Below, in pieces: positions 1 through 64,000 of a stretch of 64,000 bases of DNA; position 1 is the first letter of the stretch, and each line of letters starts with the position of its first letter. The stretch is taken from NCBI GenBank assembly GCA_965603825.1, contig CBFDEM010000017.1:1-64000 (forward strand), read 5' to 3'. Made by a program: the position numbers and the translations under genes. The notes under the pieces were generated by a model that worked only from the letters and a program-made list of their open reading frames with translations, did no database searches and was not told the DNA's origin. The stretch is from Blepharisma stoltei ATCC 30299. Lineage: Eukaryota > Protista > Ciliophora.

Positions 1-2250
1 CCCTAACACCCTAACACCCTAACACCCTAACACCCTAACACCCTAACACCCTAACACCCTAACACCCTAACCAACCCTAACACCCTAACACCCCCTAACA
101 CCCTAACACCCTAACACCCTAAACACCCTAAACCCACCCCTAACACCCAACCCCAACCACCCTAACACCCTAAACACCCTAACACCCTAACACCCTAACA
201 CCCTAACACCCTAACACCCTAACACCCTCTAACCACACCCTAACACCCTAACACCCTAACACCTAACACCCAAACACCCTAACACCCCTAACCACCCTAA
301 CACCCTCTAACACCCTAACACCCTAACAGCCCTAACAACCCTAACACCTAACACCTAACACCTAACACCCTAACACCCTAACACCCTAACACCCTAACAC
401 CCTAACACCCTAACACCCTACACCCTAACACCCTAACCACACCCTAACACCCTAACACCCTAACACCCTAACACCCAACACCCTAACACCCTAACACCCT
501 AACACCCTAACACCCTAACACCCTAACACACCCTAACACCCTAACACCCTAACACCCTAACACCCTAACACCCTAACGACCCTAACACGCCTAACACCCT
601 AACCCTAACACCCTAACACCCTAACACCCTAACACCCCTAACACCCTAACACCCTAACACCCTAACACCCTAACACCTAACACCCTAACACCCTAACACC
701 CTAACACCCTAACACCCTAACACCCTAACACCCTAACACCCTAACACCCTAACACCCCTAACACCCTAACACCCTAACACCCTAACACCCTAACACCCTA
801 ACACCCTAACACCCTAACACCCTAACACCCTAACACCCTAACACCCTAACACCCTAACACCCTAACACCCTAACCCTAACCCCTAACACCCTAACACCCT
901 AACACCCTAACACCCTAACACCCTAACACCCTAACACCCTAACACCCTAACACCCTAACACCCTAACACCCTAACACCCTAACACCCTAACAACCCTAAC
1001 ACCCTAACACCCTAACACCCTAACACCCTAACACCCTAACACCCTAACACCCTAACCACCCTAACACCCTAACACCCTAACACCCTAACACCCTAACACC
1101 CCTAACACCCTAACACCCTAACACCCTAACACCCTAACACCCTAACACCCTAACACCCTAACACCCTAACACCCTAACACCCTAACACCCTAAACACCCT
1201 AACACCCTAACACCCCTAACACCCTAACACCCTAACACCCTAACACCCTAACACCCTAACACCCTAACACCCCTAACACCCTAACACCCTAACACCCTAA
1301 CACCCTAACACCCTAACACCCTAACACCCTAACACCCTACACACCCTAACACCCTAACACCCTAACACCCTAACACCCTAACACCCTAACACCCTAACAC
1401 CCCTAACACCCTAACACCCCTAACACCCTAACACCCTAACACCCTAACACCCTAACACCCTAACACCCTAACACCCTAACACCCTAACACCCTAAACACC
1501 CTAACACCCTAACACCCTAACACCCTACACCTAACACCTAACACCCCTAACACCCTAACACCCTAACACCCTAACACCCTAACACCCTAACACCCTAACA
1601 CCCTAACACCCTAACACCCTAACACCCTAACACCCTAACACCCTAACACCCTAACACCCTAACACCCTAACACCCTAACACCCTAACACCCTAACACCCT
1701 AACACCCTAACACCCTAACACCCTAACACCCTAACACCCTAACACACCCTAACACCCTAACACCCTAACACCCTAACACCCTAACACCCTAACACCCTAA
1801 CACCCTAACACCCTAACACCCTAACACCCTAACACCCTAACACCCTAACACCCTAACACCCTAACACCCTAACACCCTAACACCCTAACACCCTAACACC
1901 CTAACACCCTAACACCCTAACACCCTAACACCCTAACACCCTAACACCCTAACACCCTAACACCCTAAACACCCTAACACCCTAACACCCTAACACCCTA
2001 ACACCCTAACACCCTAACACCCTAACACCCTAACACCCTAACACCCTAACACCCTAACACACCCTAACACCCTAACACCCTAACACCCTAACACCCCTAA
2101 CACCCTAACACCCTAACACCCTAACACCCTAACACCCTAACACCTAACACCCTAACACCCTAACACCCTAACACCCTAACACCCTAACAACCCTAACACC
2201 CTAACACCCTAACACCCTAACACCCTAACACCCTAACACCCTAACACCCT
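1..2250 (+). repeat. Telomere, (CCCTAACA)n C-rich strand, ~280 units
   Basis: Uninterrupted 8-mer tandem repeat from base 1 with scattered 1-2 nt indels. It ends at ...CCCT(A) and joins AT-rich unique DNA. CCCTAACA is the heterotrich (Stentor/Blepharisma) telomere unit. Confidence 0.99.
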
Positions 2251-3471
2251 ATATTTTTATGATTTAATGCTAAACTGAAATAAAAATCTAATCTAATCAT
2301 ATTAAATGTCTAATCAAATAAGCAAAGGCAATAAAAATTTAATTTCAAATTTCAAAATCTTGACTCTTCAATATACCCCGTTTCAACGTTTAGACCCAAG
2401 TAGAAATGTAAGATCTCTGATAGCTTTGCAAATTGTTTGAGTCAGCATAAACAACCAGGCTTTTTTATTATATGAAAATGATTAAAGTTTATTGAGTCAT
2501 TCAGTGGATTTGACAAAGTCAACTGCTACCGCGAAAGCGAGAAAAGTGATTTTTAATTTTTTGATTAAAAATAGTAGTAAATGGCATAAGAGTTATTTTA
2601 TGTAACACTATTGAATCTGTATTCATTTGAAGTGCGAGGGACATTCAGTTAGATTTTGCAGATAACAAGGAATTTTCTAGAATCTGCAGTCATAATTTAG
2701 TTTAAGCAATCATCTTCTGTGATTTAAAATTTTACTGTATTACTTCTGACATTCTTTCTAAAAATCAGCTAAGGATCATTAATTTATGAAATTTTTATCA
2801 TATCTTAGGCAGAAAGCAATTCATGCCCTTGTATGAGAATTCAAACACAGTGGCAAGACTGAGAGTGGACTGCAAAGATAATTTTTTTTGTTTTTTAGAA
2901 GGTTTTGATAATTAAATTAAGCAATTCCACAAAAAAATATTTTATAATCTTATTTTTCGAAATTATTTGTGAGGAGTATTTTAGCAAACCTAAAATCGAA
3001 AGTATTTAGCTTCAAAATGCTTAAAAGTCAGAAAAATTCATTCCTAGACCAAAAACCTAGAATTTGAATAAAAGACAATTTTTTTGTATAATTTATAAGG
3101 AAAAAATCAGGCTAATTTAAATTAGGCTAATTTCCAATAAAGCAAGTTTAAATTAAAAATTCGATAAAAATATCGCGTAAAGCCTTTGCGATAATTATCA
3201 AAGAAATATTTTCAATTTTAATTAAAAAACCCTTTTTATGCATTTTAATGATGTGGATGAAATTCCAGATTTAGAAATTTCTCGCCTTTCCACAGATTCT
3301 AATCGAGCATTAATATCAATGAGCATATAATTTTTATAGCTTAAACTCAAAAGTTAGCTTGATATTGTAACTTCCCCGACAATTTTTTTATTAAGAAATT
3401 GGAGCTCTATTCTCCAATATTAAAGCTTACATTCTTAAATTAAAGGCTCATTGGTTATTAATGGCATGCAT

Positions 3472-3868
3472 TTATTGAAAAACCGAAGGAAGCACGGTAT
3501 TTTCTTGCGGATTCGTGATTAGTGGTACACTGATTCTCATGCAAGTGGGCTGGGTACTACTTCCTTTAAATTTTTCACCCAAGAAATCTGGGTATTTTAT
3601 TAAGATATCAGTTAGCTGAATTAACGCTTACTTTGATGTCATAAAAGTCTACCTTTTGCGTCTTCCCATGAATAGCTTTATGAATCCTCTTATGTGCTGA
3701 GAGTTGACTTCCTTGACGAAATCTAATTCCGCATCCTTTTTCTTTACACACATAAGGCTTTTCACCACTGTGGGTGAACATATGCTCTCTAAGATTTTGC
3801 TTAGACGAAAGGGCCTTACTGCAGTAGCTACACTGATATTTTTTGTTTTCTGAGTGTAAACTTTCCAT
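3472..3868 (-). CDS. C2H2 zinc-finger protein (2 fingers), 126 aa; 16-nt intron 3616-3631
   Basis: CSYC...HMFTH, linker SGEKPY, CKEKGC...HKRIH. Removing the intron GTAAGCGTTAATTCAG extends the frame to ...VLPSVFQ-TAA. Confidence 0.88.
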
Positions 3869-4442
3869 TGTCTCGTTAAATTAAATTTATTGGTATACAT
3901 GCCATACCAAAATGTACAAAATGAACAGTTGCATCCATTTAGTCAGAGGTATTATTTACATAAGGCGGACTTTCCCTAATATGGTATTATTAAAGGGCTT
4001 GAAGGAAAATTTTTTATACCAGAAAAGGATAAGAAAAACCTATAAATTGTTTCCAGTATGCAAAAAAATCTTTACAATGAATTTTATAAATGAAATTAAG
4101 AAGATTCTGGTGAATATTTTTTAATATAATAATATAGATGGCAGCCCAGCATAGCGAAATATAGATAGATTAATTTTAATTAAAATAGAAGAATTAATCT
4201 TTTTCGAAATTAGAAAAATATGATTATGAATTTCAGTAGAACAGTTAAATATGAGAATTATCGAATTAATTAATTTTTCAATTTTTTGAATAATATAAGA
4301 AAATCCTCTTCATCTCAAACTCTTCCCAAATAAAATTTCTATCCAATCTACACTTCCATCCTCAACTCTTGGCAGCCAAAAATCCCTTAAAAATGCTTAT
4401 TTTATGCCTATTACCCATAAATATCATTTTCAATAAAATTAC

Positions 4443-4958
4443 TTAAACTTCCATTCTAAACTTGATTATTCCCATATCATTAAGCCCATTCAATGAATAC
4501 GCAATTGTAGTGACAGCTCCAGCCCCAATTATTGCTCCCACAATCATCGGTCTAATCCCTAACGTAGACTTATAGAGCGCTCCAGTCAAAGTCCCAGCCG
4601 CTATATTCCTAGTCATTTGGCCAAAGTCCTGGATTTCTTCTTCGAACACCAGATCGACAAATTTCCCTGTCAAGCAAAACATCAAGCTGGCAGCTGCACT
4701 TGCATTTCCATACCGTGAAGCAGTCCTTGCTATAGTGCTCACAATACGATAACCCTTTAACTGTCTGTGCTTAGCTGAAGCTTGCTTTCCATAGTAAGCA
4801 CCGGCAAAAAGCCCTACAATGGCTGCTGCGAAATATGAGACACCGACAGTAAAAGTAATTTTTTCACCCCAGTTCTTGCCGTAGCCTTCTAGGTACAGAT
4901 CGTTTTTGCTGCCTTGTGGTCTTGGAGGACGCAGGGTGAATTTCTCTTCTGTGTTCAT
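4443..4958 (-). CDS. TIM23: Mitochondrial import translocase, Tim17/22/23 family (Tim23-like), 171 aa
   Basis: Gly/Ala-rich TM helices; WGEKITFTVGVSY, RYGNASAAASLMF and IAAGTLTGALYKST match the Tim23 pattern. Confidence 0.82.
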   Translation of the reverse strand: MNTEEKFTLRPPRPQGSKNDLYLEGYGKNWGEKITFTVGVSYFAAAIVGLFAGAYYGKQASAKHRQLKGYRIVSTIARTASRYGNASAAASLMFCLTGKFVDLVFEEEIQDFGQMTRNIAAGTLTGALYKSTLGIRPMIVGAIIGAGAVTTIAYSLNGLNDMGIIKFRMEV

Positions 4959-5029
4959 TTATTATTAAAATTATGAGGTCAGCATTTGAGGTTTCTTAAT
5001 AGGAAATTCAATGATTTTAATAAAAGTTT

Positions 5030-5503
5030 ATGAGTAAGGATAATGTAATTGGATTTTTGACTGAGCTGTACGAGCTATTGAAGACTGACCAATCTTTACA
5101 AATTCCTACAGAAGAAGTGTTTAATTATACAAATTATACAGTAAACAAGCAAGTTATTTTGGAGTGAAAAACCAAGGTCGATAATGCAATGGCAGATCTC
5201 GCACAAAGGTGGCTACAAGAAGAAGTCGATTTAGAAGCAAAAATCAAACAGTGGTCGAACACCTTTTATGAAGAGCCAGAATTTACGGAAGCCCTTGGAA
5301 AATTGTCAGAAATTGTGGAAATCTGGAAAAAAGTTCTAACAGATGCTCTTTATAAAGACCCAAGTGTATATACGATGCCAAAAGAAGACGGCCCAGAAGA
5401 AAAAGACTCTAAAATCTCTGAAACTGAAGAAGCTGAAGCCACTGAAGAAGAAGAAAAAGAAGAGAAAGAAGAAAGTGACGAAAAAGGGAACCCTGAAGAT
5501 TAA
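5030..5503 (+). CDS. Hypothetical protein with acidic tail, 157 aa (TGA=Trp at 5165)
   Basis: ATG 5030 is in frame with the 5189 ORF through one TGA; ends in TAA. Confidence 0.75.
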
Positions 5504-5530
5504 TTTTAATTTATCTGTTTACATTACCGG

Positions 5531-7039
5531 TTATACATGTGCCCATTCTCCAGCTGCATACTGTACTTTCTTTGTTATTGCTTGGTTTTTAAACTTCAAA
5601 TATTCAGAATTTTCTTTCTTTTTCTTTTCTTCTTCTGATTTTTGCTTCGTTTTTTCTGCAATTTTTCTTATTTCTTCTAGCCTTAAAAGCTCATTTATTC
5701 TTCGACTTTCTTCGTATTTTTTGCTTGCTTCTAATTTTTTCATTTTAATCATGTCTTTTATGCTTTTTTCTCGTAAAATTTCTCTTCTTTTGCTGGCTTC
5801 TTTTTCTAGCTGAAGTTTTTCTTCTAGGGCTTGTTTTTTAATAGATTCAAGCCTTTCGATTTCTTTTCTAACTTGTATCCTATCATTATCCTCTATTTCT
5901 GCTGAATCTTCAATTTCACATGTATTTTCTTCCCCAATTTCATTAGATATTAAATGGGCTTTTAGCCTGAATTCTTTATTTTTTTCGTCTGGGGAATTTT
6001 CGTGAGAGTTATAGGACTGTGAAAATCCTGTAGAAGCCTCTGAAAGCGGTTTAAGCGAGGAGGAGCGGTCATAGGTTTGCCTTAGTAGAGGGGAGGCATC
6101 GGAATTTTGGCAGATTGAGGGGAGCTTTTTGAAGCTTGAGGACGGGCTTAAGCTTGGCTCGATGGTTTCGGAATATTTTCGTTGATAATCACGAGATATA
6201 GGGGTATAAAATCCTTTTCTGAGAGAATCTTCGTTGTAGGTTCTTGCTTTGGCTGGAGATCCGGGGACTGAAATTAATGGGCTTGATATGTTGCTATTTA
6301 CTGGGGACAAAGTTAATATTTTGGATTTTAATTTTTCGTTTTCTCTGCGGATTTTTTTAATTTTTTGCTGTGTAATTTCAAAAGCTTTTTCTTTTAATTT
6401 CCTATTTTGTTCTTGTAAATCCATTATTTTTTGCTGCACTTCATCAATACTTTCTTTTCGCTTTTTTTCTTCTAAAGCGCTCTTTAAATCTTCGATTTCA
6501 TTTTGAAGATTTTTTAACGCATGCATATTGGGAAAAGTGCTTTCTTTATTTTTCATATTATTTTTGCTTTCTAAATGAAAATTTCTTGCATCAGCAGTTT
6601 CAACCACAATTTCATCACATTGCGAGCTTAAAGAATTGCTTTCTTCTTGCGATTTTTTTTCTTCAGAAGCACTTGTGCTATAAAAATTTTGGCATCCTGC
6701 TATATTAGAAGAGTCCTGCTTTAAGTTTTGGCTGCTTCGGAGCTCTAAGGTCAATTTTCTTATTTCTTCTCGTATAGCCTGATTTTCTGATTTAAAAATC
6801 TCAATAAAATGCTCTGGAATTTTTGAGTTGGCTTCATTTGAGGACATTTCCTGAGGAATTGATTTTAAAGGTCCCTGATTTTTAATTGATTTTAAGCTTG
6901 GGGACATATTAGAAATTTCTTTTCTAGACGATGATCTTGACATTTTACGCTTGGTATTTTGGGCTTTTATCTTGAAAAACTCAGGACTGCCTATGGGTTT
7001 AGGCAAAACGTTTTTGTTGATCTCTAACACTTTTTGCAT
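5531..7039 (-). CDS. Coiled-coil, Ser-rich hypothetical protein, 502 aa
   Basis: Long ORF with an AAAATG start context and K/E-rich heptads. Confidence 0.85.
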   Translation of the reverse strand: MQKVLEINKNVLPKPIGSPEFFKIKAQNTKRKMSRSSSRKEISNMSPSLKSIKNQGPLKSIPQEMSSNEANSKIPEHFIEIFKSENQAIREEIRKLTLELRSSQNLKQDSSNIAGCQNFYSTSASEEKKSQEESNSLSSQCDEIVVETADARNFHLESKNNMKNKESTFPNMHALKNLQNEIEDLKSALEEKKRKESIDEVQQKIMDLQEQNRKLKEKAFEITQQKIKKIRRENEKLKSKILTLSPVNSNISSPLISVPGSPAKARTYNEDSLRKGFYTPISRDYQRKYSETIEPSLSPSSSFKKLPSICQNSDASPLLRQTYDRSSSLKPLSEASTGFSQSYNSHENSPDEKNKEFRLKAHLISNEIGEENTCEIEDSAEIEDNDRIQVRKEIERLESIKKQALEEKLQLEKEASKRREILREKSIKDMIKMKKLEASKKYEESRRINELLRLEEIRKIAEKTKQKSEEEKKKKENSEYLKFKNQAITKKVQYAAGEWAHV

Positions 7040-7931
7040 TTTATTTTAATGTCATAAATCATCTGATAGAGGGGAAATTATGAAAATTTATTTCACTTTA
7101 TCATGATTGTGCTACTCTGCATATCTAAATTTTTAAATTATTAATATTTTTGTCAATAAATATAATATTCGGTTTGGAACTGTAGAGGCGCTCAAGCAAA
7201 GAATGGTTTAAGCTTAAAAATATCTGATCTAGCTTTGCTTACTGTTTTTCTCCAAATAGTAAGTTAGTGTTTCCAGAATTCTTGGCAATATCAAAAATCA
7301 AATATTATAAAAATATGAACGAATTTCTATAGAGTTTTTCTAAGTTGTTATCTTTAAGAAGTTCAAAAGTAATCGAGTGTTTTTAGATACTTCAAAATTT
7401 GCTGCAAATACATATAAAATATTAAATTATTCTGCTTATCTTTATTGAATTTTTGCTTAATATTTTGAAGTGATAAAACAAATTCTAATCCAGCTGGGGT
7501 ATATATTTATTGGAAAGAATTTCAAGAATATGAAATTATTATAGCGGCAAGAGTTCTGCAATACACTATTTTTTGAAATATTTCCTTTTCTTTGAACAAT
7601 AATTAGAGTAATTAAGATGGCTTAGAAATTGTAATTTTATTAGATTTATATTTCATAATTAAAAGAAAAAATTCAGAAATTTCGATTTCATAAATAAAAT
7701 AATTCCATTTCCAGACTAACTATATAAATATAAGCTAGATCTTTAATAAACCAAAAATATCTATTTTAAAATATATCTGCGTTACATTCTTTTATCTAAT
7801 CCTCAAATATCACTAATTTTCTATTTTTATATCAGATTGATTCATCTAAAACAATTTATTTTATTTTAGTTATCAAGATTAACTATTATATTGAAAATAA
7901 TTTTATTTAATTTTAGAAACCGTCTAATAAA

Positions 7932-10900
7932 ATGAAGGAAGACAATAACAATCAAAAGCCGCTGATCGACCTAATACCAGGAGGGTATACTACTAGTGGC
8001 CTTCAGTTTGGAACTAATAAACTGCTAAAAGTAGCTGTTCTTGACGGCAGCAACACAGAACGAAGCGAAAATCCTGACTCCAATTCAGACTTATATAAGT
8101 TTTTAAGCTCTATAGAGCTAAACCATCTAACTGTTGCAAGAAAAATCGGCCTAAATCCTGATTTCTTTAAATCTCATCCTGATTTATTAAATTCAGGAGA
8201 GCCAGTTCGCATTGCGATAGAAAAAGGTCATATCGAATTTGCAAATGAATTACTAGGTGCTGGCTATACTTGCTGGCCTGGAATTTTAATCAGAGCTATA
8301 AGAGAAAACAACGATAAAGCAATAAAACACATTTTACAAGGCAAATTTTATGATGAATCCTGAAATGAGCTAAACATATGATACCTCCTTTACAGAGGCT
8401 TCATAACCCATGCTGAAACACTTTACTACCAAACCCCTCTGAAAAGTGCATATTCAATCGATAATGATATCAAAATCTTGCTGAAAGACCAAAGACTCCT
8501 CAGATTTGGCATAAAAACCGCTTTAACTGAAGGAATTGATGACATAGCCTCCTCAATGCTGACCCAAAACCCAAATGCTCTCACCCCTGATATGATCGAG
8601 CTAGCCCTCGACAAGCACAATTTAGATTTTTTAAGAAAAATTTGGACTGGCGACATCAGGGTCCAAAAAAATGGCCTACCCAAAAAAAGGCTTAAATCCA
8701 GCGATTTATGAAAAGTTTTAGACGCAGCCTCACAAGAAGATAAAGAGACCCTTGCAGAAAAATTAGAAGTTTCCTTTATTATCAGCTATTTATTAGAAAG
8801 AAAGCTTATTGCTGAGGTCAAAAAAGTTATGACTTGGCCTGGGGCCGCTGATGAGCCTGGAGTACTTGAAGTTTTTATCCAGCATGAAGAGCAAGAGCTT
8901 GCCAAAGAAATTTTGGAAAAAAGAGAAAGCCAAATCACTATAGAAGAATTTGAATTTTGTTTAGACAAGCAGCAGCTTTGGCTTGCTATTGAGATGCTTA
9001 AATGAAAAGCAGCTTTATCGTCTTTAAAAAACTATAAAATTCAGAAAAAAATACTGAAATGGCTGGCTGATGGGCGGTATTGTTACTGTGCTATGGAAAT
9101 GCTGTCTCATATCCCTGCAGACTGCTGGCGTTTTGAGCTGACCAGGAAGCTTACAATGACTGTCAACACTTTTATCAAAAAAACTGACGAAATCGTCAAA
9201 TGCCACCGCCCGCTGCTATTTTTAGTCCTTTTAGCAGAATTTTTGATAAAAATCGCCCCAAAAAATATTTATTATACCCACGTCTGTACAAAAACCTCCA
9301 ATTTATTACTTACTTTGGCTAAACAAATAGAGGATAATATTTTTGAAGAAGAAGAGCTGAGGTATAGGATGTGCCAATTAGACTCCCATGGGAGAATGCT
9401 TATTGTGATTATTGCAGAAAACCGGTTTTATTCCTTATTAGAAAATAATGACATAGGCAGCATTATTTCTAAGCTTTGGGTAGGGTCTAGAAAACACCAA
9501 GGACTGCTTAAAGCTTCTACCCTTTATAGATCATATAACGCCCCTGCGTCTACAGAAGAAAGAATAGCGCTATTTGGCACAATGGACCGAAATAAGTCTT
9601 ATTTATTCCAATATTCCCAACTTATTGACAGCTGCAGCCTTAGATTTCTAGGCCAAGCGGCCTCGACTATTCTTTTAGTCATTTTTTATACAGCTATGAT
9701 CCATTCTGCGACGCTTGAAGGAGAAATGGATGATGTGACTGAAGACTACACCGCAATGGTCTTTTTGCGGCTTTCTCAAGTCTGAATCATTGGCATTATT
9801 ATAGAAAGGCTTCTGCATTTTCTATACGGAATCAAAACCAATCGTGGCATTTTGTGGGATTATTGGGTTTTATTAGATTTTTTAGTATTTCTTCAAATGA
9901 TTTTTATTATGACCTCAGTCAATAAAAAATACGTCGGGGAAGGAAAATTAATTTATTGGACGACCTCAGTGAAATTTAATTCTTATATGCACAGCATACA
10001 GCTATTTTTAATATGGCTCAGGCTATTAGGTATTGGGGATACCAGCAAAACTTATGGCCCGATGCTGAGAATTATTATGCTAATGATAAAAATTTTGCTG
10101 AGATTTGCATTTATTTTTGGGTGTTATTTTTTCTTGGGAGCGTCTGTGTTTACCTCATTATTTTCAAAGTATACAACAGGAGGGGAATTTTCGACGTTTG
10201 GGAATTCGTTTAAGAAAATGTATCTTTCAATGTATGCGCTTTATGATATGACTGTGTTTACGGAGTATCAGGCTTTTGGGGCTGTTGTTTATGAAATTTA
10301 TGTGATTATTTCATTTATGCTGCTGTATAATTTGGCGACAGCTTTTCTTTATAATATTTATTATAGTGAGATGGTGATGGCGGAAAGTGAACATAGGTGT
10401 GTGCTTATTTTGGAATATAATAAGTGAAGCTGGGATGATAGATATGGGCTAATGATATTGCTGCCCACACCGTTTTCGGCGATTTCGGCATGTCTTTCTC
10501 CGTTTTTATTGATTTCGAAAAAGCCAGGTTATTGAAATTCACTTTTTTCTAAGATATTTTATGTGATTTATGTAATACCTCAATTTATAGTTTTTGCTAT
10601 AATTACCCTTATTCTTGTTCCTTTTGTCTATATCGGAACTATCGAGCCATTTGCGCGACGCGGAAATAAGAAAAAACAAGTCCTCAACATCCTCGAAAAG
10701 CCTTCTCAAGACCACACAGATGAAAGCGAAAGCGATGACGACCCTGATTTTGACGAAAAAGTAGTCGTCTACAAAGGTTTTTCCTTCCGAAGAGCCTTAG
10801 TCTGGCTTATAATCGGTCCCATTATAGTCATACTGTCCTATCTCCGAGATCTTTTAGAATTCTGGACCCTAATCTACAAAGATTACCAAGACCTCGAAGA

Positions 10901-11498
10901 AGAAACCGAAATCAGTAAAGTCCAAGCCATTGTAAACGAAAAATTAATGAAGGATTTACATGTAATTTTATCAAAAATCCAGGTGTCCCACATCTCAGTT
11001 GACGAGTTTTTAAATGAATTTATAGAAGAAGACAATAAAACTTTAAATCCTGTCGTGCTAGAAAATACAGCAGCTATGACAGAAAGGCACAGGCTGCTGG
11101 GGGAGTACTTTAAGCAGCTGCCAAATTCTCAGAAAAAAGGAATTATTAGCGTTTCTTTAATAAAAGATTTGTTACCTCAACAGTCGTATTATTCGGCGAG
11201 CTATATAGATAGGGCAAGACATATTTCTGTATATACAATAGCCAAAGCTGCAAAAGAATTTAGGGTTGTAACTGGGACTATTAATATTAAAGGAGCATTA
11301 GTACCGAAACAGCTTATAACTGGGGAAACTCCTCAGATAAAAAGACTTGATGTTTCTACTAAAAAAGCCAAACTGAGGGTTGACTTGGTTATTAATGATT
11401 TTGAGGATATTTCGAGACTTATGAGTGAGCATACTAAGCATTTTGAACAAGAGTGGATTAATTCTCAGAGATCTTCAACGATGAGAGAAAGTAAATAA
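7932..11498 (+). CDS. TRP-like cation channel with ankyrin-like N-terminus, 1188 aa, no introns needed
   Basis: Five track ORFs share one frame and are joined by 7 TGA codons (8361, 8379, 8709, 9003, 9783, 10425, 10533). About 6 TM segments, S4-S5 WLRLL...YGPMLRII, pore FSTFGNSF, S6 LLYNLATAFL, and a TRP-box-like W...LLPTPF. Confidence 0.82.
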
Positions 11499-11684
11499 TG
11501 TTTTATTTTAAATAGAAAATATATATTTTTAATAAATGTTTGATAAGAAGTTTTCGATAATTAAAAGTTGATGCAGCAGAATTGGGATAATTTTTTCATA
11601 TATTTTATATGCTATAGTTGCTTTGATTTAGCTCAGTTGTTATTGTATTTAACTAACTTTTTATTTAAATATGCATTATATTAA

Positions 11685-11807
11685 TTAATGTTTAACATGT
11701 CCCCTTCTTCCTCAGGATGATATAGACATTGCTACGATCATCCTTTTAACTACAGCCCCAGGACTTCTGGGCAATCCCAGCACCGAAATGGCATCGATTT
11801 CACTCAT
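11685..11807 (-). other. Candidate 40-aa micro-ORF or gene relic (MSEIDAISVLGLPRSPGAVVKRMIVAMSISSWGRRGHVKH)
   Basis: GC-rich island in an AT-rich spacer, AAAAATG start context, TAA stop. Confidence 0.3.
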
Positions 11808-12061
11808 TTTTATATGCATTTTGGGTTTTTAAGATTAAGGATATCTTACTTTCCCAATATTCTGAGATTGTAAAAATATTTTTATTAATATTTATTAATA
11901 CCATAATTAAAATGCTTTACAATGAAAATCTAAAAAAGATTATAATGAAATAATATTTTACATCTTTTCTCATTTTTTCTTATTTGTTTAATATCAAAAT
12001 CTAGATAAAAAGTAATTAAATTTCGAGTGGAATGTAAATCACACATCATTATATTGCCTTA

Positions 12062-13195
12062 TTAATCTTTTGGGGTTAAAGATGGAGGTTTATTATTTTT
12101 GATCCATGGATGATTCAATGCATCTGCGGCTGTAATCCTTTTCTTATAATCGTATTCAAGCATTTTACTAAGCAAATCTTTGAGTTCATCTGAGGTAAAA
12201 GCTCAGTCATTCCCTTCAAAGACAATTTCTTTCTTATATTCGTTTTTTAGGTCCGCCACATTTTTCCCTTTATACGGAAGTTTTCCTTGGACAATAGTGT
12301 ATAAAATAACTCCTAAACTCCAAATATCACTGGCAAACAGACTATAATTTTTATTTAGGATTTCAGGACCCATATAGCATGTCTAAATAAAGCTTACTGC
12401 CTTATTAGCTTCCACTTTTTTTTTTATTTCTCAAGGATAAGTAAAGCCTAAGAGTTTAATAATGTTTCCTTCTTTGGTATTTATATTAATTTTCCCAAAA
12501 TTGATTCCCAAGTGAGGAATATCATTACCGTGGCAATGATTTAAACCGCTTAAAATGTCTCGCATTATTGTACTCGCTAGGGAGTATCCGATGCTTTCAT
12601 GATGTATTTTATCAGCAAGGCTAAGTCCAGGGAGATATTCATAAACCAAAAAAAAGTTGTCTCCTAATTCATAAATATCATAAAGTTTGACAATATTTGG
12701 GTGGTCCTAAATTAATTTTACAAGTCTTTGAAAGTTTTGAATTTCCTTAATAAAATTATCATATACTCCTTCAAATATATCTGACTTTTTAACTTCTTTA
12801 ATGATCTTTTTTACTCCAGTTCTTTTATCGTTGACTAAGGAAAAACTATCATTAAAATCAAGAAATTTTTTTTTGATAGTTGAGAAATGCTGTCTTAAAG
12901 GAGTTTTTGAAAATTTCTTAATGTACTGCTTAGTTGAGTCCTTAAAAGTATTTTGTGGGCTTGGATTTACTGCTTGAGCTTTTTCCTTTGTAAAGTTCTT
13001 AGGTTTTCTATCAACTGTTGATAAACCTCTTGAATATCTGCGTGGTGGAAGCTTTGTCGTAGTTTGGCTTCTCTTACTTATAGGAGTTGATTTTAATTCT
13101 GCTTTATCTTCGATTTCTGACCTTAAGAGTTCAGTAGTTGTAGATTCTAGATTTTTTTTGCTCGTTTCTGTCTCTTTTGAAGAACAACAGCCCAT
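12062..13195 (-). CDS. CDPK-like pseudokinase copy A, EF-hand-less, 367 aa; introns 12707-12721 and 12383-12397
   Basis: MGCC start; DHPNIVKLYD, HLGINFGK (for HRDLKPEN), GFT (for DFG), YMGPE, SDIWSLG, ALNHPW, then TPKD-TAA. Confidence 0.82.
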
Positions 13196-13643
13196 TTATT
13201 AATTTCAGAATTATCAAATAAAATTTAAATATTTTTTTTAAGGTTTTAAGCACTTTGAGTAGATAGGTATTATATTCTAATTAAAAAAAAATTTAATAAT
13301 TATTATCATTGTGCAATTTTTCACCAAATTTTTAACGTAACATTTTTAATATATTTGAATAATCAGGAATTTCTATTAATAATTTGATTTTTATCAAAAT
13401 CAAATTTTATTCCAACGCTCTATAATATCTATGTGATTTATGTTTTTAAGATTAAGGATCTCTTACAATCTTAATATTCCTGAAATATTTTGTAATAAAC
13501 CATCTATTAATATCATAATTAAAATGCATTATGATAAAAAATCAAAAACAATTAAATAAAATAATATTTTATATCTTTTATTTAATATCCAAATCTAGAT
13601 AAAAAGTAATTAAAATTTTAAGTTGGAGTTAAACTATGCATCA

Positions 13644-14791
13644 TTATACTGCATTATTGATGTTTGGGGTTAAAGATGAAAATTCATTATTTCTGATCCA
13701 TGGATGATTCAATGCATCTGCGGCTGTAATTCTTTTCTTATAATCGTATTCAAGCATTTTACTAAGCAAATCTTTCAGTTCATCTGAGGTAAAGTCTCAG
13801 TCACTTCCTTCAAAGGCAATTTCTTTTTTATATTCATTCTTTAGGTCCGCCACATTTTTCCCTTTAAATGGAAGTTTTCCTTGGACAAGAATGTATAAAA
13901 TAACTCCTAAACTTCAAATATCACTAGCAAACTGATTATAATTTCCTTTTAAGATTTCAGGAGCCATATAGCACGTCTAAATAAAGCTTACCACCTCATT
14001 AGCTTTCACTTTTTGTTTTATTTCTCAAGGATAAGTAAAGCCTTAATAATGTTTCCTTCTTTGGTGTTTATAAAATTTATATTAATTTTCCTAAAATCTA
14101 TCCCCAAGTGAGGAATATCATTATCGTGGCAATAATTTAAGCCGCTTAAAATGCCTCGCATTATTGTACTCGCTAGAGAGTATCCAATGCTTTCGCTATT
14201 TACTTTATCAGCTAGACTGGGTCCATATAGGAATTCATAAACCAAAAAAAAACTGTCTCCTAATTCATAGACATCATAAACTTTAACAACATTTGGGTGG
14301 TCCTAAATTAATTTTACAAGGCTTTGAAATTTTTGAATTTCCTCAATAAATTTATCATATACTCCTTCAAATATGGCTGACTTTTTAATTTCTTTGATGA
14401 TCTTTTTCACACCAGTTCTTTTATCATTAACTAAGGAAATACTATCGTTAGAATCGAGAAACCGTTTTTTGATAGTTGAGAAATGCTCTCTTAAAGGAGT
14501 TTTTAAGAATTTTTTAAAATACTCTTTACTTGAGTCCCTAAAAGTATTTTGTGGGCTTGGATTTGCTGATTGAGCTTTTTGCATTTTAAGGCCCTTAGGC
14601 TTTCTATCAGTTGATGATAAACCTTTTGAGCGTCTGCGTGGTGGCAGTTTTGTCATAGTTAGGCTTCTCTTATTTATAGGAGCTGATTTTAATTCTATTT
14701 TATCTTCGATTTCTGGCCTTAAGAATTCCATCGTTGGAGATTTTAGCTCTTTTTCATTTGTTTCTCTCTCCTTTGAAGAGCAACAACCCAT
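13644..14791 (-). pseudogene. CDPK-like pseudokinase copy B, EF-less, frameshifted; introns 14303-14317 and 13977-13991
   Basis: Paralog of A/C. A 7-nt deletion at ~14043 (ATTAAGGC vs ATTAAACTCTTAGGC) gives ...KALLILEK-TAA; the downstream exon is intact in the old frame. Confidence 0.78.
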
Positions 14792-15373
14792 TTATTATTT
14801 TAAACGATATCAGAGAAAATCTGAATATTTTGTCTAATTTCCAGCAGATAAATATTATAACTTAATTATAACAAATTTTATAAATCACTATCAGTTATGC
14901 AATTATTTGATCAAATTTTCAACTTCGTAACTTTTCTAATATGGTTTGAATAATCAAGAATTTCTAAAAAGTTTTTCCCTAAAGCTCTATAGTTTTACAA
15001 ATGGGTTTCTTTAATAAAATGTTTAAATGGTAATTCGCATTTTTAACAAGAAAAACTCTTCAAAAGAGATTTTCCCAGACATGCCAGCATATAAAAGGTA
15101 ATAAAATCTAAGACAAATGCCTACTTTCGCTTAATCACAATCTTAAATATTTTTTCTAATTTTTTTAAGTAATTTCGTGAATATTTCAATCAATAAATTC
15201 TTAATATCCTATCTCCCTTTATAAAAGAAATTAGTGATGTTTAAAACCTATCAATTGTAATTTGGGTTTTTTCGCATCAAAAATTTGCTTTCACTTAATA
15301 TCCAAATTTCTTGACCAGAAGGGGAATTAAAATTTTAAAGAGAAGTTAAATAACGCAACATTAAGTCGCTTTA

Positions 15374-16507
15374 TTATTGTTTTAGGGTTAAAAGCGAAGA
15401 AACATTATTTTTGATCCATGGATGATTCAATGCTTCTGCAGCTGTAATTCTTTTCTTATAATCGTATTCAAGCATTTTACTAAGCAAATCTTTGAGTTCA
15501 TCTGAGGTAAAGACCCAGTCACTCCCTTCAAAGTCAATTTCTTTTTTATATTCGTTTTTTAAATCCTCTGGATTTTTCCCTTTAAATGGATGCTTTCCTT
15601 GAACAATAGTGTATAAAATAACTCCTAAACTTCAGATATCACTAGCAAACTGATTATAGTTTCCATTTAGGATTTCAGGAGCCATATAGCGCGTCTAAAT
15701 AAAGCTTACCACCTCATTAGCTTTCACTTTTTGTTTTATTTCTCAAGGATAAGAAAAGCCTAAGAGCTTAATAATGTTTCCTTCTTTGGTATTTATATTA
15801 ATTTTCCCAAAATTGATTCCTAAGTGAGGAATTCCATTTTCGTGGCAATGATTTAAACCACTTAAAATTTCTCGCATTATTGTACTCGCTAGGGAGTATC
15901 CAATGCTTTCATGATGTATTTTATCAGCAAGGCTAAGTCCAGACAAATATTCATAAACCAAAAAAAAGCTGTCTCCTAGTTCATAGACATCATAAAGTTT
16001 AACGATATTTGGGTGGTCCTAAATTAATTTTACAAGGCTTTGAAATTTTTGAATCTCTTTAATAAAATCATCATACACTTCCTGAAAAATGGCTGATTTT
16101 TTGACTTCTTTAATAATTTTTTTTATCCCAGTTCTTTTATCGATTACTAAGGAAATGCTATCAGTATAATCAAGTAACCGTTTTTTAATAGTTGAAAAAT
16201 GCTCTCTTAAAGGAGTCTTTGAAAATTTCTTAAAAAAACGTGTACTTGGGCTTCTAGAAGTATTTTGTGGGCTTGGGTTTGCTGATTGGGCTTTTTGCAA
16301 TTTAAGATTCTTTGGCTTTCTTTCAATAGACGAAAAATTTCTCGAACGCCTTCGCAGTGGCAGCTTCGGCATAGTCAGACTTCTCTTATTTACAGGATTT
16401 GATTTAATTTCTGTTTCATCGTCAATTTCTGTCCTCAAAAATTCTATAGTTGTAGATTTTTGCTCTTTTTCATTAGAATCTATCTCCTTTGAAGAACAAC
16501 AACCCAT
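15374..16507 (-). CDS. CDPK-like pseudokinase copy C, EF-hand-less, 367 aa; introns 16019-16033 and 15695-15709
   Basis: MGCC; HLGINFGK, GFS, YMAPE, SDI-TGA(W)-SLG. Stops at the same codon position as copy A (TLKQ-TAA). Confidence 0.82.
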
Positions 16508-17149
16508 TTATAATTTTTTTAAAGAACTTTTAAAATCGAAAAATATCAAATGAAATGCTTTAAAGAAAAATATGATTCGAAAAAATTATGTGATTTATTT
16601 TTTATATTCGTGATTGCTTTAGAAATAATTGTATCATCCAGATTTAACTACCTTTTGGAAAGATTTTAATAAATGGAGACTTATCGGTAGGATAATTTTT
16701 TAAAACATGCTTTAGGAGAATAAATAAATAATCATAAAAAAAATTTAAGAAACTAATGATCAAACAGATTTTCAAAAATACATAGTAATATAAAAATTTA
16801 ACCGACAGTTTAAAAATGATATAAATATTTATAAATTTTAATTATATAAAGGATAGAAATTTCCTAAGAAAAATTGAGAATATGCAATGCTGAATATTTC
16901 GTTTAAGGATTAAAGAAATTTGTGCAAATCAGATATTTTATACCTAATTAAAAGAAAGCTTATAAACTATATCAATTATATATTATATAATCATATTTCG
17001 TAAAATTTGTAATGTTACTTGCCCTGCCAGTATTAAATGCTTTATTTGTATTAATAAAATTAATTTTTATCAAAACCAATTTTTTCTAAATTATTTTTAA
17101 TTTCTTTTATTAAATTTTTAAATGAGTTTTTTTATAGGCTTTATTTACA

Positions 17150-17516
17150 GTGAGAAAAATTATTTTTGCTCTTCAAAAGAATTGTACGATAGTTCAGCAT
17201 CTACAACTTCTTTTATGACTTTTCAGTCCAATTTTATTTTCTAGAAATTTCAATCCTCCATAAATTTTCGAATTTCTCTTATTGAGTTTCTCTAAAAAAC
17301 TTGGGAAGAAGAGGCTTTAAATTCTTCAAAAAAGCTTTTGTGGGAGCTTTTATTTGAGGCACTTGTTGATGCCAATTTTTGTGTTTTATGACAGAAAGAA
17401 ATTAGTGGGGTAAAACTCAATTTCTGAAATCACTCTATTTTAACTTCATATTGGCATAATTAAATATGTTTCTGAGTACAGGGTATGGCTTCCCAGCCAT
17501 GTAGCCTCAGCACATA
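17150..17516 (-). pseudogene. Collapsed relic of a pseudo-CDPK copy (N-terminal region fused to the last EF-hand)
   Basis: Decayed matches to ISEIE, STSAS..., SIRE and KIGLK-VIKEV, followed directly by VDAE..TI-SFEE (EF4 of full copies); multiple stops and indels. Confidence 0.6.
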
Positions 17517-17816
17517 TACATTCTTAATTATAATTTTCAATTATAGCTATGAATTTCAGGCAAGTTATTATAAATTATTATTTACACTGTCTCTAAAGTT
17601 GAGTACTAGTTTATCCAAATCATTCTTAGCTTATACTAAAAATATAACCTTAGTAGACTTGCCAAATTAGTATAAAAATTATATTTATACGAATGTTTAT
17701 TTTTGTATATAACGTCTCAATTTTTTATTGCTATTTAGGCATAATCCAAATTCTAATTATTTTCTAGTATACAAAAATATTGACAAAAATCTAATTTTTA
17801 ACAGTTACATAAAAAT

Positions 17817-18365
17817 ATGGGATCAGCATGCTCAGGCAAACTAAAATTAAAAGAAAGGCGATTTCTTATACTTGGCCTAGACGGAGCCGGCAAAAAGACT
17901 CTTCTAGGAAAATTAGGATGTGGAGAACCGCAGCATCACGCACTGTTTGAGGGTTTTGACTGATGGAATGTTCAAAATGGACGTTGCAATTTTGTCTCTT
18001 GAAATCTAGGAACTGATGCAACAAAACCAGAAAACAAGCCAAAATATAAAGACATGTTTAGAAATACAGTCGGCATCATTTTTGTAATTGATTCATCTAA
18101 TAGAGATCGATTTGAAGAAGTAAAAACTGAATTTTGGAAAATTATTAATGATAAGTGTTTGAGGGATTTCGCTTTATTGGTGTTTGCAAATAAACAAGAT
18201 GTTCAGGGTGCAGCATCTGAAGATGATATCAAAAGCTTTATATATCTTTGAAATGTTAGAAGAAATAAATGGAATATTCAAGCATCATCATTTAAGAACG
18301 GAGATGGGCTTGAAGCTGGCCTTACGTGGCTAGATAATGAAACAGGTAAGAATGTAAGGAAATAG
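17817..18365 (+). CDS. Divergent ARF/ARL-like GTPase (probable pseudo-GTPase), 182 aa
   Basis: MG start; LILGLDGAGKKT, GIIFVIDSSNRDRF, LLVFANKQD, WNIQASS, GDGLEAGLTWL. Three in-frame TGA read as Trp; ends in TAG. Confidence 0.85.
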
Positions 18366-18480
18366 TTATACTCATAATTCTTATTCTTATTAAAATTCTT
18401 AGGCTATTTGTGGTATTTCAAAATAAAAATGCCCTAATACTGAGTAAAAAATGTTTTATTTTTATATTTACACTTAAAAA

Positions 18481-19078
18481 ATGCAAAGTAAATCCTATGG
18501 TGCATCAATCTCTGAATTTTGGCTGAATTTTTTTGGTCGCAAACTAATCAATATATTGACAGTAGGAAGTGATTATGCTTGAAAAGCCACAATCCGTTAC
18601 AGACTAGACCTTGAAGCTCTCTTACAGTAAAAATTCTAATAATCGATTCAATATTAAGCCATATTACCTTTATTGTTTTGATCTTTTTCCTGAAAAATTT
18701 AGATCAGGAGAAAGACATTATTATGAAAATGTTCAAGGGATAATAATTGTTGCAAATTACAGCGATGACACAAAAGACTGTTATGCAAGGTAAGGACTTG
18801 TGTTATGAAAATCAACTTATAGGTGCTCCTATATTAATATTAGCTAATAAGCAAGATTTACCTGATGCTATGAGTGTTGATCAAATCAGAGAAAGATTAG
18901 GGCTTAATTTGATAAGAAGAATAAATTAGATTATTCAACGTACTAGTTAACTGATAAACTGGGGCTGAATGATATAAGAGGAAAGAAATGGCATATTCAG
19001 GGAGCATGTGCTATTAGTGGAGATGGGCTATATGAAGGACTGGATTGGCTTTCCAGAGCACTGAATGGGGAAGCATAA
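18481..19078 (+). pseudogene. ARF pseudogene fused to the C-terminal fragment of a second, canonical ARF
   Basis: GASISEFW..FFGRK..ILTVG, HYYENVQGII and ILILANKQDLPDAMS in shifting frames with stops; then [38 protein letters not shown]. Confidence 0.8.
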
Positions 19079-19704
19079 ATAAAATTAAATAAAATGCTTT
19101 AAAGTATCTAATTAAAAATAAGCTCCTTATGCTAAAGCAGCCTGGCTTTTAAAGATAATAATTGTAAAATTAAAAATCGGTACCGAATTTCATATGCATG
19201 ATAATTTACCATTATATTAATACGTATTTTCAAAGCAAAGAAGATAAAACTTACTTTTCATAAATTTTATAAAACAAAATGAAGGCGCTTACAAAACTCT
19301 TAGAAAAGAGCAAATTTATTGACAACGCAGTCGGAAACGGAAATAAAATTCTTTCAAAATATTAAAGACTATGAGAAATACAATTTTGACTCAAAGAAAA
19401 CTAATTTTATAAATGACAAGCATTGATCAAGCAAGAACTTCTCAGAAATACAAGAAGACGAAACCGATATTAGCTTTAGTTGGAACTCTGAAATTATCCC
19501 TGCATTAGAGCAATTATCAGTTAAAATTTTAACAGAAATAAAACATAACAATATTCTTCTTGACTTTCAAAATGATGTTTAGAAACAATGAAAATAACAA
19601 AGAATTGCTTAAACCTCATTCAAAGAAGCTAAAAACTTGTAAAAATAATTCAGATAAAAAAATGTAATTTGAATAAAAATATCAAATTACCTAAATTAGT
19701 TTAA

Positions 19705-21367
19705 CTATACAGGCTTTTTAGTTATTTTTTCACCAAATAAAAATATCTTGAGCTCTTCGAAAGAAATTGTTCCTGACTGATCAGCATCAACCACTCCAAA
19801 GAACTGAGCCCATTCTTTAGTTCTTATTCCTTTTATGCTTGCCTTTAGCTCTTTAAGACTCAGCTGTCCATCTCCACTTTTATCACAAAGCCTAAACGCT
19901 TTTTCGAATTTTTTTATATTTTCATCAGTGTTCCAGTCTGTGCAAGCTGTCACAAATTCTGAAAATTCAATATAACCTTTTTTCATAAGGTCGGCGTTTG
20001 AAATAATCTTCCTAAGCTTTTTTTGGACTTTGATATCTAGATTTTTAGTTTCGTTCAATAGCTCTTCTTCAGTAAGCTGCCCATCTTTATTGGTGTCCAA
20101 ACTTTTAAAAATTTCAATAAACTGGCGACTGTCATTTTGGTCTGCAAGGTTGACTTTGAAAAACGAAAAAAGCGCTCTTGCGATTTTATCTTTAGAGCTA
20201 AACTCTACAAGGCGATTGATTGCTCCATTGTTAGCAGGAGTTGATAACAGAGATTGATTATTTTTGACCCATAGATGCTCCAGCGCATTTTGTACATCAA
20301 TTCTTTTATTGTAATCAATCTCAAACATTTTGCTAAGAATATCTTTAAATTCATTAGTTGTGAAAATCCAATTATTTTCTTCAAAATTAATCCCTTTTTG
20401 ATACTGAAGTTTAAGATCTGCTAAAGTTTTTCCTCTAAAAGGAGGCTTTCTTTGAATAATTGAATACAACAAGACTCCAACACTTCAGACATCGCTTGCG
20501 AGTTCATTGCAGTTGCCATCTAGTACTTCAGGAGCAATATAGCAGGTCTAAATAAACTTTACCACTTCATTTAGCTTAATTGAGTCTTCTATTTCCCAAG
20601 GAAAAGAAAAACTTACAAGTTTGCAATTAGTTTTCCCATCTTTTGAGTCCACAATAACATGTGAAAGATTTATCCCATGATGGACAATCCTATTTCTATG
20701 GCAATAATTTAAGCCGCTTAAAATATCTCGAATTATTGTGCATGCCAAAGAAGAGCTAATAATTTCATCATCAAGCTTCTCAAGTAAATTCATTCCAGAG
20801 GCGTGCTCATAAACTAAATATCAGCTTTTTCCTGACTCGTAGACTTCACAAAGTTTGACTATATTTGGGTGATCCTAAATTTAATTTTACAAGGGAAAGG
20901 AATTTTTGTACCTCAAGAATAAACATTTCTTGGATTTCTAATGGCACACACAATTTTCTAACCTCTTTAATTACTCGTTTTAAGCCTGTTATTTTGTCTA
21001 CTACGAGAGAAGTCTCTCCTGAGAACCCAAAATGCAATTTTCTGACCGTTGTGTATTTTTCTCTTATTGGAGTTTTTAGAAACTCAAATGAAAATCCTTT
21101 ATTTTTGAATGAAGGACTTCTTGGAGAGTTAGAATATGATGCGTTTGTTGATAAAGATATCAGCTTTGAATTTCTTGGGGAGGATGATCCAGCTGAAGAA
21201 AAGCTCCCACGGCGGCTTTTGGACAACTTTAGAGAGTTTTTGTGCCGTTTTTTAGAAGTTTCTGGAGCAACAACTTTATATTCGATTTCAGATTTCAAAG
21301 ATTTTGTCGTAGATTCTTGCAGACCCTTTTCACTGGTAGGATCCGGCCTATTTGAACAGCAACCCAT
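19705..21367 (-). CDS. CDPK-like pseudokinase copy D with 4 EF-hands, 543 aa; introns 20875-20890 (16 nt) and 20548-20562
   Basis: MGCC; RVIK, HHGINLSH, SFS, YIAPE, SDV-TGA-SVG; junction helix; EF loops DTNKDGQLTEEE, DLMKKGYIEFSE, DKSGDGQLSLKE, DADQSGTISFEE. Confidence 0.88.
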
Positions 21368-22072
21368 TTCTTTATTTTTATATTGAAACAGTGTAAAACT
21401 TCTTAAAATAAACTCTGAAAACATTATTAAAGTTTTTAATGTAAATTCTGAAGAAAATAGTTCAATATGCAATATTAAAATGCATAATTTAATAATAGTA
21501 AAGTTTAAAAAAAAGAAATTTTGGGTTAAATAAGGAATAGGATTTCTATTAAGCAAAAAAGAAATTATTAATGCAACTATTTTAAAATAATTTTGATGAT
21601 AAGAATTATTTAATCGGCATTAAATTATAAAAATATAAAAATTCTGTTTTTATTGAAAATAGTTCATATAACAAGCTGAGGTATCAAAAAATTTTTATTG
21701 AATTTTTTGAGTTATTGCGAATATTATGATAATTATAAAATTTGACTTAAATCTTTGAGGATACTACCCATAATTATAAATTATTGATATTATCCTATTC
21801 TATCTCGCAACAATAGAGAAACGAATAAAGAGCTTGAAAGCAGATATCAGCTTGGTATGAGAAATATATTAAGGCATGAGTTAATTTCAATTTCAACAGT
21901 TGTCTAGTTTCTTTTATTATTTTGAAAATGTCTCCATATATTTGGGATAAGAATAAAGTCTCAAATAGATTATTAATAAAATATAAATTATACAAATTGC
22001 GCTGTTCATTTAATATATCTAATATTCACAAAATCAAAAGAAAATATGAGAGCGGCTATTTTACGTTGACAA

Positions 22073-22250
22073 GATATTGAAGTCAAAAAATTTTAAAAAA
22101 TACTAGCATTGTAATTATATCAAGTCTTCTGAATTTTCCACTGCTTGTGCAGACTGAAATAATGATGAAAATATGATAAAATTTAAGAAGGTGTTTAAGC
22201 TTTGTGATAAAAATGGAGACTGTTAAGTGTTGAGGAACTCGAAGTGAAAA
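22073..22250 (+). pseudogene. Inverted fragment of the pseudo-CDPK EF-hand region
   Basis: The + strand reads YIKSSEFSTACAD(W)NNDENMIKFKKVFKLCDKNGD, matching EF2-EF3 of the minus-strand copies. Confidence 0.78.
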
Positions 22251-22673
22251 CAAATAATTTTAGTCATGATTTATAATAAAACTTATTAAAAGCGTAGTAA
22301 AACAGAAATAAAGCAAGATAAAGTTTTCATTAATTCATTTTTACAAAAATGTTTGATGTGTATTATTTGCGATTTATAGTGTCTAAATCTCTCCTAGTAA
22401 TTTTAATATTATTAATAATTCAAGAATTAAAAAAATTAAAAATTAGATTAGCTTACTTAATTATGATGAAATTAGAAATGAAAATTAAAGATTTTTAATT
22501 ATGCACTAAATCGCTTTCCTAATTAAAATTAGCCTGAGAACTAAGATTCATAAAATTAATTAACAAATATTAACTAATGAAACTATAAATTTGTATAGAA
22601 AAACTTGTTATTTGTTAATTAATAGACAACTTATTAATTATTTTTCAAGACATTTTCTCTGAAATAAATTTAT

Positions 22674-24386
22674 CTATACACGATTTATATTAATAACATT
22701 TCCACCAAACAAAAATGCTTTGAGCTCTTCAAGAGAAATCGTTCCTGACTGATCGGAATCGACATTTCCAAAGAACTGAACCCACTCTTTAGTTCTTATT
22801 CCTTCGATTTTTTCTTTTAGTTCTTTAAGACTTAATTGTCCATCCCCATTTTTATCACAAATTTTAAATGCTTTTTCGAATTTTTTAATATTTTCCTGAG
22901 TATTCCAATCTGTGCAAGCTGTAGCAAATTCTGAAAATCCTATATATCCTTTCTTCATAAGATCAGCGTTCTTTAAGATCATTTTAAGCTTGTTTTGGAC
23001 TTCAATGTCTAAATTCTTAGTTTCATTTAAGAGCTCTTCCTTAGTGATTTGTCCATCTTTATTAGTATCCAAACTTTTGAAAAGCTCAATAAACTGACGA
23101 CTTTCATTTTGGTCTGCCAGGGTGACTTTGAAATATTTTAAAAGCTCCTGAGTAATGACGTCTTTTGAAGTAAACTCTACAAGGCGGTTGATTGCTCTAT
23201 TATTAGTAGGCGATGAAGGCAAAGAATGATAATTTTTGACCCATGGGTGGTTCAATGCTTCCTCAACCGTTATTCTTTTATTGCAGTCAAACTCAAGCAT
23301 TTTACTAAGCAAATCTTTTAACTCAGCCGATTCAAAAACCCAATTCGTTTCGTCAAAATTAAGTACTCTTTCATAGTCCTTTAATAGATCCTTCACAGTT
23401 TTACCCCGAAAAGGAGGCTTTTCTTGGATCATTAAATACAAAATAACTCCAGCGCTCCAAATATCACTAGCCGGATTATCAAAGACCTTATTGAGTATTT
23501 CAGGAGCCATAAAACATGTCTAAGTAAAACTTACCACTTCGTCTATTTCTACTAAACCTTCTAATTCTCAAGGATAGGAAAAGCGAGTTATTTTACAATT
23601 AATTTTCCCATCTCTTGAATCCAAAATAATTTTCTCAAGATTTAACCCCAAGTGTATAACTCGGTTTCTGTGGCAATAGTTTAAACCACTTAAAATATCT
23701 CGTGTTATTGAGCTTGCCAACGAATTATCAACACTTTCTTTATGAGTCAATTCAAGTAAATTACTTCCGGAAAAGAACTCATAAATTAAAGACCATTTTT
23801 CTTCTGATTCATAGACTTCATGAAGTTTCACTATATTTGGGTGATCCTAATTTATTCTTACAAGGCAATGGAACTTTTGAATTTCCATTATTAATTTTTC
23901 TTTATCTTTTTTCTGAATTGCGGACTTTTTTACCTCTTTTATGACCTTTTTAAGGCTAGTTCTGTTATCATTTGCGATTAAAGTATCTCCATGAAATGCT
24001 GAGTGCAAAATTTTTATCGGTGTATATCTTTCTTCAACAGGAATTTTTAAAAATTTTTTGGAAAAATCTATATCAAATCGAGGGCTTCGAGGGCTGCGAG
24101 CGCTTTGAGGACTTCGAGAGCTTCGTGGGCTGGGATCAGTCACTTTTATTGTGTCTACCATTAAGGATGATGACCTGTAGTTGTCCTTTGGAGACGTTGA
24201 AGTTGAAGATCAGTCTTCAGAACGTTGAACCAACAGTCGTGGAGAGTGCTTTTTTTTATGCCTTTCTCGAGGTGTTTGAGTAGCAAATGCTTTCTTGTCG
24301 AGTTCCGACTTCAAAGATTCAGCTGTCTTGTCTGCTTGACTCTTTTCACTTGTTGAGTCCAATCGTTTCGAGCAGCAACAGCCCAT
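22674..24386 (-). CDS. CDPK-like pseudokinase copy E with 4 EF-hands, 560 aa; introns 23847-23861 and 23520-23534
   Basis: MGCCC; SPR repeats; HLGLNLEK, RFS, FMAPE, SDIWSAG; four EF loops; ends in TAG. Confidence 0.88.
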
Positions 24387-25744
24387 TTCTTTATTATAAA
24401 TGGAGAAATTGTTGAAATTATGTGGAAAAAAATCAGTAAAACTTCGATAAATTAAAGTTATAGGGCTCTTAAGAAGAACAAGCCAAAAAATAAAAAATTC
24501 ATCTGAATCCTTACTAGAAAATAAGAAAATATTTTTCATAAAAATATTTCTTATATAGTTGAAATTAGTTTGGATTGTATTTTTAAATAAAGTATACATG
24601 AAAATCATTTTGAAAATTTTACTATAAGACTGGGCTAACCAAAATGGAGAAATTGTATCTATTATCGGAATTTTTATTATTCCCCATTGAAAATTAATAT
24701 TTCATTTTATTTGATAATAATTATGAATTGATATTTCAAGTTGTTTTTAAGATAGCTCTGATCTTTTATAGATACTTGAAAATAAATTTTCAATAATTCA
24801 AAAATGATGCTTTACCAACTATCTCATTAATTCTCAACTCATCTTTTAATTCGTATAAAATATGAGTGATATTGCTAGGGAAATAGCGTGAAAAGCTAGG
24901 ATTTAAATCTTTTCACCTTCTAGAGAGGTTTTAAGTGATCAATTAATAGAATTTGCGATGCAAAATGCATACGGGGAAGGGATTAAGATAAAAATTTAGC
25001 TATATTATCAATTATGTTTATCAATGCACTTGGATAATTATTATTTAAAAATTGATTCTAAACATTTCTTGGATATGCATTTTTATTCAAAATATATCCA
25101 TTTGGATTAGTTTAAGAGTGCTGTTTATGATTGCATTATAAGATTATCGGCAGCAAATTCAATCTACAACTGCAATGCTGTATTCTTAGTTAAAGCAAGG
25201 AATTATGGGAAATATTCATTATAATTATCCTTATGAAAGTTGTTGAGTAGAAGATGCTGCATAAGGATGCTTTTTATAATCGTGGCATAAATCATTTAGC
25301 CATAGTTTTCTTGATATCTCAGAGAAGTAAATAATAACTAAAATAACAGTTTTCCTATAAAAAGTAAAAAACATTTTTGCCAAAGCTATTTTTAGTTTTT
25401 AAAGAAAATAGTTTATGAAAATTAAAAATTATTTTTATTATGCAATTTCACAAGAATCTACGCATTATTAATATATCTAAACTTTTAGTCATTTAATTGC
25501 AATTTCACCACGTTCATGCGATTAAACTTAGCCATATTAAATTTTCAGTAAAATCACAAATCAAGATGGGGCATTAATTATCAATCTTCAAGTTAAATAG
25601 GTCCAGTATTTATTTGCAATTAAATAAATCTTTAATTAAATATTGTGAAATGAGATCTGGCTATAGCAATTTATTAAATATAGCCTATTAGAAATGATAT
25701 TAAAACCTTATGGGAATTATTAAGAGTGTGCTAATATGTCTATT

Positions 25745-26935
25745 CTATAGCCTTCGCAATTTATCTTTCGAAGTAAAGTCTACAGGACTGTTTATGGTTC
25801 CATTATTAGTTGAGGTAGAAATCAAAGATTGATTGTTTTTGACTCATGGATGATTCAATGCATCCTCAGCAGAAATTCTTTTGTTGCAGTCAAACTCAAG
25901 CATTTTACTAAGTAAATCTTTTAGCTCACTTGACTCTAAAATCCAATTATTATCTTCAAAATTAATCCGCCTTTTATAATCCTTGAGAAGAGTCTTCGCA
26001 TTATTTCCTTGATATGGAGGCTTTCCTTGGATTATTGTATATAAAATAACTCCAGCACTTCAAATATCACTAGAAAATTTGTTATAAACCCCGCTTAATA
26101 TTTCAGGAGCCATAAAGCATGTCTATATGAAATTTACCGCTTCGTTTATTTTAATTAGCTTTTCCAGCTCCCAAGGAAAAGTAAACCCAGTAATTTTACA
26201 ATTAGGCTTCCCATCAGTTGAAACTAAAATAATTTTTTCTAGATTCAACCCAAGATGTAAAATCCGGTTTCTGTGGCAGTAATTTAGACCACTTAAAATA
26301 TCCCGTATTATGGTTTGCGCCAATTTACTCCCAATGCTTTCATTATCAATCTTTTCTAGTAAATTGTTTCCAAGTAGAAGCTCATAAACTAAAGACCATT
26401 TTTCTCCTGATTCATAGACCTCATAAAGCTTTAATATATTTGGGTGGTCCTAATTTATTCTTACAAGGCATAAAAACTTTTGAAATTTCATATTTAATTT
26501 TTCATGCGCTTTTTGCTGAATTTCTGATTTTTTTACTTCTTTTATAACCCTTTTAAGGCTGACTCTTTTATCGTTTACTAGTAAAATATCTCCATAGAGT
26601 CCTAAATGCAATTTTTTTATTGTTGTGAAGTTTTCTCCAACTGGAGTTTTTAAAATTTTTCCTAAACAATCTTTATTAAGCTCATTGCTTGGTGGGAAGG
26701 TATAAGAACCTTTAATTGAAGCTGTTTTTGAAGATGATCTGGATGAAGTCTTTGGAGATGAAGAGGATGAAGATAATTTTTTAGTTCTTTGAATTGGTAG
26801 CTGGGACAAATGTTTTTTTACTTTTTTTTCTTGAGAATCATCTGGAGACGTTATTTCCATTCTCAATGACTTAGTTGACTTGTCTGCTTGATCCTTTTCA
26901 TTAGGGTCTGACCTTTTAGAGAAGCAGCAGCCCAT
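25745..26935 (-). CDS. CDPK-like pseudokinase copy F, truncated in the junction domain (no EF-hands), 386 aa; introns 26450-26464 and 26123-26137
   Basis: MGCC; HLGLNLEK, GFT, FMAPE. Ends ...VDFTSKDKLRRL-TAG after a 1-nt deletion; no EF sequence downstream. Confidence 0.78.
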
Positions 26936-27192
26936 TTATTTTTTTAAATAATCCACTCGCGAAATTACTAAAAAAAACAGTTGAAAAATTGATAAAATTA
27001 ATTTATAGTGATTTTTAAAAGAATTTATATCTTATAAGGCTTTTACTAAAACTAATAAAATTAATTTTCTATTCCTTCCAATTAAGATAGCTTTGTCTGT
27101 GAAATTCTCAAATCATTATAAATATTCTCATAGCAAGCAATTTAGGAAGCCTCTGCGTTATAATAGTGGTACAAATTGATAATTGAGCTATT

Positions 27193-27240
27193 GTAATTGC
27201 CCGAGGATGGCGCTATCTTGCGCCATCCTCGGGCAATTAC
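27193..27240. repeat. Perfect 21-bp GC-rich inverted repeat with 6-nt loop (hairpin)
   Basis: GTAATTGCCCGAGGATGGCGC-TATCTT-GCGCCATCCTCGGGCAATTAC. Confidence 0.97.
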
Positions 27241-28222
27241 TATAATTGATATTAAATTTTAGGAGATTTTATATCCCATTCGAAAACTTATCTATTTTAA
27301 TTCTCTTTCATTTATTTTTTAATACATTTTAGATAACGCTTCGAAAAATAAATGAATGCCTATAATTAAGCTTAATAATTAATTTTAACAAATCTAATTT
27401 TATGCTTTTAATTTGCATAACTGATTTTACTCAGCTAAATTAGCTTCTATAAATAAATTGTATTAAGACAAGGACCATTTTAGAATATGATAGAGTCTTA
27501 ATATTTTTCTAATACGCTCATAATTATTTAAGTCTAATTGAACTCTATTCAGATTCTTTAATGAGCTTTGGCTTTTTAATTAAATTGGCCTTGCATTCAT
27601 AAAATTTATTAGCTAAAAATATGTCATCATTTGTAAGGAATTTCAGGGAGGTACAAAATCTCACAATCCTAAGCTCTTTTAGAATTTTCATTAGATAAAG
27701 AGGAAAAAATTGCTTTATCTTTTATTTATATGTAATAATCTCCAAAACCAATATATAAGGTAAATCAGTCCATATACTGATAATAGTTCTTAATTTGACG
27801 CATATTATGCAAATAAATATCATAACGAATCTAATGCCATCCATGCTCTAATATAAATTAAAAATGATTTCAACTTCATTCAGAATTGATTAATAAAGCT
27901 GTATTTACATTTACTATACTTAATGGATATTGCTCTACTCTAAAAACCTCCTTCAGTATTTTCTTTTTTATTAAACCATATTTTCAATTCCCGACTTAGT
28001 CAACTTTTTTCTGGGATAATTCTTCAGTTATTTTTTCTTTCAATTTTTATTTATTTGCACCATCATATACTTATTCTCATAAATTCTTTATCACTTCAAT
28101 TTCATCATATTCTTTATTTTTTTAACGGTTATAACACGAAATACCCTATCAAGAATGCTGCCAAACAAGCCCATTAAAATTTAATAAGTTCTTTATGATA
28201 ATTAATATGATCTTAAGCTAAA

Positions 28223-29896
28223 TTATGCATGATTAGCATTAATAAAATCTTTTTCAAACAAAAACTGCTTAAGCTCTTCAAAAGAAATTGTTCCTGATTG
28301 ATCAAAATCCACATTTCCAAAGAATTCTGCTCATTCTTCATCTTCAATTCCTTCTATATTTGCTTTTAGCTCTTCAAGACTTAATTGGCCGTCTCCACTT
28401 TCGTCACAAAGCTTAAATGCTTTTTCCAGTTTTTTTATATTTTCATCAGTATTCCAGTCTGTACAGGCTGTCAAGAATTCTGAAAATCCAATATAGCCTT
28501 TTTTCATAAGATCAGCGTTTTTTAAAATCTGTTGAAGCTTGATTTGTATTTCAGTGTCTAAATTTTTTGTTTCATTTAAGAGCTCGTCCATAGTAATTTG
28601 TCCATCTTTATTAGAATCCAAGCTTTTAAAAATTTCAATAAACTGACGACTTTCGTTTTGTCCTGTAAGGTTAACCTTGAAAAATGAAAAAATTGCCCTT
28701 GCAATTTTGTCTTTAGAAGTAAATTCTATAAGATTACTGATTGCTTTATTGTTAGCAGGAGATGAAAGCAAATAATTGCTATTTTTTATTCATGGATGAC
28801 TTAGAGCGTCCTCAACTGAAATTCTTTTGTTGTAGTCAAATTCAAGCATCCTGCTAAGCAAATCCTTCAATTCAATTGGGTCAAGCATCCATTCTGAACC
28901 TTCAAAAGTAAGCCCTCTTTTATACTCACTTAGAAGATCCTTTGATTTTTTCCCTCGAAATGGAGGCTTTTCTTTGATAATTAAATATAAAATAACTCCA
29001 ACGCTCCAAATATCACTAGCAGGACTATCATAAATCCCATTGAGTATCTCAGGAGCCATAAAGCATGTCTATATAAAATTTACCACTTGATTATATTTTA
29101 CTAGACCTTTTATTTCCCAAGGATAAGAAAAACCAATTAATTTGCAATTGACCTTCCCATAGCTTGAATCCAAAATAATTTTTTCAAGATTTAGCCCTAA
29201 ATGCAAAATTTTATTCTTGTGGCAATAGCTTAAACCGCTTAAAATATCTCGCATTATTGAACCTGTTAGCAAATGACCAATAATTTCTCTGCGGGTGAAT
29301 TCAAGTAAATTGCTTCCTGAGAAGAACTCATAAACAAGGGAAAACTTTTCTTCTGAATCATAGACTTCGTGAAGTTTAACTATGTTTGGGTGATCCTAAT
29401 TTATTCTTACAAAGCATTGGAAATTTTGTGCTTCCATTGTTAACGTTTTCTGCTCTCTTATCTCGATTGCTGACTTTTTTACCTCTTTTATAACCTTTTT
29501 GAGTCCTGTTCTTTTATCAGTTGATAGTAAAGTATCTCCATGAAATGCTGAATGCAATGTTTTTATTATTTTAAAATTTTCATGAATAGATGCTTTTAAA
29601 ATTTTCTTAGGAGGATCTATATTAAATTGGCTATTTGGTGAATCAGGATGAGGAACCTTTGTTGAAACTGATTTTAAGGTTAATGACCTCGTTAGCGCAC
29701 CTGAAGAAAGTTTTAAATTGAAACTTTCAGAGCGCTTCTTTGATGTCCGAGTTTTGTGTTTTTTGTCTTGTTTTACTCGAGGAGTTTTTGGAGCAAGCTC
29801 AACCTCGTCTATTTCTGACCTCAATGAGTCAGTTGACTTTTTGGGTTGACCCTTCTCACTAATAGGATCAGACCTTTTAGACTCGCAGCAACCCAT
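28223..29896 (-). CDS. CDPK-like pseudokinase copy G with 4 EF-hands, 547 aa; introns 29396-29410 and 29069-29083
   Basis: MGCC; HLGLNLEK, GFS, FMAPE, SDIWSVG, SHP-TGA(W); EF-hands; ends ...NHA-TAA. Confidence 0.87.
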
Positions 29897-31698
29897 TTTT
29901 ATAATTAATTATTGAAATTGTGGAAATTATTAAATGTTAAAAGCGGAAAAAATTCAGCAAGTTATATTGCTTTTGAAGAGGATTTACTTGAAATATAAAT
30001 TTTATATTATAAAAAATTAATTTTTAAATGATAATCTTTCTTCTAATTGAAATTGGTTTGGTCTAAAATTTCTAAATATAATTTTAATTTTTTGAAATTT
30101 CTGCTGTAATAATAAGTTTATAGAAAATAACAGCCAAGTCGATTGATAGAAATTTTTAATTATACTCCTATCGAGATAATTATAATTATTTCTTTAAGCA
30201 ATAACTAATCAATATGACATATTAACTGATTATTTTGATAGCCGTTTCTCTTCACTTATGCTGCTGACAAAAATGCATATAAATAAATCTTAAAGATCTT
30301 GCTAATTGCAGCCTTATCTAACTAATAATTAATATAAAATCATTATGCTCTTATGATATATATCCCAATTGAGTTTGGGGTGATAGTAAGATTATGCAAG
30401 TGCATCATCCTAAGTATTTTCCCTAATATTTCTTAAATTAAAATTCGGCTATATTTTTTCACACTTTTAAAATGTTCAGCCTGCTACGGCACTTTATCTT
30501 TCAATTTAGTTGAACATTAGCAAAAATCATTAAGTCAAAAAATCTGCCATCGACTTTTAAGGAATTTTACTACTTTTTTTAGAGAGACTGTAAATTTCTT
30601 CAAAATCCTCATAGATGAATAAAGTGATGATAGGCCCAAGCTTTTTTATATTTGCTATTTATAAGAAACATATCAAAATTATGAAGCTGCTGCTAGCCTA
30701 GAGGATTTTTTAAGAATGATATTTCTTAGCATAGCTAATAATAAAAATTCAATATATAAAGATTTAATTAAAAAATCAATTTTTTTAGCATTGCCACTGT
30801 AGGGGAGAAAGCTTCTAAATTATATTTTCAGCTTCTCAATATCCAGCTGTCAATTTTAGAAGCTTAAGAAGAGTTCCAAATAAATATGGATGTAATTTAA
30901 GCGCTTTTAATTAGCTTTTCCATATTGAACCATCATATTTCAGAGATAATTTTTTGACCTGCACCCAAATTTTTTGCTTTTTACATATGGAAGCAGTAAG
31001 CTCAATTTTATGAGTTTCATAATTGGATCAGATTTGCCAGGAATTATATCGATTCCCCTCGAAAAATTATTACTACTCCTCACGAGACAGGAAAAGACGC
31101 TTCTAAATATATATCAGAGCTCTCAAATGTTCAGTTGCTGAGGTTAGTAGCTCAATAAGTGTTTAAACAATCGCAGAGTTAACATCATCACTTGAATAAG
31201 TCTTTTAAGCACATATCACAAGAATAATTATGATTTTACCCCAAAATAAAGCTACACAAAGAAATAACAAAACAATAACCTTCAAGAAATTAGACTCCAT
31301 GGGTCAGGCATTCCAGAGCAACTTGCCGAAGATTATGACCGCATTATAGTTGAAAAATTTTAGAAAATAGGAAATAGTTAAAAATCATTATCTATATTGT
31401 GATTGAATTAAGCCATGATTGTCTTTTGCGGATTCAGATCTAGACTCAAAGAAAAATCTCAGAACCGAGTTGGAAACTATCTTTACGAGGCTAGATTTAG
31501 GCTTGATGGGTATACACATTTCTTAACTAAAAACTCGATGAATAGTTTTTATATATAATTAGCAATTTAATTAGATGGATGCTTATTTAGCATACTTGAC
31601 AAACTATGGAGTATGCATCATTAGCGATATTTTATTAGCTATTTTAAAATAATCATAATCAATATTAAAAATATAGCCAAAATTGTTAATTAAAATAA

Positions 31699-33203
31699 TT
31701 AGACTGTTTTACTATATTTTGGACTAATACGATTTTTCCCAAACAAAAATTCCTTGAGCTCTTCAAAAGAGATTGTTCCTGACCGATCAAAATCAACACT
31801 CCCAAAGAACTCAGCCCATTCTTTAGATTTTATCCCTTTAATACTTGCTTTTAGCTCTTTAAGACTTAACTGTCCATCTCCGCTTTTATCGCACAGCTTA
31901 AACGCTTTTTCGAATCTTTTTATATTTTCATCAGTATTTCAGTCAGTGCAAGCTGTTAAAAATTCTGAAAATTCTATATAGCCTTTCTCCATAAGGTCGG
32001 CACTATTTAAAATTTTCTTAAGTCTATTTTGTACTTTGATATCTAGGTTTTTAATTTCGTCTAATAGCTCTTCCTTACTGATTTGCCCATCTTTATTTTT
32101 ATCTAAATTTTTAAAAAGATCAATAAATTTGCGATGGTCATTTTGGTTTGTAAGGTTGACTTTGAAAAATGAAAAAAGTTCTCTTGCAATTTTATCTTTA
32201 GAAGTAAATTCTACAAGGCGAGTGATTGCTTCATTATTAGTAGAGGGTGAAACCAAAGACTGGCTATTTTTTTGAATTCATGGATGATTCAACGCGTCTT
32301 CAACAGTAATTCTTGTATTATAGTCATAATTCAGCATTTTAGTAAGCAAATCTCTCAACTCATTAGAGTCTAAAATGTCATTTTCTTGATTAAAACTTAA
32401 TCCTTTGCCATATTTTTCCAAAAGATCTTCTGAGTTTGTTCCTTGAAATGGAGGCTTTCCTTGGGTCATTATATATAAAATAACTCCTAGGCTCCAAATA
32501 TCGCTAGCTGGATTATTATAAACTCCACTTAATATTTCAGGAGCCATAAAATATCTTGCATTATTGAGCATGCCAACGAATTCCCTATAATTTCATTAGC
32601 CTTATCAAGCAAGCTGCTTCCGGAGAAGAACTCATAAACCAAAAGCCAGCTTTCTCTTGTATCATACACTTCAAGCAACTTAACTACGTTTGGATGATCC
32701 TAAATTATATTTACCAGGCATTGAAATTTTTGGATTTCCATTATAAATTTTTCATGTATATTTTCTGGTATTACCGATTTTTTGAACTCTTTAATAACTT
32801 TTTTTATCTCAGTCCTTTTATCGTTTGCTAGCGAAATTTCTCCATAAAATCCTTTGTGCAGCTTTCTGACTGTCGTGTAATTAATTCTAATTGATTCTTT
32901 TAAAAAATTTTGCGAAAAGTTTTTGAAGGATAGGCTTTTAGGAGAATTTGCACGGGATGTCTTGGTAGAGACTGCTTTTAAAGTTGACAATCTTGACCTT
33001 CCTCTTGGCGATGAAGGTTGCGAGGATCAATTACTTGTATGCCTTGCTGAGAGCTGAGGCATACGTTTTGTTTTTTTTCTTCTTATAGGCGCTTCGGGGA
33101 TGCTAGTATTGCTATCGATTTCTGACCTCAGAGATTTAGTAGACATGCTTGAAAGACCCTTTTCTATTGTAGGATCTGGCCTTGTTGAACAGCAGCAACC
33201 CAT
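31699..33203 (-). pseudogene. Pseudo-CDPK copy H with an internal out-of-frame deletion of the catalytic/activation segment; intron 32700-32714
   Basis: The 5' part reads ...SIMQDIL-WLLKY-TAA (32529). The 3' part (MAPE to 4 EF-hands) is fully open in another frame. Confidence 0.8.
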
Positions 33204-34474
33204 AAACTTATTATTATTGGGATTCAAGAAAAAAATGTCTGTTGAGAATAAAACATTATAATAATCTGCCACGCCATTCAAGAATAAAGATTAAAAGGCA
33301 AATTTTAAATATTTTCGATAAAATTAATAAAAGACTTTTGGGTTGTTTTTTTAGTCAATTTTTTTTATCTAAAATTCTAAAAGAATCCTCGAGGAATAAG
33401 TAGACTGTAAAGTAAAAGGCCAATGGATATATCAAAAAAAATTAATGAAAAAGCTGATGGTAATCCAGGTTTTTAATTTATAGCAAAATCATTAAAATTA
33501 ATTTACAAAAGGAAAATAACCTCATATAACTAGTAACGATTTTAGAAAAATACAGCATAAAATTTAATAATAAAAATTCAATATATAAAGATTTAATTAA
33601 AAAATCAATTTTTTTAGTATGACCTTTATAGGGGAGAGAGCTTCTAAATTATATTCTCAGGCTTCTCAATATTCAGCTGTAAATTTTAGTAGCTTAAACG
33701 TGAAGGCAATTGAAGCGCTTTTAATTAGCTTTTCCATATTGAATGATCATATTTCAGTGATAATTTTTTGACCTGCACCCAAATTTTTTGCTTTTTACAT
33801 ATGGAAGTAGTAAGCTCAATTTTATGAGTTTCATAATTGGATCAGATTTGCTAGGAATTATATCGATTCCCCTCGAAAAATTATTACTATTCCTCACGAA
33901 ACAGGAAAAGACGCTTCTAAATATCTACCCCAGCTTTCCAATGTTCAGTTGCTAAGGCCAGTAGATCAATAAGTGTTTAAACAATCGCAGAGTTAACATC
34001 ATCACTTGAATAAGTCTTTTAAGCACATATCACAAGAATAATTATGATTTTACCCCAAAATAAAGCTACACAAAGAAATAACAAAACAATAACCTTCAAG
34101 AAATTAGACTCCATGGGTCAGGCATTCCAGAGCAACTTGCCGAAGATTATGACCGCATTATAGTTGAAAAATTTTAGAAAATAGGAAATAGTTAAAAAAT
34201 CATTATCTATATTGTGATTGAATTAAGCCATGATTGTCTTTTGCGGATTCAGATCTAGACTCAAAGAAAAATCTCAGCTTGATGGGCATATACATTTCTT
34301 AACTAAAAACTCGATGAATAGTTTTTATATATAATTAGCAATTTAATTAGATGGATGCTTATTTAGCATACTTGACAAACTATGGAGTATGCATCATTAG
34401 CGATATTTTATTAGCTATTTTAAAATAATCATAATCAATATTAAAAATATAGCCAAAATTGTTAATTAAAATAA

Positions 34475-35976
34475 TTAGACTGTTTTACTATATTTTGGAC
34501 TAATACGATTTTTCCCAAACAAAAATTCCTTGAGCTCTTCAAAAGAGATTGTTCCTGACCGATCAAAATCAACACTCCCAAAGAACTCAGCCCATTCTTT
34601 AGATTTTATCCCTTTAATACTTGCTTTTAGCTCTTTAAGACTTAACTGTCCATCTCCGCTTTTATCGCACAGCTTAAACGCTTTTTCGAATCTTTTTATA
34701 TTTTCATCAGTATTTCAGTCAGTGCAAGCTGTTAAAAATTCTGAAAATTCTATATAGCCTTTCTCCATAAGGTCGGCACTATTTAAAATTTTCTTAAGTC
34801 TATTTTGTACTTTGATATCTAGGTTTTTAATTTCGTCTAAGAGCTCTTTCTTACTGATTTGCCCATCTTTATTTTTATCTAAATTTTTAAAAAGATCAAT
34901 AAATTTGCGATGGTCATTTTGGTTTGTAAGGTTGACTTTGAAAAATGAAAAAAGTTCTCTTGCAATTTTATCTTTAGAAGTAAATTCTACAAGGCGAGTG
35001 ATTGCTTCATTATTAGTAGAGGGTGAAACCAAAGACTGGCTATTTTTTTGAATTCATGGATGATTCAACGCGTCTTCAACAGTAATTCTTGTATTATAGT
35101 CATAATTCAGCATTTTAGTAAGCAAATCTCTCAACTCACTAAAGTCTAAAATGCCATTTTCTTGATTAAAACTTAATCCTTTGCCATATTTTTCCAAAAG
35201 ATCTTCTGAGTTTTTTCCTTGAAATGGAGGCTTTCCTTGGGTCATTATATATAAAATAGCTCCTAGGCTCCAAATATCGCTAGCTGGATTATTATAAATT
35301 CCACTTAATATTTCAGGAGCCATAAAATATCTTGCATTATTGAGCATGCCAACGAATTCCCTATAATTTCATTAGCCTTATCAAGCAAGCTGCTTCCGGA
35401 GAAGAACTCATAAACCAAAAGCCAGCATTCTCTTGTATCATAGACTTCGAGCAGCTTAACTATGTTTGGATGATCCTAAATTATATTTACCAGGCATCGA
35501 AATTTTTGGATTTCCATTATAAATTTTTCATGTATATTTTCTGGTACTATCAATTTTTTGAACTCTTTAATAACTTTTTTTATCTCAGTCCTTTTATTGT
35601 TTGCTAGCAATGTTTCTCCGTAAAATCCTTTATGTAGTTTTTTGACAGTCGTGTATTTAATTTTAATCGATTCTTTATAAAAATTTTGCGAAAAGTTTTT
35701 GAAGGATAGGCTTTTAGGAGAATTTGCGCGGGATGTCTTAGAGATTGCTTTTAAAGCTGACAATCTTGGCCTTCCTCCTGGCGATGAAGGTTGTGAGGAT
35801 ATATTGCTTGTGTGCCTTGCTGAGAGCTTATGCATGCGCTTTGTTTTTTTTCTTCTTATAGGCACTTCGGGGATACTGGTATTGCTATCGATTTCCGACC
35901 TCAGAGATTTAGTAGACATGCTTGAAAGACCCTTTTCTATTGTAGGATCTGGCCTTGTTGAACAGCAGCAACCCAT
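34475..35976 (-). pseudogene. Pseudo-CDPK copy I, duplicate of H with the same deletion; intron 35476-35490
   Basis: Same junction (35323-35327), premature TAA at 35305, open C-lobe plus EF-hand frame. Confidence 0.8.
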
Positions 35977-36487
35977 AAAGCTTATTATTATTATTGGAAT
36001 TCTCAATAAAAAAATGTCTGTGGCAAATAATAATCTACTTCATCAATCAAGAATAAAGATTAAAAATTAATTTAAAATATTTTTCAATAAATTAATGCTT
36101 TCATTTTTTTGGTCAGGATCACTCATAAAAGTTTTTTTTTTTTAAAATTCTAAAAGAATCCTCAAGGAATAAGTAAATTTTAGAATAAATAAGTCAATGA
36201 ATGTTGTTTAAAAAATTACTGAAAAAGCTGATGATAAGCCAAGTTTTCAATTTATTGCAAAATCATTAAAATTTAAAATAGCACTGCAGATTAATAGAGA
36301 AAACTTAGAAGTGGGGTATTTTTATTTTATAAATACCTGAAAATGGTTAAATTTTATTATTAATTATTTAGAGCTTAATTTTTAAAACGTGTAAACCCAT
36401 TTATTTAAAATAGGAAAATAATCCTCATATAACTAGCAGCAATTTTAGAAAAATGCATCATAAAATTTAAAATTTTGCATTAATTAA

Positions 36488-37448
36488 TTAAACACTATTA
36501 GGCGGATATTCATCAACAATATTCCTAATTTGAGCGCTATTTAACAGCATCATCCTATCAAAATAAGATCTCTTCTTCCTACAGCAACTTCTCTTGCTTT
36601 CTGCCTTGATTCCTTTAATTCTTTCTTTTGTGGATTCCCCTGTAATGCAAAGTGTCATGTGAAAAATGCACAAAATCGATACAAATACAGTGATTATCAA
36701 TGAAAACAACGTAATTATGACAACTATACAAATTATCGTTGGGCCATCTTCTATAAGAGATCTTCGGCTGTGGTCTTCTCCTACATTATAAAATAGGAAA
36801 AACAGGAAACCTGTTATTTCCGTTACTCCAAGCGAGATTGAGCTGAACACAGATGACATAAACCAACGGTAATTCCGCTTGCCTATACAATTGTCTAGAA
36901 ATCTGCAGTGGTGGTCAAAGTCTTCTACACAATTTCCGCAATTCCTATTGTTTTACTTACTTGCAATGATGAGATCTCGGAGGTCTATAAATTTTGCATG
37001 TCGGGCAATACTTGTATCCTCTATTGGGCTGACTTATAAGAACGGCTTCTGTGAATTCTTCAGGAACAGTTCCTATTACTTCCCATACAGGCTTTTTAGG
37101 TATTATCCCAGGCTCCGTTGTGGTCGTAAGCCAAATAAACACCATTGAGGATAAAAAGCAATACATAGCAATAATTGGGAGAATTGGGCTTATGGTAATC
37201 CATAGGTAGGGACTGATAAATATGAAATAAAAAATTGAGACTGATGCAAGTAATGCTCAGGTACATAACAGGTATTTTTGGTCTTCTTTAGGACCTATCA
37301 TTATACGGCCATTTAAGAAAAACCTGTTTTTAGATGGTCAGACTTTTCAGAGAGGTAGGATAATTTCGTGAGAAAGGGTCCAGGGTGACTGAGGAGCTGG
37401 AAAAGTTGGGCCTGGAGAAAGATAGATTTCTTTATCAGCTATTTCCAT
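36488..37448 (-). CDS. DHHC palmitoyl acyltransferase (ERF2/ZDHHC9/14/18-like), 314 aa; 16-nt intron 36945-36960
   Basis: W(TGA)PSKNRFFLNGRIMIGP, TEPGIIP, CPTCKIYRPPRSHHCK|NCGNCVEDFDHHCRFLDNCIGKRNYR, STKE. Confidence 0.93.
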
Positions 37449-37917
37449 TTATAATTCAAAATTATTAGAAGCATTTCTAAGAACATGAGCGAGACCTTAT
37501 TGGTGAGATATTTATTTGTATTCTATTAAGCTTATATATGGGAACTATGAGAATGTGAGTTTGATTTTGCTTATAAATAAATCAGCAGATAGCCAGCATG
37601 AAGCTTTAATAATATTTAGATTAAGATTACCTTGCTATTTAGATAGAGTCAAATAAAAGCCAGAAACCTCTTAGGAGTTGCCATTTTCGTCAACCAGAAA
37701 TATTCTAGATCTCAAAGCATCATATTTAAATATTTATTCAAAAGATTTTCCATACCTTTTAATTAAAATTATTTGATTATTTATTAATCCCTGTAATTGT
37801 GAATTTTAATATAAAATCGATATTCTCAGAAAATGGAGAATTTCTTATTATTATAGGCCAATTAATTAGCAAATCTTTTCTAGCCAATTTAATTTTCATT
37901 TTCAAAGTATTTAAATT

Positions 37918-39405
37918 ATGGAATATCTAAATAAAAGTGCCATCATAGGAAAACCTTCTAAAAATTCACTTAGCAACGAAACAAGCCAAAAATATCAAAA
38001 TTTAGAAAAAGTTTCTGAAAATTTTGAGTATGAAAAGCGAGAATCCATTATTCTCGACCAGCAAATTGAAGAGCTGCAAAAAGAACTAGAAAACCTCAAC
38101 CAAACCAACAGTGCTTTATATTCTGGGTCATCTGAATATCAATTACGAAACAAAGTCCTTGCGCTAGAAAAAAAACTTGGCCTTGAAACAACCCATCTCA
38201 ATGAATCTCGCTCACAAAATAAAATAATCAGAGGAGAGGTCAACGGAATCAGAAAGGACAAGACTTCTTATCATATTTCAATAAAAAACTTAAACAGCAC
38301 TATTGACAATTTAACTCAGAGGGTTTCTGCTAAACATGATAAGCTCTCGCACAATATGGAGTCAGATCTCCTAAACCAAACTCAATTAAAAAATTTAAGA
38401 AGCAAAAGCCAAAAGAATACCAATGATTACAGCCAAAAATTTAATGAATTAAGCTTTTTTATTACTGAAGAAAGAGAAAGAGGTATCAAAATTAGGAAAA
38501 AAATAGAAGAAGGAATTTCTCAGCAAATTAAAAAGCCCGTTGATGCGGTATTTATAACTGACTTATTGCAGAAACTTTTGAGGAATTGAAAACGTAAAGT
38601 AATAGAAAAGAAAAATATTTTAGATAATTACATGAAGCATATTGATAATTTAGAAGACGCGTTTGAGCAAATAGGGAAAGCAAAAGGGATGTTCAGCTTA
38701 AAAGAAATTACTACAGCATTAATAAAATCAGAAGCTCAATACCAGGAAGTAAATAATTACATAAATAAGCTGCAGGCTGAAATTGATTTTCTGACAGAAA
38801 CCCATGACGAAACTAGAGAAATTATTGAGTCTTATAGGATTGCAAAAATTGAAGACTCTGAAAAATTAATTTCTTTCACACAGAAATTAAGGAGCAAACA
38901 AGAAGAATTTCGGATCAAAAAAGAATTAAAAATCCAAGAGCTGAACATTTTAAAGACAAAATTCCAGTCAATTATGCCTGAAATCAAAGTATTTTTTATA
39001 TAGAAAATCTTAAAATCCCTCAAAACAACACCTTTGGAGTTGACTTCGTCAGCTAAAACTGACATTGATGACATTTCTACGCTAAACCAGCACAATTTTA
39101 CTATTCCTCTTGGACAAATAGAAGAATATATATGCTATTTGCAGATGTTTTTAGCTCAAAAATCAGAAACTGAAGAAGAAGTTTGAAGATCTATTTCTTT
39201 ATTAATTCCGAATAAAGGCAGAATCAGTGACCTTAAAGCAGTGACCATAAAAGACGTGATTGACTTAAAAGATTTATATGCAGACCAAGAGCTTGAAGAA
39301 TCCAAAAGCCCAATCCTCCTGGCTGACTTAAGAAAAAGAGCTAAAAAAATCGTAAATTCAACAACACCTGACCCTTTTGTTGGCAGAAGGTCTTTAATTG
39401 TATAA
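37918..39405 (+). CDS. Coiled-coil protein, outer dynein arm docking complex (ODAD1/CCDC114/DC2-like), 490 aa; intron 38989-39003
   Basis: LEKKL..LNES..QNK.IR.EVN.IRKDK and EDAFEQI..A.G...L.EI...LIKSE.Q...NYINKL..EI resemble DC2-family blocks; TGA at 38587 and 39184. Confidence 0.65.
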
Positions 39406-39435
39406 TGCTTATTAAAATACCAAAAAAATTACCAA

Positions 39436-39723
39436 TTAATAATCCTCATCTCCATCATCTTCAAAGTCGTCATAAGAGAACTCGTAGCTGTTAACCCCAA
39501 GGAGGGAAGGAGAAGGCAAAGCGTCTGGAGAAATTTCTTCTTCAGCTCCTTGGACTGGCTCAATTATATTTTCAGGTGCAGTTTGTGTAGCTATGAGCTT
39601 GATTTTTTCAATAATATCTTTAAGGGAAGGCTCAGCATGAGCAACACTTTCTTGTTTAGAGCTAGCTCGAAGGGCAGTTGATGATAAAACACATAACGTT
39701 AAGATAATTGCGAGTATCTTCAT
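39436..39723 (-). CDS. Small secreted acidic protein, 95 aa
   Basis: Signal peptide MKILAIILTLCVLSSTA; D/E-rich tail. Confidence 0.78.
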   Translation of the reverse strand: MKILAIILTLCVLSSTALRASSKQESVAHAEPSLKDIIEKIKLIATQTAPENIIEPVQGAEEEISPDALPSPSLLGVNSYEFSYDDFEDDGDEDY

Positions 39724-39893
39724 TTTGAAATAAATTATCGTTAGACATTTTTTGGGAAATTTAGCATAAATGAAGACTAGTTTTAATAGTAAAATATTGA
39801 GGACAATTTTTTGCTTATTTTATTATTTTCTCTTAAATGCCTATTTATATAAGAGGATATATAAGCTTTTATATATTTTTGATTATAAAATAA

Positions 39894-40721
39894 ATGGTAA
39901 AGTCCATCACCAAAAAGAAAGAAGAAGGGGAAATCATCGAAACTTTACCTAAGCAGTCCATAATCCTTAAAGGCAATAAATCCTCGCCAGTCATTTCTGC
40001 TTTGCTTCCAGAGCTTAACAAGCTCCGCTCTCCTAGCTCAGCCCTTTTCAGCAAAAAACACAATGAAGCCCGTCCATTCGAAAACCCAGAGAATTTCCAA
40101 AAATTTTTATCACAAAATCACGTATGTCTTTTTGCCCTTGGCAGCAACTCTAAAAAGAGGCCAAATAATCTTATAATAGGCCGCACCTATGAAGAGGAGC
40201 TTTTAGACATCGTCGAGTTCGAGGTAGAAGATTTTACCAGTGCAAATCAATTTAAAGTCCCAATAGAGCTTGGGGTGAAGCCTTTATTTTTATTCCAAGG
40301 CGACCTTTTCGAGACAGACTCAATTTATACAAGAATCAAAAATTTATTTTTGGACTTTTTTAGTGGAAGGCCAATAGATAAAGTCGACGCCAGAGGCTGT
40401 GAGCAGCTTATTGCAATTTCAGCGACACAAGATGGGAAAATTTATTTTAAGCAATATCATATAGCAAGGACTGAACCAAGGCTACAGGAAGCAGGGCCAA
40501 GTATTGTATTTAAGCTGAGAAGGCACAAGCTTGCAGACGAATCAAAATTCAAGCAAGCCTGCAAAGAGCCGAAACTCAGAAAGAAAGTTAAAAATATTAC
40601 TACTAACACCCTGAAAGAGAAAAGAGGCCAGCTCCATGTACAGCAGCAAGACATCAAAACAATTGCACTTAAGAAAAGAAACCTTAAACACAAGAAAAAA
40701 GAAGAGAAAACTAATGAGTAA
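39894..40721 (+). CDS. RPF2: Ribosome production factor 2 (Brix domain)
   Basis: RPFEN, SKKRPNNLIIGRTY..LLDIVEF, KPLFLFQGD, EAGPS..FKLRR, KNITTN..GQLHV..QD. Confidence 0.93.
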   Translation: MVKSITKKKEEGEIIETLPKQSIILKGNKSSPVISALLPELNKLRSPSSALFSKKHNEARPFENPENFQKFLSQNHVCLFALGSNSKKRPNNLIIGRTYEEELLDIVEFEVEDFTSANQFKVPIELGVKPLFLFQGDLFETDSIYTRIKNLFLDFFSGRPIDKVDARGCEQLIAISATQDGKIYFKQYHIARTEPRLQEAGPSIVFKLRRHKLADESKFKQACKEPKLRKKVKNITTNTLKEKRGQLHVQQQDIKTIALKKRNLKHKKKEEKTNE

Positions 40722-40768
40722 CACATTTTTAAATAAAATTACGTCATTTTAACTCTTAAAAAATACAG

Positions 40769-42169
40769 ATGAATGAAAAATGCATGGCTTTGTCACATCA
40801 GGCTGAAGAATTATTTAAAAAAATTAATTCTGGTAGTTATGAGCCTTATTTAGATAACGCATTAAATGACCTCAATATCAGTTTTTCAGAAATCGACCAC
40901 AAGCCTTTAAAACTCTTCGAAGACGAAAAAGCGCTGCCAGAAGTAACTGAACTGAGATACACCCACTATCAAAAAAAACGAATTTCTAAGCTGAAAGACC
41001 TCGTCAAGCACATCCACAAGCTAATTTCAAGCTGCAGCCAATCTGACCCTACAAATAACAGCATAAGCGACTATGACACAGAAATTTCCCCATCTCGTGG
41101 CACAAGGTCACCTACTAATTTATCAGCAATTCTAGAAATCCACGAGCAAAGGCATAAAAATATTTTTCTTAACCAGCAGAGAAGAAAAGAAGCAACGAAA
41201 AGGGCAAGTAAATTGGCAGTTGACTTGCAAAATGAAATTTTTGAAAAACAGCAGAGAAAAGCTGAAAAAATTAAAATTTTGGAAAATAATCATGCGGAAA
41301 TGGTAAAGAAAAGACAAATAATGATAAAGGAAAAAAATATGTTGAAGATGGAAAAAGCGAAAGAAAATTTGGAAAAGGTCAGAGGGAAAGGAATGACTTT
41401 GAGGAAGGAGAGGGTCTCCCTAAGCCCAACTAATGAGGCTTGCTCAAGGACAATGTCTTTTGTGAATAAATTAAGACCTGTTTTGGATAATGAAGTGCCT
41501 TATAGAGAGATTAAAGAGAAATTGAGATTTTTTGATGAAAAAATGGATAGGGCTAAACAGAGGTATATAAAATATACACAAGAGAAAGCTGAACGCGGAC
41601 AAAGAAGAAGCATAACAGTTATGAAAATTCGAGAAAATCTAAAAAATAGAGAAAAATCTTTAGAAGAAGACTTAAACTCCACCTTACTCAGGCTTAACCT
41701 AAGTCTAGAAAGAGGCAAAAAGCATAGAGATGACATCCTAGAAAAAGCAAAACAAAAATTCACCTTTGAAAAGCTAAAAAAACAAAAAATCGAAGAAGAA
41801 TTAAAAAAATTAAAAGAACCCGATCAGTCCAATTTATCAGAAAAAGAGCTAAATCTCCAAAAAAGAATGGAAGCCAGAAAAGCCAAGCTCCTCGCCAAAC
41901 TCGAGCTTCATAAAGAAAAAAATAAACTTTTATTCGACGATGCAGCTGAAAAGCGAAAAAAACAAGAAAAAATGGAAGAAGAAAAATACCAAGAAATTTT
42001 AGAAAAGCAAAAAAAAGAATTAGAAGCTTTAATATTCCGGAAAAAATTATTAGAAAATTTTGATAAAAAAGCCCACGAATTTGATAAAAAGACCTACGAA
42101 TTATCAAAAATATTTGACTTGGCAGCCCATGTAACTCCAGAAATCCCAGTAATTAATGATATTATTTAA
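40769..42169 (+). CDS. Coiled-coil hypothetical protein, 466 aa
   Basis: Long K/E-rich ORF ending in TAA. Confidence 0.82.
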   Translation: MNEKCMALSHQAEELFKKINSGSYEPYLDNALNDLNISFSEIDHKPLKLFEDEKALPEVTELRYTHYQKKRISKLKDLVKHIHKLISSCSQSDPTNNSISDYDTEISPSRGTRSPTNLSAILEIHEQRHKNIFLNQQRRKEATKRASKLAVDLQNEIFEKQQRKAEKIKILENNHAEMVKKRQIMIKEKNMLKMEKAKENLEKVRGKGMTLRKERVSLSPTNEACSRTMSFVNKLRPVLDNEVPYREIKEKLRFFDEKMDRAKQRYIKYTQEKAERGQRRSITVMKIRENLKNREKSLEEDLNSTLLRLNLSLERGKKHRDDILEKAKQKFTFEKLKKQKIEEELKKLKEPDQSNLSEKELNLQKRMEARKAKLLAKLELHKEKNKLLFDDAAEKRKKQEKMEEEKYQEILEKQKKELEALIFRKKLLENFDKKAHEFDKKTYELSKIFDLAAHVTPEIPVINDII

Positions 42170-42172
42170 CCA

Positions 42173-44402
42173 TTATTTTTTCTTACGATATACATCAGCT
42201 CCTTTTTTCTTTGCAGGCTTTACTGCTTTTGGCACGCTGAGTTTTTTATTATTAAGTCCATCATCTATGATTTTTCCATTGATAATTAGTCCAAGCCCAG
42301 GACTCGGCCCAAGGTCCACTTTAGGCTGGACTGTTTCTGCTTTGACCTTGCTTTCAGTCTCCTGCTGTTTTTTAATGAGCGCTCTGCCTTGTAGCATCAT
42401 TCCCATCTCTTTATCAGTATTGTCAATATCAGCTGACACTTTGCTGGTCGCTAACAATAGCTCGCTTCTTTCAAAATCTTCGTCTTCTTCTATAGGAATT
42501 TCTTCTTCTTCGTCTGCTGGCGTAGTAAAATCATATCCATCCAATTTTAATTCTTCTTCAGACATTTCTACATCTTCTAAGCTTTCTTCTACTGGTGGGG
42601 TCAAATTATCAACTTTATTTCACAGTGAAGACCCATCGTCAATTCCTTGCTCTTCTAACAGTCTTTTCTGTGAAAGCACCAAATTCTGTAAATCTGTTAT
42701 TGTTTTTTCTTGAATTAGTAGCTGCACCTCAAGCTCCACATTAGTTTGCTCAAGGATATGGCTTTTTATTAGTAGCTCTAAGAAGTCTCGCTTGTCTTGT
42801 ATAAGGACTCTTGTCCCTATTGAACTTCTGATTTGGGTGCCTCGTGCCATGTTTTCTTGAAGCTGCACCAGCATGAATTCTTTTCTTTGGTTATTTTTAT
42901 CCTAAATTATAAATTACAGTGCTAGCTTTTAGCATTTGGATGTCTTTAAACTGCTTTCTTACGTGTGGAGGAACTGCTGATAAAGGCCGCCCCTCTTCGT
43001 ATTTAGGCAAGTCTTTGAGCTCTTCTTGCCGTTTTCAGATAAGGACTTCAGCTTGTCTTCTTTTGATTTCTAAGACATTTAAAGAATTTTGTTCTTCTAA
43101 TTCTAATAAAGCCCGTCTTAGCTGAATTCTCTCCTGGAAATTTTCAAAAATTTCAGCCTGCAGCTTTTTCATCTCAATGTCTTCTTCAATTTTATTACTA
43201 TGATACTTGCACTCTCCAAAGTCAGTTGGATTACTTTGGATAGTTGGATTAGTGTGCAGCTGGGACCTTAAAGATTCTATTTCTGAGCGCAAATCCTATA
43301 TAAAACTTACAGAAATGATGTTTTTGTACTCTGTTATGTGGAGAGCCACAAGCTTTTTGTTGGCTTGTACTTTATATTTGATATTTTTGGCTCTGCTGGC
43401 ATATTTTAATGTGTTCACAATTTCTTCAAATTGAGACGCGGCTGGGGAAATATTGGAAATCATGATGGTTTTGCAGTTTCCGCCTAAGGAGTCTTTTAGC
43501 ATTCTGGTAAGTTTTGAGTCTCTATAAGGCACGAAAACGCCTTTTTTTGTTTTGTCGCCAAGAGCATTAATGCAGTTAGCGAGAGCTAGCAAAGACCTGT
43601 TGATTTTTGACCCTTCAAGCAGCCGCAGACCTCTGTTTTCAGTTACAGTCCCTCTTTCAGAGCCTGCTAAGTCAATAAGTGAAAGCTTGCCTTGAAAGAC
43701 GTCAAGGACTGTATCTGTAACCCTGTCGCGCTGAGAAATCATAGCTTGGAAAACAGCATGGGATCTAGATGAAGTTTGGTTTGCGTTTGTAGCTTCAGTT
43801 GTCCTTCGTTTATTGCCTGCTGTGATCAAGCTCATGACTTGGTCTGTGCTTTCAACTGAAAACTCAGAAACTCCTGCAATCACAACTCCTCGTATTGGGT
43901 CGTCACGGAGGTCAAGGTAGCCTGAGTTGGGAATCAAAAGATCTCTGATGGCTTCATTGTAAATTTCCACATAAGAAATTTTGATTTCATAGATCTTATC
44001 AGTGTCACTTTCAATTTGTTTAAACATCTCTCTAATAGTCAAAACTGCGATTCCTGGGTCATCATTGGTACCAATCATAGTATATGTTTTCCCGGAACCT
44101 GTAGGTCCATATGCAAAAACACACGCATTGATGCCAGACAGTGCTGGGTGGATCAAGTCTTGGACTGTACTTTGAAAAACTTCTTCATTTGCCGCATCCT
44201 TGAAAATTCTATCAAAGACATAACGCTGCTCCCTTGATCTATGAAGAATATTTTTTCGGTCTTCAAAATCATTCATGTCCAGGACAATAAGGAGATGGTC
44301 TTCTACCCTTATAATATCTTTATCATTAACACTAGTCTCTTTTTGGCTCAGAGGCCGTACACGAATAGCGACAAGCATATTCGAAGCCTCTATCTCAGTC
44401 AT
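42173..44402 (-). CDS. Kinesin-8 family motor (KIF18/KIF19-like), 732 aa; introns 43296-43310 and 42902-42917
   Basis: VAIRVRP, YGPTGSGKT, SSRSH, LIDLAGSER, VPYRDSKLTR, NTLKYASRAKNIK; tail joined by 2 introns and 2 TGA. Confidence 0.93.
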
Positions 44403-44535
44403 TTTAATTATATTTTCAATTCATAAGCAAAATTAAATCAATTTGCACTAATTTTATATGAAAATCGGCAATTTCTTGAATTTTTCTATTAAAAATTTAG
44501 GTTTAAAAATAATTCATAGAGAATCTATAAATAAA

Positions 44536-47500
44536 ATGCCACTTTTTACGAGACCAATAGAGGAACTGCTGAGCTATATTTTCTCTCGGTTAAATAAAGG
44601 AATATTTCTAGATGAGCTAGACCATAAGCATTTTCAAGCTAAAGTGTCAGAAGGGCTGTATATATTAAAAGATCTTAAGCTTAACCCACTTACAATAAAC
44701 CAAAATCTCTCAGAAAGCAGTTTACATTTAAAAAGTGCCTCAATTTCAAGAGTCCATATAAGACTGCCGTCGCTAATTAAGATAAATCATAACCCTGTTT
44801 CGGTGCAAATGGGTGATGTTGTAATAGAGCTTTGTAGTGCTGGTGAATCAGGATCTCCTGTCATATTAAATCAAAATGCAAAAAATCCTTCAGACCAGCA
44901 GCAGGCCAGCCAACAAAATGTAGGGATATTTACGAAAACTATTGGAAATATTATATCAAATATCACGTTCGAAATAAACATGATAAAAATTCGAATCCGA
45001 GCCCACCCTAACGATTCTGATTTCATTCAAATTACCATCAACAAGGCTTCTTTGAAGAAAGACTTAAGCGACAACAAAGCTTCTATAGTCAGATCAGCCA
45101 GAATAGAAGGTTTCCGAATCAGTGTCACGCAAAACGACGCCGAAGTTTATGAGCCTTCTGACTATTCCCATATTGCCTTCATAGAGCACCCGATAAATTT
45201 GCGAATATTCATAACTAATGAAATGCTGCTTCTAGAAGGTGACGTCGCCAAAATCAATGCTTTGATTTGTATGGAACAATTAAAAGTGATTGTAAATATT
45301 TTCTCGAGGCTTAGGAAAAGTACATTAGTAATTAATGAGGAATCAGTGCTAATGGAGACTTATAGGGAAATTAAAGAAGAAATAATTGAGTCTATAGAGC
45401 CAGAGTCAAAAGTAGAAATTAGGAAAAAATCAATGAAATTTAGGTTGAAGGCAATTAATGTAGCCCTGCTGTTGGAGGAGTCTGAAGGGTTTAAAAAGCG
45501 ATGAGACTACCAGGATGGGGCTTATCCAGGGGTGCCGCATTCACATTTACTGATATATTTCAATGATTCAGCAATCACACAATTTTTGTCAACTGATATC
45601 AAAGTAAAGAATTTCGGGGTGAAGTATTGTCACCTTGCAAATAATCCTGCATTGGAGTCCTCATCTATTTATCAGTCAGCAAAGCAATCTTTTTTCAGTG
45701 AATTTTTTAAGCCAAAAGTGGGAAATTTCGATTTTTGGGCTGTGGATATCAATAAACAGCATTTTTGTATAAAAAACGTCATAGAGTTTTACAAGTCTAG
45801 AGACGATTTACCGAGCTCCCCAGGGTATGTTCTGCCTACAATTAAAGAAGATATAAGCATTAAAAAATCACAAAATGATTTCAAGATAAAATTAGCCACA
45901 ATGAAATGCCATCTGGACTTAATACTAATTTCTGAGCTAGAAAACTTGATTTATTCATTAGATTTTAATGGAAATTCAAACAACGGCAGCATTTTTTCTT
46001 TTTTAGTATCATTGCCAAGCTTTCAAATCGACTACCAGCAGCATGACAATAATTCAAGTGAAAATGGCTTTTGTTGTTGCTCACAAAGTAATTGGAAATT
46101 GATGGGAATTTTAAAAAAAATAAAAATCATGGGGAATAATAATGATATTTTAGCGAATTCTAAAGAATTTGATGTATACATTACAAGCGAGACTGAATTA
46201 ATTAACATTATGAAGATCCCAGACATAAAATATGAACGAATTTCGCAAAGCCAAGAAGAAATAATTATTGAAGAACAAAAGGTCGAAACCCATGAGCGCT
46301 ATTATGTGCCTGGCCAAGGAAGAGTATCTTTCCCCAAAAACACCAAAATCTCCGAAATATATTCAGAAAATGACGACTATAGATTCAGATTTGACCCCAA
46401 AAAAAGAAACGAAGCAGAAGAAAACAGGTCAAAAAAGTCTGTAAATTATATAAATCGCATCTCTGCAAGCTATCTTGAAATCCAAATTAACTCATTTTCA
46501 CTTCAACAGCTAGTTTACTTCATCCCAACCAATCTCAAAAAGCCTATTTCTACTAAAAAATCACCATCGTACTGAGAAATCAGCATAAAACGATCCATTA
46601 TAAATTTATCATCTACTGATAACTCTTTATGATTTCCTAATTCTCCTCGGCAGTACTCGACAACTTCATTTTACACCCCAAATTCCAGCATATCAAATAC
46701 AATAAATTATGCGGCAAATCCTCATAGTTCGCCAATTATTTCAATTATTTTGATTTCAATTGAGGCATATGTGTTTAAAAACTGCTATTTAAATAGAGAA
46801 AATTATATTGTGGCTGCTGCCAAAAAAGGAGAAGGGACTTATTTAGAAAAAGAGCTGCTTAGGCCTGTAGGAGATGCAGCAATTGAAATAATTTTTGAAA
46901 AAACCAATGAAAATAGCGAATTTAATTTTAATTTGACTGATTTTGCTATTTTTGCGCAAGATTTGAGGAGAATTTCTAGATTTTTGAAAGGGTTTGATGT
47001 CCAAATTCCAAAAAAAGACGAAAAATATTCAAAAATAAATATTTTTCTCCAAAATATAGTGATTGATTATGCTACAGATGATGGAAAGTTACTGTCATTT
47101 ATTGAAGACTGGCACATATCAAGTGTGGTAGGTAGCGCAATATCCTCAGCCTATTATCTATCTCTCGGCACCTTTCGAGTTTATCTTCAAAGTGCTTTAG
47201 GCTTTAAAGTTGACGATATTTATTTCAAAAAGCCTCTAAAATGAACTATTTTCGACCCAATTTTAAAATCCAAAGGGTTTGTATTAGTATTTTCCCTCGA
47301 CTCATTTGAGCTATACGGAACAAAAATACGCAGTAATACTGAAGAGACTGGTGAAGAGCCTTTTTTTCCTACAGAAGAATGTTTAATTGGCTCGCATAAC
47401 TGCACTGCTATTACAAGCAATATTTTTATCAGTGAAAATATGAAAAATTGTCACAGAAATAGCGATATGCTTGATTTATATATAAATGTTGGGTGCATTA

Positions 47501-48903
47501 TTATGCATCTCTGTAAGGACTCAATTTCATTATTAAATAGCTTTTTCGACTTCAAAGGAGAAGAAGAGCCTCCAGAAATGCTGAGAAAAGACTCAGATTT
47601 AAGCAGTGACGACTCTGACACTTACCCAGTTTCTGTGATTGGGCTGATGATTGATCCGAAAGACTCAATAAGAATAAAAAATATAAATATTCAAGATTAC
47701 TTGAGCCCTGAATTCAAGCCAAAATTATTGAAAAATAAATTTGATAATAAAATAATGGCTCTGCCAAATATCACAAAATTCATACATACACATACAAAAC
47801 TGCCAAAAAATCCTTCAAAAAATACATCAAATTCTAATTTTCATCGATTGCGAACCTACCATGGAACCCCAAGTCTGAAACTCTCATTAAGTATTTTTTA
47901 TTTTTCTATCAATTTATACTCTGGCAATGATTTTTCCTATAAAGCAAGAAGTGGGACCAAAAGAAATTTATCCAGCTTTATCCAATTCAAAATTGATGAA
48001 ATTGGCTTCACTTTTGCTAGATTCCCAAAAATTCTTCATTTTTCATGAATTGTATCAATTTCAATCGGAGATATAGAAATCCACGATTTTATAAAGGACA
48101 CTTCTGTCAAAAAAATGCTAAAAATAGATAACATTAATAAGAGCCCATTGACAGATTTTTTTCAAACTAAAGTTACATGTGCTTGACCTCGACCTGAGTA
48201 CTCAATTGACCAAGAACTTATAATTTATATAAAATTGCTCCCAGTAAAGCTAAACATTGACCAAAACTGTGTCGATTTTTTCTTGGATTTATTCAACTGA
48301 AAGCCAGAAGAACAAACTCTGATGAGGAGAACCGCAGCCCTTCCTGACGATGCAGCCATAATCCAGAAGCCTAAAGCCCAACTCTTTATCCAAAAGTTCA
48401 TTATTGAACCAATTGAAATAAATCTAGACTACATCCCACATGCAGTAGGCGGACGGTACCCAGGCGCTAATGTATTGAATGCTTTCCAAATAGAAGAATT
48501 CAATTTTTGTCTGTCCAGAATTGAAATGATAGGTGTAAAAGATATCCACCAAGCATTGATAAAAACGTGGAAACTGTGGTACCAGCATATTGTTGATAAT
48601 GAAATTATTAGGCTGCTCAGCAATATTGGGCCTATGAAGGCAATAAAAAATGTTAGCGGGGCGATTTATGAATTTGTATGTGTGGATTGGAGTAGTGACC
48701 CAAACTCTGAAGGAGCTAAAATAGCTCTGGTAAAGCTAATAAAAACACTGTCAGTAGAAAGCTTAAAAATAGTCGAAACTTTTATGAGCGGGACTTATAC
48801 AATAGTTCAAGGGTGTGGAAATGCTGCCGGATTAAAAATGCCGTCAAGACAAGCCATTGTGAGGCCTCTGCGGGATGCCCAGCATATTTTTAAAGGCATT
48901 TAA
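44536..48903 (+). CDS. ATG2: Autophagy-related protein 2 (bridge-like lipid transfer protein), 1455 aa
   Basis: All five track ORFs share one frame joined by TGA. Chorein-N-like start (L...FLDELD...LKDLKLN); C-terminal LLPVKLNIDQ..VDFF, FIQKFII.PI.INLDYIP and LLSNIGPMKAIKNV. Confidence 0.85.
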
Positions 48904-48953
48904 GTTGAAATATTAGTAAATTAGGTTATATTGAGTTTTAGCAAATCATTAAA

Positions 48954-49463
48954 TTAGAAGAACTTAACAGCCATGCCTTCGCCGACTTGAAAGAGCTCTG
49001 CTTTTCTTGATTTTTCTAGTGATCTTAAAATAACCATCATATAGTTAACTGGCATCCCATAAAACTCTTCCCTTGTGGTTTCGTCGCCAGATACCAGCCC
49101 TTCTACAGTCTCAACAGATCCGACTCTTCCACTGTCAACAGCCCATCTATATACTTGCTCTCCCCAAGCTTCAGGCTTTTTCCAAAAAATCATATAGGCT
49201 TCTCCTTCTCTAATAGCATTTTTTTGCTTAAGCATATAATCAAATAAGACATTCTTGAACTCCTCGCTTAATGATCTACTTACTTCATTATTCCTCATTA
49301 TATCATGAAAATCATGCGACGTCGCTATATAAATCCTATTCTTCTGAGAATATTCCAACAATATTTGTGTCCACAAATAAAGTTGCTGTGATCTGGTGTC
49401 CAGATTAGGCTGCAAAGTGTAAAACGGTGGCCATGCTAAAAATCTTTCAACTGGGACATCCAT
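48954..49463 (-). CDS. VPS25: ESCRT-II subunit Vps25
   Basis: WPPFYTLQPNLDTR..QL.LW; IFWKKPE.WG..VY.W; GKA-like KAEL..G..AVKFF. Confidence 0.95.
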   Translation of the reverse strand: MDVPVERFLAWPPFYTLQPNLDTRSQQLYLWTQILLEYSQKNRIYIATSHDFHDIMRNNEVSRSLSEEFKNVLFDYMLKQKNAIREGEAYMIFWKKPEAWGEQVYRWAVDSGRVGSVETVEGLVSGDETTREEFYGMPVNYMMVILRSLEKSRKAELFQVGEGMAVKFF

Positions 49464-49481
49464 ATTAAATTAATCTATTTT

Positions 49482-50885
49482 TTACACTGGGTTCAAAAAC
49501 ACCACAATTGCAGTTGTGTCATCAGTCACGTCCAATTTTTTCCATTTCTTATAAGCTTCTTTTGTCAGTTTTTGGGAAGCTCCTTCAGCATCTCCAGTTT
49601 CCCAAAATTTGGCAACGATTTCTACAGCTTCTAAATTTTCGATAAATTCTCAGACCCCATCTGAGCCTATAATAAGGAATTTATCGCAGTCAGAAAGGTA
49701 AATATCGTTTACTTCTGGGTCAGAAATTACTCCTGCGCTTGCACCAACAGCATCTCCTAGTGACCTTGCCATTGCAAGACCTGGGATATCTTCTGACTGC
49801 AGCCAAACTCTGTAAGGTCCTACATGGTTTCCGGATGGATCTGATTATTCATTACCTTTCATTTGTTCGACCCTTCCTCCTGATTTTTCTATTCTAAGCC
49901 TTTCTGAATGCTCATTAGGCTTATGATCTCTTGATAATGCAAGTGCGATTCAGTGCCCATCTATTAGCTGTCCTAAAACAGCTCTGGAGTCACCTACATT
50001 GGCACAGAAAAGATGATTTTCGTGTATAAGCACAGTGCAAGCTGTGGTGCCTGAAAAACTAATATCTATATGGGATTTTAAAACTAAATCTTTTTGAAGC
50101 CTTGCGTAGCATTTTTTAAAAGCTTGCTTTAAAGATGACATATCAGTAGAATTTATAGCTGAGTTGTCTCTAAAGAAATGAGGCCTTGTTATGACAGGCA
50201 AATATCCTTCTAATAACTGAGGAAGGTTAATTTTGACATAGTCTGAGACAATATGCCCATATATTCCATGCCCATCTAAAATTGAAAATAAATATTGGTC
50301 TGGGTAGCAGCAGAAATTTGTGCATATAATATAACTGTCTTGGTTAAATTTTTTTAATTTTCCAGCAGTTTTTCCAGTCCTAGAACATACAGAATGTATG
50401 ACATTTCGCTTTTTTTGAGGAATTCGAGTAGTGTCACTAAAAGTTTTATCAGCAATTTTTGGGGTAAAATTAATTCTGGTCGATATTTTTGGAGTTGGCA
50501 AGTGACTGAGCTGGCTTAAGATTCTTTCCTTTTTATTTTCATTATTTATAGGCGAATTTGGACTATTTGTTCTTTCTTTTTCAATGCTGGGAAGCTTATC
50601 TTTCAAAATTCTGTAGCTGCTTTGGCTTTTTATTAAGCCTGTATAATCGACTTTTAGCCGATCACCGTTAATTTGCCGTGAGCTTTCAGCAGTTTTTATC
50701 GATTTTTTAAATGCTTTATTTTCTGATTCTGACTTATTTAAGAACGATTTTTGGGTTCAAGGGTCTTGAGCAATTTTCAATTGATGGTTACTTTTGGCGT
50801 TGGATAGCTTGACCAAGTTAAATCTCTTGACATCTTCACGACTTGCTCGAAACACTGGGGAAAAGGGAGGAATGCGTCTTTCCAT
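49482..50885 (-). CDS. Protein phosphatase 2C, 462 aa; intron 49841-49855
   Basis: NQD, LDGHG, SGTTA, ANVGDSRA, DHKP, GLAMARSLGD, GSDGV-TGA(W)-EF, TDDTT. Confidence 0.93.
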
Positions 50886-51362
50886 TTTTATATGAAATCC
50901 ATTAGGAATCTTAGATTAATTATCTTTATAGCTATATAAAGATAACTTTAAAGTGTTTAGTAACAAGTTTAGATGATTTTAGTTAAAGCTCTCATTAAAC
51001 TCAATTAGCATCTTCTTGAGGTCTTGAATCAACTCAAGAAATGCTACCAGTTTTGCAATTTTATATTGGCCAGATCCGTCATTGTCTTGTTTAAGTTTTC
51101 TTCTGCATTTTTGATATTACTATTAGTAACCTCTTCAGTCTCGGCGATCCTTTCACAAACTTTGTTTGCAAGGCTGTTTAAATGGGTAACATAAAAATTC
51201 AAAAAATCTAAACGGTACAAATTTCTAGCAGCTCCTCAACATCACAAGAAGAAACAATACTGAATTATCCACTTGATACCAGAGGTGGGTCATCAATTAA
51301 AGCAATATCTTTCATATGCATTTTGCGAATTTCTACAAACTTCCAATTCCCCAACAACGCTT

Positions 51363-52452
51363 CTAAGGAACCGTTGAGAAAGAGTTAGCATAAGGGGAAT
51401 ATACCAAAATATTTTTTTTATATCCAGATATTAAAATATTTCCGTTAAATATTACACTACGACAATCCATATCAATTATCGGCATTTGAGCTATTTTAAA
51501 TCACTGATTTTTATCCAGATCAAATCTGCCGGAGAAAAATGTCATTTTATAATTATAACCTCCAAAGCAATAAACATTCCTATTGATATAAATAGCTGAA
51601 GAGTAGCAGCAAGGCATCCCTCTTGGCAATGCTCGAACTTTATAATCACTGCCAATTATAAAAGTTATTCCAAGGTTTCATCATTCACCAAAGCAAAATA
51701 TCTCATCATTCGGAAGTCGAAGTATGCATATGCCAGTCTGCAAATGCTTTGAAGGATTTAATTCAGACAGATTCAAATCAATATATCTTTCTCTAATTTT
51801 TTCAATGTCTAAAATATGCAAGAGAGTTGCTTTATTCTCTTTATTGTATAATCTATAAATAGATGTGATTTTATGGTAGGCGTCTATATATTTCTGATAA
51901 GCTTCATTGAGTTCTGAGCTATTAGTTTATTTTGATTATTGTATCACTCACGGATTCTTCTGAACTCTTGCTCTGTTTGTGTATCGTTATTATTTCGGCT
52001 TAAAATTGCAGATGTTTTAATTTCTAGATCTTGAGCAGTTAGTGACTGATTAGTTGCATTTTGATAGAATTCGGTTCCAGCGAAGTCTGGCTCATAATTT
52101 GGGAATATTTTAATTGGATTTCGTTTAGAATCAAATCATTTATTTGCCATAATATATCTTATATTTATCTGGTCTTCTTCAATTAGTTTTGGCAATTGAT
52201 GCTTCTCTTTAGTTATTTTTTTAGTAATCTTTTTATAATAGAGCCTAGGTTGTCTCAATAGGTAAGGAGATCCGTATTATAAAATAAACTCGAATCTATA
52301 TTCCAATTTATAAAAATAATTTAAGCAATTTCTTCATCACTTATTAATTTTTGGCCGTTTTTATAATTTTCTCAATATCGATTAAATTTAATATTTTTTT
52401 ATAATTTCTCAAAGCAGTATTTTTCTTTTTGCAGGAAATAGTGTTCTTCCAT
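51363..52452 (-). pseudogene. Kelch-repeat gene remnant (frameshifted, premature stop)
   Basis: LPNDEIFCFG...SSAIYINRNVYCFGGYN...RFDLDKNQ(W)FKIAQMP...SVIFNGNILISG, ending NSFSTVP-TAG. The upstream coding-like DNA is in other frames, and the 5' boundary is approximate. Confidence 0.72.
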
Positions 52453-53022
52453 TTTGTCTTCGAAATTTTAGTTAAAATAAAATTACTTTTATTTTTTACT
52501 GCATAATAAAGCCTTATCTTCAAAAGTGAATTGTGAAAGACTTAAACTTGAATTATTCAAGAAGGTTCTTAATTTTTATAGTTCTGCTAAAATAAATACC
52601 TCTATTTAACAGCTCTTAAATAATGCAATAAATCAATAAATGCATAAAAATTATCTTTAAAATAAGTGGAAAACTATTTAATAACTATAAAACAGCACTT
52701 TCTGTAAATTTGTTTCTTTCTTAATAAATCATCAATTTTAAGGCATAGCGTCAATTATTTTTTAACAAATTGCTTGCCTTAGGTGAAGTTCCATCCCATA
52801 AATTTATGAAGAACACCCACTAAAGTTTTGCAAGCTTTTCAAATCATGAACTTCTTATTGAAAAGGTGATTCCTTATAGCTGATCTGACCAAACAAAAAC
52901 AGACTATCAATCCCCACCATCACCCTTAGTTAACTCACTGAATCTGCTGGCTCTATCCAGAATAAATACTAATGAAGTACTTCTTCTTAATTGATAAGCA
53001 CTTTAATTCACAACAGTTTAAT

Positions 53023-54081
53023 TTAAGAATTAGCCTGACCTATTTCTATTTTTTTCATAGCTTTTTCATAATTTGGCTTTGCGATAGCTATTTTTCTTTC
53101 CAAAGTCTTTACCTGCAGCAGCAATTTGTCTTCTTCCCCTTTCAAGTCTATATAATCAGACACACTTGGAAGACTATCCAGATCATTTTTCTGTAACTGC
53201 AATTTTCTCTGCTTTTCTCCAATAAATTTCACTGTCTTTTTCACTTTTTGGATACTTTTCGTGTTGACTTTAATCTGTGAGTCAGCGTCAGTTATTTCTT
53301 GTTTCAGCATCTCAAGCTTTTTTTCTTCCCTTTGCAAAGTTTCTTTTACATTGGTTAGTCTCAGCGTGCATTTTCCAGAAGTGACCTTCAAAGATAGCAG
53401 TTGTTTATTTCTGTCATCAATATCTCTCACAAGCTTTTTATTTTCTATTTGAAGCTGATGGAAGTCAATAAACTGTAAATCATCACTTGCCTGCTCTTTT
53501 TTCGCGATTTTTGCTTTTTCTTTCTTAATATTCCTATCAAGCTGCTGATTCTGAAGCTGGAATTTTTCAATAAGCATATCTTTTTGTCTGAGTTTTTCTT
53601 CAATATACTTTATAAGTCTTTCTGCGACGATTTTCCCAGTTCTTGAATTTTCAGAGCCCAAGACTATATCACGCTTGAACTCATGGGCTTCTCGCTTAAT
53701 TTCTGCAATATTCATATCAATTTCATCAAGCACCGCTTTCAGCCACTCCAGCAGTTCTTCACTTTTCTTTTGGCCTTCTTGGATTTTCTTCTTAAGTTCT
53801 TCCAGCTCTCCAGTTGCAATGTCATACTTCTCCTGAAGCGATAAGGTGCGGACCTCTTGTATCTGCTGCTGGCCGCCTTTTCGGCGCTTCCTGCTTTTGT
53901 CGACTTCTTTGGTTTCTTCTTCAGTTTCAATGGGTTCGTTTTTCTTGTTGTTGTTTATGTAGCTTTCGAAGAGCTTGTTTTCCCTTCGTATGGTCTCGTT
54001 GTCTTTTTCTAAGTCTTCCAGCATTTGACTCAGCTGTTCAACAGTCATGGCTTCCAAGTCTGACCTTTTGAACCCACTCAT
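53023..54081 (-). CDS. CCDC113: Ciliary coiled-coil protein CCDC113/CFAP263 (DUF4201)
   Basis: LSLQEKYDIA..ELE, EFKRDI, GKIVAERLIKY.EEKLR.KD..IEK, LQFIDFHQLQIEN, PSV.DYI. Confidence 0.85.
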   Translation of the reverse strand: MSGFKRSDLEAMTVEQLSQMLEDLEKDNETIRRENKLFESYINNNKKNEPIETEEETKEVDKSRKRRKGGQQQIQEVRTLSLQEKYDIATGELEELKKKIQEGQKKSEELLEWLKAVLDEIDMNIAEIKREAHEFKRDIVLGSENSRTGKIVAERLIKYIEEKLRQKDMLIEKFQLQNQQLDRNIKKEKAKIAKKEQASDDLQFIDFHQLQIENKKLVRDIDDRNKQLLSLKVTSGKCTLRLTNVKETLQREEKKLEMLKQEITDADSQIKVNTKSIQKVKKTVKFIGEKQRKLQLQKNDLDSLPSVSDYIDLKGEEDKLLLQVKTLERKIAIAKPNYEKAMKKIEIGQANS

Positions 54082-54200
54082 AATTTTTATAAGACTCCAT
54101 AATTTAACCGCTTCTTATCTCTATTGAAAGGTTATTTTGCACCATAAAAGTTTGAATATTTAAAATAAAGAATTATTTTATTCAATAATCTAACATGAAT

Positions 54201-54971
54201 TTATTGATCTCCCAGGATTTCTACTCGAATTGATAACCTTTTATAGCCTTCTTCCAGCTCGTCAGCTGATTCTAGTATATATTTTTCAGCAATTTTAATG
54301 CTGATGTGAAATGGTAGTGCCGTGTATTTATTTTTGAAGTATTGGATCGGCTCAGATTTCACAAAGAAATCCACTTGGTATTCCGGGTTCACAGTCGTCA
54401 ATCGCAAAGTCCTCCTCCGTATTCCCATATCATATAGGTGCAGATAAAAGGTGTCTCCACTACAAAACGATTTGTTTATAATTACATCATCCGCGAATTT
54501 CCAAATGCTGTAGCCCCAGTCAGCCATTCTCCATGTTTTTGAATTCCAGCCTCTCACAGAGCCACTGGAAGCCATTTCAAACTGTTTTACCTGGTGGACA
54601 AGAGTGATGTGGTCAATTAAGCATTCACCAGCCCACTGGCACTCGTCAAAAATGCACGGGATATTTGGATTAAACGTGCAGACCTGCTCATGAGTTCGTT
54701 TTTGGCTTAAAACCAAACGTTTGCCACACCCTTTGAAGGAGCAGACCACTTCAATGCTTTCCAGCATTCTTTCTAAAGCAATATTTCGGAACTTGTTCTG
54801 CAGAGGCAGAGAACATTCTGGACATGTGGCTTTTGTTTCGGAACAAGTTTTGCAGATTGAGTGACCATTGAAGCATTGATAAACTGGGGGCATAAATAGC
54901 TTGCTACAAGCAGGGCATTCAAGGCTACTGAGGAGCAGTTTGTCGATTTGTAAAGAATCTTCTCTTTCCAT
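54201..54971 (-). CDS. SINA/Siah-like RING E3 ligase, 256 aa
   Basis: LECPAC...PPVYQC.NGHSICKTC....CPEC, RNIALERM, followed by two Zn-finger motifs. Confidence 0.88.
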   Translation of the reverse strand: MEREDSLQIDKLLLSSLECPACSKLFMPPVYQCFNGHSICKTCSETKATCPECSLPLQNKFRNIALERMLESIEVVCSFKGCGKRLVLSQKRTHEQVCTFNPNIPCIFDECQWAGECLIDHITLVHQVKQFEMASSGSVRGWNSKTWRMADWGYSIWKFADDVIINKSFCSGDTFYLHLYDMGIRRRTLRLTTVNPEYQVDFFVKSEPIQYFKNKYTALPFHISIKIAEKYILESADELEEGYKRLSIRVEILGDQ

Positions 54972-55093
54972 CTTGTTTTGTAAAATAATTAGTAATATAA
55001 TGTTTATAATGTTATATTTTAGGTATGATTAGGAATTTGATTATAAATGTAGCAAAAGTTAAATGATTTGTTATGCCATAATTCGATATTTAA

Positions 55094-56188
55094 ATGAATA
55101 GCATCATCTTAGGAAAAAGTTTAGTTCAAAAGGCAGTTATAGAAGGTCGATTTAACACTGCCATAGAATGAAAAGACGAAAATCTTACGTCAGAAGCAAT
55201 TCCACTAAAAGACATCCTGAACTTCAATTTGAACTCAGTCCCAAATCTTTATGAGTACAATCCTGCCAAATCATTTTTCAAAATCGACTTTACAGACCAC
55301 GATATGATGGCACGAGCAATTACAAAGGTCACCCCACCAAACGAAAAGTTTAAAGCTGTCTTTCTTGAAGAGCCAATGAGCATATGCGGGATTAATTATA
55401 TGGGAAAAATCGTCATAAGTCATCCTGACAATGTATCTTTCACGATTTACCTTCCAGGAGAGCTTACTTATGACCCAGCCGCAAGATTTAGTAACGAAGA
55501 AGATTGCTTATGGGTCGATTCTTCTCAGTTTACTCTAATTATCGCTTTTACGGTGGTTTTGATCAAGGCAGCAATGGTGGGAGCCCCAAAGGATTTTTTA
55601 AAGAAAACTTACCTCATAACAAAGCCAATTATTTCTCAGTATTATAAAAAGGAGCTTTTGTTCAGATGGATGTATAAACAAGTAAAATTTGCCTGCATTA
55701 AAAAAGTGCAACCTGCGCCTTATGGAGAAATTTTAGCCAAAAGAAGCTTCACAACAGTTTTATTAGGGAAGCAAGCCCCAAGTGCGCATACAAAGCTATA
55801 TTTAGAAAATTATTTAAAACTTAAAACTGGAGGAATTCCAAATGAAACAATAAAGATACCCACCCAATATTTCGAAGAACTCAAAGAGGACACAGAAGTA
55901 GAAGATGAAATAAAAAAAGCAGCTGAAGCTAATACATCTCGTAATAATAAGCATACCCTAGCGCTAACTTCACTCCCAATTTTGGTTGAAGACACAAATG
56001 GTGGACCAACTATTGACGAAATTGAAATGGAAATTGATAACATCTGTGAAGGCTATATCAGAGCAATGGACATCAATTTCTTCAAAATTGAACAGCTACT
56101 TAAAGATGGAAAGCGTTACGAAGATCCAATGGAAGACCCCAAATTCGCAATAGAGTCCTCATTATCATCCCAATGCCCTATTTTTTAA
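55094..56188 (+). CDS. Hypothetical protein, 364 aa (C-terminal CPIF, CaaX-like)
   Basis: ATG 55094 is in frame with the 55229 ORF through one TGA. Confidence 0.78.
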
Positions 56189-56232
56189 CATAAGATTTTG
56201 CTAATAAATAGCTTTCATATACCTCACATAAA

Positions 56233-58203
56233 ATGGTTAAAAGAGACAGAGACTTTTTCCCACAAGCTGACAAGCTAAAAGAAAGGATTCAAGCCGAAAC
56301 TCCACCATCTGGCATATATGGCCTTCTCGACGAAAAAGACAGCGACAAGCTTGAATTTATCAAGCTTAAATTTTCCGAACTCCCCATATCAAAAAACACA
56401 ATATCAGGATGCATCAAAAACCAATGAACAACGATGACGCCAATTCAAAGAGGCGCTATCCCCCATGCACTTGCAGGACGCGACGTCTTAGGGACTGCCT
56501 TGACTGGCTCTGGCAAATCTCTTGCATTTTTGATTCCTGCTCTAGAAAAACTCTACCGAGAAAAGTGGTCAAAAATAGATGGGCTAGGGTGCTTAATTAT
56601 AGTTCCTACAAGAGAGCTTGGGATCCAGCTGTTTGAGACCATGAAAAAGCTCGGCGAAAGGCACCAATTTTCAGTGGGTCTTGTGATCGGTGGCAAAGAC
56701 CTAGAGCACGAAAAAGAAAGGATAGGAATGATGAACATTTTGATAGCCACGCCTGGAAGGCTGTTGCAGCACATGCAGGAAACGTCAGATTTCAGGACAG
56801 ACAACTTGCAGATGCTTATAATTGACGAAGCAGACAGGATTCTGGAAATGGGATTCGAAGAAGCACTAAACAGCATTTTAGAGTACCTTCCTCCACACAG
56901 ACAAAATCTCCTATTTTCTGCTACATTATCCAAATCAATACAAAGTCTAGTCAAGCTGCATCTTAACAGCCCTGAATATATAAACGTGCTTCCTAATAAA
57001 GAAGACATCGGTACACAATCAAAATTAACCCAGCATTATATAGTAATCGACCTCCCACACAAGCTTAATTTGCTGTTTTCCTTTATTCGATCTCATGTGA
57101 AATGCAAGATTTTGGTATTTTTTTCGTCGTGTAAACAAGTGAGGTTCACTTATGAGACTTTCAAAAAAATGCACCCTGGGATTCCACTTATGGAACTTCA
57201 TGGAGGACAAAGACAGGACAAACGAACGGCTATTTATTTTAATTTTCTGGAGAAGCCTGAAGCTGTTTTATTCGCAACTGATATAGCAAGTCGTGGGCTA
57301 GATTTCCCAGCAGTACATTGGGTAGTTCAAGTTGACTGCCCAGAAGATGTGCAATCCTATATACACAGAGTTGGCAGAACTGCTAGATATAAATCAGGCG
57401 GAAATGCGTTATTATTCCTTTTACCATCAGAAATTAAATTTATTGAGTATTTAGAAGAGAGGAAAATAAGTATGAAAAAAATCAAGCCAAACCCTAAAAA
57501 GACGTACTCAATTGTGAATAATTTGGCCAATTTTGTGGCAGAAGATTCAGCTATAAAACATTTGGCAGAAACCTACTTCAAAAGCTACGTGAGATCAGTT
57601 TTCTTAAACCCAAATAAAGAAGTCTTTAACTTCAACGCCTTGCCCTTCAAAGAGTTTTCTGTATCTTTAGGATTAACAGGAGACCCAAATATTAGTTTAG
57701 TAGAAGGCGATGGCGAAACGAGGAAAAAGACAAAATTAGAGATCCTCAAAGAAAAAATCAAAAAGAAAAAAGAAGAGAAAAAGCGAAAACTCGCAGAGGA
57801 AAATGCTCAAGACGAGCCTCAAGAAGAACCTCAAGAAGAGGCTCAAGAAATTACAAATGAAGAGGAGCCTGAAAATAATGAAGCAGAAAATATGGAAGTT
57901 GAAAGTGACGAAGACTTGTTCCAAATTAAAAGGAAAAATCACGGTTTAGAAGAAATTGGGCTTGAAGCAATCCAAGAAGACTTCATGAGCAAGCGGCAGC
58001 TGAAAAAGAAGAAAAAAGAAAGCATTGAATTCAGCCAAAACCCTGAAGAAGATCTGACTGAGAAAGTGATATCCAGAGTCAAAGAAACCGCAGAAATCGC
58101 AAAAATAAAAGAAAAACAAAGGATCAAGAAGAAGCATAAAGAAGAAAGACTCAAGGCCCGCTCACAGCGAGAAGCAGGAAGTGAAGAAGAAGAAGAATTA
58201 TAA
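56233..58203 (+). CDS. DBP4: DEAD-box rRNA helicase Dbp4/DDX10, 656 aa
   Basis: Q motif across TGA 56425; TGSGKS, PTRELG, DEAD, SAT, FFSSCKQVRF, ATDIASRGLDFP, HRVGRTARY. Confidence 0.93.
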
Positions 58204-58212
58204 ATAATTAAA

Positions 58213-59838
58213 ATGGAAGTAGTCAAACTAAGAGACCTGATACGCTGCATTTCTCAGCACCTCGCAAGAGAACTTCATGAATTAACTAGAGCTGCTTCCA
58301 AACGGCATGCACTTGTAGAATATTGCAGCAGGACTCGCTCTCTATTAAAAAGGCTTAAAAAGGTAATATCATGGTCCCGCTCCTATGCTGCTTTATGGTC
58401 TAAAATCCCTGAGCTTCAGGATTATCTCGGAGATAGATCTCGTATATATAAAGAAACGGCCTGGATGCTTGGCGTCTTGCACTCAGAGCAGCTATATCGG
58501 CTAAGAACGCCAAGATTCGCTTTAACTGAGGCTTCTGATATTCTATGCAGAGGAGAGTACAGAGGATTTCCTTTGGCAGGCAGCGTGATAACTCCAAAGA
58601 AGGTGCCTCTTTCAAAGCTGACACAGTATTTAAAGCACAAAACTTTGCTAGTCGATCACCCAGCTGGGCTTACATTAGAGTAATTGAGATGTAGGGTGGC
58701 TGATGGGAAACTCAATGCAACTCGAAATGATTTTCAGTTCAGTGTGTCATTGCGTGAAGAAAAGAAAGAACTCCTGTGGATGCTGTGTGATTTTCAGCTG
58801 TCGACGCAACAAATTAATGTGAATCAAGTATCCGTCAATTAGAAAAACCTGATTTTTCAAGAAATGCAGAACCTTTTAAAGCCTCCACAAGACCCATTAG
58901 TTTTGGTAAAGTTGGACACACACTTAAAAAGAACTTGCGCGTCAGGAATTTTAGAAAACTTGCAAAGGCAAGCCAAGCAAAATACTATTATTACTATAAA
59001 TTACATACCTGGGGCCAGTTTAAAAGTTTCTTATTGGCCGCAATACTACCCGTCTTATTTTGAAGTCTTGATAAAAGATTCTGATATTGTAATTTCCCAC
59101 TCCCCACCGATCCCTTTTAATTTTGAGTTCACTTCAGATTTTTCAGGCTTGCTTGACACAGTTTTATCGTCACATAGGATTTATCGACTTCAAAAGCTGA
59201 TTGGCGATTTTGCTGATCTTTGCTATAACTTGAATGACCATCTTGAAGTATTTTTAGACGAAAATTGCACTGTAACTATTGATTTTTCCTATTTCTCCGG
59301 AGCCAGCAGGGTTGAACTAATGGGAGAATATAGCAGTTATTTATCGGAAACTCTCAATAAAGGCATTGGAGAGGGATTTTGAGCAGAAATCAGAGAAATG
59401 GTGTTCAATAGCCAGCTAAACTCAGTCTGCAGGTGCTTAGACTCAGCAATTATCAGCTCACCATTAAGATTCAGTAAAAGCTTCTACAACTTACTAAGCG
59501 AAGGCATGCAAGTCGAGCGAAAAGAGCAAGACGTTCTGGGGTATATAGAAATTGGCCAAGCTGTCCCAACTGACGCTGAAGGCAGCATCAGGATTTTCGC
59601 CGTCAAAATCAGCAAGCTCAAGGGCTTAAAATTTGACTTCGTCGTCTACATCAACACCGAGCTTGAGCTCTGCATTGACTTAGGGACCTGAAACCCTCCA
59701 GAAGACCTCAAAGAATGCCTCAGCAACGTCATCAAAAGAGCCACAGAAACCATGACAGTCCTAAAAATCCCCTTCATGCTCTCAGCCAAGCCTGAGCTCG
59801 AAACTAAAACAAATTCTCTAATAAATAAAATATGGTAA
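58213..59838 (+). CDS. MED14: Mediator subunit MED14-like (short), 531 aa; introns 58680-58694 and 58828-58842
   Basis: KR..LVEY..RTR.LL.RL..VI.W...L..YL.....Y.ETA..L.....L..LR.P.FAL..A.DIL..G.Y..FP matches the Med14 N-terminal domain. Confidence 0.7.
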
Positions 59839-59848
59839 CTCATTAGTA

Positions 59849-60616
59849 TTAATTATGACATGAACTGTCATGATATTCGTTGAATACACATAAGGAAATT
59901 AAATCTATTTGAGAAAAACGTCTCCTGAGCATCGCAGTACTTCTCGGCTTGGGCTTTGGTGGCTTTTGCCTTTTTATTTGTATGCTTTGTTCTGAAACTT
60001 GGTGGGATACTGGGACTTCATCAATGTTGATCCCTTTGGATTTTCAGAGCTTGCCAATAGGCTTGAGGAGCATTCGGCTGCTGTAGCAGTGGCGCTCGCT
60101 TTTGAGTTTTTCAGGAGTCCTTTCTGTGGGGGGAGGAGGCACTGTGACCACGTTCCCCAATACTGGAATTGATAGATTTCGCCGTTTTGATTTAGAGGTA
60201 GATTGCTTTCTGGCGGTAGCTTGCTCGCTGTCTTCGCTGTCTGTAGGGATCTGAAAGTTTGGGATCGGAAGTCTGAGCTTCTTGCTGCTAAACATAGAGA
60301 ATTGGATCCCAATTTCGTCTTTGAAAAAAGAAAAACTTTCAGGTTCCTCGGCTTTCTTTTCAGTCTTCAGTGTTCTGAGACTTTTCGACTGCTTTGCTAT
60401 TTTCGCAAAGCCATTTGTGTTAGGAATCGAAGATTCTTCTCTTCTAAAACCCCAGATGTTGCCTCGAGCTGAATTAGCAGGCTTTGAACTGCTTTGAGGT
60501 TTATTCATGCCAGGAGACCCTATCACTTTTACTTGGTACTTTAGAAAAGGCAAAATATCATAAGCTTTCAGTAATGGTTTGTTTGCTTTAATTGTATCTT
60601 TGTCAATAAATTCCAT
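59849..60616 (-). CDS. Basic low-complexity hypothetical protein, 255 aa
   Basis: The ORF continues through TGA 60044 to TAA 59849. Confidence 0.72.
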
Positions 60617-60683
60617 CTATTAATTATTAAAAGGCTTATTTATTACGATTTTTCTTCAAATAAATCATAATTTTTTCATCTTA

Positions 60684-61313
60684 ATGAAAATACCTTTTCT
60701 AATAGGCATTGGGATTATCCCAGGTGTTACTGTAGCAGGCATAGTTTCAAAATATTACCAGCCAAATGAAGTTTCTGGGAGATGAGTTTTCCAAGGCATT
60801 GACATTAGGCTCGAAAGAAATTTAGCAAGGAAAATCATGCAGACATGAGGTAAAAAGATGAGTTTAAAGTACAAAGAAGAAAATTTTCCTTTTCTTGAAG
60901 AAATTTATAAGAAAATCGTTGCAAATTACCCAGTAAAATTACCTGGAAAGCTTCATTTCTTAAGGTCAGACGAATTCATCTTAAACATTCTTCCCACAGG
61001 AGATGCATTTATAAGCTCAGGCGCTATTAAAGATCTTGATGAATCAGGGATTGCAAACGTGATTGCCCATGAATTTTCCCACTTGAAGCTTTTTCATGCT
61101 CAAGAACACATTGGATATTCAAGGCCAATAACTCTATTAGTAGCATGAATGAGCAGAAATAACCACCACACAACAGAGAGGCTGAGAACATATCTGCTTA
61201 ATTCTAGATATAATGAGCAGGAAGAGACTGAAGCTCAGGAACTGACAAAAGCATATCTTGCAAAAACTAAATATCACGAGACACATTATAATTGTTTAAG
61301 ATCAGCAAATTAA
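60684..61313 (+). CDS. Peptidase M48 (OMA1-like) zinc metalloprotease, 209 aa
   Basis: Hydrophobic N-terminal segment; LPTGDAFISSG, IANVIAHEFSH (HExxH), YNEQEETEAQ; three TGA read as Trp. Confidence 0.8.
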
Positions 61314-61958
61314 TATTTAATCTTTGTTGTCTATTGGAAAATTCTTAATATATCTTGGTTCCAAATGGATCGCACGATTTATATTAGCTGGGGTTTGAAT
61401 TGCAAGTCCAATTGAAGAAAAAATCTTATGTTTGCTATAACAAAAAGTATTAGTGCCCCCTAAGAATGCTTAAAGATTAAAATGGAATTCTATCATACGG
61501 GAGTATGAAAAACCTTCTTTATATCTCAATATTTCATAAAATTCTAAGAAAAAGGTTGGGTGGATATATCGATTCAACAAATTTCAAATTAAACTTGCTA
61601 TCGATTGAACTAATATTATTTAAAATATGCATAAGTCTAATTATTTTTAATCTAAAACTTTTACTAGTATCAAGTATCGACAAGATTCTTCTCAAATAGG
61701 AATTTTGGAGAAAATATTAATCAAAATTTCATCTAAACTACAACTAAAGAAACTAGTGCTTCAGTGGATCATTACAACACTGAAAAAGAAAAATTTAATC
61801 GAATTTTGCAATGAGCTTAAAGTATATACAGAGAATAATTCAAAAATACTCTGACTTTTTCAATTGGGTTAACTTTGCTAATCTTTTATTAGAAAATATA
61901 AAGCCAAATAAAGCTGGCAGTTCATGAATCGTTTAGTGAATTGTCATTTATATTACTA

Positions 61959-62522
61959 TTAATTTCCCTTGAGCTTTTGAATTCCTTCTGCAACTCTTCT
62001 GAATACCAAATCCACGTTTAAAGCAGTTTTCGCTGAAGTCTCGAACCATTCCATGTCATGTTCGTTCGCATATGCTTTTGCGATGTCTTCTCCAACTGTC
62101 TTGCTTTCTCTATCAGCTTTGTTCCCTACTAAATACAGCAAGCAGTCAGGAACCTGTGCCTTTAAGGTGTTCACCCAGTAGTCAACTCGCTCAAAAGATC
62201 GTTTGTCGCCCACATCATATACAATTACTGCAGCTGCGGCATCTCGGTAATAAAGAGGCATCAGCGCTCTGAACCTTTCTTGTCCTGCAGTGTCCCAAAT
62301 GTCTAGGACTGTGACTTTCCCGTCACCGGTGTCAACTCTGGATTGTAAAAATGCTCCACCGATTGTTACTTCGTGGGCATCACTGAACTCGCCACGTGTA
62401 TATCGGACTAAGAGAGAGGATTTCCCGACGCCTGAGTCTCCGAGGAACACGACTTTGGACTCAACCTTGAGGGTTGAGTTGAGAAGAGACCCATCAGCTC
62501 GTTTTTGAGATCTGCAACACAT
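61959..62522 (-). CDS. Rab5b/ARA6-type small GTPase, N-terminal MCC, no C-terminal Cys, 187 aa
   Basis: GDSGVGKSS, HEVTIGGAFL, WDTAGQE, MPLYYR, GNKAD, ETSAK; ends QKLKGN-TAA. Confidence 0.92.
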   Translation of the reverse strand: MCCRSQKRADGSLLNSTLKVESKVVFLGDSGVGKSSLLVRYTRGEFSDAHEVTIGGAFLQSRVDTGDGKVTVLDIWDTAGQERFRALMPLYYRDAAAAVIVYDVGDKRSFERVDYWVNTLKAQVPDCLLYLVGNKADRESKTVGEDIAKAYANEHDMEWFETSAKTALNVDLVFRRVAEGIQKLKGN

Positions 62523-62675
62523 AGTTCTCTTGTAATTAAAAAATGGTTGCGTGAAGATTTTTTGATATGAGGATTTATAGAAATTTATTTAATAGAAAAC
62601 AAAATTAGTTAGCAGGCTTCTTTTCTATAAATATCTTCATTATTTCAGGATACATAAAGCTAGCTAATCTGCTGA

Positions 62676-63239
62676 TTAATTTCATTTCACCTTTTCCACT
62701 CCTTCAGCTACTCTTTTAAACAATAAATCGACGTTGAGAGCGGACTTAGCTGAGGTTTCCAGCCAATCCATCCCATTTGCAGTCGCAAAATCCTTAGCTA
62801 CAAACTCATCAACCATTTTAGGCTCTTTGTCTGCTTTATTTCCGACCAGATATAGCAAGCAATCAGGAACCTGGTCTTTAAGTGTCTTTACCCAATATTG
62901 GACTCTACTAAAAGAGTGCTGGTTTGAGACATCATATACAATTATCGCTGCAGTTGAATTCCTATAATACATAGGCATCAATGATAAAAATCTGTCTTGC
63001 CCAGCAGTGTCCCAGATGTTTAGAACAACCATTTTCTCATTGCTTAAGGCTACCTTCTTCTCCAAATATGCGCCTCCGATTGTAACTTCATGATTTTCAT
63101 TAAACTCTCCCCTGTCAAATCTCCATAGAAGCGAGGACTTCCCCACTCCTGAGTCGCCAAGGAGGACCACTTTGGACTCAGTTTTAGACGACGTGTTTAA
63201 GGTGGGCGATCCTTGACGCTTTGGTGATTTGCAGCACAT
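62676..63239 (-). CDS. Tandem paralog of the Rab5b-like GTPase, 187 aa
   Basis: Same motifs; ends EKVK-TGA(W)-N-TAA, colinear with the paralog's KLK-GGA-N-TAA. Confidence 0.9.
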
Positions 63240-63269
63240 ATTTATTTAAATCGGTAAATATTTAGCAAT

Positions 63270-64000
63270 TTAGTTAGTTGCATTTGACAGCGATGCAACG
63301 TGGTTTTTTAGCCGATTGAAGCCTTTATTGTCAGAAGAATTTTCAATCCCCACGCTTAGTAGCTTATGAGGACCCCTTCGAGCCTGCTCATAAACCATGT
63401 CTTTGTATTTTAGGAATTGGTCAAACTGGAACTTCCTTTCTTTGTGCAATTCAAACCAGTAAAGCACGATCCCTGCATAAAACCTCAGAAAAGTGTGGTA
63501 TAAGTCCTTCTCTTTCCCTATCAGCTTGTTAAGCCTACCTTCCTTCAAGCAAGAAACTGCTATCCTCGCTAGCTCAAGCAGTACAATTGCCCAAGGAAAG
63601 CCACAGAACGTATCTTTTGATGCAAGCAGCATTTGCTTCGAGTATTTGTAATACTTATTCACCATATATAATAGACATAACAACCCAGCCAGTCCAATTT
63701 CGCCTAAATCATCCTGAGGACTACTGCCTGAAAATCCAATTTCCATCCAATGAGGACCTATTATAGGACAGTCTGATTGAGAGCTAGTAATTATTTTATA
63801 AACTGTCATAATCATAGACAAGTGGAAACTTTGGGATGAATCGAAATCTGTACACGACAATACAAGTAGCCTTTCTTTTTCTGCATTGCTCTCGCGGTCA
63901 AGCTTAGGCATACTTGGTGCAAAGCACGCAGAAAAGAATGAGAAAAATGATTTTTTCTTTGGGATCAGAGTCCGGCGGATCTCATCAGAAATTTTGATTT
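63270..64000 (-). CDS. ELMO/CED-12 domain (ELMOD-like) protein, 5' end outside the window
   Basis: HWMEIGFSGSSPQDDLGEIGLAGLLCLLY, GFPWAIV, F..FY.G....WF; the frame is open to base 64000. Confidence 0.8.
   Translation of the reverse strand, partial: IKISDEIRRTLIPKKKSFFSFFSACFAPSMPKLDRESNAEKERLLVLSCTDFDSSQSFHLSMIMTVYKIITSSQSDCPIIGPHWMEIGFSGSSPQDDLGEIGLAGLLCLLYMVNKYYKYSKQMLLASKDTFCGFPWAIVLLELARIAVSCLKEGRLNKLIGKEKDLYHTFLRFYAGIVLYWFELHKERKFQFDQFLKYKDMVYEQARRGPHKLLSVGIENSSDNKGFNRLKNHVASLSNATN

Follow-up and report, generated by a model that had tools for sequence, protein, structure and literature searches.

We find that a subtelomeric stretch of the macronuclear genome of Blepharisma stoltei ATCC 30299 carries a tandem family of genes whose products derive from calcium-dependent protein kinases (CDPKs), yet, as judged from their sequences, are not CDPK enzymes. 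The reading we favor, to which we give a probability of about 0.6, is that of a Blepharisma-lineage family of putatively acylated, CDPK-derived pseudokinases that has been amplified subtelomerically and whose members may act as Ca2+-gated binders. Its descriptive part, a pseudokinase family that is selected and expressed, is highly probable; the specific mechanism of Ca2+-gated binding is a tentative proposal.

The window (the whole stretch of DNA analyzed, 64,000 nucleotides) contains, on the minus strand between 12062 and 35976 and ∼10–34 kb from the telomere of its contig (C17), nine paralogs arranged head to tail in nine repeat units, as the initial annotation had proposed; the nine MGCC starts are the upper coordinates of the copies listed below. 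Six of the genes are intact and three (35976, 33203, and 14791) are broken by frameshifts, for which the earlier claim of open frames fails. A tenth, kinase-only family member lies on another contig (C59). The introns of g24386 and g21367 were set by paralog alignment and match public models P0151 and P0152; g26935, g16507, g13195, and the three broken copies were searched exon by exon or compared locally only, and the broken copies were read with an X at the frame break. The features are as follows.

34475..35976, minus strand, copy 35976: frameshifted pseudo-CDPK, N-terminal linker and N-lobe followed by a deletion; intron 1 at 35490-35476, intron 2 lost in the deletion
31699..33203, minus strand, copy 33203: near-duplicate of copy 35976 (94% at the amino acid level) with the same deletion; intron 1 at 32714-32700
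28223..29896, minus strand, g29896: intact, 547 amino acids, identical to database protein P0001 (CAG9316830.1); MGCC, linker, dead kinase (HLGLNLEK, GFS), junction, and four EF hands, in this order; introns at 29410-29396 and 29083-29069
25745..26935, minus strand, g26935: intact, 386 amino acids, kinase-only, junction cut off after FTSKDK; HLGLNLEK, GFT; introns at 26464-26450 and 26137-26123
22674..24386, minus strand, g24386: intact, 560 amino acids from MGCC, dead kinase and EF-hand tail; HLGLNLEK, RFS; introns at 23861-23847 and 23534-23520
22065..22220, plus strand: inverted orphan fragment resembling the EF2-EF3 region of the tail (g29896 residues 444-492)
19705..21367, minus strand, g21367: intact, 543 amino acids, dead kinase and EF-hand tail; HHGINLSH, SFS; intron 1 (16 nt) at 20890-20875, intron 2 at 20562-20548
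15374..16507, minus strand, g16507: intact, 367 amino acids, kinase-only; HLGINFGK, GFS; introns at 16033-16019 and 15709-15695
13644..14791, minus strand, copy 14791: kinase-only, broken, public annotation P0007; HLGIDFRK, xFT; introns at 14317-14303 and 13991-13977
12062..13195, minus strand, g13195: intact, 367 amino acids, kinase-only; HLGINFGK, GFT; introns at 12721-12707 and 12397-12383

The two introns, of 15 or 16 nt and with GTA..TAG ends, lie at matching positions among the copies, and in-frame TGA codons coincide with conserved Trp positions. The orphan fragment, which is 52% identical to g29896 over 52 amino acids, is a relic of rearrangement of the array. We also note a transcribed unit at 31046-31544, between copies 33203 and g29896, which holds no convincing open reading frame under either genetic code.

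The seven copies that retain the segment have H(L/H)G(L/I)(N/D)... in place of HRDLKPEN and GFS, GFT, RFS, or SFS in place of DFG, in agreement with the motifs first reported. The HRD Asp, the Lys and Asn of the catalytic loop, and the DFG Asp are all four replaced wherever the segment is kept, with no conserved acidic residue as a substitute within the catalytic loop; the VAIK Lys is retained. Since a pseudokinase is defined by sequence as a kinase fold without at least one of the VAIK Lys, HRD Asp, and DFG Asp, the proteins qualify as pseudokinases. The Gly-rich loop has degenerated, as had been stated; in the 16507/14791/13195 trio, it lacks Gly altogether. The β3 Lys, αC Glu, APE, DxWSxG, and HPW persist, apart from isolated exceptions (VIR at the β3 Lys motif of the C59 copy, Lys for the αC Glu in g26935, GPE for APE in g13195, and HLW for HPW in g21367), and the retained β3 Lys and αC Glu could allow nucleotide binding or residual atypical activity. 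The activation loop, described earlier as short, is indeed shorter, but by three residues only (24 in the activation segment versus 27 normally), and the YPWE following the former DFG is an invariant, family-specific motif. Pfam searches, PDB sequence matches, and Foldseek all assign the domain to the CDPK/CAMK-type Ser/Thr kinases. Pfam found Pkinase and EF hands (Pkinase E 2e-41 for P0001; exon 1 of g29896 alone gave no Pfam match at E 0.01, and the whole protein did). The best PDB sequence matches were all CDPKs, full-length apicomplexan ones at E ∼1e-70 over residues 101–537, including the junction. Further, the AF2 model has a pLDDT of ∼90 in the kinase core, and its best Foldseek matches were Ca2+-bound CDPKs with a target-normalized TM-score (TMt) of ∼0.8 across the entire protein; structure modeling thus gives a CDPK fold.

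All nine copies start with MGCC, as originally claimed, followed by a disordered, basic, Ser-rich linker (12–24 Ser and a net charge of +6 to +14 in the first 100 residues) and then the CDPK-type kinase domain. MGCC-x-S (Gly2, Cys3, Cys4, and Ser6) is found in eight of the nine window copies and in the C59 copy; g21367 is one residue shorter (MGCCSN), with Ser at position 5 and Asn at position 6. The Met-Gly start, the small residue at position 6, and the adjacent Cys make up a dual-acylation motif, and MGCCxS fits N-myristoylation plus palmitoylation, which would occur on Gly2 and on Cys3/4, respectively. Because they would be acylated, the proteins may be located at cortical or ciliary membranes, where they would act without phosphotransfer. 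MGC(C) starts are common to most B. stoltei CDPKs, so anchoring is not special to this family.

A calmodulin-like tail, which the initial annotation had ascribed to the whole family, is present in five of the nine copies (35976, 33203, 29896, 24386, and 21367), of which only g29896, g24386, and g21367 are intact; 26935, 16507, 14791, and 13195 end just past HPW and are kinase-only, and the C59 copy is also tail-less. The junction and four EF hands are present in the tail-bearing copies, including the broken 35976 and 33203. Two of the Ca2+ ligands are missing from EF2 (DLMKKG...), and the other three hands (EF1, EF3, and EF4) conform to the canonical pattern. The family tree indicates loss of the tail in several lineages.

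RNA evidence covers two of the nine copies. Transcript contigs from four runs cover 28213-29888 with both predicted 15-nt introns of g29896 removed exactly and the surrounding intergenic DNA uncovered, and copy 33203 is transcribed with intron 1 removed in an RNA contig. Between copies carrying the dead motifs, dN/dS was 0.15–0.33 in the kinase domain and 0.12–0.18 in the tail, values that are only rough for the older pairs because dS is saturated (>1); the unsaturated g16507/g13195 pair gave a dN/dS of 0.19 at a dS of 0.37, and the orthologous transcript L031 gave 0.16 against copy 33203. Every intact pair has a dN/dS well under 1, so purifying selection acts on the coding sequence, and the low ratios together with the transcripts show that this is not a dead array. 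The selected, non-catalytic role put forward initially is supported by these ratios, by the transcripts, and by the retention of the dead motifs in a second source (see below).

Copies 35976 and 33203 have in common a 181-bp deletion between TTTA repeats (junctions at 35331-35320 and 32555-32544, respectively), which shifts the frame and leads to a stop after 218/219 amino acids. In copy 35976, the deletion takes out the catalytic loop, the DFG region, and intron 2, the original-frame stop lies at 35307-35305, and the C-lobe and four-EF-hand tail are still open in the other frame; the post-deletion halves of the two copies differ by 7 nonsynonymous changes and 1 synonymous change. In copy 14791, a 7-nt deletion near 14043 leads to a stop at 14020, after 252 amino acids, and the remainder is open in another frame. 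All three copies were broken recently. The RNA runs also contain an undeleted transcript end, which had no match in the window or the whole assembly with up to 3 mismatches allowed and therefore does not come from an assembled paralog. That three of nine copies are broken and that the array shows gene conversion suggests that individual copies are dispensable.

Quick trees with SH-aLRT support placed the family as a single, long-branched clade (SH-aLRT 100) nested among degenerate, HRN-type CDPK-like proteins of B. stoltei (P0154, P0048/L009, L016, L019, P0079/L025, and P0133), which are its sister and nearest outgroups (SH-aLRT 98 and 95 in two trees). These relatives also have the MGCC start, the same intron 1 position, and a degenerate Gly-rich loop, and mostly keep the EF hands (L019 is tail-less in the gene model used). 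However, they keep His-Arg and often DFG, and their change is confined to the catalytic Asp (HRN, HKN, or HGN), whereas the window family, which lies on a long stem of 0.81–0.86 substitutions per site, has lost every catalytic residue. A second, Blepharisma-like transcript source (P0002 and P0153/L031) keeps HLG.../GFS and SFT; P0002 groups with g21367 and P0153 with 33203/35976, and, because they are placed with different paralogs, the paralogs predate the split from that source. The replacement of the catalytic residues predates the duplications. When 1.84 billion representative proteins were searched with a profile, members turned up only in B. stoltei, one MMETSP transcript, and one JGI transcript; high-ranking multi-stretch matches were rejected as ordinary multi-kinase predictions with summed scores.

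Canonical alveolate CDPKs (TgCDPK1, 3ku2/3hx4; CpCDPK3, 3lij; B. stoltei L027/L028) likewise have MGC(C), the CAMK-type fold, the autoinhibitory junction helix, and a four-EF-hand activation domain; intron 1 is common to the family and its nearest B. stoltei relatives. Compared with the canonical enzymes, the family has HLG for HRD, Asn for the catalytic Lys, Lys/His for the catalytic Asn, and Gly, Ser, or Arg for the DFG Asp, a degenerate Gly-rich loop, a YPWE-bearing activation segment that is 3 residues shorter, and a degenerate EF2; half of its members are tail-less, and identity is only ∼30–37%. Dead kinases are already known as common in ciliates, and the family is not unprecedented. In Stentor coeruleus, 42 of 308 CDPKs are predicted pseudokinases, and pseudokinases make up ∼22% of the Tetrahymena and Paramecium kinomes (Reiff and Marshall preprint, 10.1101/168187). 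Those of Stentor, from the same class Heterotrichea, are of the same kind in lacking the VAIK Lys, HRD Asp, or DFG Asp, and were catalogued from sequence alone with a suggested regulatory role (10.1101/168187), but the search of 1.84 billion representatives gave no orthology with the Blepharisma family. The initial statement that no such family had been described in heterotrichs thus has to be narrowed to the Blepharisma clade, which is absent from the main text of the B. stoltei genome paper (PMC9942806; 0 occurrences of “kinase”). New beside the Stentor catalogue are the subtelomeric tandem array, the versions with and without tail, and the evidence for selection.

As to function, the scaffold, decoy, or allosteric roles put forward initially are conjectural. 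In the products of the three intact tail-bearing genes, the retained junction helix and the three EF hands that remain canonical probably still work as the CDPK switch, whereby Ca2+ draws the activation domain away from the kinase face. In that case, Ca2+ would control whether the well-conserved peptide-binding surface on the C-lobe of the dead kinase is accessible, and each such protein would act as a Ca2+-switched binder that serves as a substrate trap or as a scaffold; the products of the tail-less genes would be constitutively open, Ca2+-blind versions. Such a use of the kinase fold would resemble that in STRADα, HER3, ROP5, titin kinase, and CASK, which likewise work without canonical catalysis but belong to other kinase families, none coupled to a CDPK-type EF-hand switch. 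A bolder and rather doubtful extension is that the family naturally pairs dominant-negative CDPKs of two types, Ca2+-switched and Ca2+-blind, which would sequester CDPK substrates: in membrane-anchored dead kinases, the retained activation-domain switch would expose the substrate-binding groove only at high Ca2+, sequestration would shape cortical or ciliary Ca2+ responses, and the tail-less paralogs would be constitutive competitors. Were this reading correct, it would amount to a new mode of Ca2+ decoding. In other respects, the array represents ordinary lineage-specific kinase-family turnover in a subtelomere. Pseudokinases make up 15–22% of ciliate kinomes, none of them CDPK-derived with a known function, and we found no functionally characterized CDPK-derived pseudokinase in the searchable literature. 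What a Ca2+ switch does when joined to a dead kinase could be studied in this array as a compact natural series: it includes copies with a tail, without one, and freshly broken, its dead motifs were fixed ahead of the duplications, purifying selection is clear, splicing of the transcripts is verified, and there is a strain polymorphism.

The dead domains might instead associate with active CDPKs at the membrane as activators or inhibitors, without binding substrate, by analogy with STRAD-LKB1, HER3-EGFR, and ROP5-ROP18. Pseudokinases that regulate paralogous kinases are a known precedent (reviews, ROP5), the kinase fold shows strong conservation although the domain is catalytically dead, and the many active MGC-start CDPKs of B. 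stoltei could share the membrane location; however, CDPKs are not known as obligate dimers, and the model does not need the retained autoinhibitory junction and EF hands. We regard it as unlikely. The regulatory role suggested by the Stentor authors (10.1101/168187) speaks in its favor.

The array could also be decaying and have no function of its own, its relics being transcribed through their compact genomic context. The subtelomeric location, the three frameshifted copies, the orphan tail fragment at 22065-22220, the repeated tail loss, and the excess of nonsynonymous changes after the shared deletion all point that way. However, dN/dS is well below 1 in all intact pairs, although the dead motifs were inherited, the second-source orthologs have open frames, the same motifs, and the ratio of 0.16 given above, splicing is correct, and family-specific invariant motifs such as YPWE are conserved. 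Decay is thus unlikely for the six intact genes and very improbable as an account of the family. We give similarly little credence to the idea that the family consists of atypical active kinases with non-canonical catalysis, of the sort seen in WNK, CASK, and the plant kinase ILK1 (“back from the dead”). Activity has been shown for some predicted pseudokinases (10.1101/168187), and the β3 Lys and αC Glu of most copies and the intact APE and C-lobe would fit. Against this, the HRD Asp, the loop Lys and Asn, and the DFG Asp are all gone together, the Gly-rich loop of the 16507/14791/13195 trio has no Gly, and the catalytic loop has no conserved acidic substitute. To our knowledge, active exceptions lack only one of these catalytic residues.

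The pseudokinase reading also corrects the public annotation: the name that UniRef assigns automatically is “Calcium-dependent protein kinase,” although canonical kinase activity is impossible for proteins with these sequences. The correction extends to two public models that start upstream of the conserved MGCC: P0151 (g24386) starts at 24608, 74 codons upstream, and P0152 (g21367) begins 19 codons upstream.

Copy layout was determined by tblastn under genetic code 4 with the longest model as the query, and we recovered nine minus-strand MGCC starts and nine repeat units, as the initial annotation had described for the array of CDPK-derived pseudokinases. The copies, named by start coordinate (prefix g for intact genes), and two neighboring genes are as follows.

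Array copies and neighboring genes
g29896, minus strand: 547 aa, intact; kinase domain and four EF hands
g24386, minus strand: 560 aa, intact; kinase domain and four EF hands
g21367, minus strand: 543 aa, intact; kinase domain and four EF hands
g26935, minus strand: 386 aa, intact; stops just past the kinase domain
g16507, minus strand: 367 aa, intact; stops just past the kinase domain
g13195, minus strand: 367 aa, intact; stops just past the kinase domain
35976 (34475-35976) and 33203 (31699-33203), minus strand: common 181-bp deletion; stop after 218/219 aa
14791, minus strand: 7-nt deletion; stop at 252 aa; the public annotation (P0007) has the truncated form
36491-37448, minus strand: DHHC palmitoyltransferase gene (Pfam DHHC, E 2e-23)
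17802-18362, plus strand: Arf-family small GTPase gene with an MGSAC start (Pfam Arf, E 2e-18)

The catalytic segment is retained in seven copies, as had been noted, but the frames are not open throughout, because 35976, 33203, and 14791 are frameshifted; likewise, the calmodulin-like tail ascribed to the family is present in five of the nine copies, and the other four end just after the kinase domain. The 181-bp deletion, which runs from late exon 2 through intron 2 into the opening codons of exon 3, eliminates the catalytic loop and DFG region and shifts the frame. In the array genes, TGA encodes Trp at conserved Trp positions, and introns are 15-16 nt long with the form GTA..TAG; CCCTAACA telomere repeats fill ~2.25 kb at the start of the window (1-2250). 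The genome paper reports the same telomere unit, UGA as Trp, and 15/16-bp introns (PMC9942806). Spliced models were searched by single exon or through identical database proteins (that of g29896 is identical to P0001, CAG9316830.1 of Blepharisma stoltei), and an X was placed at the break of broken copies. We note that two public models (P0151, 634 aa; P0152, 562 aa) have an upstream ATG as their start (extensions 24387-24608 and 21368-21424), an arrangement that would leave the conserved MGCC buried; these extensions are AT-rich and unconserved, suggesting that the starts are probably mis-called.

Alignment with L028, a canonical CDPK of B. stoltei, revealed that HRDLKPEN is replaced by HLGLNLEK, HHGINLSH, HLGINFGK, or HLGIDFRK and DFG by GFS, GFT, RFS, or SFS (GLN in the family copy on contig C59), with the former DFG always preceding a family-specific (Y/F)PWE. 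As proposed, the Gly-rich loop is degenerate (zero Gly in 16507, 14791, and 13195), and the β3 Lys, αC Glu, APE, DxWSxG, and HPW are retained, single exceptions aside. The activation segment, described as short, is indeed shorter, but only by little (24 versus 27 residues). In the tail, ligand positions are canonical in EF1, EF3, and EF4 but not in EF2 (DLMKKG...). The first 96 residues are Ser-rich, basic, and predicted to be disordered. An AF2 model from a 23-sequence alignment had a mean pLDDT of 74.9 (kinase core near 90; tail 70-85). Its top Foldseek matches were Ca2+-bound full-length CDPKs (target-normalized TM-scores of 0.79-0.82), and autoinhibited CDPK forms matched it per domain only. 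The phmmer alignment with CpCDPK3 extends over the junction helix and each of the four EF hands.

An exon 2 search of the whole assembly (41.46 Mb, 64 contigs), in which the window is C17:1-64000, returned the nine window copies and one at C59:27350-27658 (P0004; 382 aa, kinase-only, ~27 kb from a contig end), and the next-best matches had an identity of 39% or less. Against 1.84 billion representative proteins, the exon 2 profile found family members only from B. stoltei and in one MMETSP transcript (P0002); a second search added P0153, encoded by the 1674-nt JGI transcript contig L031, which has in-frame TGA for Trp. The dead motifs are present in both proteins, and a Blepharisma relative is indicated as their source by the genetic code and by placement in the tree (P0002 with g21367; P0153 with 33203/35976). 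In trees with CDPKs, the family was monophyletic (SH-aLRT 100; long stem of 0.81-0.86). Because its nearest relatives, B. stoltei CDPK-likes of HRN, HKN, or HGN type, are missing the catalytic Asp alone, and the next outgroup consists of L027 and L028, canonical CDPKs with an MGCC start, catalytic death is, as judged from these trees, stepwise and older than the array. Tail-less members do not form one clade and end at different points, which suggests, with deep nodes weakly supported, that the tail was lost more than once. A second tandem cluster, at C47:477-483 kb, has three kinase exon 2 matches in 4 kb (C47:478846, 480926, and 482567), including an HRN-type gene (L025). Further, P0079 and P0154 (HRN-type) and P0133 (HGN and SFG) map to one 1.11-Mb contig and have close accession numbers.

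An alternative to selective maintenance is that the array, with its three broken copies, is decaying. dN/dS among copies (Nei-Gojobori, genetic code 4, codon alignment) was 0.15-0.33 in the kinase domain and 0.12-0.18 in the tail, below the neutral expectation of ~1 that the initial annotation had named. Unsaturated values were 0.15-0.23 for 16507, 14791, and 13195 (dS 0.33-0.47) and 0.23 for g29896/g24386 (dS 0.79); for older pairs, dS exceeds 1 and dN/dS is indicative only. Between L031 and copy 33203, dN/dS was 0.16 both upstream and downstream of the break, with no excess of amino acid changes on the window lineage, indicating from these comparisons that the 181-bp deletion is recent. Copies 35976 and 33203 differ by a dS of 0.157 upstream (5') of the break and 0.006 downstream (3'; seven nonsynonymous changes and one synonymous), and their 3' flanks are 99% identical (31501-31800 versus 34277-34576). 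This mosaic appears best explained by recent gene conversion, or else points to partial re-duplication.

Transcription was evident in contigs of four runs from one study that contain the array stretch, compared over window positions 28200-33250. In each run, g29896 (28213-29889) is covered by a 1.4-1.65-kb contig from which both predicted introns are missing, exactly 15 nt in each case, and intergenic positions 29890-30900 had no contig coverage in any of the four; therefore, the runs represent RNA and verify the g29896 gene model. Coverage of copy 33203 extends from 31674 to 32802, and one run shows its intron 1 spliced out. At the deletion junction of this copy (32554), contigs of three runs continue into the missing segment (...DLVKFNEVT), with five to seven mismatches to 33203 over the fitting 124-167 nt, and the continuing sequence had no match in the assembly. 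The B. stoltei RNA-seq time course came from mixed strains ATCC 30299 and HT-IV (PMC9942806), and the most economical reading is that the undeleted transcripts represent a putative HT-IV allele. It is also possible that IES-like somatic excision made the deletion, which is bounded by TTTA direct repeats containing TA (32544-32555 in 33203; 35320-35331 in 35976); P0153 retains the segment deleted from both copies. A transcribed unit of ~500 nt (31046-31544) lies between array genes, with RNA contigs in all four runs and a 92% duplicate near 33695-33994; neither code 4 nor code 11 gave a convincing ORF, and the unit may represent a non-coding gene or one that encodes a very small protein.

Overall, we show that the array is an expressed, selectively maintained family of CDPK-derived pseudokinases with an acylation motif, whose members occur both with and without the tail, in a turbulent subtelomeric setting, and we infer a non-catalytic role at membranes. 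We favor the reading that, in tail-bearing members, Ca2+ would gate exposure of a conserved C-lobe groove, so that they would serve as a substrate trap or scaffold, and that tail-less members would be constitutively open. Alternatively, the dead kinases could regulate active CDPKs allosterically, or family members could catalyze by an atypical mechanism. No functional study of CDPK pseudokinases emerged from the literature search. The initial annotation knew of no description of such an expanded family in heterotrichs; for proteins of this kind in general, that does not hold, since the Stentor kinome preprint (10.1101/168187) predicts 42 of 308 CDPKs to be pseudokinases, and the kind is thus already known there; for the kinomes of Tetrahymena and Paramecium, it cites a pseudokinase share of ~22%. 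The main text of the Blepharisma genome paper (PMC9942806) does not describe the clade, its arrangement, or its selection signature.

With regard to the surroundings, variant units are scattered among the CCCTAACA repeats of the telomere tract (1-2250), and nothing but lineage-specific ORFs and the array occurs in the first 36 kb beyond it; recognizable housekeeping genes (Brix, kinesin, CCDC113/96, and DEAD-box helicase) start beyond ~39.9 kb. The Arf-family gene lies inside the array, on the opposite strand, where a gap of 3.2 kb separates g21367 from g16507. Finally, the DHHC gene adjoins the first array copy directly upstream, placing a palmitoylating enzyme beside nine MGCC (dual-Cys) genes, which may be coincidence or a functional neighborhood.
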